Shown here: one piece after another, positions 1-45,197 of the stretch
Layout: the number at the start of each line of letters is the position of its first letter
How positions within the stretch are numbered: the first letter of the stretch is position 1
Assembly: GCA_045587165.1 (NCBI GenBank)
Contig: JAZNBT010000066.1
Coordinates: forward strand, 1 to 45,197
Direction: 5' to 3'
Length of the DNA: 45,197 nucleotides
From: Alphaproteobacteria bacterium
GTDB lineage: Bacteria; Pseudomonadota; Alphaproteobacteria; CAAGCB01; CAG-977
The notes under the pieces: generated by a model
Seen by the model: only the letters and a program-made list of their open reading frames with translations
What the model was told of the DNA's origin: nothing
The model's database searches: none
Program-made: the position numbers and the translations under genes

Positions 1-1
1 T

Positions 2-694
2 TCTTTTGTGTTTACGGGGCTTTCCTTGTCCGCGCAAGCCCAATATACGTCCAAATCGACCTCTTCTTCTAAAGCGTCCGACAAAACAGAAACAACTGTC
101 AGCACCCCGAAAACAGGAACAAATCCGTATACCGGAACAAGCGCGGCACGAAAAGCGCCGGCAGCAAAAACAAATCCGTACACCGGAACAGGTGCGGCAC
201 AAAAAGCGCCGGCAGCAAAACAGCAACCGGCTCAAGCGACATTTCGTCCGCGTCCTCAGCCTGCTGCCACGCCTCAAACGGCAGAAGACGACGAACTTCC
301 TTCGTTTGACGCTTTGGAAAAATCGGGAACGGCCGCCTCTAAATCCGCACCGGCGGCAGACGTACCTCCTCCTCCTCCGCCTAAAGGGGAAATCTGGTTT
401 TATATTGTCAGTAAAACGCCGAAAAAGCCTACCATTTGCACTTGGAAAGTCGTTTTACAGAACAAAACCGACACTTCCATTACCCGTTTAAAAATCATCT
501 ATACACTGCTTGGCGAAAAGATGCCGATGACTTTTTCGAAAATTGCGCCGAATGCTTCGGTCGTAAAAACGCACGGAATATATTCAGAAAAATGTCCCGC
601 GTTGGTTCAGTCAAAACCAAAAATGGAAGTTGTTGCTTGTAAAATGGGACCCGTTGCCGATCAGGATTGTCTGAAGTACATTGTTGTAAAATAA
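2..694 (+). CDS. Secreted hypothetical protein, 5'-truncated: low-complexity T/S/A/K/P linker plus Cys-containing C-terminal beta-rich domain
   Basis: The frame is open to the window edge. The N-terminus reads like the end of a signal peptide (FVFTGLSLSAQA). It has a duplicated TNPYTGT..KAPAAK, a poly-Pro run and a C-terminal domain with 4 Cys. Confidence 0.7.
   Translation, partial: SFVFTGLSLSAQAQYTSKSTSSSKASDKTETTVSTPKTGTNPYTGTSAARKAPAAKTNPYTGTGAAQKAPAAKQQPAQATFRPRPQPAATPQTAEDDELPSFDALEKSGTAASKSAPAADVPPPPPPKGEIWFYIVSKTPKKPTICTWKVVLQNKTDTSITRLKIIYTLLGEKMPMTFSKIAPNASVVKTHGIYSEKCPALVQSKPKMEVVACKMGPVADQDCLKYIVVK
119..220 (+). repeat. 2 x 51-bp in-frame tandem repeat
   Basis: acaaatccgtat/caccggaaca...gcgccggcagcaaaa occurs twice, encoding TNPYTGTSAARKAPAAK and TNPYTGTGAAQKAPAAK. 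Confidence 0.9.
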
Positions 695-709
695 TCTGGA
701 TAATCATTT

Positions 710-2485
710 GTGATTTGCTTTTTACGCCGTTTTTTACTTTGGATAGGGATTTTTCTATGTGTTAGCCGAACTGTTTCCGCAGAACAGGTCATTCAATTAA
801 TCCCGCCGACCGAATCGGAAAACCCGATCGAAACAACCGTTCTGTCTTCGTTGGATAAGACGCTGTACGCACAAATTTTTTCCCATTTGGATAACGGTGC
901 CTATAAAGAAGCGGAAATTTTATTGGAAACAGTCGAAAACGATTTGTTAAAAAGCTATGTTTTAGCTCGAATTTATTTGGCGAAAGAAACGGACCCCACC
1001 AAAAAACAATTGAGCGATTGGCTGAAAAAATATGCCGATTTGCCGATTGCGGAAGAGATATACAATCTGGCCGCAAAGAAAAAAGCCCCGTTACCGCGAA
1101 AAAAACCTTCTGATCCTGCGGCGCATATGGCGGCGGGAGTCTGCACATCAATACGGATTGCGGATCCTATCGATTTAATTTTTTTCAAAAAAGTCTCTTA
1201 CGTTCCTGAAACGTATCGAAAAAAAGTACGCATGGGAATGTTGTATTTTTCTTCGGCGATCAAACGCGGTAAAACATTAGCCGCAAAATTGCATTTAAAC
1301 GACAAATACGTCAAAAAATACCTGTCACAAAAAGACCGTGACGATTCTCTGACGGCATTGGCTTTTGCTTATTTTATCGATCGACAGGATAAAAAAGCCT
1401 GGGAAACGATACAAGAACCGTTAAAACGTGCAGACATACGCAATCCGACGGCTCACTGGGTCGCCGGCTTGACGGCATTTCGCCTGCAAAAATGGGAAGA
1501 AGCCGAAAAAGCGTTCAAGACCTTGACCGATCATCCGAAAGCCATTCCGACGCAAAAATCGGCCGGAGCTTTTTGGACAACGCGCGTTTTGTTAAAAACA
1601 CAAAAATACAAAGAAATCACGTCTTATTTACAACAAGCGGCAACAGCCGCTCCGAATTTCTTTTACGGTATTTTGGCGCAACGTGCTTTAGGTTGGCCGA
1701 TCGGTCATTCATGGAAAAATTCTTCATCGGAAACACCGGACACAACAGCCGTTTTAAAAGAACCCGGAGGCCGCAGAGCGGCTGCTTTTATTCAGATCGG
1801 TCAAATGGAAATTGCGGAAAAGGAACTGATTAAGCTTTATGCCGAAAAGAAAAGCCTGCGTAAACAATTATTGGCTTATACGGAATCCATCAAAGAATAT
1901 CCGGATTTGAACGTACGATTGGCCGCTTTATCGGGCGAAGTCGAAACCCCCGACGGAGACAACGCCCTTTATCCGTATCCGAACTGGACTCCGACAAACG
2001 GTTGGCAAGTTGAAAAGGCATTGGTGTATGCCTTTGTTCGACAGGAATCATGCTTTAAAAACAAAGCGTTCAGCAAAGCCGGTGCACGTGGCGTCATGCA
2101 GTTAATGCCGTCAACGGCTCGTTTGATGGCACGTAAACTGAAGGAGCCGTATCAACTCAGTCGATTACATAGAATCCCTTATAATTTGATGATCGGGCAG
2201 GAATTAATCAAAACACTGTTAAATTACAAAGCAATTGACGGCAATCTTTTAATGACGATCGCGTCTTATAATTGCGGACCGAAAAATACGGTCAAATGGC
2301 AAAAACGCGAAGATTTCAAAGACGATCCTTTAATGTTTGTCGAAGGCATCCCGTCACGTGAAACGCGCGGTTTTGTTAAAAAAGTCATGGGAAATTACTG
2401 GGTTTACCGCAGTTTGTTCGGTCAGGATTTATCGTCGATCGACGATGTGTTAACGGGAAAATATCCGGTTTACAAACCTGAATAA
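710..2485 (+). CDS. slt: Soluble lytic murein transglycosylase (Slt70-like)
   Basis: Signal peptide, helical-repeat N-region, and an SLT domain with RQES (catalytic Glu), GARGVMQLMP, ASYNCG and IPSRETRGFVKKV. Confidence 0.92.
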   Translation: MICFLRRFLLWIGIFLCVSRTVSAEQVIQLIPPTESENPIETTVLSSLDKTLYAQIFSHLDNGAYKEAEILLETVENDLLKSYVLARIYLAKETDPTKKQLSDWLKKYADLPIAEEIYNLAAKKKAPLPRKKPSDPAAHMAAGVCTSIRIADPIDLIFFKKVSYVPETYRKKVRMGMLYFSSAIKRGKTLAAKLHLNDKYVKKYLSQKDRDDSLTALAFAYFIDRQDKKAWETIQEPLKRADIRNPTAHWVAGLTAFRLQKWEEAEKAFKTLTDHPKAIPTQKSAGAFWTTRVLLKTQKYKEITSYLQQAATAAPNFFYGILAQRALGWPIGHSWKNSSSETPDTTAVLKEPGGRRAAAFIQIGQMEIAEKELIKLYAEKKSLRKQLLAYTESIKEYPDLNVRLAALSGEVETPDGDNALYPYPNWTPTNGWQVEKALVYAFVRQESCFKNKAFSKAGARGVMQLMPSTARLMARKLKEPYQLSRLHRIPYNLMIGQELIKTLLNYKAIDGNLLMTIASYNCGPKNTVKWQKREDFKDDPLMFVEGIPSRETRGFVKKVMGNYWVYRSLFGQDLSSIDDVLTGKYPVYKPE

Positions 2486-4362
2486 TCCTCATCCTCCAAC
2501 GGCGGCAAAGAAATATCATGTATAATGTTGCCCCATATTTGCGCCGGTAAACTGCCGCCGGTGACTTTATTCATAGGCTTTTCATTATCATTTCCGACCC
2601 AAATTCCCGCGGCCAAATCCTGCGTATAACCGATGAACCACGCATCACGATAATTTTGTGTTGTTCCCGTCTTTCCTTTGGCAAGCACTGTCGGATTGGC
2701 TTTTTTTCCTGTTCCGTTTTGAATAACGTCTATTAAAACGGCATCCAATTCGGCAATATAACGCGGATTAACCAATCTGGCTCGTCCGCTGTCCGAACGG
2801 GCATAAAGCACCTGTCCGTTTTGACCGAGTATTTCCTTAATTCCGTAAGGAGTAACCGCGAATCCTCCGTTTAACAAAGACGCATATGCGGATACGGCAT
2901 CAATCAAACGCGTTTGACAAACCCCCAAAGCAATCGCTCCGTTCGCTTCACAATCCGATTCAACGATACCGAATTTTCGGGCATTCTTTAAAACGGAACG
3001 TACACCCGTTTTTATCGCCGTCGCTACGGCGACCGTATTCACCGAATGAACCAAAGCGTCATGCAACGAAATACGACCATAGTATTTACCGTTAAAATTT
3101 TTAGGACTCCAACCGTCAAGATAAAGCGGTTTGTCTTCAACAATATCCGCAGCGTTTGCTCCTTCTTCGAAAGCGGTCAGATAAACAAACGGTTTGATGG
3201 CAGATCCGATTTGCCGCCGCGCTTCGACCGCACGGTTAAATTGGCTTTGACGATAATCCTTTCCGCCGTTCATTGCCAATACGGCACCGTCTTCGGCCAT
3301 AATGACACCGGCGGCCTGAGTGACATTTTTTTCTTTTGCTTCGGAAGAGTTTAACGCCGTTTGAATTTCCCGATCCAACACGGTCTGCATTTGCGGACGC
3401 AATGTTGTTTTAATGGCAATATCCTGCCCGATACCGCCGAGATAAGCTTCCGCCTCGTCAGCAATCCAATCCGTAAAATAAAAAACGGATTTATCCTTAT
3501 CTTTATCGGTTTTTGCTCCTGTTTCGGCTGCGTTTAAGGCTGTTTTTGCAGAAACGAAACCGGCCTTGACCATATTTGCCAAAACCAATCTGGCACGTTT
3601 ATCCGCCGCCTGCGGATGCGTCAAAGGATTATAACGGGTCGGCGCTTTTAACAAACCGGCCAAAACAGCCGCCTGATACAAGTTCAGATGCTTTGCCTTA
3701 ACTCCGTAATATTTTTGAGCGGCCGCTTCTATGCCGTATGTCCCCGCACCGAAATAAACGCGATTCAAATAAACGGTTAAGATTTGTTCTTTTGTCAATC
3801 GGTATTCCAACCAAAAAGCCAGCAACAATTCCTGAACTTTACGTTGAATCGTTTTTTTGGAGGAAAGAAACAGATTTTTGGCGACTTGCTGAGTTAAAGT
3901 GCTGGCGCCTTGAGCTTTACGACCTTTTAGCACATTCACGACAACAGCTCGCGCCACGGAATAAAAATCAATTCCGAAATGCGAATAAAAACGCCTGTCT
4001 TCGGTAGCTATAATCGCCTGAGGAATATAATCAGGCAACCGCTTCAGTACCACGGGTCTGCCGTATTGAGCCCCATACGAAGCGATTTCCGATCCGTCTT
4101 CCGCCAAAACATAAATTTTAGGCGCACGGGTATTTTTAACGGCTTTTTCAATATTCGGCAAGGTTGCGGCACAATAACCGACATAGACAACGACACTCAC
4201 TCCCGCAGTGATCACAAATCGAATCGTCCAACAATTCAGAAAAAAACCTTTTAACAGTTCGATTCCTTTTGTTAAACGCGAAAAAAGCCGTTTTTTCGCC
4301 TTTTTTCCCGACTCGGCGGATTTTTTATGTTTTTCCGTTTGTTTCCTTGTCTTTTTTGTCAT
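2470..4362 (-). CDS. Class A penicillin-binding protein (PBP1A family, transglycosylase/transpeptidase)
   Basis: N-terminal TM segment. GT51 motifs ATEDRRF, GASTLTQQ and RKVQE. Transpeptidase motifs SAIK (SxxK), SVN and KTG. Confidence 0.95.
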   Translation of the reverse strand: MTKKTRKQTEKHKKSAESGKKAKKRLFSRLTKGIELLKGFFLNCWTIRFVITAGVSVVVYVGYCAATLPNIEKAVKNTRAPKIYVLAEDGSEIASYGAQYGRPVVLKRLPDYIPQAIIATEDRRFYSHFGIDFYSVARAVVVNVLKGRKAQGASTLTQQVAKNLFLSSKKTIQRKVQELLLAFWLEYRLTKEQILTVYLNRVYFGAGTYGIEAAAQKYYGVKAKHLNLYQAAVLAGLLKAPTRYNPLTHPQAADKRARLVLANMVKAGFVSAKTALNAAETGAKTDKDKDKSVFYFTDWIADEAEAYLGGIGQDIAIKTTLRPQMQTVLDREIQTALNSSEAKEKNVTQAAGVIMAEDGAVLAMNGGKDYRQSQFNRAVEARRQIGSAIKPFVYLTAFEEGANAADIVEDKPLYLDGWSPKNFNGKYYGRISLHDALVHSVNTVAVATAIKTGVRSVLKNARKFGIVESDCEANGAIALGVCQTRLIDAVSAYASLLNGGFAVTPYGIKEILGQNGQVLYARSDSGRARLVNPRYIAELDAVLIDVIQNGTGKKANPTVLAKGKTGTTQNYRDAWFIGYTQDLAAGIWVGNDNEKPMNKVTGGSLPAQIWGNIIHDISLPPLEDEDYSGL

Positions 4363-4428
4363 CTTTTTTAAATAGGTTACTATTTATTAATAAAGCTGGA
4401 ACACAATCAAAACATAGACCCGAAGAGC

Positions 4429-4443
4429 TTAAAACCAAGTTAA
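4429..4443. promoter_or_regulatory. Putative CtrA binding box
   Basis: TTAA-aaccaag-TTAA (TTAA-N7-TTAA) in the divergent intergenic region between the PBP1A gene and the 71-aa gene. Confidence 0.45.
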
Positions 4444-4462
4444 ATTCTAAGGATGTGATCTC

Positions 4463-4678
4463 ATGACAGCCGCGTTTGCCCCTCAAAAGAAAGTATCTTT
4501 GAAAATAGACGCCCCACTGTATTCTTTGTTGGAAAAACAGGCGGATGAAACAGGTGTCGGATTAAACGATTTCATCCAACAATTATTGACGGATGCTATG
4601 GACAACTGGGGCGATTACTGCGATACGCTGAGGCGGTTGTCGTCTGATGAAGAACCCAGACACCTTTGTTTTAAATAA
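4463..4678 (+). CDS. Small ribbon-helix-helix (CopG-like) DNA-binding protein
   Basis: AAGGA RBS. KVSLKID beta-strand followed by two helices (LYSLLEKQADETG-VGLNDFIQQLL). A terminator follows. Confidence 0.65.
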   Translation: MTAAFAPQKKVSLKIDAPLYSLLEKQADETGVGLNDFIQQLLTDAMDNWGDYCDTLRRLSSDEEPRHLCFK

Positions 4679-4689
4679 CTTCGGATTAT

Positions 4690-4720
4690 AAAAAAACCGA
4701 TCTGAGTGATCGGTTTTTTA
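4690..4720. terminator. Bidirectional intrinsic terminator
   Basis: aaaaaaaccgatc-tgagt-gatcggtttttt between convergent genes. Confidence 0.85.
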
Positions 4721-4722
4721 TT

Positions 4723-5685
4723 TTATCTTGTTTTAGCCTTCGCCATCAAAATCGCGGTATCAAATTGCGGTTGATGAAATTTATCCGGCTGATTTTCATA
4801 ATGCTTTTTCGCGCTCGGCGCACGAGCGAGCAAAGCGGTTATTTTTTCTGCGGATTCTTTATTTACCGCGACATAATGTCCGCTTTCCAAAATCTTCGGA
4901 TCTTCGGAAAAATAACAACTGCCGTCATTGTTCAAACACAGATCTTTAACAATATGCGCCGCGGATTGAGAAACGGCATACGTATCCGTTTTATGATCGC
5001 CCCGGTCTTCACGGCGCTGCATCATTTCCACCTGATACGCTTCATCATAAGCTTTCTTTACGGGTTCATTATCATACCATGCCAAAAAAGCCGCCGTACG
5101 CGCATGACCGTTGTTCAATGCGCCGTCTTCATATAAAGCATATTCGAAAGCCCGTCCGATTGCGCGATTGTCCGGTTGACGGCAAAAAGCGAACAAAGGT
5201 TGTTCGTTTCCTTTTTCCATCATCTCCCCTAACACTTGAGCCGCCGTTGCCTGAGCATCAGCCTCAACCGCGCGAGTACGCATAACGTTCGTTTTGATCG
5301 TTTCTTTACGAGGACGCTTATCATCGCTTGCATCATATTCGCCGCGTTCGAACTGACCGGCATGACGACATTCATGTATCAAAACGCCGACTAAAACATC
5401 GTCTTTGCTGACGGGATTCAAAACAATATTTTTGTTTTCCTTATTACATCCGCCGTTACACCCGAAAGCAAACTCCATTCCCAACTTATAACCGGCCTTG
5501 CTGGCGATTTCCAAAGTTTGCCGGCCCGTTTCGGATTCAACGATTTGATTAATCATTGACGTAATCCGTTCTTGTATCACCTTATCCCCGACGATTTCAA
5601 ACGGCGGCTGCAAATTTTGTTTTAAAGAAGCCCCTTCTGCCTGAACAGGAACGGATTGTTCAAAATCCTGTTGCAATACGGACAT
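4723..5685 (-). CDS. Putative zinc metallopeptidase (HExxH...E; possibly DUF6782-like)
   Basis: HECRH at 5362-5376 with downstream RAVEA. No signal peptide. The start overlaps the pqiC stop (TAATG). Homologous to 16340..17458. Confidence 0.7.
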   Translation of the reverse strand: MSVLQQDFEQSVPVQAEGASLKQNLQPPFEIVGDKVIQERITSMINQIVESETGRQTLEIASKAGYKLGMEFAFGCNGGCNKENKNIVLNPVSKDDVLVGVLIHECRHAGQFERGEYDASDDKRPRKETIKTNVMRTRAVEADAQATAAQVLGEMMEKGNEQPLFAFCRQPDNRAIGRAFEYALYEDGALNNGHARTAAFLAWYDNEPVKKAYDEAYQVEMMQRREDRGDHKTDTYAVSQSAAHIVKDLCLNNDGSCYFSEDPKILESGHYVAVNKESAEKITALLARAPSAKKHYENQPDKFHQPQFDTAILMAKAKTR

Positions 5686-6287
5686 TATTTTTTGCCTTTC
5701 TTTAAATTAGTGGATACATAATCGGCGATCGTATAGCCCAAATCTTTCAGCAAACGCTGTTCCGCGCGAACGACATCGGAATAATCGTCCCCTTCAACAG
5801 GAGCGATCAAAGTCGAACGAGACCGATAAACAACATTACCCGAATTTGACAGAATTGTCCACCATACATCCAACACGGCTTCTTTATCAAAAGTCGCGTC
5901 AAATCTTAAAACTTCGACGAACAGACGATACGGAAACAAATCCCTGTTCAGATTTATTTGTTTGGCCGCCTGATATCCCATACGCTCAGAAATGGATCCC
6001 GCCAAAACACGCGGAAAGACATCACCGATCTGTTCGGCCCAACGATTAAATTCGGAAGCGGTCAATGTCACGGAGTCCGGCTGACGAATAACGATTTGCG
6101 GTTTATCCAAATAATTCGGCATAAAAACGTTTTCGATTCCGATCAGCAAATTATCCGCATTTTTCAACGTTACGCTTTGCGACGGCAAAATATTACTGTC
6201 CAAAACATAAAAAGTGGAAGGACGAGAAAAGCCGCACGCGCTTAAAGCGGCCGTTAACGCAAAAATCAGATAAAAACGTTTTTTCAT
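5685..6287 (-). CDS. PqiC-family / ABC transport auxiliary lipoprotein
   Basis: Lipobox ALSAC and motifs FYVL, PNYLDKPQIV and NRWAE. Start moved to the ATG at 6287 (ATGA overlap with mlaD, GGAGG RBS). Confidence 0.88.
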   Translation of the reverse strand: MKKRFYLIFALTAALSACGFSRPSTFYVLDSNILPSQSVTLKNADNLLIGIENVFMPNYLDKPQIVIRQPDSVTLTASEFNRWAEQIGDVFPRVLAGSISERMGYQAAKQINLNRDLFPYRLFVEVLRFDATFDKEAVLDVWWTILSNSGNVVYRSRSTLIAPVEGDDYSDVVRAEQRLLKDLGYTIADYVSTNLKKGKK

Positions 6288-7111
6288 CGGGATCCTCCTT
6301 TTCCTCTCAACAACGCTTCGGGGTGACGTTCCAAATAATCCGACCAATTACGCAAAGACTGAGCCGCCGCACTGAAATCACGCAACATTTTATTTAAATC
6401 CAACATTGTTCTGGAATCTTCATCAAAAGATCCCAATGTTTTCTCAACTTTCTGCGATACAGCGGCCAGAGAATGCGTCAAAACCGAAATATCTTTCATA
6501 ACCGAAGGCGTATCATTGTTAATCAGTTTTAGTAATTTATCGGCTTCCAACAACAACGTGTTCATATTTTCCATAGTTTCCCGCAGCGGTAGTTTTTGCA
6601 ATGTCTGTATTAATTCTTCGCTGGTTGACGGCAAAGTGGGAACTTCGATAATTTTCGGATTATGACCCTGTAAAACGACCGGCGTATCGGGATAGAAACT
6701 GATTCCCACCATCATCTGTCCGGTTAAAATACTCTGCATTTCCAATTTTGCGCGTAATCCTTTGGCGATAAGATTATCCGTTATTTCGCGCAAATCTTCT
6801 TTCCGACGGCTTTTAACATCCAAAACGATGAAATTATTCTGATTGATTTCGACATATACGGGAATTTGCAATTCCGTCGTTTGCAGATCCGTCACCAAAG
6901 AAATTCCGATAACTCTGCCGATTTGCACCCCGTTAAACATAACGGGCGAACCGACATTCAATCCTTTGATCGATCCTTGGAAATACATCACGTATTTTAT
7001 GGAACGGGAAAAAAATCTGTCTTGATTAATTAACAGAAACGTTGCGATAAAAACAAAAAACGCCGTCAGAATAAAAACGCCTATCAATCTCGGATTTGCT
7101 TTTTGAACCAT
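6284..7111 (-). CDS. mlaD: MlaD/MCE-family substrate-binding protein
   Basis: N-terminal TM, SIKGLNVGSPVMFNGVQIGRV, GLRAKL..SILTGQ, and a helical tail ending LERHPEALLRGK. Confidence 0.92.
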   Translation of the reverse strand: MVQKANPRLIGVFILTAFFVFIATFLLINQDRFFSRSIKYVMYFQGSIKGLNVGSPVMFNGVQIGRVIGISLVTDLQTTELQIPVYVEINQNNFIVLDVKSRRKEDLREITDNLIAKGLRAKLEMQSILTGQMMVGISFYPDTPVVLQGHNPKIIEVPTLPSTSEELIQTLQKLPLRETMENMNTLLLEADKLLKLINNDTPSVMKDISVLTHSLAAVSQKVEKTLGSFDEDSRTMLDLNKMLRDFSAAAQSLRNWSDYLERHPEALLRGKGGSR

Positions 7112-7122
7112 TATTCTTTTCC

Positions 7123-7878
7123 TTATTTTTGACCGCGGGTTAAAAAATGTTCCACCGTTGCGTTCGGCGGATTTTTCAATAATTCCGTCGGATTGCCGTA
7201 AGCGATCACCGTTTTTGTGTTCACGTCCAGATAAATCGAATTTGTGGCAACGGCGAAAATGGACGGTAATTCATGCGTAACCATGACAATCGTCGTATGC
7301 AGATTTTCTTTGATTTGCAAAATCAAATCGTCCAGATTTTTGGAACTGATCGGATCCAGACCGGCGGACGGTTCGTCAAAAAAGACGATTTGCGGATCCA
7401 AAGCCAACGCTCTGGCCAATCCGGCGCGTTTTTTCATACCGCCGCTGATTTCGGCGGGATAATAATCTTGAAAACCGCCCAACCCCACCAAATCAAGTTT
7501 AAGCGCTACGATATCTTTAATTTCGGCTGACGTTAAATTCGTATATTGTTCCAACGGCAACGCAACGTTTTCAGCCAATGTCATTGATGACCACAACGCG
7601 CCGCTTTGGTATAAAATACCGGCCTGACGCATACAGGCATCTCTATCGGCTTTGCTTGCGCCATTTCCCCAAAAAGAGCGACCGTTAAAAATTTCCGTTC
7701 CCTTTGCCGGCATTTTCAACCCTGTTAAAACGCTCAGCAACGTACTTTTCCCGCAGCCGCTGCCCCCCATGATAACGAAAACATCTTCTCTGTTCACGGT
7801 GAAGGAAACGTCACGCATAATAACGTTTTCGCCGTAAGCCACCGTAAAATCCTTTATTTCCAAAAACGGTCCGACCAT
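7123..7878 (-). CDS. mlaF: MlaF/Mkl-type ABC ATPase
   Basis: GGSGCGKS Walker A, ISGGMKKRAGLARALALDP, FFDEPSAGLDP and VTH. The likely start is the ATG at 7878, just after the mlaE stop. Confidence 0.93.
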   Translation of the reverse strand: MVGPFLEIKDFTVAYGENVIMRDVSFTVNREDVFVIMGGSGCGKSTLLSVLTGLKMPAKGTEIFNGRSFWGNGASKADRDACMRQAGILYQSGALWSSMTLAENVALPLEQYTNLTSAEIKDIVALKLDLVGLGGFQDYYPAEISGGMKKRAGLARALALDPQIVFFDEPSAGLDPISSKNLDDLILQIKENLHTTIVMVTHELPSIFAVATNSIYLDVNTKTVIAYGNPTELLKNPPNATVEHFLTRGQK

Positions 7879-7880
7879 AA

Positions 7881-9008
7881 TCACACCCCGAACATGCTTA
7901 GAATAAAAGTTAAAACGGCCGTCGCCACCGTCATCCACACGATCGAACTGACAACCGCGGACGTTGTCGCCCGTCCGACGGCGGAAGCGTTGCGTCCGCA
8001 ATTAATTCCCTGATAGCATCCGCACAAAGAAATAATGACCCCGTAAACAGACCCGTGAAGGATCCCTATCAAGATATTTTTCATGCTCAAAGCTTTTAAG
8101 GTCATACGAAAATAATCTTCCGGCGACAAATCCAACATGAACACGCCGACGAAAGCACCGCCCATAATGCCCATTACATCGGCATAAACGGTCAGCAACG
8201 GCATCATCAAAGACAAAGCCAATACGCGTGGCAAAACCAAAAAATCGAACGGAGAAATTCCCATCGTTTTCAACGCGTCAATTTCCTCGTTTACCTGCAT
8301 GGAGCCGAGCGTTGCCGCATAGGATGCCCCCGTCCTGCCGGCCATAATCACACCGCCCATAATCGCGCCCATGACACGCGTAACGGCAATGGCAACCAGA
8401 CTTGAAACATAAATCTGCGCCCCGAACATTTTTAACTGAATCGATCCGACAAACGCCAAAATCAAACCGACGAGAAAACAAATCAAAGAAACGATCGCAA
8501 ACGCGTTAACACCGGCTTCCTGAATTTCGGCCAAAATATCCGTTTTACGCACAACGGCCCGTTTCATTAAAAAACGAACAAGAGAAGCGTACGTCTGACG
8601 GGTAAACAAATAGGCCGTTTTAAGGGATTCCCAAATTCGCAAAGCCATATTGCCCAAAAAAATCAAAAAAGATTCTCTTTGAACCATCTGCCTCGTCCGC
8701 ACATGTTCAGGAACGGAAAAAGCCAAATCCAATAAAGATTCCACGCCTTCCGGAAAATTCGAAAACGTATAAGTTACTTTATTTTTTTTGCATAAAGAAA
8801 GAATATCCACCAAAAATGCTGCCAATTGACTGTCCCAATCGGCAATATCCCCACCATTTAAAACAACGCTTGTAAATTCGGGGGAAACAAAAGCATTTAT
8901 GATTTCCGTCCTGTTGTCGACAGACGCGTCAAGCAACCATTCTCCCGACAAAACAAGTTCCGCGGAACGATTTTGTTCGTCCCTTTTCAATACGACCGCG
9001 GCAGACAT
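7881..9008 (-). CDS. mlaE: MlaE permease with N-terminal STAS-like domain
   Basis: AGRTGASYAATLGSMQVNEEIDAL, LVLPRVLAL and VGRATTSAVV, with STAS-like LSGEW..WDS at the N-terminus. GAGG RBS before the ATG at 9008. Confidence 0.93.
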   Translation of the reverse strand: MSAAVVLKRDEQNRSAELVLSGEWLLDASVDNRTEIINAFVSPEFTSVVLNGGDIADWDSQLAAFLVDILSLCKKNKVTYTFSNFPEGVESLLDLAFSVPEHVRTRQMVQRESFLIFLGNMALRIWESLKTAYLFTRQTYASLVRFLMKRAVVRKTDILAEIQEAGVNAFAIVSLICFLVGLILAFVGSIQLKMFGAQIYVSSLVAIAVTRVMGAIMGGVIMAGRTGASYAATLGSMQVNEEIDALKTMGISPFDFLVLPRVLALSLMMPLLTVYADVMGIMGGAFVGVFMLDLSPEDYFRMTLKALSMKNILIGILHGSVYGVIISLCGCYQGINCGRNASAVGRATTSAVVSSIVWMTVATAVLTFILSMFGV

Positions 9009-9028
9009 AAAAATCCTCGTTTTTTTTA

Positions 9029-9949
9029 TCAATTCACCTGTTGATCCGCCAGCGTCAAAAAATCCAACGGAGTTAATTCGTACTGTAAGATCAGATGCTT
9101 GATTATATCAGGATATTTAAACGGCTTATAGGGGAAATTTATTAATAAATGAGCTATGGAATACCCTCTCATTTGGTTATTGGAACGACGGTATTTCGCG
9201 CGCGCAATTCTGTAATTTTCAAAATACCCGTTTGTATTCAGATAATGGATCTGACTGATTACCGCGTCATACAAAGAATCGAAAACTTTGATCCGATATT
9301 GAGGACCTTCCTTTTGTTTTTCATCGGGAACGATGCCTTTTCCGTCCCAATCCCGCTGATTGAATACGGCATTGTATTCACGCGCATACCGACTGGTTCC
9401 GAAACCGGAATCCTGAGCGGACATTGTCAAAAGCAATGTCGGCGTAACGGCGTCGACACGCGGGATCAAGGTATTAAACAACGTATCCAAATCATCGGAC
9501 AATTTTACGTCATACCGTTTAATCCATTCCCTCAGTTCGTCCATGGATTGTTTTGACAAATCGCCGGTATCGTCGAATTCCCGCTTCAAACGCATAACCC
9601 GTTCACGTTCGGCCAACAGGGCTTCGTTTGCTTTTAAAATAACGGGCAACATCATTTCAAAAAATAATGCAGGCCGCTCTTCGTCGTATTTTTCCAGATT
9701 AAAGTCCTTGGGAACGGAACGAACGAACAACCTCGGTACGGGCTGTTTTTCTTTTAGTTGATGGATCATATCATAGTTGTATTCCCGAAAAACCCGTTGC
9801 AGCTGCGCCGTTTTAACCGGCGGAACAAAGTTGCCTTCCGCCGTTTTTTCGACAACAGGAATCTTTTCCCCGAAAAAATGTAACGCAACCGCCGCCATTC
9901 CGGCGATTAAGAAAAGCGCACAAATAAAATAAAGCCTTTTTTTATTCAT
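9029..9949 (-). CDS. Bax-like glucosaminidase (GH73)-fold protein, probably catalytically degenerate
   Basis: N-terminal anchor, 'LFFEMMLPVILKANEALLAER', 'RVDAV', 'AQDSGFGTSRYA' (family motif is usually AxESGWGTSRFA) and 'YLNT...Y..YR..R'. Confidence 0.8.
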   Translation of the reverse strand: MNKKRLYFICALFLIAGMAAVALHFFGEKIPVVEKTAEGNFVPPVKTAQLQRVFREYNYDMIHQLKEKQPVPRLFVRSVPKDFNLEKYDEERPALFFEMMLPVILKANEALLAERERVMRLKREFDDTGDLSKQSMDELREWIKRYDVKLSDDLDTLFNTLIPRVDAVTPTLLLTMSAQDSGFGTSRYAREYNAVFNQRDWDGKGIVPDEKQKEGPQYRIKVFDSLYDAVISQIHYLNTNGYFENYRIARAKYRRSNNQMRGYSIAHLLINFPYKPFKYPDIIKHLILQYELTPLDFLTLADQQVN

Positions 9950-10985
9950 ATTTTTCCTGCCCGACAATCCGTGCCATATCCGTTAAATTCATTGCCGACT
10001 GAGCCAGATAAAACCCCATCCCCAACAAATGATTGGGAACGAACTGCGTTTCCGCCGCACCGTTTAAAATGATCATCGGTTCCAGAAGTATTGCTTTTTT
10101 CAACGAAAACAGAGCTTTTTCCCATTTGTTTTTCAAAACTTCCTCCGAAAACAGATCTTTAAAATCCTTTTTCAAATTGCGCAGCGTTAAAAAATAAACA
10201 TACGCCTGCCCTTTGATCTCATAAAAAACGTCGTCGGCTTCGGTATCCCAAATTTTTCTTTCACCTTTTACGACCCGATCGTCTATTTTGCCGATACACT
10301 TTTTTATGTTTTCCGCCAACGCATCAAACATCCTTTTCAAAGCGTCCGGCGATGTATTAAATGTTTGATTCTTTTTTTGCACTTCGGCCTCATATTCCAA
10401 AATCAAATACTTGGCCGCTCTGTATTTTTTGACCGAAGAAATCGCCGGTTTCCATCCGTCGACATGCCACACGGCCACCGGATAATTCAATCGTTCCGAA
10501 GCTTCTTTCAACTGTTGCGCCTGAGGATTCAACGCGGCGAAAGTCTCTGTTATTTCCTGCGAGCCTTTTATAATACCCGTCTGAAAAGCGGGCATGTTAT
10601 CCAGAATCGCCGCGGGGAAAAAAAACGGCAAATTCGGCGTAAAAGCATGCTTATCCGTTTCCCGTTCGATCAATTCCGCCAAAGTATTCAGCGAACGGAT
10701 CCGGTCTTCCTGCACTTTTTCGCCCAAACGGGGATTCACATCAATCCGGTGATACAACAGCGCCCCTGCCGGATAATATAACACGATAAAAGCAAAGATA
10801 CCGCCCAGAGCCCAATGCCACCATTTTACAACAAAAGAAACGATTTTTTCCTTTACCGGCGGTGTAAAATCAGCTCCGGATTTCAGAAATATTTTAATCT
10901 TTTCCCACAAAACGGCGAAAACAGCCGCCGTATTTTTAAAAAAACTTTTTGCGGCCTGCACGGTTTTATTCCATTTTTCCTTCAT
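9942..10985 (-). CDS. DUF2333-family membrane-anchored protein
   Basis: TM helix followed by LDNMPAFQTGII, ADDVFYEIKGQAY and PNHL..MGFYL, typical of DUF2333. Confidence 0.8.
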   Translation of the reverse strand: MKEKWNKTVQAAKSFFKNTAAVFAVLWEKIKIFLKSGADFTPPVKEKIVSFVVKWWHWALGGIFAFIVLYYPAGALLYHRIDVNPRLGEKVQEDRIRSLNTLAELIERETDKHAFTPNLPFFFPAAILDNMPAFQTGIIKGSQEITETFAALNPQAQQLKEASERLNYPVAVWHVDGWKPAISSVKKYRAAKYLILEYEAEVQKKNQTFNTSPDALKRMFDALAENIKKCIGKIDDRVVKGERKIWDTEADDVFYEIKGQAYVYFLTLRNLKKDFKDLFSEEVLKNKWEKALFSLKKAILLEPMIILNGAAETQFVPNHLLGMGFYLAQSAMNLTDMARIVGQEKYE

Positions 10986-11096
10986 TTTTCAGCCTTGTTC
11001 AGCAATCTGTATCTCTTTATTATCATACGCGATAGCCGATAAAATGCCACTTAATTTATATAAGAGAAAAATTTTTACAAAAAAAGTATTTCACTC

Positions 11097-11125
11097 CTTG
11101 CGAAAAGAAAACATGTTCCTTATAT
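11097..11125 (+). promoter_or_regulatory. RpoH (sigma32)-type promoter of dnaK
   Basis: CTTG-N17/18-(C)CTTATAT matches the alphaproteobacterial RpoH consensus CTTG-N17-CYTATNT. Confidence 0.7.
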
Positions 11126-11181
11126 AAAGCTGCGATAGTTACCGAACTCGGTTAAATTTAAAAGGAAAAGAGGTTTTTTTT

Positions 11182-13098
11182 ATGGGAAAAGTAATCGGTA
11201 TTGACTTAGGAACAACAAATTCCTGTTTTGCTATTATGGACGGCAAAGACGCCCGCGTTATCGAAAACGCCGAAGGTGCTCGTACGACGCCGTCAATGGT
11301 TGCCTTCACGCAAGGGGGCGAAAGACTGGTCGGACAGGCCGCAAAACGCCAGGCCGTCACCAATCCGGAAGGCACCTTCTTCGCGATCAAGCGCTTGATC
11401 GGCCGCCGTTTTACGGATAAGCAGGTCGAAAAAGCCAAAACATTGGTTCCCTATCAGATCATCGCCGGCGAAAACGGAGATGCATGGGTTGAAGCGTATG
11501 ACAAGAAATATGCTCCCAGTCAGGTTTCCGCCTTTATTTTGCAGAAATTGAAAGAAGACGCCGAAGCTTATCTGGGCGAACCGGTAACGCAAGCCGTCAT
11601 TACGGTTCCCGCTTACTTTGACGATTCACAGCGTCAGGCGACCAAAGACGCCGGTAAAATCGCCGGATTGGAAGTTTTGCGTATCATCAACGAACCGACG
11701 GCGGCCGCTTTGGCTTACGGTTTGGACAAGAAAGCGACCGGCACGATCGTTGTTTACGACTTGGGCGGCGGTACGTTCGACGTGTCCATTTTGGAAATCG
11801 GCGACGGCGTTTTCGAAGTTAAGGCCACAAACGGCGACACGTTCTTGGGCGGTGAAGATTTCGACGCGCGCATCATCAACTATCTGGCCGACGAATTCCA
11901 GAAAGAACAGGGCATCGACCTGCGTCAGGACAAACTGGCCTTGCAGCGCTTGAAAGAAGGCGCTGAAAAAGCCAAAATCGAATTGTCTTCGGCACAGCAG
12001 ACGGAAATCAACCTGCCGTTTATTACGGCGGACGCTTCCGGCCCGAAACATTTAAACATCAAATTGACGCGCGCCAAAATGGAATCTTTGGTCGAAGACT
12101 TGCTGGAACGCACAAAAATTCCTTGCGAAAAAGCGTTGAAAGACGCCGGATTAAAAGCTTCCGACATTGACGAAGTCATCTTGGTCGGCGGTATGACCCG
12201 TATGCCGAAAGTTCAGGAAATTGTCAAAGATTACTTCGGCCGCGAACCGCACAAAGGCGTCAATCCGGATGAAGTCGTCGCATTGGGTGCCGCTATTCAG
12301 GGCGGTGTTTTGAAAGGCGACGTCAAAGACGTTCTGTTACTGGACGTTACGCCGCTGTCTTTGGGTATCGAAACGTTGGGCGGCGTCTTTACGCGCTTAA
12401 TCGATCGCAACACGACGATTCCGACACGTAAATCGCAGGTGTTCTCGACAGCCGAAGACGGACAGACGGCCGTAACGATCCGCGTGTTCCAGGGCGAACG
12501 CGAAATGACGGCCGACAACAAACTGTTGGCGCAGTTCGATTTGGTCGGTATCCCGGCCGCGCCGCGCGGCATGCCGCAAATCGAAGTCACCTTTGACATC
12601 GATGCGAACGGCATCGTCAACGTATCGGCCAAAGACAAAGCCACCGGCAAAGAACAGACCGTTCGCGTTCAGTCTTCCGGCGGATTAAGCGATGCCGACA
12701 TCGACAAAATGGTCAAAGACGCCGAAGCCCACGCTTCCGAAGACAAAAAGAAAAAAGAAGCCGTCGAAGCCAGAAATAAAGCCGAAAGCATGATCCATGA
12801 AACGGAAAAGAACCTGAAAAATCTGGGGGATAAAGTTTCTCCGGCGGATAAAGAACAGGTCGAAGCCGACATCAAGGCGTTGCAAGGCGTTATGGAATCC
12901 GGCGACGTTGCTACGATCAACGCGAAAACGGAAGCTTTGATGCAGTCTTCGATGAAAATCGGCGAAGCTTTGTACAAAGCGCAACAGGAAACGGCGGCGG
13001 CCGGCGCTCAACCGGGCGCGGATGCGTCAGGTTCTGCTGAATCCAAACCCGACGAAGGCGTCGTAGATGCTGATTTTGAAGAAGTCAAAAAAGACTAA
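11182..13098 (+). CDS. dnaK: Chaperone DnaK (Hsp70)
   Basis: [30 protein letters not shown] and VVDADFEEV. Confidence 0.99.
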
Positions 13099-13114
13099 AG
13101 CTTGATAACTTATA

Positions 13115-13152
13115 GCCGTTCGGAGTACAAACAAGTCCTCCGAACGGTTTTT
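13115..13152 (+). terminator. Hairpin/partial terminator between dnaK and dnaJ
   Basis: gccgttcggag-N12-ctccgaacggt followed by tttt. Confidence 0.6.
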
Positions 13153-13180
13153 GCGTACCTGATATAAGGTTGATAAAGAT

Positions 13181-14332
13181 ATGGCTAAACAAGACTATTA
13201 CGAACTGTTGGGCGTAAACAAAGACGCTTCCGATGCTGAGATCAAAAAAGCTTACCGGTCCATGGCGATGAAATATCATCCCGACCGCAACCCCGGTGAC
13301 AAAGAAGCCGAATCAAAATTCAAAGAAGTCACGGAAGCCTATGAAATCCTCAAAGACGGCCAAAAACGCGCGGCATACGACCGCTACGGACACGCCGCTT
13401 TTGCTCAAGGAGCGGGGGCGGGCGCCGGATTCGGCGGCGGTTTCGGCGGATTTAACTTTGATTTCGGCGGCGGCGGTTTCGGCAATATCTTTGAAGACAT
13501 TTTCAGCGAATTTATGGGCGGAGCCGCCGGACGCGGACGGTCTTCCCAATACGCGGGACGCCGAGGGGCGGATATTCGCCATGATATGGAAATCTCGCTG
13601 GAAGACGCTTATACCGGCTTAAAAAAGGAAATCGAAATCCAAACGGCCGTCCGTTGCGACGAATGTGACGGAACGGGAGCCGCCGAAGGATCCAAAGCGG
13701 AAACCTGCGAAATGTGCCACGGTACGGGACGCGTCCGCCGTCAATCCGGTTTCTTTATCGAAGAAAGAATGTGTCCGACCTGTCAGGGAACGGGTCAGGT
13801 CATCAAAAACCCCTGCAAAAAATGCAAGGGCTCGGGAAAAGTTTCTCAGAAAAAAGTTTTGGAAGTCAACGTGCCGGCGGGTATCGATTCCGAAAACAGA
13901 ATGCGCCTGTCCGGTCAGGGCGAAGCCGGATCAAACGGCGGTCCGAACGGGGATTTATACATTTTCGTTCACGTAAAACCGCATCCGATTTTCAAACGCG
14001 ACGGGGCGGATTTATACTGTGACGTACCGCTGTCGATGACGACGGCGGCCTTGGGCGGGAACATTGAAATTCCCTGCATCGACGGATCAAAGGAAAAAGT
14101 CACGATCAGCGCCGGAACGCAATCCGGCGAAGAAGTCCGCCTGCGTAAAAAAGGCATGTCAATTTTGCAAAATAAAAACGTCGGCGACTTATTCGTCCGT
14201 TTCAAGGTTGAAACACCGACCAAACTGACGGCGAAACAAAAAGAACTGCTGAAACAGTTTGACGCGGAAAGCCGTGAAAACAGTCCGGAATCAAGCGGAT
14301 TTTTCGAAAAGCTTAAAGATTTGCTGAAATAA
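13181..14332 (+). CDS. dnaJ: Chaperone DnaJ
   Basis: J-domain HPD, G/F-rich region and four CxxCxGxG repeats. Confidence 0.99.
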
Positions 14333-14340
14333 TAAAAACC

Positions 14341-14378
14341 ATTAAAAAAGCCTTTGAATTATCAAAGGCTTTTTTAAT
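14341..14378 (+). terminator. Intrinsic terminator after dnaJ
   Basis: Perfect 17-bp inverted repeat attaaaaaagcctttga-atta-tcaaaggcttttttaat. Confidence 0.9.
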
Positions 14379-14551
14379 AACGCGATTAACAACCATCTTA
14401 ATCGGTGATTTCTTTGCTTTCTCCGTTTTTTTATAAAAAACTTTTCTATGGCCATACTAAAAAAACAAGATTTAATCAAGGTTTACGGATTGAATTTTCC
14501 GACGTCATCTCTTACCATAAGAACAAGTTTATTTTTGAAAGGATTTTTTTC

Positions 14552-15352
14552 ATGAAAATAGGCGTGACGGGCTGTGCGGGCAGAATGGGCAAAATGCTTT
14601 TAAACCGCGTTTTAACAAACAAAGACTGTGAATTGGCCGGCGGTTCCGAACGCCGCGAAAGCGGTTTTATCGGCCGCGATATCGGCGAAGTGTTGGGAAC
14701 GCGATCTTTGGGGGTTTCCGTTACGGCTTATCCGTTCGAACTGTTCAATGCCTGCGACGCCGTTTTGGACTTTACCGCTCCCGCCGCAACGGTGGAACAC
14801 GCGAAAATCGCCGCCGAAACGGGAAAAATCCTGATCGTCGGGACAACGGGATTGAATGCGGAACAAATGGAAACGTTGGAAAAATGCGCGCAGAAAGCCG
14901 TCATCGTCGCCGCCCCGAATATGAGCGTCGGCGTCAATCTGTTGTTTGCTTTGGTCAAACAGGCCGCTAAAGTTTTAGACCCGTCTTATGACATTGAAAT
15001 CGTTGAAATGCACCACAGAAACAAAGCAGACGCCCCGTCCGGAACGGCATTGGGCTTAGGCATCGCCGCCGCCGAAGGACGCGAAGCAACATTAAACGAA
15101 GTCGCCTGTTACGAACGTCACGGCAACACGGGCGTGCGTCCGACGGGTGAAATCGGATTTGCGGCTTTGCGCGGCGGGGACGTCGTCGGCGATCATACGG
15201 TCGTGTTTGCGGGCGCCGGCGAACGCATCGAATTAACGCACAAGGCTTCTTCCCGCGAAATCTTCGCCGACGGCGCGATCAAAGCGGCTTTGTGGGCGAA
15301 AGACAAACCGAACGGACTTTATTCCATGCAAGACGTCTTGGGATTAAAATAG
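14552..15352 (+). CDS. dapB: 4-hydroxy-tetrahydrodipicolinate reductase
   Basis: GCAGRMG, DFT, GTTG, EMHHRNKADAPSGTA and RGGDVVGDH. Start at the ATG at 14552 after AAGGA. Confidence 0.97.
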   Translation: MKIGVTGCAGRMGKMLLNRVLTNKDCELAGGSERRESGFIGRDIGEVLGTRSLGVSVTAYPFELFNACDAVLDFTAPAATVEHAKIAAETGKILIVGTTGLNAEQMETLEKCAQKAVIVAAPNMSVGVNLLFALVKQAAKVLDPSYDIEIVEMHHRNKADAPSGTALGLGIAAAEGREATLNEVACYERHGNTGVRPTGEIGFAALRGGDVVGDHTVVFAGAGERIELTHKASSREIFADGAIKAALWAKDKPNGLYSMQDVLGLK

Positions 15353-15402
15353 CTATATTGTTTTTTTAAACCGCTCCGTTATTTTAAATAAAGGAGGATG
15401 AA

Positions 15403-16185
15403 ATGGATACAAAAGCGCTTTCCAAACTTACTTACGGACTGTACGTTGTCGGTACGAAATGCGGCGATAAATTCGGCGGCTGCGTCGTTGACGCCGTCAT
15501 GCAAACGACGACGCAACCGCAAACTCTGGTCATTTGTTGCAACCAAGGAAGCAGAACGCGCGAATGTATCGAAGAAACCAAGGAATTCACGTTGTCCGTT
15601 TTATCCGAAACAACGGATCCTTTTATTATAGGCAACTTCGGTTTTCAATCCTGCCGGACGGCGGAAAAATGGGAAAAAGTACCGTACCGCTTAATGAACG
15701 GTCTGCCCGTTTTAGATGACGCGGCGGCTTATCTGCACTGCAAAGTTTTGGAAACAAAGCCTTTATCTACTCACACGCTGTTTTTCTGCGAAGTGACGGA
15801 TGCGCAAAACGGTACAGGCAAAGCGTTAAGCTATACGGCGTATCAGGAATCATGGAAGCAAAAAGTTATGGAAGCCTTTAAAACAGGCAAATGCTCGACA
15901 CAAAAAGGAGAAAACAAAATGACGAAATGGGTTTGCAAAGTATGCGGTTACGAATACGAAGGCGACGAATTGCCGGCGGATTATGTTTGTCCGGTCTGCG
16001 GCGTCGGTCCCGACGAATTTGAAAAAGTCGAAGAAAAATCCGAAGCTCCGGCGGCCAAAGCGGAAAAATGGGTTTGTTCGATTTGCGGATATGTCTACGA
16101 CGGCGACACACCATTTGAAGACTTGCCCGACGATTACACCTGTCCGGTTTGCATGCAGCCGAAAGAAGTCTTTGTAAAAAAATAA
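15403..16185 (+). CDS. Flavin reductase domain fused to two rubredoxin domains (high-molecular-weight rubredoxin-like)
   Basis: [18 protein letters not shown] and HTLFFCEV (flavin reductase), then two WVCxxCGYxY...CPVC domains. AGGAGG RBS. Confidence 0.92.
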
Positions 16186-16202
16186 TTGCTGTATTTTTAC
16201 CG

Positions 16203-16243
16203 AAAACACCCTTTTGCCAGACAGATTAAAAGGGTGTTTTTTT
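16203..16243 (+). terminator. Intrinsic terminator
   Basis: aaaacaccctttt-N12-aaaagggtgtttt plus a T run. Confidence 0.8.
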
Positions 16244-16272
16244 ATAACTTATCTCCATGTTTTTCAAAAAGA

Positions 16273-16301
16273 TTGACCCGAAAAGGAAACATTTCTATTA
16301 T
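16273..16301 (+). promoter_or_regulatory. sigma70-type promoter for the metallopeptidase gene
   Basis: TTGACC-N17-TATTAT. Confidence 0.6.
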
Positions 16302-16339
16302 TTACTTAATTATTTTTAAAATATCGGAGTCGATATATC

Positions 16340-17458
16340 ATGTCTTTTTTCTCGGATCTGTTCAAAAAAAAGCCTAAAGAACCACCACCGCCCAGAACAC
16401 GGGAAGAAATGGAAAGTTCTTTGGAAATACGCGAAAAAGTGAATCATCCCATCAAAACTTCCAACGGTATTCTGCAGCATTCCTACCAAAGAAGAAGACT
16501 TCCGGAAGAAGAAGAACAAAAGCTGTTAAAGGAAACTTTCGATTTGATCGCTTCCGTTCCCGCGGGGAAAAAACTGTTGGATGAAGTGGCTCAGGGCGGT
16601 TATGATATTTACTTTGAAACCTTTTGCGGCTCTAATTTAGGCTGTATGTACAGCGGCAATAAAAAAATCATGCTGTCGCCGCCGTCTCATGGCAGTGCTG
16701 CGGAATTAGCCGCAACGGCGTTTCATGAAATGACGCACGCCCTTCAACAGGAACGTACCGGCTATCTTGGCAATAAAAGTTCCGATTTGACACTTGCGGA
16801 TCAATTCAAATTCCACCGCGCGGCCGAAGCCGCCGCTTGGACGGAAGAAGCAAATTTCGCATATCAAATCAAAGACAAACATCCCGAAGTCGAACATATG
16901 GTCAACAGATTTCCGATGTATCGGGCTTTTGCCGCTGAAATGGAACAATCCGGCGATAAGGGAAAAGCAGGCGAAGCCGCTTTTAAAGCATGGTACGGCT
17001 TTAAACATTATCAGGATTCCTATGAAGACAATCACGTCCGGAATTTTTCTTATTTTATGGATCAAAGTTATGCCAACAGGAAAAAAGCACTTTTCGATAC
17101 GATTCCTTCGGAATCTGTTTTAGAAAAAGTCTTCATTTCAGATGAACTTCGGCAAAACATTTCTCCTGATTTTTTAACGTCAAAAGAGGCTTTTTCCGTT
17201 TCAGATTATGCGATAAACAAACTGAACGAAAAATCGGCTTTATACTTTAAGGGATTTAAAGATCCTTCCTTGGGCGATATGTTTTCTTATGAAACAGGGG
17301 AAAGACGCGCACCGCAGCAACAGCAATCAAATGAAGTTGTTGCCGCATCATTGCATCCTCATAAGTCGATGATGTCTGCTTTAAAACAAATAAATCAGGC
17401 GGAAAAAACGAAACAGCTTATCGCAGCAAAAACAAAAAACAGAGCGGCACGACATTAA
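16340..17458 (+). CDS. Putative zinc metallopeptidase (HExxH...E), paralog of 4723..5685
   Basis: HEMTH at 16724-16738, RAAEA and AAFKAWY. No signal peptide. GGAG RBS. Confidence 0.72.
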   Translation: MSFFSDLFKKKPKEPPPPRTREEMESSLEIREKVNHPIKTSNGILQHSYQRRRLPEEEEQKLLKETFDLIASVPAGKKLLDEVAQGGYDIYFETFCGSNLGCMYSGNKKIMLSPPSHGSAAELAATAFHEMTHALQQERTGYLGNKSSDLTLADQFKFHRAAEAAAWTEEANFAYQIKDKHPEVEHMVNRFPMYRAFAAEMEQSGDKGKAGEAAFKAWYGFKHYQDSYEDNHVRNFSYFMDQSYANRKKALFDTIPSESVLEKVFISDELRQNISPDFLTSKEAFSVSDYAINKLNEKSALYFKGFKDPSLGDMFSYETGERRAPQQQQSNEVVAASLHPHKSMMSALKQINQAEKTKQLIAAKTKNRAARH

Positions 17459-17480
17459 ACCGCTCTGTCTTTTATTTTTT
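17439..17480 (+). terminator. Terminator overlapping the stop codon
   Basis: acagagcgg-N12-ccgctctgt followed by a T-rich run. Confidence 0.55.
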
Positions 17481-17491
17481 TCCGTTCAACA

Positions 17492-17842
17492 TCAGAACGC
17501 CAGTTTTTTACCGGCTAAAATGTGAACGTGCAAATGCGGAACTTCCTGTCCGCCGTCACGTCCCGTATTCATTACCAGACGATATCCGTTTTCGGCTAAT
17601 CCCTGTTCGGCAGCAACAGTGCCGACCGCCTTAAAAAATCCGGTGATTTCTTCAGCCGACGCGTTTGCGCTGAAATCCGAAAAATGAACATAAGCACCTT
17701 TCGGAATCACCAACAAATGCACGGGCGCTTTGGGATGAATGTCTTTAAATGCAATCGCATAATCATCTTCGTAAATTTTATTGACGGGAATATCCCCTTT
17801 TAACATCTTCGCAAAGACGTTGTTTTCATCATAAGCTGTCAT
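17492..17842 (-). CDS. hinT: HIT-family nucleotide-binding protein (HinT)
   Basis: YDENNVFAKML, APVHLLVIPK and GQEVPHLHVHIL. Confidence 0.95.
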   Translation of the reverse strand: MTAYDENNVFAKMLKGDIPVNKIYEDDYAIAFKDIHPKAPVHLLVIPKGAYVHFSDFSANASAEEITGFFKAVGTVAAEQGLAENGYRLVMNTGRDGGQEVPHLHVHILAGKKLAF

Positions 17843-17845
17843 TTT

Positions 17846-18163
17846 CTACTCCTTCGGACGGGAATTTTTTTCGGCAATGCCTGAAATCCCCTCTCTTTGT
17901 TCCAAAACATGAAAAACATCATCGGGACAAACGCCGGCATTCGCCCACAAAACACATAAATGATATAATAAATCGGCGCTTTCCGAAATAACGTGATCTT
18001 TGTCGCCTGCGGTGGCGGCAATAATTGTTTCGACGGCTTCTTCACCGACTTTTTGCGCGATCCTTCCCGTTCCCTTTGAAAACAGTTTTGCCGTATAAGA
18101 CACGGTCGGATCCGCGTCTTTGCGATCTTGAATTGTTTGGTATAAGCGTTCTAAGACACTCAT
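17846..18163 (-). CDS. hisE: Phosphoribosyl-ATP pyrophosphatase
   Basis: SYTAKLF, KVGEEAVE and ESADLLYHL. Confidence 0.96.
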   Translation of the reverse strand: MSVLERLYQTIQDRKDADPTVSYTAKLFSKGTGRIAQKVGEEAVETIIAATAGDKDHVISESADLLYHLCVLWANAGVCPDDVFHVLEQREGISGIAEKNSRPKE

Positions 18164-18166
18164 GTT

Positions 18167-18892
18167 TCATCCTTTCAACACGTCAACGGCTTCGCGAACG
18201 GTAAAACGATTGTCATAAACCGCCCGTCCGGCGATTACGCCGATAATATTGTTTTTTTCTTCCGCTTTACAAGCCCGAATGTCATCCAGCGAAGAAACCC
18301 CGCCGGAAACGATAACCGGCGTTGACACCGACCGGGCCAGTTGTACTGTAGTCGCCAAATTCGGCCCGGAAAGAACGCCGTCGCGAGCGACATCCGTATA
18401 AATAATCGCGCTGACACCCGCGGATTCAAATTTTTTTGCCAAGTCAACCGCAGTCATTTGAGCCGTTTCCGCCCAACCTTCAACAGCGACAAAGCCGTTT
18501 TTAGCATCAATACCGACGGCGATTTGATTTGGAAATTCCAGACACGCCCGTTTGACAAAATCCGGATCACGTAAGGCGATTGTTCCCAAAATAACCCGTG
18601 AAACGCCTTTTTTCAGCCACATTTCAATCGTTTCAAGGCTGCGTATCCCGCCGCCCAGTTCGATTCTGACATCAACGGCCTTTAAAATTTCCTCGACCGC
18701 CGCCGCATTTACGGGCCGGCCAGCAAAAGCCCCGTCCAAATCGACGAGATGAATCCATTCCGCCCCTTCAGAGGCAAAGGATTCCGCCTGTTTAGCCGGA
18801 TCATCGTTAAAAATCGTAGCTTGATTCATATCGCCCTGTTTCAAACGGACGCATTTTCCTTCTTTTAAATCAATGGCGGGAAGCAAATACAT
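18167..18892 (-). CDS. hisA: ProFAR isomerase
   Basis: PAIDLKEGKCVRL, HLVDLDGA, GGGIR, YTDVARDG and SGGV. Start at the ATG at 18892. Confidence 0.96.
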   Translation of the reverse strand: MYLLPAIDLKEGKCVRLKQGDMNQATIFNDDPAKQAESFASEGAEWIHLVDLDGAFAGRPVNAAAVEEILKAVDVRIELGGGIRSLETIEMWLKKGVSRVILGTIALRDPDFVKRACLEFPNQIAVGIDAKNGFVAVEGWAETAQMTAVDLAKKFESAGVSAIIYTDVARDGVLSGPNLATTVQLARSVSTPVIVSGGVSSLDDIRACKAEEKNNIIGVIAGRAVYDNRFTVREAVDVLKG

Positions 18893-18965
18893 GATAAAAC
18901 TAAAACCTTTTTTAATGTTTTTCTGCTTATGTAAGATAGACTGAATCAATATACAAAGGTATCTG

Positions 18966-21080
18966 ATGAATTTGAAACGTTTTTTCTTTATTTTACCGAT
19001 ATTATGTTTGTTTCAGATGCCTTCTGCCGCTTTCGGCAAGACGGACACGACGATCGTCATCGACGAAACGGAGGCGACGCCCGTATATGATTCGGCGGCA
19101 AGCGAACTTGCGCAAAATTTATTTACCTTTGACCCGAAACTGGCTCCGATCAAGCTGGAATTCGTGGATTTCAAAATCAATCGCAACAGGACGGCCGACG
19201 AATGGGGAAAGGATATCGGACGATATAATTTCAAATTATTCGGCTGTAAAAGAGCGGAAAAAAACGTCGTTTTAAATGAAGGACGCGCCATGCGCCGCGA
19301 CATGAAATTCGACAATGTCTTTTTCGAAGAAATGAACGAATTGTTCCCTGTCATCGTGCGCAAAGATAATCCTTATTTCCCGTATTCCATCAGTGCCGAA
19401 CGGCCGGATTTACTGCCAGGATATGTTATCACGGCAGAAATCAAAGATCTGTTTATCAATGTTTGCGACCAATATGACTGGCGGACGCGTACTTATTCCC
19501 ATTTGCGCAGCGGATCCGCTGAAATTCAGGTTTTATGGCGCGTTATGACGCCGTTCAACCGCAAACTGTACTGGGAAGACGTCACCCGCGGCTATGCCGA
19601 AATTCAAACACCGGTCCGCGACGGCGAAGTCCGCTTGATCGAAAAAGCGTTCGGCGACGCTTTGGTACGCGTTATAGGTATGCCGGGTTTTTTACAAACC
19701 ATGCGCAAAATTCCCGATCCGAACGAATTGGAAAAGGCTAAAGCCGATTTCGAAGCGTTGGCGTACGAACACAAAAAATATAAAAAGCTGAAATCCTCTT
19801 ATCGGCGAAAACGTATGATCTTTTACAACGAGCGCGAACGTGAAAGAACGCTGAATGATCTGGAAAAAATCATGGGCGGCGATCGGAATTTGGCCGAAGG
19901 ACTTGAAAAGGGTCTCGGAGCGCTTCATACAATGGAAGAATTGGAACGATTGCTTGCCGAAGGAAAGACACTCACTCCCGAACAATTGGAACAATTAGAA
20001 CAAGCGCGTCGCGAATTGGCCCGGCAAACCGAAAAAAGTTTGAAAACAGGTGAAAACCGCGGTTTAAGCGATTCTATGGAATCCGGCGCCATGGACGAAC
20101 GCGGTTTGGGCGATTCCATGGGATCCGGAATTCTGGCTCGCGGTCTGGGTGATTCCATGGAATCAGGTTCTATGGACGGACGCGGTCTGGGTGATTCCAT
20201 GGGATCCGGAATTCTGGCTCGCGGTTTGAAAGACAAAGATGACGGACAAGGATTTTACGCCCGTTTGTTGAAAGAACCTCCCTTGGAAAGAGGGTTGTTC
20301 GGACGTATGTTGCCGGTTATTCCTTTAGCTCGTTTTTTGGAAGGATATGACCTCTCCTCCGCTTTGGAAAGAGAAGACAACAAACTGGGATTTGTCGTAT
20401 CCCCCGTTGACGGCTGGATAACGATTGATAATCAAAAACCTTTCCGTTACCTTTCGCCGATCCGTTTATACCGTATCCGGTCCAGCGTTGTTGCCGTAAC
20501 GAATGAAGAAGAAGTCGGATCCGGTCTTGTTATTTCGCCGTCGTTGATTTTGACGAATTACGAAATCGCTAAAAAAACGACCTTCGTTAAGACGGAATTT
20601 TTAGACGGACGCGTTGCGCGTTCCATGGTATTGCGTGTCAACAAAGACAAAGATGTCGCATTGTTATATATGTCGCCGTCCGAATTCGACCGATATAACT
20701 GGCCTATTCCCCTGCGGCTCGATTTACCCGACGTCGGCGAACCGTTCTATGCCATCGGAACCCCCATGCGCGGCGGTTTTGAAGGCGCCATGGAAAAAGG
20801 CAAAGTCGCCGGATACCGTTTCAGCGATACAGGTGTTGACATATTAACCAATACAAATGTTCAAAGCGTTTCTTTGGGCGGTATTTTGGTGGATGAAAAC
20901 GGCAACGCGATCGGGTTAGCTCACGCAGGTAAAAGCCTGATCGAAAGCCGCGACGGATTTATTCCGATAGGCGATGCTTTTGATACTTTAAAAGTCCGTA
21001 TTCGCGATCGCGATATGGATGAAACGCCGACTCAAAAAGCCCGTCGGTTACGCAAAATGCGTGAAAATTACATTAAATAG
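18966..21080 (+). CDS. Secreted multidomain protein with a C-terminal trypsin-like (S1C/Trypsin_2) domain, catalytic residues degenerate
   Basis: Signal peptide. GSGLVISP..ILTNYEI, KDVALL, VGE..YAIGTP and VQSVSLGGILVDENGNAIG follow the HtrA-type fold but lack the catalytic His and Ser. Confidence 0.75.
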   Translation: MNLKRFFFILPILCLFQMPSAAFGKTDTTIVIDETEATPVYDSAASELAQNLFTFDPKLAPIKLEFVDFKINRNRTADEWGKDIGRYNFKLFGCKRAEKNVVLNEGRAMRRDMKFDNVFFEEMNELFPVIVRKDNPYFPYSISAERPDLLPGYVITAEIKDLFINVCDQYDWRTRTYSHLRSGSAEIQVLWRVMTPFNRKLYWEDVTRGYAEIQTPVRDGEVRLIEKAFGDALVRVIGMPGFLQTMRKIPDPNELEKAKADFEALAYEHKKYKKLKSSYRRKRMIFYNERERERTLNDLEKIMGGDRNLAEGLEKGLGALHTMEELERLLAEGKTLTPEQLEQLEQARRELARQTEKSLKTGENRGLSDSMESGAMDERGLGDSMGSGILARGLGDSMESGSMDGRGLGDSMGSGILARGLKDKDDGQGFYARLLKEPPLERGLFGRMLPVIPLARFLEGYDLSSALEREDNKLGFVVSPVDGWITIDNQKPFRYLSPIRLYRIRSSVVAVTNEEEVGSGLVISPSLILTNYEIAKKTTFVKTEFLDGRVARSMVLRVNKDKDVALLYMSPSEFDRYNWPIPLRLDLPDVGEPFYAIGTPMRGGFEGAMEKGKVAGYRFSDTGVDILTNTNVQSVSLGGILVDENGNAIGLAHAGKSLIESRDGFIPIGDAFDTLKVRIRDRDMDETPTQKARRLRKMRENYIK
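20058..20228 (+). repeat. Intragenic tandem repeat (42+39 bp subunits; 81-bp unit x2)
   Basis: RGLSDSMESGAMDE / RGLGDSMGSGILA / RGLGDSMESGSMDG / RGLGDSMGSGILA / RGL. Confidence 0.9.
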
Positions 21081-21717
21081 TCGTGTCGGAACAAACCAAA
21101 CGATATCCTTCGCCGTTACCGGTTAAAAAGGAAATGCCCGTCGTTTCCAATTTTTGGCGCAAACGATAAATATGCGTTTCCAGCGTGTGGGTTGTAATTC
21201 CGTTACCGTATCCCCAAATTTCACGCAGTAACGTTTCCTTATCAACCGGTTCGTCACGACCGTAAAGGTAATTCAAAATCGCCGCTTCTTTTTCCGTCAA
21301 TTTAATTTCCGTATTTTTATAACTCAGCGTTTTTCCGGCAAAATTAAATTTCCAACACCCTAAAGTAATTGAAGCGTTTTCGCTTTGTTCAAATTGAGCG
21401 ATTGCCGCAATTAATGCCGTCAAAAAAACGGACAAACGGATCGGTTTTTGAAAAATTTGAACATCCGTCGCATCAAAAGGCAGTGTCGTTAAATAAAAAA
21501 ACGGCGTATTGTTTTTAACAGCGGATAACAATTGATGTTGCTCCAGCGTCGGATCATCCGCAATCAGTGCGGAAAAAGATTCACTTTGAATGAAACGGAT
21601 CGCTTCGTCAAAAGAGGCCGTCTCGACAACTTCCTGAGCAATATCCAACACACGGATTTCACCGGCTAACGCCTGGCGCGGTTTTTCACGGGACGAACAA
21701 ATTAAAATCTGACGCAT
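21073..21717 (-). CDS. OmpR/PhoB-family transcription regulator with an atypical receiver domain
   Basis: Winged helix LTEKEAAIL..LLREIWGY..THTLETHIYRLRQKL. The receiver is shortened and has SS in place of the acidic pair. Confidence 0.88.
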   Translation of the reverse strand: MRQILICSSREKPRQALAGEIRVLDIAQEVVETASFDEAIRFIQSESFSALIADDPTLEQHQLLSAVKNNTPFFYLTTLPFDATDVQIFQKPIRLSVFLTALIAAIAQFEQSENASITLGCWKFNFAGKTLSYKNTEIKLTEKEAAILNYLYGRDEPVDKETLLREIWGYGNGITTHTLETHIYRLRQKLETTGISFLTGNGEGYRLVCSDTTI

Positions 21718-21782
21718 CTTTTCCTCCGAAGCAACAAAGAAATATCATAAAAGAGCTTTTTCTTTTTTCAAATAAAAATACT

Positions 21783-21798
21783 TGGCATATCTTTTGCA
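21783..21798 (+). promoter_or_regulatory. sigma54 (RpoN) -24/-12 promoter
   Basis: TGGCAT-atctt-TTGCA with exact GG-N10-GC spacing, 23 bp upstream of the ATG at 21822, which has an AAGGGAGG RBS. Confidence 0.75.
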
Positions 21799-21821
21799 TA
21801 AAAACAGGAAAACAAGGGAGG

Positions 21822-22757
21822 ATGAACATGTTAAATACGGAATTTACTGTTGATATGGCTGTTTGGCAGGACGGCGTAACTTTTCAATCCGCATTGGCAT
21901 CCAAACCGGCAGGAACATTTGAACTGCCGCGTACGATACGCAAAAACCCGTTTTCGCAAACATTGAACGATAAAACGGAAACAACACCCGTCGCCCATAC
22001 GGCGCAAGAGCCGGTTAGCGTTAAACCGACGGTCGAAAGTCGGATTCAGACACCCGTCCTTTTAACCGCACAGGAACAAAGCATACAAAATCCGGTAAAT
22101 CTTTCCGCAAAGATACCGGAAATCCCCGCCTCCTTAAAAGATGTCGAAGACTTAACCCCCTTTATCGTCAGCGCAAACACGACCAAACCGGGCAGCCGTT
22201 TAAACGAACAACTGGAAAGAACGACCTTTTCCCAAAAACCGAAATCCTTAGTCGGCAAGGAATCTCCTTATAATCTGTCCGACGAAAAAGTTAAGGCCCG
22301 AGAAACGGCCAAAACGGCGCGCACGCTGAAAGGCCCCGGCAACGCCAAAGTTTTTTCGATGGATACGGTAACGCGATACAACAACAATCAAACGAAATTC
22401 GGTGTCGCCCAACCGTTGACGGTCAGCGCTTCGGATCAGGCGAAACAACTGCGTATTGAACAAATGAAACAACAGGCCAAAGCCAAAACAATTAATGAAA
22501 CAAATACGTCTTTGGCGCAAAAATCAACGACTTCCAAACCGCCCGTAGATATCGAAGCCATTCGTTCCCAAGTCAGTACGGAAGGCTTCGGCTATAAACG
22601 CGACAACCTGCCGATCGGATCATCGGAAAAGACATCCGCCGCCGCCGCATGGTTTCCCGAAGCGATGACCCGCCAGCTTGACGCCTACGAAGCGGCACGA
22701 AAAGTCGCTCAACACGGTGTTACGTCCGAAACGGCAAAAACGAATTTAAACGTATAA
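21822..22757 (+). CDS. Hypothetical protein (T/K/Q/P-rich, conserved-looking C-terminal WFPEAM..QLDAYE helix)
   Basis: Long ORF with a strong RBS, its own promoter and its own terminator. Confidence 0.75.
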   Translation: MNMLNTEFTVDMAVWQDGVTFQSALASKPAGTFELPRTIRKNPFSQTLNDKTETTPVAHTAQEPVSVKPTVESRIQTPVLLTAQEQSIQNPVNLSAKIPEIPASLKDVEDLTPFIVSANTTKPGSRLNEQLERTTFSQKPKSLVGKESPYNLSDEKVKARETAKTARTLKGPGNAKVFSMDTVTRYNNNQTKFGVAQPLTVSASDQAKQLRIEQMKQQAKAKTINETNTSLAQKSTTSKPPVDIEAIRSQVSTEGFGYKRDNLPIGSSEKTSAAAAWFPEAMTRQLDAYEAARKVAQHGVTSETAKTNLNV

Positions 22758-22776
22758 TCTTTTAAATGTTTTCGGT

Positions 22777-22817
22777 AATAAAAAAACCCCTCCGTATTAA
22801 ACAGAGGGGTTTTATTT
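22777..22817. terminator. Bidirectional terminator
   Basis: aaaacccctc...gaggggtttt with A and T flanks, between convergent genes. Confidence 0.8.
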
Positions 22818-22826
22818 CGTCATAAA

Positions 22827-23048
22827 TTATTTCTGCGATTCTTCAGCGTTGAATTTAATCCATTTTTCATCCGCTTCGTCTTCGGTGGTGATAGCACCCT
22901 GCGGGCATTCGGAAATGCAAACGCCGCAATCGATGCAGGTATCAGGATTGATAACAACCTGAGAATCCACTTCAACGAATGCGCCGACCGGGCAAACATC
23001 TACGCAGGTCAGGCATTTTACGCAGGAATCATTAACAACAGAAGCCAT
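22827..23048 (-). CDS. fdxA: Dicluster ferredoxin (FdxA-like)
   Basis: CVKCLTCVDVCP and CIDCGVCISECP with an FdI-like tail (EDE..WIKFNAE). GAGGAG RBS before the ATG at 23048. Confidence 0.9.
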   Translation of the reverse strand: MASVVNDSCVKCLTCVDVCPVGAFVEVDSQVVINPDTCIDCGVCISECPQGAITTEDEADEKWIKFNAEESQK

Positions 23049-23197
23049 ATTGAATCTCCTCAAAACTAGTTTTGTATGACGTAAAAAAATAATAAACGCT
23101 TTTCAAGGATTTTCAACATTTAATCTTCAATAAAAAAGTTTTTTCAGTAGAATGTGCTGTGAAATCTTTGACGATAAAAAAACGGATGACGAAAAAA

Positions 23198-23830
23198 ATG
23201 GCAAAAGAAATAAATCCGCAGGAAACGGCCAGAGCTAAAGCGTTTGAACTTTGGATGAACGCTCCGAATCCGATGGTGACGTTTTTTAAAACGATGGATG
23301 TGACGAATTTAGTCAAAATCAGCGAAAAAAAGCGCTTAAAATTCAATATGCTTTTTGACTGGTGTATCGGAAAAGCGGCCGCCGGCGTAAAGGAATTTTA
23401 TATTTTGCCCGTTGGCGGTAAGCTGATGCAATATGATAAAATTGCCGTGAACACAATCGTTAAAAATAAAAACGGAGAAGTTAATTCTTGCGATATTTCA
23501 TATTCAAGCGATTTGGAAACGTTTAACGGAGAATATTTGAAATACACTTCTTTGATCGCAAGCAGTTGTCAAGACAGGGATTTATCCGCCGACAGCATGG
23601 TTATAGGTACATCGGCAATCGTCGATACGGAAATAGACGGGGCGGTCGGTATGAACAGCGGTATTTTCAATAATCCGTTTTTGATTTGGGGACGATATAA
23701 AAAAAGGTTTTTCCGATATTATTTATCAATCTCGTTTCAGTTTCATCATACGCAAATGGACGGAGCTCACGCCGGTCTTTTCCTTGCGAATTTGCAAAAA
23801 GAGATTAACGGTTTAAAACTTCCCTTTTAA
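23198..23830 (+). CDS. CatA-like O-acetyltransferase (chloramphenicol acetyltransferase fold)
   Basis: RAKAFELW..P, a C-terminal P...WGRY, and the catalytic FHHTQMDGAH (HHxxxDG) motif. Confidence 0.85.
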   Translation: MAKEINPQETARAKAFELWMNAPNPMVTFFKTMDVTNLVKISEKKRLKFNMLFDWCIGKAAAGVKEFYILPVGGKLMQYDKIAVNTIVKNKNGEVNSCDISYSSDLETFNGEYLKYTSLIASSCQDRDLSADSMVIGTSAIVDTEIDGAVGMNSGIFNNPFLIWGRYKKRFFRYYLSISFQFHHTQMDGAHAGLFLANLQKEINGLKLPF

Positions 23831-24187
23831 TCGATTCAGCGCGCGGCGGTCGCGTTTGGTCGGACGACCTGAACCGGCTTCGCGATATTCAAACGCTTTT
23901 TTCGGCTGAGGGGCGATATTTTCCGTTTCTTTCGTCTGCTCGTAAAGTGTTCGGGCAATCGGCGCGCCGACTCTTTTTTCAACAAAGCCCGTCACGCGGA
24001 CAAAAAAGCGCATCGTGCCGCGCAAAATTTCCAATTCGTCGCCGATTTTGATATCGCGACTGCATTTCAGGACTTTTTCATCGTTGACGGCGACATGACC
24101 CCCGACGATCATCTCCTGAGCCGTCGCGCGGGTTTTTGCAAAACGCGTAAAATAAAGCCACTTGTCGATTCGCTGAGAATCGATCAT
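23813..24187 (-). CDS. hslR: S4-domain RNA-binding protein (Hsp15/HslR)
   Basis: RIDKWLYFTRFAKTR, A..LYE and GRPTKRDRR. Confidence 0.92.
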   Translation of the reverse strand: MIDSQRIDKWLYFTRFAKTRATAQEMIVGGHVAVNDEKVLKCSRDIKIGDELEILRGTMRFFVRVTGFVEKRVGAPIARTLYEQTKETENIAPQPKKAFEYREAGSGRPTKRDRRALNRLKGKF

Positions 24188-26712
24188 TTCTTTTTCAACG
24201 CCGCCAAGGCCGCAAACGGCGAAGTCATATCGATCGGCTCGGCTTTCGGTTCGGCTTTGCGTTTTTTGAATTTCGGCTGGATCATCAGAATTTCAGTTTC
24301 CTTTGTTTCTTCACCGACCGTTGTCGTTTGTTTTTCCTTTGTGACTTTAAAACCCAAAAATCCGAATACTTCTTCGGCTTCGTCACGTTTTAATCCGGCA
24401 ATCGACAGTAATTCCAACGGCAAAACCTGCGGTTTTCCTTTGTCCTGACGGGTAATTTCACGCAACTTTGCGGTAAAGCGTTCCATTACGTCCACACGGA
24501 TTGCCCGCGTGCCGGCCAAAACATATCCCTGAACCAGATAAAGCGCCCGCGGTACGCCGCGTTCGACGGCGAACGACATTTTTCCGTCAACGGCGAAACC
24601 CGTCGCGTATTGCGTTTTATCGAACCAGACTTTCCATAAAACAGCGCAAACGCGCTGTGCCGTCGGCTTCAACAACATCGGGAAAAACAAATAATCGTGA
24701 CCCAAGCGCATACCGCATTTTGCCAGAACTTTTTTATCCGTTTCGTTCAGACCTTTGATTAAATCGAATACTTTTTCACGCGGCATCGTGCCTAATTGTT
24801 CGGCAACCTGCCATAAAATCCCGCGCGCCGATCCCGAAGCGTTTTCTTCGTCCAACGTGCGCAAGGCCGTAAACAACGGCGCGATCTTGTTTGCCAGATA
24901 AACTTCAAGCCAAACGTTCAAACGTGCCTTCACCTGTTCCAAAGCGGCCTGATCAATCGTTTCATAAGCGCTGACGGTAACGGTCGGATGTAACATATCG
25001 CGTCCTTTAACGATTTTTCCGATCGACTGTCCGCGCCATAAAACCGTTGCGTCGTTTTCCAATGTAAAGGCATCATCCGCCGCCGCCGCGATCGCGGCCG
25101 TCCGGTTTTGAAATTCCGCCTGCAAAGCCTTTTCCGCCGCAGAAATCAATACACGATCGGCAAACTTTCCGGATCCCGTAATCGGGGCGAAACGCAGCCC
25201 TTCCATTTTTCCGACAGACTGTCCTTCGACTTCGACCGATCCGTCCTCTTCAATTTTTGTAAACAATTCTACCTGTGTTTTCATACCTTTTACCAAAACA
25301 GATGTGCGCTTATCCACAAACCGTTGAGCCAGTTTCTGATGCAACGCATCCGACAATCTGTCTTCAACGGTTCTTGTCATGTCCCGCCAGTACGCCGACC
25401 GACCGATCCACTCTTTTCTTTGAGCAATATACGTCCAAATTCTGATTCCTGCAATACGTCCCGTAATAACATCGATATCTCCGTTCGTATTATCCAACAT
25501 TTTAACTTGTTTTTCGAACCAGTCTTGCGGCAATTCCCCTTTATCCAACATCAACCGATAAAGTTGGAGCAACAATCGTGCGTGAGCTTCGGGCGTTACC
25601 TTGCGAAAATCTGGAATTTGGCAAATATCCCACAACAACCTGACGCGTGAAGGGTGATTTGTCAGCCTGACGATACCCGCGTCTCGAGCTAAAATTTCCA
25701 ACACCTGCTGATCTTCCGCTTTGCGCGCGCCGGTCAAGCCGGACAAAGACGGCCGGACATTCAAGCTGTAAATCAGAGAATCCAAAGACGCCGTTTTTAA
25801 ATCCGGATTACGCCAAAACAAATAAGACAAAACTTCGAACCTGTGTTCTTCGATCCGGTCGATGACGTCCTGCGTCAAAGCGGACGCTTCGGCCGCCGCA
25901 CCGAACGTTCCGTCTTTCATGTAGCGACCGGCTCTGCCCGCGATCTGCGCCAGCTCCGCAGCGGATAAAGCTCGCATTTTTTGTCCGTCGAATTTACGCA
26001 AAGACGTAAAGCAGACATGATTTATATCCATATTCAGTCCCATACCGATGGCATCGGTTGCGACCAAATAATCAACTTCGCCCGATTGAAACATATCAAC
26101 CTGCGCGTTTCGCGTGCGGGGACTTAAAGCCCCCATAACAACCGCCGCGCCGCCCTTTTGCCTGCGAATTAATTCCGCCAAAGCATACACATCCTGCACC
26201 GAAAAACCGATAATCGCCGAACGCGGCGGCAAACGGGTAATCTTTTTTATTCCCGTATAGCTCAACTTTGAAAATCTGGGACGCGTTTCTATTTCGATTT
26301 CAGGTATCAGCTGTTTTAACAACGGCTTGACGGTTTCAGCCCCCAAAAACATCGTTTCCCGTTTTCCGCGGGCATATAAAAGCCGTTCGGTAAAGATATG
26401 GCCGCGTTCCGGATCGGCCGCCATTTGAATTTCATCCACGGCCAAAAAATCGACCGGCTGCTCCAAAGGCATGGCTTCGACCGTACAGATAAAATAAGAC
26501 GGCTTTTCCGGCATGATTTTTTCTTCGCCGGTAATCAAAGCAACAGCTTCCGCCCCTTTTGCGCGGACGATCTTGTCATAATTTTCGCGTGCCAACAATC
26601 GCAAAGGAAAACCGATCATACCGGTTTTATGCGTCAACATTTTTTCCACGGCCAAAAAAGTCTTGCCCGTATTTGTCGGGCCCAGTAAAGCGGTGATTGT
26701 TCCGTCCGTCAT
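24184..26712 (-). CDS. Suv3-like SF2 helicase (alphaproteobacterial MgpS-type)
   Basis: LGPTNTGKT, PLRLLARE, VDEIQ, VATDAIGMGLN, QIAGRAGR and a C-terminal SPFAALAAL. ATGA overlap with hslR. Confidence 0.93.
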   Translation of the reverse strand: MTDGTITALLGPTNTGKTFLAVEKMLTHKTGMIGFPLRLLARENYDKIVRAKGAEAVALITGEEKIMPEKPSYFICTVEAMPLEQPVDFLAVDEIQMAADPERGHIFTERLLYARGKRETMFLGAETVKPLLKQLIPEIEIETRPRFSKLSYTGIKKITRLPPRSAIIGFSVQDVYALAELIRRQKGGAAVVMGALSPRTRNAQVDMFQSGEVDYLVATDAIGMGLNMDINHVCFTSLRKFDGQKMRALSAAELAQIAGRAGRYMKDGTFGAAAEASALTQDVIDRIEEHRFEVLSYLFWRNPDLKTASLDSLIYSLNVRPSLSGLTGARKAEDQQVLEILARDAGIVRLTNHPSRVRLLWDICQIPDFRKVTPEAHARLLLQLYRLMLDKGELPQDWFEKQVKMLDNTNGDIDVITGRIAGIRIWTYIAQRKEWIGRSAYWRDMTRTVEDRLSDALHQKLAQRFVDKRTSVLVKGMKTQVELFTKIEEDGSVEVEGQSVGKMEGLRFAPITGSGKFADRVLISAAEKALQAEFQNRTAAIAAAADDAFTLENDATVLWRGQSIGKIVKGRDMLHPTVTVSAYETIDQAALEQVKARLNVWLEVYLANKIAPLFTALRTLDEENASGSARGILWQVAEQLGTMPREKVFDLIKGLNETDKKVLAKCGMRLGHDYLFFPMLLKPTAQRVCAVLWKVWFDKTQYATGFAVDGKMSFAVERGVPRALYLVQGYVLAGTRAIRVDVMERFTAKLREITRQDKGKPQVLPLELLSIAGLKRDEAEEVFGFLGFKVTKEKQTTTVGEETKETEILMIQPKFKKRKAEPKAEPIDMTSPFAALAALKKK

Positions 26713-26791
26713 CGAAAAAACTTTCAAAAAGGGGTTGAAATTCGGGCTTACATTACTTAATTAAAACTCGTTTGTTAATCTGGAGGTTATA

Positions 26792-28651
26792 ATGTCGGAA
26801 GAAAAAATGCAATTTCAAGCCGAAGTCGGCAAAATTTTAGACATCGTCGTCAATGCGCTTTATTCGGACACGGACATCTTTTTAAGGGAACTGGTATCCA
26901 ACGCGTCGGACGCCTGTGACAAACTGCGTTATGCCGCGATTATGAAACCGGACATCGCCAAAGGCGACGGCGAATTTAAAATCGACATCACCCCTGACAA
27001 AGACGCGCATACGTTAACGATCGCCGACAACGGCATCGGTATGAACAAACAGGACTTAATCAAAGACTTAGGATCGATCGGCCGTTCCGGTTCCGCCGAA
27101 TTTTTAAACAATTTAACAGGCGACAAACAAAAAGACGCTTCGATTATCGGTCAGTTCGGCGTCGGTTTTTATTCGGCGTTCATGGTCGCCGAAAAAGTTG
27201 AGGTCCGTTCCCGCAAAGCCGGCGAAGATCAAGGTTGGTTATGGACGTCTTCCGGCAAGGGATCTTTCACCGTTACCGAAGAAAACGATGTTTCCCGCGG
27301 TACGAAAATCACGCTGTATCTGAAGCAAGACGCCCATCAGTACGCCGAAGCCGCGGAAGTTCGCCGTATCGTACGCCAATTTTCCGATCACATATCCTTC
27401 CCCGTCATCATGCACTACATGGGCGAAACGGAAACAATCAATATGGCCAGCGCTTTGTGGACGCGCAATAAAACGGACATTACCGATGCGCAATACAAGG
27501 ATTTTTATCGTCACATTTCGCACGCTTTTGACGATCCGTGGGATATTTTGCACTACAAAGCCGAAGGAACGATTGAATATACCGCATTGATGTTCATTCC
27601 GACCAAAACGCCTTTTGATATTTTCCAACCGAACCGCAACGCGCAGATCAAGCTTTACATCAACCGTGTATTCATCACCGATCAGGTGCCCGATATGTTG
27701 CCGAACTATCTGCGCTTTGTCCAAGGCGTTATCGATACCAAGGAATTGCCTTTAAACGTTTCGCGCGAAATGCTGCAAAAAACGCCGATACTGGCTAAAA
27801 TCAAAACCGGTGTCGTCCGCCGCATTTTAAATGAACTGAAGAAACGCTCTGAAAATGAAAAAGAATATCTGACATTCTGGAACGCTTTCGGCGCCGTTTT
27901 GAAAGAAGGCATTTTCGAAGACACCTACAATCGCGAAGAAATAGCCGAACTGTGCCGTTTTTATTCCACGAACGGCGACGAATTGACTTCTTTGGCCGAT
28001 TATATTTCCCGTATGAAAGACGGACAAAAGAGCATTTATTACATTACCGGCGACAACTTGGGCGTTTTACGCAACAATCCGCAATTGGAAGGCTTTGCCG
28101 CCCGCGGTATCGAAGTCTTATTGCTGACGGATCCGATTGACGAATTCTGGCCGCAGGGACTGACTCAATTCAAAGAGAAACCTATCAAAGCCGTTAACGC
28201 TGGCGCTCAGGAATTGGAAACACTTTTGATCACCGATCAGTCGGACAAGATTGAAAAAGCATCAGAATCCGATTTGGAAGCTTTAAAGAAATTCATGAAA
28301 GAAATCGTAGGCGACGACGTTAAAGAAGTCCGTACAACCGAACGTCTGACAAAAAGCCCCGTCGCCCTGTCGACCGGCGACGGCGAAGCGTCCATCCATT
28401 TGGAACGTCTGATGCGCCAACACAACCAACCGTCTTTATACGTTTCAAATCGATATTTCGACATCAACCCGCGCCACCCGCTGATTAAAAAGTTAGCCGC
28501 CAAGGTCGCGGCGGGCGACACGGGCGATACGAACAAAGCCCTTATTCAGGTTTTATTCGACCAGGCCAAAATTATCGAAGGCGAACCGATTAACGATCCG
28601 GCGGCTTTTTCACAACGCGTAACGGATTTTATGATGGCTGCCGTAAATTAA
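26792..28651 (+). CDS. htpG: Chaperone HtpG (Hsp90)
   Basis: FQAEV, FLRELVSNASDA, DNGIGM, IGQFGVGFYSAF and LPLNVSRE. Confidence 0.98.
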   Translation: MSEEKMQFQAEVGKILDIVVNALYSDTDIFLRELVSNASDACDKLRYAAIMKPDIAKGDGEFKIDITPDKDAHTLTIADNGIGMNKQDLIKDLGSIGRSGSAEFLNNLTGDKQKDASIIGQFGVGFYSAFMVAEKVEVRSRKAGEDQGWLWTSSGKGSFTVTEENDVSRGTKITLYLKQDAHQYAEAAEVRRIVRQFSDHISFPVIMHYMGETETINMASALWTRNKTDITDAQYKDFYRHISHAFDDPWDILHYKAEGTIEYTALMFIPTKTPFDIFQPNRNAQIKLYINRVFITDQVPDMLPNYLRFVQGVIDTKELPLNVSREMLQKTPILAKIKTGVVRRILNELKKRSENEKEYLTFWNAFGAVLKEGIFEDTYNREEIAELCRFYSTNGDELTSLADYISRMKDGQKSIYYITGDNLGVLRNNPQLEGFAARGIEVLLLTDPIDEFWPQGLTQFKEKPIKAVNAGAQELETLLITDQSDKIEKASESDLEALKKFMKEIVGDDVKEVRTTERLTKSPVALSTGDGEASIHLERLMRQHNQPSLYVSNRYFDINPRHPLIKKLAAKVAAGDTGDTNKALIQVLFDQAKIIEGEPINDPAAFSQRVTDFMMAAVN

Positions 28652-28680
28652 AAAAAAAGCCCCTTTCGGGGCTTTTTTAT
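28652..28680. terminator. Bidirectional terminator
   Basis: aaaaaaa-gcccc-tttc-ggggc-tttttt. Confidence 0.92.
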
Positions 28681-28691
28681 TAACCGTTTTT

Positions 28692-29402
28692 TTATAACAA
28701 ATTCAACAGCTTATCAAAAGCGGCCTCTACACCTTCGACGTCCGTTTTATTCAAAGCCAGTTCCGTTGTCTGTTCCATCATAAACAACGTTACCAAAGCT
28801 TTTTCCATTTCGAACAATACCTGATTCAAATAAATATCCTGCGTAATTTCATCGGCATAAATACACAGACGCATATAAGCTTTTAATTTTGCCGTTTCGA
28901 CGATTGTTTCTTTAAAAACATCGGATTGCTGTTCCTGCTGTTGCGCGGGTTGATCGCCGTCCGTAAAAACAACCGCATCAATTACTCTCAGAACCTGTTC
29001 AAATTGAGGATAAACCAATGTATCGTTTTTCTTTTCAAACGGATCTATCGCATCAAAATCTTCCAAAGCTCCTATATTTTCCTCGATTTTTTCCGCGGAA
29101 AGCGAGGCTAAACCGTCCAAACCGACGGTCTTGTCAAATTCTTTTAATAACGGAGAAATTTTGGCTTCCGACTTTTTTGCCAAAAGATTCAATTCCACAT
29201 TATTCGTTTTAGAAAACGTTTTAATAAAACCGAAAAACAAGGGAGATTCATCTTCCGAAACGGGCAATTCTCCATTTAAATATGCGGTCAAACGAATAAA
29301 AGCCTCGTTTTGAACGGCGTTGATTTGTTGTGTATCGTTTTGTTCCTGAGCCGCCGCGAATTCAGAAATCAGTTCCTGTTCCGTTTTCTGTGAAAAATCC
29401 AT
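28692..29402 (-). CDS. Hypothetical acidic helical protein
   Basis: About 236 aa. GGAGGG RBS before the ATG at 29402. No recognisable motif. Confidence 0.7.
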   Translation of the reverse strand: MDFSQKTEQELISEFAAAQEQNDTQQINAVQNEAFIRLTAYLNGELPVSEDESPLFFGFIKTFSKTNNVELNLLAKKSEAKISPLLKEFDKTVGLDGLASLSAEKIEENIGALEDFDAIDPFEKKNDTLVYPQFEQVLRVIDAVVFTDGDQPAQQQEQQSDVFKETIVETAKLKAYMRLCIYADEITQDIYLNQVLFEMEKALVTLFMMEQTTELALNKTDVEGVEAAFDKLLNLL

Positions 29403-29474
29403 ACTTACCCTCCGCATAAAAAACGCTTACAGTATAGGGAATCATCTGTTGAAAACAAATAAAAAAAAGAAGGC

Positions 29475-30365
29475 TCAACGGCCTTCTTTGTTTCTTTTAA
29501 GCGCTAACGACGTAATCGCGTTTTTCGAACTTTCGGCGCCTTTGTTCAAGAAATCACGCACCTGACCGGCACATTCCTGTCCTTTATTAATGACATTTTT
29601 AATCTTATCGCCGGTTTTATCGTCCTTTTGAGCTCTTTTCCTTTTTTCTTCTTCAGATTCTTTTGTCCCTTTCGGTTTTCCGGAACCGTGCGTCATAGGA
29701 ACGCTGGAAACAAAGTACGTCCCGAATGTAATGGCCAAAACCGCGGCATCACGTTTAACTTCCGTAAAAGATTCTTCCCCGCGCAGCCATTTACCCGTTG
29801 TTTTAATCAGCTGTTTCAATTCGGGCAGAATCAACCAAGACGCTTTACCGACTCGCACCGCCCCTTTAACGGCAGGAGCACCGGCCACATCACAGGCGGC
29901 CGAACAAATGCTGATGGCGCCGGAAGTCGTTGTAAAACGAGCTTCTTCCTTATTTTGTTTAAAGTAATCGAAAAGACTTTTTATTTCGCCCTTTTCTTTG
30001 GCGATTTGAGCCGGTTCAAGCAAAGACAAAGACTTTTCGCATGTCTTATAGGCGCACATACCGACGACACCCGGTAACCCGAACAATTTAGCCGCCAAAA
30101 CAGTACGAGTAATATTTTTTGCACTGTCACGGATTTTTGTATAAACCTGCCCGTGTTTGGCTTCCATTCTGGCGTCAAACTTTTTCCATCTTTTATCTAT
30201 GGCGTTCAAAACGGGAACGGCCTGCAACACTTTTTCCCGTCTTTGATGCATACGTTCCTTCATATTCATTACGCCGCGTGTCGTCGAAGACAAAAAATCT
30301 TCCCACGTACCCGTTCCGATTGATAAACTTTTCAGCTCGATACCACTGCCGACTAATTCAACCAT
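29475..30365 (-). CDS. Hypothetical basic protein with hydrophobic segments and a C-terminal ...SLALKRNKEGR
   Basis: 296-aa ORF with a GGTGGA RBS. No recognisable domain. Confidence 0.7.
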   Translation of the reverse strand: MVELVGSGIELKSLSIGTGTWEDFLSSTTRGVMNMKERMHQRREKVLQAVPVLNAIDKRWKKFDARMEAKHGQVYTKIRDSAKNITRTVLAAKLFGLPGVVGMCAYKTCEKSLSLLEPAQIAKEKGEIKSLFDYFKQNKEEARFTTTSGAISICSAACDVAGAPAVKGAVRVGKASWLILPELKQLIKTTGKWLRGEESFTEVKRDAAVLAITFGTYFVSSVPMTHGSGKPKGTKESEEEKRKRAQKDDKTGDKIKNVINKGQECAGQVRDFLNKGAESSKNAITSLALKRNKEGR

Positions 30366-30458
30366 TGTTCCACCGTTTTAAAGACATGTTCTTCACATCA
30401 TATAAAAACTTTTATAAAAGGGCAAAGCTTTTTCGACAAAAATTTTTCATTTTTTTCG

Positions 30459-31832
30459 CTAAACTTCTTCTTTTAATCTTTGACGCAATTGATCCGGAGC
30501 CGTTCCGCCATAGCTTTTCCGCGCGTTTAAAGAAGCATAAACATCTAAAACGGCATAAACATCTTTCGTAATTTGCGGACATATCCTCTGCATTTCCGTC
30601 AAAGGAACATCCGACAGGCGTAAAGAATTCTTTTCGGCGAATTTAACAATTTGTCCGGTGATATGATGAGCCTCTCTGAACGGGATAGCGGCTTTTTTAA
30701 CCAACCAATCGGCCAAATCCGTTGCCGTCGGAAAACCGTTTTCCAACGCTTGACGCATATTTTCCTTATTTACGGTCAAGCCGTCAACCAAAGCGGTCAT
30801 GACCTTCAACCCTAAAGTCAAGGTATCGCAAGCATCAAAAACACATTCTTTATCTTCCTGCATATCTTTGGAATATGCTAACGGCAAACCTTTCATTACC
30901 GTCAGCAATGTCATCAAAGAACCGAAAATTCGTCCCGTCTTGGCGCGCAACAGTTCGGCGGCATCAGGATTGCATTTTTGCGGCATGATCGAGCTGCCTG
31001 ACGTATATTCCTGAGGCATTTTGACAAACCCGAACGGTTGAGAAGAAAAAACAACCATTTCTTCGGCCAAACGGGAAACATGCATCGCGCAAATCGAGGC
31101 GCAAGACAAATATTCCAACACAAAATCTCTGTCGGAAACACTGTCCAAAGCATTCTTGGTAGGCAAGTCAAACCCTAATTTTTCAGCCGTAAAAAATCGA
31201 TCGGTATCAAAAGGAGTTCCCGCCAAAGCCGCCGCGCCCAACGGACATTCGCGCATTAAATCAAACGCGTTTGAAAACCGTTTGATATCACGTCCGAACA
31301 TTTCATAATAGGCATGCAAATAAAAACCGAAAGAAATAGGCTGCGCAACTTGTAAATGCGTAAATCCGGGCATGATCGTTTCAACATTTTCCGCCGCTCT
31401 CTTCTTCAAAACGATGCGCAAATTCCGCAGCAACACAATAGATTTTTGACATTCTTCGCGAATAAACAGTTTCAAATCCGTCGCAACCTGATCATTGCGG
31501 GATCTGGCCGTATGCAATTTGCCGCCGGCATCACCGATCAATTCCTTCAATCTGGATTCGACAGCCATATGAATATCTTCCAATTCACGGCGAAATTCAA
31601 AACAGCCGTCTTCAATTTCCGTTAAAACGGCGGATAAACCGTCTTGTATTTTCCGATTTTCGTCCGCAGTCAGGATTCCCTGCTTTTCCAGCATGGCGGC
31701 GTGCGCTTCGGATCCGCGAATATCCTGCGCATAAAGACGTTTGTCATACGGTAAAGACGCATTGATTTCCTGCATCAATTCAGAAGGGGGCAGGTCAAAT
31801 CGCCCGCCCCACATTTGATTTATTTTACTCAT
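30459..31832 (-). CDS. argH: Argininosuccinate lyase
   Basis: [23 protein letters not shown] and [11 protein letters not shown]. Confidence 0.98.
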
Positions 31833-33058
31833 TTGTTTTTATGTTTCATTCTGTAATCGCCCGTCAAACGAACGGCGTTAATTCTGATAAATCCGGCTGA
31901 ATCTTTTTGATCGAAACCGCCATGAATATCCATGGATGCGATGTTTGCATCATACGGTGTCGTTTCACTGAAACGGGCAACCGGATAAACGTTGCCTTTA
32001 TAAAGTTCCAACACAACGCGACCGTTGACGTTTTTCTGACAAGCATCTACGGATTTCATCAAAACTTCCATTTCCGGCGAAAACCAGAAACCGTTATAAA
32101 TCAAGTCCGCAATTTTAATACCGAACTGTTGATTTAAACGATACACTTCCTTGTCGGTACACAGCCCCATCAGATCAATATGAGCGGCATGCAAAATCGT
32201 CCCGCCCGGCGTTTCATAGACACCGCGGGATTTGATGCCGACGAATCTGTTTTCGACCATATCCAGCCGGCCGATACCGTTTTCAGATCCGAGCTTGTTC
32301 AGATAAATAAACAAATCCAACGGATCCGTTATAACCGTTCCGTCTTCAAGGTTTTCGATTTTAACGGGAATTCCTTCCTCAAACAATAAAGCGATTTTAG
32401 TTGTTTTATCGGGCGCTTCTTGCGGAGAAACGGATTTGGAATAGACGCTTTGCGGACATTCGGCGTTCGGATCTTCCAAAATGCCGGATTCGTGACTGAT
32501 ATGCAGCAGATTATCATCTTCGCTGTAAGCTTTTCCGGCATGCTTTTTAATTTCGATTCCATGTTTTTCGGCATAAGCCAACATATCGGGTCGTCCTTGG
32601 AATTCACTTAAAAATTCTTCGTCTTTCCAAGGCGAAATAATTTTAATCGCCGGATTTAATGCATAGGCGCCCAATTCGAAACGAACCTGATCATTTCCTT
32701 TGCCGGTCGCACCGTGAGCAATATATTCGGCGCCTTCTTCCTCGGCGATACGGATATGATGTTTGATAATCACGGGACGAGCGATCGAAGTCCCTAGTAA
32801 ATAACGGTCTTCATAAATGGCGGCCGCTTTAAAAGACGGAAAAATATAATCCGTCACGAATTCACGCTGCAAATCCAAAACATACGCTTTTATCGCGCCG
32901 CATTTCAGCGCCTTTTCTTCGATTGCATCAAAATCATCATCCTGCCCGACGTTTGCCGTATAAGTAATGACGTCAAAGCCTTTGTTAATCAGCCATTTTA
33001 AAATAACGGAAGTATCCAATCCGCCCGAATAGGCCAACACGACTTTTGGTTTGTTCAT
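31829..33058 (-). CDS. argG: Argininosuccinate synthase
   Basis: [34 protein letters not shown] and [13 protein letters not shown] overlap with argH. Confidence 0.98.
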
Positions 33059-33108
33059 TTTCAAAATCCTTAACCAGAGTACACTTACAAAATATTTAAA
33101 GAGCTAAC

Positions 33109-33136
33109 ATTGTATGAAAGGCATGTTTTTTGTCAA
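33109..33136 (-). promoter_or_regulatory. sigma70 promoter of argG-argH
   Basis: Minus strand TTGACA-N16-TACAAT. Confidence 0.65.
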
Positions 33137-33162
33137 CAGGTTGCGTTTTTTGAATCATTTCC

Positions 33163-33191
33163 TTGCATTTAAAGAAAAGATTATGTACATT
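33163..33191 (+). promoter_or_regulatory. sigma70 promoter of the rpsF operon
   Basis: TTGCAT-N17-TACATT. Confidence 0.6.
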
Positions 33192-33199
33192 TCAGTTTC

Positions 33200-33304
33200 C
33201 GTTTACTCCTTGCCGGCATAACGGACCGGCTATGTTCCAAGGCAGCCGTCCATGGGGGGCGGTTTGTTTTTTGGGATTGAGAGAAGCCAAAAGGAGATTT
33301 TTAA
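33200..33304 (+). ncRNA. Putative S6:S18 ribosomal protein leader (cis-regulatory RNA)
   Basis: CTCCTT (33206-33211) can pair with the SD AAGGAG (33291-33296), which is preceded by a GCCAA 'CC' element. The interior is GC-rich and structured, and the site is directly 5' of rpsF. Confidence 0.6.
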
Positions 33305-33700
33305 ATGGCTTTATATGAAAGCGTGTTTATTGCACGTCAGGATATTGCCGCTTCTCAGGTTGACGCATTGATCGAACGCTTTGAAGGCGTGATTGCAGCC
33401 AACGGCGGCAAAGTTACGAAAAAGGAAAACTGGGGACTGCGTTCCTTGGCTTACCGTATGAATAAAAACCGCAAGGGACATTATGTTCTGTTCAATATCG
33501 ACGCCCCCGCAAAGGCGTTGATCGAATTGGAACGTCAGATGCGCTTTGACGAAGACGTTATTCGTTATCTGTCCGTCCGCGTCGAAGAATTGGAAGAAGG
33601 ACCGTCCGCTATGATGTCTTACAAAGGTAAAGACGTTAAAGGCCGCGGTAAAAAATTCGACGACAAGTTTGATCTTGAAGATGAAAGCGAGGAATTCTAA
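33305..33700 (+). CDS. rpsF: 30S ribosomal protein S6
   Basis: [10 protein letters not shown] and [17 protein letters not shown]. Confidence 0.98.
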
Positions 33701-33936
33701 TGGTAGCCACAACACGCCGTCCGTTCTTCCGCCGTCGCAAGGCTTGCCCGTTTGCAGCCAAAGACGCTCCGAAGATCGATTACAAAGATATTAAACTGTT
33801 GCAGCGTTTCATTTCCGAACGCGGCAAAATTGTTCCCAGCCGCATTACCGCCGTTTCCGTCAAGAAACAGCGCGAATTGGCCAAGGCGATCAAGCGCGCC
33901 CGTTTTCTGGGTCTGCTGCCTTATGTCATGGACTAA
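33700..33936 (+). CDS. rpsR: 30S ribosomal protein S18
   Basis: [18 protein letters not shown] and [13 protein letters not shown]. Confidence 0.99.
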
Positions 33937-33951
33937 GGAAGGAGAAAAATA

Positions 33952-34494
33952 ATGGAAGTTATTTTGCTGGAACGCATTGAAAAATTGGGACAAATGGGCG
34001 ATATCGTCAAGGTAAAGCCCGGATTTGCCCGCAACTATCTGTTGCCGCAAGCCAAGGCTCTGCGTTCAAACAAAGAAAATCTGGCTTTGTTTGAAGCTCG
34101 CAAAGTTCAGTTGGAAGCTGCCAACCTGAAACGCAAGGAAGAAGCCGAACAGATCGCCGCCAAGATGGAAGGTCTGAATCTGGTTATCGTCCGTCAGGCT
34201 GCCGAAACAGGTCAGTTGTACGGTTCGGTTACGGGTCGTGACGTTCGCGATGCCATTCGTGAAGCCGGCTATAACGTTGAACGCCGTCAGGTCGTTTTGG
34301 ATCAGCCGTTGAAAGAAATCGGCATCTATAACGTCCGTGTTATTTTGCATCCGGATGTCAGCCGCACGGTCGGCATTACGGTTGCCCGTTCTGTCGAAGA
34401 AGCCGAGCGCAACGCCAAAGCTGCCGCCAAGGCAGCAGCCAAAGCCGAAGCAGCCGAAACGGTTGAAGTTGAAGCTGTCGTAGCCGAAGCCTAA
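33952..34494 (+). CDS. rplI: 50S ribosomal protein L9
   Basis: VKVKPGFARNYLLP and GQLYGSV. Confidence 0.98.
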   Translation: MEVILLERIEKLGQMGDIVKVKPGFARNYLLPQAKALRSNKENLALFEARKVQLEAANLKRKEEAEQIAAKMEGLNLVIVRQAAETGQLYGSVTGRDVRDAIREAGYNVERRQVVLDQPLKEIGIYNVRVILHPDVSRTVGITVARSVEEAERNAKAAAKAAAKAEAAETVEVEAVVAEA

Positions 34495-34516
34495 TTCAGC
34501 GGCATATTCTGAAATA

Positions 34517-34556
34517 AACGGCGGGGGTATGAATATTATGCTCCTGCCGTTGTTTT
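34517..34556 (+). terminator. Terminator-like hairpin between rplI and dnaB
   Basis: aacggcgggggtat...atgctcctgccgtt plus gtttt (includes G-U pairs). Confidence 0.6.
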
Positions 34557-34621
34557 AACTTCACAATAAAATTTCTCTAAAACAAGGGAAAAAATAAAAC
34601 TCGGTACGGAAGGATCTCAGA

Positions 34622-36100
34622 ATGAACAATGGTAACGAAAATACGGTATTAAGTCGTCTTCCGCCACAAAATATCGAAGCGGAACAAGCTTTGTTGGGTG
34701 CCATCTTGGCAAACAACCATGCTCTGGAAAAAGTATCCGAATTTTTAAGACCCGTTCATTTTGCCAGTCCTGTTCATTCCGCCATTTATCAGGCTATTTT
34801 GACGCTTCATTCCCGCGGACATTCCGCGGATCCCGTAACTTTAAAAGGTTACCTGACAAACGACGGCACGCTTGACGAAGTCGGCGGCGTAAAATACCTG
34901 ATGGACTTAGCCGCGACAGCCGTCACCATTATCAATGCCGAAGACTACGCTAAACTGATTTTCGACCGTTATCTGCGTCGTCAGCTGATCGGATTGGGAA
35001 CGGATATCGTCAATAACGCTTATGCCTTTAATTTGAACAACGACGCTTCCCTGCAAATGGCAGATGCGGAAAAAAGATTGTATGATTTGGGAACGGAAGG
35101 ACAAATCGACGGCGGCCCCAAATCTTTTGTGGAAACTTTAACCGAAGTTATACAAGAAGTATCCGAAGCCAAAAAAAATCCGGACGGAATTTCCGGCGTT
35201 CCGACCGGATTTCGTGATCTGGACAATAAAATGGGTGGTTTACACAAATCGGATCTGTTAATTTTGGCGGGACGTCCCGGTATGGGAAAAACGGCTTTCG
35301 CAACCTGTTTGGCGTTTAATACGGCGCAAAGTTTTTTGGAAGACATCAAAGCCGGTAAAAAAAGAAAAGGCGTCGCATTCTTTTCTTTGGAAATGTCGGC
35401 GTCCCAGCTGGCCGGACGTATTTTATCCACGGAAACGCAGATTGCTTCCGACAAATTGCGCAACGGAAAAATTTCAACGGATGAGTTTCGTCGCGTTGTC
35501 GGATTTGCCGCCGATTTGGAAAAAGTCCCCTTATATATTGACGACACGCCCGGACTGACCGTTGCGGCAATTCACAACCGCTGTCGAAGATTAAGACGGG
35601 ATGAATCCAAAGGATTGGGACTGGTCGTTATTGATTATTTACAATTAATTGATATGTCAACTTCGGTTTACAAAGGCGATATGGTGCGCGGATTAACCGA
35701 AACGACGCGATTGTTAAAAATCATGGCAAAAGAATTGGACGTTCCGGTTCTTGTCCTTTCCCAGCTCAGCCGTGCGGTCGAACAACGCGAAGACAAACGC
35801 CCGCTGTTATCCGACCTGCGTGATTCCGGTTCCATTGAACAAGACGCCGACATCGTAATGTTTGTTTTCCGTGAACATTACTACTTGAAAAGCAGTATTC
35901 CGGTTCAGCGCCAGAATGAAACCGAAGATAAATTCAACGATCGTTATCGTAAATGGGAAAAATCTTTGGTGGATTTACAAAATAAAGCCGAACTGATTAT
36001 TGCCAAACAGCGTCACGGTTCATTAGGAACCGTCGATTTATCGTTCGAAGGTCAGTTCACCCGTTTCGGCGATTGGATTCAACAGGATTTCGGTTCGTAA
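34622..36100 (+). CDS. dnaB: Replicative DNA helicase
   Basis: PPQNIEAEQALLG, AGRPGMGKT, FSLEM, IDYLQL, LSQLSR and DLRDSGSIEQDAD. Confidence 0.98.
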   Translation: MNNGNENTVLSRLPPQNIEAEQALLGAILANNHALEKVSEFLRPVHFASPVHSAIYQAILTLHSRGHSADPVTLKGYLTNDGTLDEVGGVKYLMDLAATAVTIINAEDYAKLIFDRYLRRQLIGLGTDIVNNAYAFNLNNDASLQMADAEKRLYDLGTEGQIDGGPKSFVETLTEVIQEVSEAKKNPDGISGVPTGFRDLDNKMGGLHKSDLLILAGRPGMGKTAFATCLAFNTAQSFLEDIKAGKKRKGVAFFSLEMSASQLAGRILSTETQIASDKLRNGKISTDEFRRVVGFAADLEKVPLYIDDTPGLTVAAIHNRCRRLRRDESKGLGLVVIDYLQLIDMSTSVYKGDMVRGLTETTRLLKIMAKELDVPVLVLSQLSRAVEQREDKRPLLSDLRDSGSIEQDADIVMFVFREHYYLKSSIPVQRQNETEDKFNDRYRKWEKSLVDLQNKAELIIAKQRHGSLGTVDLSFEGQFTRFGDWIQQDFGS

Positions 36101-37284
36101 ATTCTTTTGGCATACGCTAACAATTCAGTTCTGTCCGCCTGTCCGTTTGTTGACAACCAATATTCGTAAACACATTTCAAAGCGGTTTTAATTTCCTTCC
36201 TGTCGACATGATCCGACAGATCCGAGCCGGACAGACGAAAAGACGGAATAAATATACTTTCCGTTTTTTTCTTGATTTCAAGCCAGTTTGTATTTTTAGA
36301 AACCGCCGCAAATAAAGATACGACTTGATTTTTATCGTCATCTTTAAAATAGACGGCAAAACGAAATAAATCATTCGCCGTAAAATCGGCCGGATCTTTG
36401 TTGCGATTAAACAAGACGATATGAAGCATTTGTTTGCGTTCCGCTTTTGACATTTGCCAACGGGCGATCAGTTTCTCTACGCTTTCAGTCGTTGCTCCGC
36501 TTAAAATCAATAAACGATTTAAAAAGGATCCTTGAGGTAACAGATTCAAAAAACAATCCAAGGTCTTGATGTCCGCCTTGGGAAAATAACATTCCAAGAG
36601 ACCGGCTTGATTCATTTTTTCCAATCCGTACACCGAATTCGGAGAAGAAATCAATTTAAACAGTTCCCTTTTGGTTCTGTCCAAAGAAATCCTTGATAAA
36701 AAAGGAGAAGCGTCACTGCATGCGTTTAACGTTTCCGAATCAACCGGCGATTTTTCAAACAAAGCCAAAAAACGAAAATAACGTAACACTCGCAAATAAT
36801 CTTCGGCAATACGCTGCGCCGGATTACCGATAAAACAAACGCGACCGTTCTTTAAATCCGCCAAACCGCCGCAATAATCATAAACAGTTCCGTCAAAATC
36901 GGCATACAAAGCATTAAACGTAAAATCTCGACGCAAGGCGTCTTCTTGCCAATCTTTGGTATAAACGACTTTCGGTCGACGTCCGTCATTAAGGATATCG
37001 CGGCGCAAAGTCGTTATTTCCACTGCCGGAAACTGCTTGCTTTGCGTTAATACGGTCACGGTTCCGTATAAAAAACCGGTCGGCAAAACGGTAAATCCGT
37101 GTTTTTTTAAAATTTCCATAACGACATACGGTTTTAACGGTGTCGCCATATCAATATCAGACGGCATTTTCCCGATCAAACTATCACGTACGCAACCGCC
37201 GACAAATCTGACTTTTCCCTTTAACAGCCGAATGATTTTTTTGATTTGCCCGCAAGATTTCCAGACCGGATTTTCAATCCGCAT
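36079..37284 (-). CDS. cca: CCA tRNA nucleotidyltransferase (class II)
   Basis: VGGCVRD, DIDMAT, EITTLR, DALRRDFTFNAL and EDYLRVLRYFRF. Likely start at the ATG at 37284. Confidence 0.9.
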   Translation of the reverse strand: MRIENPVWKSCGQIKKIIRLLKGKVRFVGGCVRDSLIGKMPSDIDMATPLKPYVVMEILKKHGFTVLPTGFLYGTVTVLTQSKQFPAVEITTLRRDILNDGRRPKVVYTKDWQEDALRRDFTFNALYADFDGTVYDYCGGLADLKNGRVCFIGNPAQRIAEDYLRVLRYFRFLALFEKSPVDSETLNACSDASPFLSRISLDRTKRELFKLISSPNSVYGLEKMNQAGLLECYFPKADIKTLDCFLNLLPQGSFLNRLLILSGATTESVEKLIARWQMSKAERKQMLHIVLFNRNKDPADFTANDLFRFAVYFKDDDKNQVVSLFAAVSKNTNWLEIKKKTESIFIPSFRLSGSDLSDHVDRKEIKTALKCVYEYWLSTNGQADRTELLAYAKRIYEPKSC

Positions 37285-37534
37285 TGTTTTTTCGATCCAT
37301 ATGAGCCGGAATAATTTTTCCGTTTTCAAATTTAGGCGGTGTATAGATGCTGTCCGTAGACGCCCGTTCCGGCTTTGAAAAAACAAACAAAAAGATTAAA
37401 ACCAATCCCAAACCGATAACGACCAAACTTTTTACGGGATAAACCAAAGGTTTTTCAGAAAGCCGTCTTTTAATCCAAAATAACAGAAAAGGTGTTAAAA
37501 ACGGCAGTAAAACAGAATAAACAATTCTAAACAT
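37274..37534 (-). CDS. Small membrane protein (DUF6111-like)
   Basis: Two TM helices plus YTPPKFENGKIIPAH, located upstream of cca as in other alphaproteobacteria. Confidence 0.7.
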   Translation of the reverse strand: MFRIVYSVLLPFLTPFLLFWIKRRLSEKPLVYPVKSLVVIGLGLVLIFLFVFSKPERASTDSIYTPPKFENGKIIPAHMDRKNNAD

Positions 37535-37600
37535 ATATCTTTAACCCTTTGGTATAATCCTTTAAACTTCATTTGTACCATGAACGGATAAAAAATAAAA

Positions 37601-38104
37601 ATGATTACGCTGCATCCTTGCAAAAACGACAAACATGACGCACGTATAGCCTTTTCTTGGCGCAACGACCCGAAAACGGTAGCATCATCTTATATCGCTT
37701 TGCCTAAATCATGGGATTCCTTTTGGCTGGAATACAGCGAAGGATATTTTATCAATAAAGATTTTTCACCCGTTTTTATTATCGAAAGCGGCGAACCGGC
37801 CGGTTTTATCCGTTTTGAAAAAACAATCTTACCGACTTATCCGAACAAAACGATCATTGAAATTATGATTAATGTCGCTCCCTATCGCCGCGGCGAAGGC
37901 ATCGGAACGGAAGCGTTAAAAACCGTTTGCCGGTATATGAAAGAAAAAAATGTTTTTGCACTGTTGGCAGATATCAGAAAAACCAATAAAGTCTCGCAAA
38001 CCGTTTTTCAAAAAGCTGGTTTTACGCTTTTTGAAGAAAGAACGGAATATATTTCAAAAACAAAAGAAAATTGCTGTATATTGTGTTATCTTCGTAAATT
38101 ATAG
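37601..38104 (+). CDS. GNAT N-acetyltransferase (PseH/RimJ-like)
   Basis: WRNDP, GFIRF, RGEGIG and N..S..VFQKAGF. Confidence 0.85.
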   Translation: MITLHPCKNDKHDARIAFSWRNDPKTVASSYIALPKSWDSFWLEYSEGYFINKDFSPVFIIESGEPAGFIRFEKTILPTYPNKTIIEIMINVAPYRRGEGIGTEALKTVCRYMKEKNVFALLADIRKTNKVSQTVFQKAGFTLFEERTEYISKTKENCCILCYLRKL

Positions 38105-38150
38105 AGTTTTTAATATTTTTCGAAGATAATTATAAAAAACGGAGTTTCGG

Positions 38151-39305
38151 ATGACTTTATTGCATTATTTTATTTTTCTGGGTTGTCTGCTGACAGCAAA
38201 CATCGCCGTTTTATACATTTACTTTCTGCGCCGCGAAATGCAGAATTTTGAACAAATCCACAATCGGATTATGACCCCCGCTTTGCCGAAAGCGTATCCC
38301 ATATTGATTTTCAGTTTCTTTGCCGGTGCGGCGGCTTTATTTTACTTTACGACAGATAAAACTTGGTTTTTCGAATTCAAGTTTCTTTATTTTTTAGGAT
38401 TTGCCCTTATCTTTACCGCGTTGGGATTTATTTCAACAAAAAAAATATTTGGAAAAATAATCAAAGCGTCATTGGAATTAGCCGGAATTACGGGTTTTGT
38501 TTTTATAGTGCGAAATAACGATCTCTTTCCGCAAAATGATTTGCCTTTATGGGTTGTTTGCGGCGGAATAGCATTAATTTGGTTCGGGCTTTTTAAATTT
38601 TTATCCGCACTTAATCGATTTGAAGGATTGATAGCGGCTCAGTCTTTTCATTTTGGTTCTTCATCTTTGTTTATTTTAATTCTGCTCTCATTTCCCTTTG
38701 TTTCATTGTTACAGGTAAACGGCATGCTGTGTGTTTTAATATTCATGCTGACGCCGTTTTATTACATTTTGCAGTATGATATGCCGCTAAAAGGAGCCAG
38801 CCTGAACGCTTTAAGCTTTATTTTGACCGGTATGTTATTTTTTATGGTCGTAACGGGAAACTGGGGTGTCGGTTTTTTAATGATGGCGTACGTTCTGTTT
38901 GAATTAACCGTTGTTAGTTGCCGATTTATTAAAAATTTAATTTTACGGCAAAAAGCCCCTTTGTTCTTTTTTGAAGTTCTGTTGGAAAAAGGCATCCCGA
39001 ATGAACAGATTATCGGTTTAATCATCCGGTATCATTTTATGGTTTTCTGCCTGATCTTTTTCTCCGTCTATCTTTCCATACAATCACAGCCCCTTCTTTT
39101 AGGCGTTCTTTTGTATCTGAAATTATACTTTAACATCATGGATCCGCGCTCGACGAAAGCATCTTTGACGGATTTGTATCAACAAGCTAAAAAAGACACC
39201 AAGAAAGGATTGACGAACACCCGCAATACAATTGCCGAATTTAAAGAAAAATATCAGACAAAAACGGTGCAAAAAGAAGAGAATAAATCCGATGAACAGC
39301 CCTGA
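38151..39305 (+). CDS. Polytopic membrane protein, likely a degenerate MraY/WecA (Glycos_transf_4)-like protein
   Basis: About 11 TM segments. 'HNRIMTP', 'ALNRFEGL' (vs NFMDGIDGL) and 'LKGASLNALSF' (vs MGDxGS..LGF). Confidence 0.55.
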   Translation: MTLLHYFIFLGCLLTANIAVLYIYFLRREMQNFEQIHNRIMTPALPKAYPILIFSFFAGAAALFYFTTDKTWFFEFKFLYFLGFALIFTALGFISTKKIFGKIIKASLELAGITGFVFIVRNNDLFPQNDLPLWVVCGGIALIWFGLFKFLSALNRFEGLIAAQSFHFGSSSLFILILLSFPFVSLLQVNGMLCVLIFMLTPFYYILQYDMPLKGASLNALSFILTGMLFFMVVTGNWGVGFLMMAYVLFELTVVSCRFIKNLILRQKAPLFFFEVLLEKGIPNEQIIGLIIRYHFMVFCLIFFSVYLSIQSQPLLLGVLLYLKLYFNIMDPRSTKASLTDLYQQAKKDTKKGLTNTRNTIAEFKEKYQTKTVQKEENKSDEQP

Positions 39306-40623
39306 TTTATTAACACGCTATTTAGCTGTTGAAATATTCGATGCCGTTTTCAGAAAAAATAAAGGACTGGAAGACGAATATTCCTTTTGCATGGAACGAC
39401 AGGAAAAAAAGCAACCGCTTGAAAACAGGGACAGAACTTTTGTCCGTCTTCTGGCGACCGTTATGTTGCGTCGTTTGGGACAAATCGACGACATTATCAA
39501 ACGTTTTTTAAAACATCCGTTGCCGGATAAAGCGCATTATGTTCTGGATATTCTCAGAATCAGCACCGCACAGTTGGTTTTTTTAGATACGCCGCCTCAT
39601 GCCGCCGTTTCGACAGGAGTGTCATTGATCAAACAAAACAGGGAATTCAGCGGTTTTTCGGCCTTGACCAATGCCGTTTTGCGCCGAATATCCCAAGAAG
39701 GAAAACAAATCGCCGAAACTCAAGATCCCGCACAATTAAACATTCCGTCATGGTTGTATGAAAAATGGGAAAAAGAATACGGTCGGGAAAATGCCCGTAA
39801 AATCGCCGATGTCGGTTTACAAGAAGCCCCTTTGGATTTCAGCGTTAAAACAGACAACGCCTTTTGGGCGGAAAAATTACAAGCCGTCGAAATGCCGACA
39901 GGATCGCTCAGACGGGAAAAGCAGACTTCCATACCTTCTTTACCGGGGTTTGAAGACGGTCATTGGTGGATACAGGATTTATCCGCGGCAGTTCCCGCTC
40001 GCCTGTTTCATTCTTTAAACGGAAAAAAAACCGTAGATATATGCGCGGCTCCGGGCGGAAAAACAGCACAAATGATCATGGCCGGAGCCGAAGTAACCGC
40101 CATTGATGTTTCTGCCGACCGGATTAAACGATTGAATGAAAATTTGAAACGACTGAATCTGAATGCACGAATTGTTTGCGCCGATGCACGCAAATGGTGG
40201 ATGGCTGAAGGAAAAAATTCGGAAAAGTTTGACGCCGTTTTACTGGATGCCCCGTGTTCCGCTACGGGAACGTTACGCCGTCATCCGGATGTCGCATGGC
40301 ACAGAACACCGCAGGATGTCAGCCGTTTAAACCAAACGCAAAAAGAATTGTTGAAAACAGCCGTTGATATGATGACGGAAGAAGGTGAACTGATTTATTG
40401 CGTTTGTTCCATTCTGCCCGAAGAAGGACGCTTGATCATAAATGCCGCCGTAGAAGACGGATTGGTTGAACGGGTTGCTTTGACACCTGACGACGTACCC
40501 GCGGAAATGATTACAAAAGACGGTGATTTGTGTATTTTGCCGTTTTTTTATGAATCGACAGGCGGCTGCGACGGTTTTTTTGCGGCTCGTTTGAAGAAAA
40601 GAGGATTAAAATGGAAAAAATGA
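39292..40623 (+). CDS. rsmB: RsmB/NOP m5C RNA methyltransferase with a NusB-like domain
   Basis: PPHAAVS, LTNAVLR, IQD, DICAAPGGKT, LLDAPCSATG and YCVCS. Start at the ATG at 39292. Confidence 0.93.
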   Translation: MNSPDLLTRYLAVEIFDAVFRKNKGLEDEYSFCMERQEKKQPLENRDRTFVRLLATVMLRRLGQIDDIIKRFLKHPLPDKAHYVLDILRISTAQLVFLDTPPHAAVSTGVSLIKQNREFSGFSALTNAVLRRISQEGKQIAETQDPAQLNIPSWLYEKWEKEYGRENARKIADVGLQEAPLDFSVKTDNAFWAEKLQAVEMPTGSLRREKQTSIPSLPGFEDGHWWIQDLSAAVPARLFHSLNGKKTVDICAAPGGKTAQMIMAGAEVTAIDVSADRIKRLNENLKRLNLNARIVCADARKWWMAEGKNSEKFDAVLLDAPCSATGTLRRHPDVAWHRTPQDVSRLNQTQKELLKTAVDMMTEEGELIYCVCSILPEEGRLIINAAVEDGLVERVALTPDDVPAEMITKDGDLCILPFFYESTGGCDGFFAARLKKRGLKWKK

Positions 40624-41252
40624 CTGTTCTCTACCCGTTTATGGAAGACGGCTATAACGAACAAACAAAATCTTTTATCGAAGAACTGTGTTGGATCCAA
40701 CGCAGTCGGCAAATTGAGATGTTGATCACGGTTGACAAACCGGGGCGTATTTCCGCATTGTTAAAAAAAGCACGACTTCCTTATGAAGAAGTCCCTTTTT
40801 CTCATCCGGTCGGAATAAAGGATTTTTATTTTACGGCTTTGTTCAAATTGATTCGTTCGGCATTGCCTGTTTTCTTTTATTTCAGAAGCCATAAAGTCCA
40901 TATCGTTCACTGTCCGGACTTGATTTCTTTGCTATGTTGGGGAAATCCCGCTAAAATGAATCGAGCGTGTTTCATTATTTCCATTCAAGAAACCGGAAGA
41001 TTTTCACATTATACGTCGTTAATGTTGGCGGATACGGCAAAATTAGTTTGCCGAACGGAAGACATTCGCTCTAAAATTCCGCCCCGTTTTTCCAAGATCA
41101 GCGTACTGAGTCCCGTAGCGCAGCATATTTCCGAAAATACGGACATCAAAACAATACAGAAAAATACCGTCGATTTTTGGACGGAATTATATGCTTCTCT
41201 TTATATTAAACCGGATTTTAACAAAATAACCGGATTGTTGAATAAAAATTAA
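40611..41252 (+). CDS. Hypothetical protein resembling a stand-alone GT-B (GT4) N-terminal domain
   Basis: PGRISALLKKARLPY and 'FRSHKVHIVHC', with no C-terminal nucleotide-sugar-binding domain. Confidence 0.5.
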   Translation: MEKMTVLYPFMEDGYNEQTKSFIEELCWIQRSRQIEMLITVDKPGRISALLKKARLPYEEVPFSHPVGIKDFYFTALFKLIRSALPVFFYFRSHKVHIVHCPDLISLLCWGNPAKMNRACFIISIQETGRFSHYTSLMLADTAKLVCRTEDIRSKIPPRFSKISVLSPVAQHISENTDIKTIQKNTVDFWTELYASLYIKPDFNKITGLLNKN

Positions 41253-41267
41253 TCAGGAGAATAATGC

Positions 41268-41801
41268 ATGAAAAAATTCTTTATCTTTTTTTTGTTGCTG
41301 TCTTCTTTTCCCTGTGCGGCACAAAATTTAATTGATGCAAAAAAGGTGGAACATATCGGGGTTTTTGACGATTGGAACGCTTATATTTTCAACAATAAAA
41401 AAGACAAAGTCTGCTTCGTTTCCTCCATGCCGCTGAAATCAACCGGAGAATACACCCGCCGCGGCGATGTTTTTCTGATTATTTCACATCGCCCGAATGA
41501 ACATCTGTATGACGTGCTGACATTTATTGCCGGTTATACTTATCTGCCGCGTTCGGAAGTCCAGTTTCGTGTCGGCAACGTAAAGGCGTCCTTGTTCACC
41601 AGCGAAGACACCGCTTGGGCAAAGAATTTAAAAACAGATGCGGAAATAGCCAAGGCGATGAACAAAGCCGTTCGCATCACGGTCAGAGGATTGACGATTG
41701 AAGGCGTTGAAACATATGACGTCTTTTCAGCCAAAGGATTTAACAACGCCATGGAAGCCATCAATCGTTTGTGTCGCCAAAGCCCCGGATCAAACGAATA
41801 A
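41268..41801 (+). CDS. Invasion-associated locus B (IalB)-family periplasmic protein
   Basis: Signal peptide, FDDWNAY, KVCFVSS.P, RGD, AW and DVFS.KGF..AM..I..LC. Confidence 0.85.
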   Translation: MKKFFIFFLLLSSFPCAAQNLIDAKKVEHIGVFDDWNAYIFNNKKDKVCFVSSMPLKSTGEYTRRGDVFLIISHRPNEHLYDVLTFIAGYTYLPRSEVQFRVGNVKASLFTSEDTAWAKNLKTDAEIAKAMNKAVRITVRGLTIEGVETYDVFSAKGFNNAMEAINRLCRQSPGSNE

Positions 41802-41864
41802 GCTTTTTTATTTTTTTTAAAGGTGCTATGCTCTTTTCAAGAGTTTTTTACAAGGTCAAAAAGA

Positions 41865-42317
41865 ATGAATACAACGCCAGCTATTGATCCTGTTCGTCAG
41901 GAATTTATTGATATGTATGAAGAAACGCTGATTGATTTAATGGAAAAATCAGACGAATCGGATTTATCGGAAGAAGCCGAACGTTCTTTACGCGTGAACG
42001 CCATGGTTGATACGGCTTTGAACGTACGCAAGGATTTGGATCCGTTATTGGCGAACAAATTAAAATCTTTGGAAAATCTAAAAGACTACAAGCAATACCT
42101 GCTTGCTGAATTTCGTATTTTGGGATTTATTCCGAAAGCTTCTGTCGCTCGTATTTTCGCAGAATATCTGCTGTTATCTCTTTTAAACGATTTCGAAGTC
42201 GATGACAGAATCGATTTTGACGTTTTCGGTAATGACATGAATCAAGCCTTTATGCAGTTGCCGGATGATTTCAAAGATCTGCGTCGTATTTTTCCGTGGG
42301 GTCGTCTGATTGATTAA
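41865..42317 (+). CDS. Hypothetical acidic protein
   Basis: 150-aa ORF from the ATG at 41865. No recognised motif. Confidence 0.65.
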   Translation: MNTTPAIDPVRQEFIDMYEETLIDLMEKSDESDLSEEAERSLRVNAMVDTALNVRKDLDPLLANKLKSLENLKDYKQYLLAEFRILGFIPKASVARIFAEYLLLSLLNDFEVDDRIDFDVFGNDMNQAFMQLPDDFKDLRRIFPWGRLID

Positions 42318-43081
42318 TCCGATCCTTTTTTAGGCAGTTTCGTTAAAATAAATTCGGCAATGCCGGATGGCAGACAGCTGATAATCCAAGCAGAAAAAGC
42401 CAACAGGGGCGGGAAAGTGATCCGCCCTTTATTTTTGCGCAATCCTTCCGCGATAATCAGCGCCGCCTTATCCGCCGGCATTAAAAAGGGCATAGGGAAT
42501 TTATTTTTCTGCGTAATACGGGAAACGACAAAACCGGGACAAACGACATTAACTTCGACTCCATAGGGTTTTATATACCCTCGTAAAGCTTCTCCCCATG
42601 CGCGAACGGCGTTTTTGGATCCGGAATAAGCCGGCGCGGACGGCAACCCCCTGTAACCGGCCAAAGAGCTTAAAACGGCAATTTGACCGCGACCGCGGGA
42701 ACTCATTTTTTCCAATGCCGGCAAAACGGTATTCAAAACGCCGTTAACGTTGACGGCAAAAATTTTGCGCGTCGTTTCACTTGATTCCCCTGTTTTTCCG
42801 GGGCCCGCCGAAACACCGGCATTCGCGATGACTAAATCCAACCCGACGATTTTATCGCATCTGTTAATCCAGTTTTCCATGGCCGCGGCATCCGTAACAT
42901 CAACTTTTTCGGCAAAGACTTCCGCTCTTTTTTCTCGGCATTTTTCGGCGACATTGCTTAACCGTTCGACATTTTGCGCACACAAAAACAGCGTTACTCC
43001 TTTTTGCGCGTAAAACAACGCCAAAGCTTCGCCGATTCCGCTGGAAGCACCCGTGATTAAAATATGCTGTGGATTTTTCAT
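42314..43081 (-). CDS. Short-chain dehydrogenase/reductase
   Basis: TGASSGIG, NAG, SS, YSGSK, PGFV and MPFLM. Confidence 0.93.
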   Translation of the reverse strand: MKNPQHILITGASSGIGEALALFYAQKGVTLFLCAQNVERLSNVAEKCREKRAEVFAEKVDVTDAAAMENWINRCDKIVGLDLVIANAGVSAGPGKTGESSETTRKIFAVNVNGVLNTVLPALEKMSSRGRGQIAVLSSLAGYRGLPSAPAYSGSKNAVRAWGEALRGYIKPYGVEVNVVCPGFVVSRITQKNKFPMPFLMPADKAALIIAEGLRKNKGRITFPPLLAFSAWIISCLPSGIAEFILTKLPKKGSD

Positions 43082-43152
43082 TTTTAAATTCCCGTTTTAA
43101 CCAGTTTTATGTAAGGTAATGCAAACAATACAATAAATAAAGAGGCTTTAAC

Positions 43153-44025
43153 ATGGAAAGTATGACGGGATTCGGTGCCTTTTCATCGGAAAATGAAACC
43201 TTATGGACATGGACACTGCGCAGCGTTAACGGTAAAGGGCTTGAAATCCGTTGTCGTTGTCCGGCCGGTTACGAAGACATGGAACCGAAAATCCGTGAAT
43301 GTCTGCGTTCTTTTTTCACGCGCGGCAGTATATCGGTTTCTTTGGACATCGCATCGGATTTCCAACATCAAACGGCGCAGATCAATCTGCCATTTTTAGA
43401 AGAATTATGCCGTTTATCCGAAAAAATGCATGAAAAATTTCCGCTTTTAAAACCGGCTTCCATTGACGGATTAATAAACGTGCGCGGTGTCGCGGAAGTT
43501 AATCAAAACAATAGTCGCGCTCATGATGAAACAGTCCGTTTATTATTGGCTTCACTGGAAGAAGCGGCTAAATCTTTAAAAGCATCCCGCCTGACCGAAG
43601 GCGCCAAAATCGCCCTTTGCTTAAACGATCAAGTCGATCAAATCGAACGATTGGTTACGCAAGCTAAAAATCTGGCGGCGACCCAACCTGAAAAGATCCG
43701 AGAAAAACTCAAAGAAAATCTGGCATTATTAAAAGAAACGACCGATTTATCCGAAGAACGTTTCATGCAGGAAGTCACGGCATATATACTGCGCGCCGAC
43801 GTGCGCGAAGAACTCGACCGGTTGGAGGCACACGTGCATACCGCACGGGAATTGTTCGCACAACAAGGCGCCATCGGCAGAAAACTGGACTTTTTATGTC
43901 AGGAGTTTAATCGTGAAGCCAACACATTGTGTTCCAAATCAGCCGATATAGAGTTGACAAAAACGGGAATGGCGCTCAAAACAACTATAGATCAATTAAG
44001 GGAACAAATTCAAAATATCGAATAG
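43153..44025 (+). CDS. yicC: YicC/YloC-family endoribonuclease
   Basis: SMTGFG, RSVNGKGL, EELDRL, GRKLDFLCQEFNREANT and REQIQNIE. Confidence 0.95.
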   Translation: MESMTGFGAFSSENETLWTWTLRSVNGKGLEIRCRCPAGYEDMEPKIRECLRSFFTRGSISVSLDIASDFQHQTAQINLPFLEELCRLSEKMHEKFPLLKPASIDGLINVRGVAEVNQNNSRAHDETVRLLLASLEEAAKSLKASRLTEGAKIALCLNDQVDQIERLVTQAKNLAATQPEKIREKLKENLALLKETTDLSEERFMQEVTAYILRADVREELDRLEAHVHTARELFAQQGAIGRKLDFLCQEFNREANTLCSKSADIELTKTGMALKTTIDQLREQIQNIE

Positions 44026-44036
44026 GAGAAAACATC

Positions 44037-44675
44037 ATGTCGGAATCCATCAAACGCAGAGGTTTTATGTTGGTTCTTTCTTCACCTTCCGGTGCGGGAA
44101 AAACCGCCATCGCGCATCGTATTTTGGAAACAGAGGACAATATGTCGCTGTCGGTTTCCGTAACCACCCGTCCCGCCCGTCCCGGAGAAATCAACGGCAA
44201 AGATTATTTCTTCGTCGACCGCCCGACATTTGACGGCATGGTGCAACGCGATGAATTTTTGGAACATGCCGAATTTTGCGGAAACTGCTACGGAACGCCG
44301 CGCGAACCCGTACGTAAAGCGTTGGAAGAAGGCAAAGACATTCTGTTCGATATCGAATGGCAGGGAACACAACAAATCGCCGAAAACGCCCGCGAAGATC
44401 TGGTCAGCGTTTTCATTTTGCCGCCGTCAATGACGGAATTGGAACGTCGTCTGTTTTCCCGCGCCCAAGATTCCGAAGAAGTCGTCCGCCAAAGAATGGC
44501 TACCGCCGCCGCGGAAATGAGCCATTGGAACGAATATGATTATGTAATCGTCAATATCGATTTCGAAGAAAGCGTTAAAAACGTTCGTTCAATCATTCAA
44601 GCCGAACGCTTGAAACGTCAAAGACAAAACGGATTGGCCGGTTTTGTTAACAACATGCGTTCCACGGCTCTTTAA
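44037..44675 (+). CDS. gmk: Guanylate kinase
   Basis: SSPSGAGKT, SVTTR..RPGE.NGKDY, YGTP and DIEWQG. AGGAG RBS before the ATG at 44037. Confidence 0.97.
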   Translation: MSESIKRRGFMLVLSSPSGAGKTAIAHRILETEDNMSLSVSVTTRPARPGEINGKDYFFVDRPTFDGMVQRDEFLEHAEFCGNCYGTPREPVRKALEEGKDILFDIEWQGTQQIAENAREDLVSVFILPPSMTELERRLFSRAQDSEEVVRQRMATAAAEMSHWNEYDYVIVNIDFEESVKNVRSIIQAERLKRQRQNGLAGFVNNMRSTAL

Positions 44676-44738
44676 CTGCCGCGGTTAAAAAATAACCGTC
44701 ACAACCTTTGATCACTCGGAAGAGCGTTTATTTTTTCA

Positions 44739-45197
44739 CTAATCTTCCGAAACGCCGGCAGGAGGTTGTGTCGGCGGAACGGCCGCCTGATGTAACGACT
44801 TGGGAATTTTGACCCGAACAACGCCGGGCATCTTAGGAATTTTTACCATTCCCGGCGGCATCTTAATCGGCAATTTTTTCATAACCGGCATTTTCATTGC
44901 CGGCGCTTTTATTGTAGGCGGAACAGCGCTTACCTCATTTTCTACGGGCAGCGGCGGTGCCATAGGCGGAATTGTGAACATATTATCACTTTCCGATTCA
45001 CTCAAAAGATCATTTTCTTCCGGCGGCAATTCAGCCTCAACGGCCGGATATTCTTCAATGAAAGTTTCTTCTTCCGGCGGCAACTCAGCTTCAACGGCCG
45101 GATATTCTTCGGTGAAAGTTTCTTCTTCCGGCGGCAACTCAGCTTCAACGGCCGGATATTCTTTGGTGAAAGTTTCTTCTTCCGGCGGCAACTCAGC
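44739..45197 (-). CDS. C-terminal part of a repeat-rich acidic/proline-rich protein (5' end outside the window)
   Basis: The frame is open to the window edge. An 18-aa repeat is followed by a Pro/Met/Lys-rich tail. Confidence 0.75.
   Translation of the reverse strand, partial: AELPPEEETFTKEYPAVEAELPPEEETFTEEYPAVEAELPPEEETFIEEYPAVEAELPPEENDLLSESESDNMFTIPPMAPPLPVENEVSAVPPTIKAPAMKMPVMKKLPIKMPPGMVKIPKMPGVVRVKIPKSLHQAAVPPTQPPAGVSED
45015..45197 (-). repeat. 54-bp tandem repeat, at least 3.4 copies, truncated by the window edge
   Basis: Unit starts at 45015, 45069, 45123 and 45177, encoding PPEEETFTEEYPAVEAEL. Confidence 0.92.

What the first reader, a model, noticed from the sequence alone, without database searches (positions are those of the whole stretch)
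4723..30365. Shared hydrophobic-basic C-terminal tail on three orphan proteins: candidate translocation signal
Seen: the C-termini are ...DTAILMAKAKTR* (4723), ...KQLIAAKTKNRAARH* (17458) and ...AITSLALKRNKEGR* (29475). Each follows a poorly structured polar or charged linker, and none of the proteins has a Sec signal. Known: VirB/VirD4 type IV substrates carry positively charged, Arg-containing C-terminal signals. Inference: these may be substrates of an undescribed T4SS-type effector system in this lineage. No secretion machinery is visible in the window, so this is the boldest hypothesis here.
Basis: inference. Interest (0 to 1): 0.7.

Follow-up and report, generated by a model that had tools for sequence, protein, structure and literature searches.

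The report
Shared export tag on enzyme cocktail
About 50 proteins of an uncultured gut bacterium, mostly proteases, nucleases and other degrading enzymes, end in the same short alanine-rich, basic, arginine-terminated tail, which likely addresses them to the bacterium's own type IV secretion machine for injection into a still unknown target cell.

Summary
The tail is real and genome-wide. Two of the three 'orphans' are paralogous DUF6782 zinc peptidases from a 23-member family; 15 of 20 complete members end in Arg (background 162 of 1727). A tail model finds 32 further proteins (3.0 expected from shuffles): PepN, PepF, RNase J-like, HNH-like and phospholipase enzymes, plus the 29475 protein. 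The signal is protein-level (synonymous codons vary), and carriers rarely have signal peptides (2 of 49). In 73 of 80 related loci virD4 is followed by a degenerate HNH-like gene, 62 ending in GR. This VirD4 has the genome's most acidic C-terminus. Extra PepN copies carry the tail; housekeeping copies do not. DUF6782 proteins of families lacking this VirD4 lack the tail (1 of 41 versus 12 of 19). Against: no enrichment in orphans (2/118 versus 30/1589), no Agrobacterium consensus, no wide repertoire in small-genome relatives, no translocation or binding test. Verdict: likely a new lineage-specific type IV translocation signal (0.7); target unknown. Scan look-ups found no earlier report.

The parts
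4723..5685 (-). DUF6782 zinc-metallopeptidase-like protein (320 aa; HECRH at residues 104-108, invariant Glu141) with the C-terminal tail in its last ~14 codons (about 4723-4767)
   Evidence: Pfam PF20573 E 4e-51; invariant H104 E105 H108 E141 in 45 sequences; zincin-like fold only at Z<=7.2; tail score 9.5 with a model trained without DUF6782
16340..17458 (+). Second DUF6782 paralogue (HEMTH; start 16340 or 16409) with a variant tail ending in Arg-His (about 17414-17458)
   Evidence: Pfam E 3e-29; 28% identical to 4723 over 172 aa; own tail score -0.5; 16 of 22 relatives end in Arg, 15 of 22 score above 6
29475..30365 (-). Family-less 296-aa protein with a conserved ~230-aa body, a variable charged linker and the tail (about 29475-29519); two paralogues on contig C55
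   Evidence: No Pfam, NCBIfam, PDB-sequence or Atlas hit; tail score 8.4; 40 of 51 homologues end in GR while linker length varies by over 100 aa
28692..29402 (-). Acidic tail-less protein directly downstream of 29475; candidate chaperone or immunity partner (inferred)
   Evidence: Its only paralogue (32% identical) lies next to the two C55 paralogues of 29475; tail score -17.2

Best explanation
[quoted passage not shown] Shown: the motif (K/Q/S/N-rich linker, ~7-residue Ala/Val/Leu core, ~4 basic or small residues, then mostly G/S/T and a terminal Arg, almost no acidic residues), its carriers, the machine's genes and their conservation. Inferred: the basic helix binds VirD4, perhaps helped by VirD4's very acidic C-terminal domain; enzymes were recruited by gene duplication plus a 45-78-residue tailed extension; the virD4-linked HNH-like protein, which lacks one motif His, and its SMI1/KNR4 partner serve as a standing substrate or adaptor. 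The cargo (zinc and other peptidases, HNH-like and RNase J-like nucleases, helicase, phospholipase, glycogen-debranching enzyme, phosphatases) would digest the contents of an attached cell; a bacterial prey is somewhat more likely than a gut protist (about 55:35), and this step is the weakest.
For: Motif above chance. Protein-level: all four Gly and five Arg codons used, 7 of 51 genes coupled to a downstream gene versus 553 of 1626. Carriers lack signal-like and membrane segments: 2 of 49 versus 421 and 377 of 1607. Machine: virB2 x2, virB4, virB6 x3, virB8 x2, virB7-like, virB9, virB10, virB11, virD4 x2 on six contigs; VirD4-1 in 27, VirD4-2 in 28, chromosomal VirB4 in 27 of 28 genomes, against 12 of 28 for the conjugative C29 system; DUF6782 13-38 matches in 28 of 28. 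Gene order: an HNH-like gene follows virD4 in 73 of 80 loci and ends in GR in 62; an SMI1-like gene in 74. PepN: 17 of 30 copies are extended and end in R (14) or RS (3); 13 unextended copies never end in R; the housekeeping clade is untailed. Tailed and untailed paralogue pairs also for RNase J, GlgX and, at a borderline score, Alr. DUF6782 from three VirD4-bearing genomes outside the order's 28: 12 of 19 score >=6, 14 end in R; from 11 genomes without this VirD4: 1 of 41 and 6 of 41, and three of those checked carry DotM/IcmP-like genes beside a different coupling protein. VirD4-1 has the most acidic last 40 residues of 1727 proteins. No HlyD above cut-off, no TssC. Precedent for positive or hydrophobic C-terminal signals: PMC10025392, PMC4546372, PMC6414681, PMC11098119 (passages).
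Against: No translocation or binding was tested. The 32 carriers were picked by a DUF6782-seeded model, so the reverse test (13 of 20) is not fully independent. No orphan enrichment. Agrobacterium consensus met by 0 of 52 strictly, 1 of 52 with Lys allowed. Small-genome lineages with the same VirD4 show no wide repertoire under this model: 0 of 241 and 0 of 39 proteins above 4. Both PepF copies are tailed, with no untailed copy in the assembly. One genome with good tails (G051) has a VirD4 without the acidic end. The cross-family contrast is one or a few evolutionary events and partly confounded by GC (55-60% in three of the genomes). Five of 20 DUF6782 ends do not end in Arg. A basic C-terminus misled for Ehrlichia Ank200, which was not translocated by a T4SS (PMC3417381, passages).
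Confidence: 0.7

Rival explanations
1. The tail is a degradation tag that keeps dangerous hydrolases short-lived in the cell's own cytoplasm.
For: Cargo is rich in hydrolases; carriers look cytoplasmic; Ala-rich unstructured ends are typical of Clp degrons (own knowledge).
Against: Known alphaproteobacterial ClpX tags end in Ala-Ala, not Gly-Arg (recalled, not checked in a paper); does not explain the GR-ending gene fixed behind virD4 in 62 of 73 loci or loss of the tail where this VirD4 is missing.
Confidence: 0.1
3. The tail is a membrane- or nucleic-acid-binding amphipathic helix (localisation inside the producer or the target), not an export signal.
For: Predicted short helix; mean net charge +4.0 in the last 20 residues versus +0.3.
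Against: Such anchors do not need a free terminal Arg at a fixed spacing (spacer of 4 in about 90% of carriers); cargo substrates are very diverse.
Confidence: 0.05
4. The tail serves the compact conjugative system on contig C29 rather than the chromosomal one.
For: C29 holds a complete virB/virD4 cluster; relaxases use similar basic ends with VirB/D4 (PMC10025392, passages).
Against: The C29-type VirB4 occurs in 12 of 28 genomes, the tailed DUF6782 expansion in 28 of 28.
Confidence: 0.03
5. Chance: Lys/Arg-rich ends or ribosome-binding-site overlap.
For: Lys is the commonest last residue (269 of 1727).
Confidence: 0.02

Closest known systems
Agrobacterium VirB/VirD4 effector signal (VirF, VirE2/3, VirD5; MobA C-terminal 48 aa)
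   Same: Short, positively charged, extreme C-terminal, Sec-independent, read through a VirD4 (PMC10025392, PMC3417381, passages)
   Different: R-x7-R-x-R-x-R not met (0 of 52); here an Ala-rich core and a fixed terminal (G)R
Rickettsiales rvh T4SS and its effectors (RalF, RARP-2, Ats-1, APH0215)
   Same: Chromosomal, dispersed genes, two virB8, several virB6, basic tail that binds the coupling protein (PMC9553169, PMC4546372, PMC6414681, passages)
   Different: One chromosomal virB4 and virB9 found, two virD4, a 2338-aa VirB10; no ATP/ADP translocase found (no positive control); cargo is bacterial-type hydrolases with no eukaryote-like domain among Pfam hits
Xanthomonas/Stenotrophomonas bacteria-killing T4SS (XVIPCD effectors with immunity genes)
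   Same: Hydrolytic cargo, nuclease-like genes beside SMI1/KNR4 genes, VirD4-bound C-terminus (PMC10025392, passages)
   Different: A ~15-residue tail, not a ~120-residue domain; no XVIPCD match in the Pfam scans; most cargo genes have no adjacent immunity candidate
Bartonella Bep bipartite signal (BID plus basic tail) and ByeA
   Same: Basic tail, C-terminal helix, recruitment of foreign enzyme families to a VirB/D4 (PMC11098119, passages)
   Different: No BID match among the carriers scanned
Pfam DUF6782 (PF20573)
   Same: 4723 and 16340 are members
   Different: Function unassigned; 0 papers hold the term; here shown as expanded families whose C-terminus changes with the secretion system

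Membership tests
VirB/VirD4 (type IVA) translocation signal | Cognate VirB/VirD4 machine in the genome | tested here: met
   VirB3 and VirB5 not identified; several matches lie under family cut-offs
VirB/VirD4 (type IVA) translocation signal | Net positive, extreme C-terminal stretch on Sec-less proteins | tested here: met
   net +4.0 versus +0.3; 2 of 49 signal-like N-termini
VirB/VirD4 (type IVA) translocation signal | Necessary and sufficient for VirD4-dependent transfer of a reporter | not testable with these tools
   needs bench assay
VirB/VirD4 (type IVA) translocation signal | Binds the coupling protein | not tested
Agrobacterium consensus signal | R-x7-R-x-R-x-R near the end | tested here: not met
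   0 of 52 strict, 1 of 52 with K
rvh T4SS | Dispersed genes, several virB6, duplicated virB8 | tested here: met
rvh T4SS | Duplicated virB4 and virB9 | tested here: not met
   second VirB4/VirB9 belong to the mobile C29 cluster
rvh T4SS | Groups with Rickettsiales subunits in trees | not tested
   no reference set was fetched
XVIPCD or BID signals | 100-120-residue conserved C-terminal domain | tested here: not met
   sequence upstream of the tail is variable in length and unalignable between cargo families; no such Pfam match
DUF6782 / zincin metallopeptidase | Pfam score over cut-off, HExxH and third Glu ligand | tested here: met
   173.9 and 102.7 bits versus 27; invariant columns
DUF6782 / zincin metallopeptidase | Proteolytic activity | not testable with these tools
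   fold matches only Z<=7.2
HNH nuclease (dispersed paralogues) | HH...N...H motif and fold | tested here: inconclusive
   six paralogues keep N-x-H-H-K; Pfam E 0.003-0.02 in 2 of 21; Foldseek top rows are HNH domains but E>=0.12

The most novel reading that the evidence does not exclude
A widespread, uncultured family of gut Alphaproteobacteria are contact predators or ectoparasites that inject a 50-60-enzyme digestive cocktail through an undescribed type IV machine with a 2300-residue VirB10, two coupling proteins and a dead-HNH/SMI1 adaptor pair; a ~15-residue (G)R-terminated helix is a portable address that evolution appends to duplicated housekeeping enzymes to weaponise them, and the DUF6782 protease family swaps its address when it moves between type IVA and type IVB machines.
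Probability: 0.3. Interest if true: 0.88.

Novelty: new variant of a known kind. Interest (0 to 1): 0.72.

Why it matters
Type IV effector signals rarely have a consensus sharp enough to read a whole repertoire from sequence (PMC10025392, passages). Here one does, in a common but biologically undescribed gut lineage, so it gives a list of about 50 candidate effectors, a testable coupling protein-peptide pair, and the first concrete hypothesis for how these bacteria live. Tailed and untailed paralogue pairs make the recruitment of new effectors directly observable.

Tried and rejected
RBS overlap or DNA repeat as source of the GR end: rejected. Orphan-versus-core enrichment: not found. Agrobacterium consensus: not met. 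T6SS TssC: 0 matches, control rang. DotA and ATP/ADP translocase: 0 matches in the genome, but no control rang, so absence is not shown. Complex prediction of VirD4 with the linked HNH-like protein: tool not available, nothing folded. Profile search of the 29475 family against 1.84 billion representatives never left the queue. 29475 family: no hit in Pfam, NCBIfam, PDB sequences or the Atlas above lead level. Fold searches gave no close relative for either model. RNA runs: near-identical contigs from three bovine-gut metatranscriptomes of one study cover both DUF6782 genes and the virD4 locus, but contigs do not show transcription or level. Scoring ORFs near virD4 in 80 loci was uninformative apart from the linked gene and contained one artefact row of X letters. 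Rows left out of the cross-family count: 8 weak DUF6782 matches from small genomes (2 scored >=6) and open-ended ORFs. Literature searches gave 0 papers; others listed none on this lineage by title or abstract start. Vergunst 2005, Whitaker 2016 and a Rikihisa review were not held; the first two are known here only through citing passages. Scan look-ups found nothing.
Full report
Setting. The window is contig C66 of a 2.07-Mb, 98.75% complete genome. Its VirD4 is 79-95% identical to copies in uncultured gut and rumen Alphaproteobacteria, including records named CAG:977 and UBA2903; that these form a family called CAG-977 is recalled, not shown. Near-identical DNA occurs in animal gut runs, among them bovine gut.

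Observation. The three ends read as quoted. 4723-5685 and 16340-17458 are DUF6782 paralogues; the genome has 23 members, of which 20 have complete ends and 15 end in Arg, against 162 of 1727 proteins overall (genes from my own hexamer caller). A matrix trained on those 20 ends alone scores 15 of 1707 other proteins above 6, with 2.0 expected. An iterated model with leave-one-out scoring gives 32 of 1707, against 3.0 for shuffled ends and 0.9 for internal pseudo-ends; trained on those 32 only, it scores 13 of 20 DUF6782 ends above 6 while the best of the other 1675 is 6.1. That reverse test is only partly independent, since the 32 were seeded by DUF6782. The motif is a K/Q/S/N-rich linker, a seven-residue Ala/Val/Leu core, about four basic or small residues, then mostly G/S/T and Arg. 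29475 scores 8.4, 4723 9.5, 16340 -0.5, PqiC -13.0. Relatives end in Arg in 45 of 51, 51 of 56 and 16 of 22 cases. Codons in the tail vary freely and only 7 of 51 carriers are coupled to a downstream gene (553 of 1626 in the rest), so it is not a DNA or RBS effect; 2 of 49 carriers have a signal-like N-terminus (421 of 1607) and 2 a membrane segment (377 of 1607) by simple hydrophobicity rules.

Cargo. Of the 32, 15 have clear Pfam families: PepN, two PepF, an S41 peptidase, two RNase J-like proteins, a RecD-like helicase, a zinc phospholipase C, a GlgX-like enzyme, two HAD hydrolases, adenosine deaminase, a kinase-like protein, a GNAT and an ELM1-like protein; five belong to an HNH-like family; one is a piece of a VirB6-like gene; the rest, including 29475, are unassigned. 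No ankyrin, LRR or similar domain appeared among them. Borderline scores (3-4.5) include an alanine racemase copy, an M16 peptidase and a second helicase, and also evident false positives such as RsmE. The tail does not mark orphans: 2 of 118 conserved proteins versus 30 of 1589 others. It marks extra copies: across the order 17 of 30 PepN copies examined (30 of 65 matches came back as loci; one is this genome's own training example) carry a 45-78-residue extension ending in R or RS, 13 of the 17 scoring above 2, while none of 13 unextended copies ends in Arg. In a FastTree tree the housekeeping clade is untailed, two other clades are tailed in 8 of 9 and 9 of 10. Both PepF copies, however, are tailed.

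Machine. Besides a compact conjugative cluster on C29, the genome has scattered virB2 (x2), virB4, three virB6-like genes, virB8-virB7-virB8-virB9, a 2338-aa virB10, virB11 and two virD4. VirD4-1 is found in 27, VirD4-2 in 28 and the chromosomal VirB4 in 27 of 28 genomes; the C29-type VirB4 in 12; DUF6782 has 13-38 matches in all 28. No HlyD reaches its cut-off and no TssC was found. Flagellar and type IVb pilus genes are present, but their known substrates use N-terminal signals (own knowledge).

Links between tail and machine. (1) In 73 of 80 virD4 loci, 53 of 58 from the more distant group, the next gene is an HNH-like protein, ending in GR in 62; an SMI1/KNR4-like gene is present in 74 (NCBIfam YrhA above cut-off). 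This linked copy lacks the second His of the HH motif in all 67 sequences that matched my pattern, whereas six dispersed paralogues keep it; the HNH assignment is weak. Its own score in this genome is low (-2.2), so it is a variant of the tail. (2) VirD4-1 ends in 36 acidic residues out of 70, the most acidic end among 1727 proteins; net acidic charge in the last 40 residues is 17-29 in six family members and 19 and 28 in two outside genomes with DUF6782 expansions, but 1-14 in 31 others. G051 is a counter-example: good tails, no acidic end. (3) DUF6782 occurs in 22 of 401 sampled alphaproteobacterial genomes. From three genomes with this VirD4, 12 of 19 proteins score >=6 and 14 end in Arg; from 11 genomes without it, 1 and 6 of 41, many ending in Pro-rich tails. 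In three of these I looked at the coupling-protein locus and found DotM/IcmP-like neighbours (145-205 bits, cut-off 230) and, in one, DotA/TraY. These are samples of each genome's family, and kin are not independent.

Against. In 340 kb and 60 kb of two small-genome relatives that have this VirD4, 0 of 241 and 0 of 39 proteins score above 4, like the VirD4-less controls (0 of 154, 1 of 150), against 53 of 1503 in the training genome. So the broad repertoire is restricted to some families, or the signal has diverged. The Agrobacterium consensus is not met. No binding or transfer was tested.

Mechanism. Most likely (0.7) the tail is the address read by VirD4, and the lineage recruits enzymes by duplication plus tail. 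Positive or hydrophobic C-terminal signals read by VirD4 are established (passages of PMC10025392, PMC4546372, PMC6414681, PMC11098119); the last suggests a negatively charged VirD4 surface as partner. The dispersed layout resembles rvh (passages of PMC9553169), whose ancestor has been proposed to kill bacteria or deter protists (passages of PMC9352585), but duplicated virB4/virB9 are not met. Immunity-type neighbours, bacterial-type enzymes, no eukaryote-like domains and intact Arg/Lys/His biosynthesis genes in the window tilt toward a bacterial target; glycogen-rich gut protists remain possible. PMC3417381 (passages) shows that a basic end can mislead. PMC11077975 and PMC12857230 were searched by term (passages) and added nothing specific. 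No supplements were read.

Novelty. C-terminal type IV signals are a known kind; this motif, its repertoire, the giant VirB10 and the virD4-HNH-SMI1 unit were not found in the searches made (the library lacks most subscription journals) or in earlier scan notes. New variant of a known kind, interest 0.72.

Noticed in passing
L266:142-7158 (G000:C155): VirB10 of 2338 aa with ~1800 aa of short Gly/Asp/Val repeats between membrane anchor and TrbI domain; open frames of 1975-2684 aa in 25 of 28 genomes of the order. Would greatly lengthen the envelope-spanning part of the machine.
   Followed up: partly
L009:455-4324 (G000:C103): Conserved unit virD4 - HNH-like gene lacking one motif His - SMI1/KNR4 gene in 73-74 of 80 loci; possible coupling-complex adaptors. 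Two paralogous membrane proteins precede virD4 in most loci.
   Followed up: partly
L010:468-2690 (G000:C158): Second VirD4 paralogue (37% identical, altered Walker A and B context) in 28 of 28 genomes, near the tailed PepN.
   Followed up: partly
L009:6720-7694: Top-scoring tail sits on a 324-aa protein that is 40% identical to the C-terminal part of the neighbouring VirB6-like protein.
   Followed up: no
L262:4961-13370; L264:8236-11819; L265:9866-14057: Other alphaproteobacterial families with DUF6782 expansions carry DotA/DotM/DotL-like genes, and their DUF6782 proteins often end in Pro/Arg-rich tails, some with signal-like N-termini: a possible second, type IVB address.
   Followed up: partly
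L228:5657-7099, L225:8912-10585 (G035): Small-genome relative has orphans ending in ...ERS/QRS/QRA after Gln-rich linkers: possibly a diverged signal.
   Followed up: no
window 18966-21080: Exported trypsin-like protein with internal ~10-aa RGLGDSM repeats.
   Followed up: no
window 44739-45197: C-terminal end of a protein with repeated Glu/Pro-rich 16-aa units; the contig end overlaps C156.
   Followed up: no
window 21822-22757: 311-aa low-complexity orphan without Pfam match and without the tail (score -13.6).
   Followed up: no
L008:235-13558 (G000:C135): Type IVb pilus secretin and TcpQ-like genes lie back to back with virB2-virB4, followed by five unassigned exported proteins and ATP synthase genes.
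   Followed up: no
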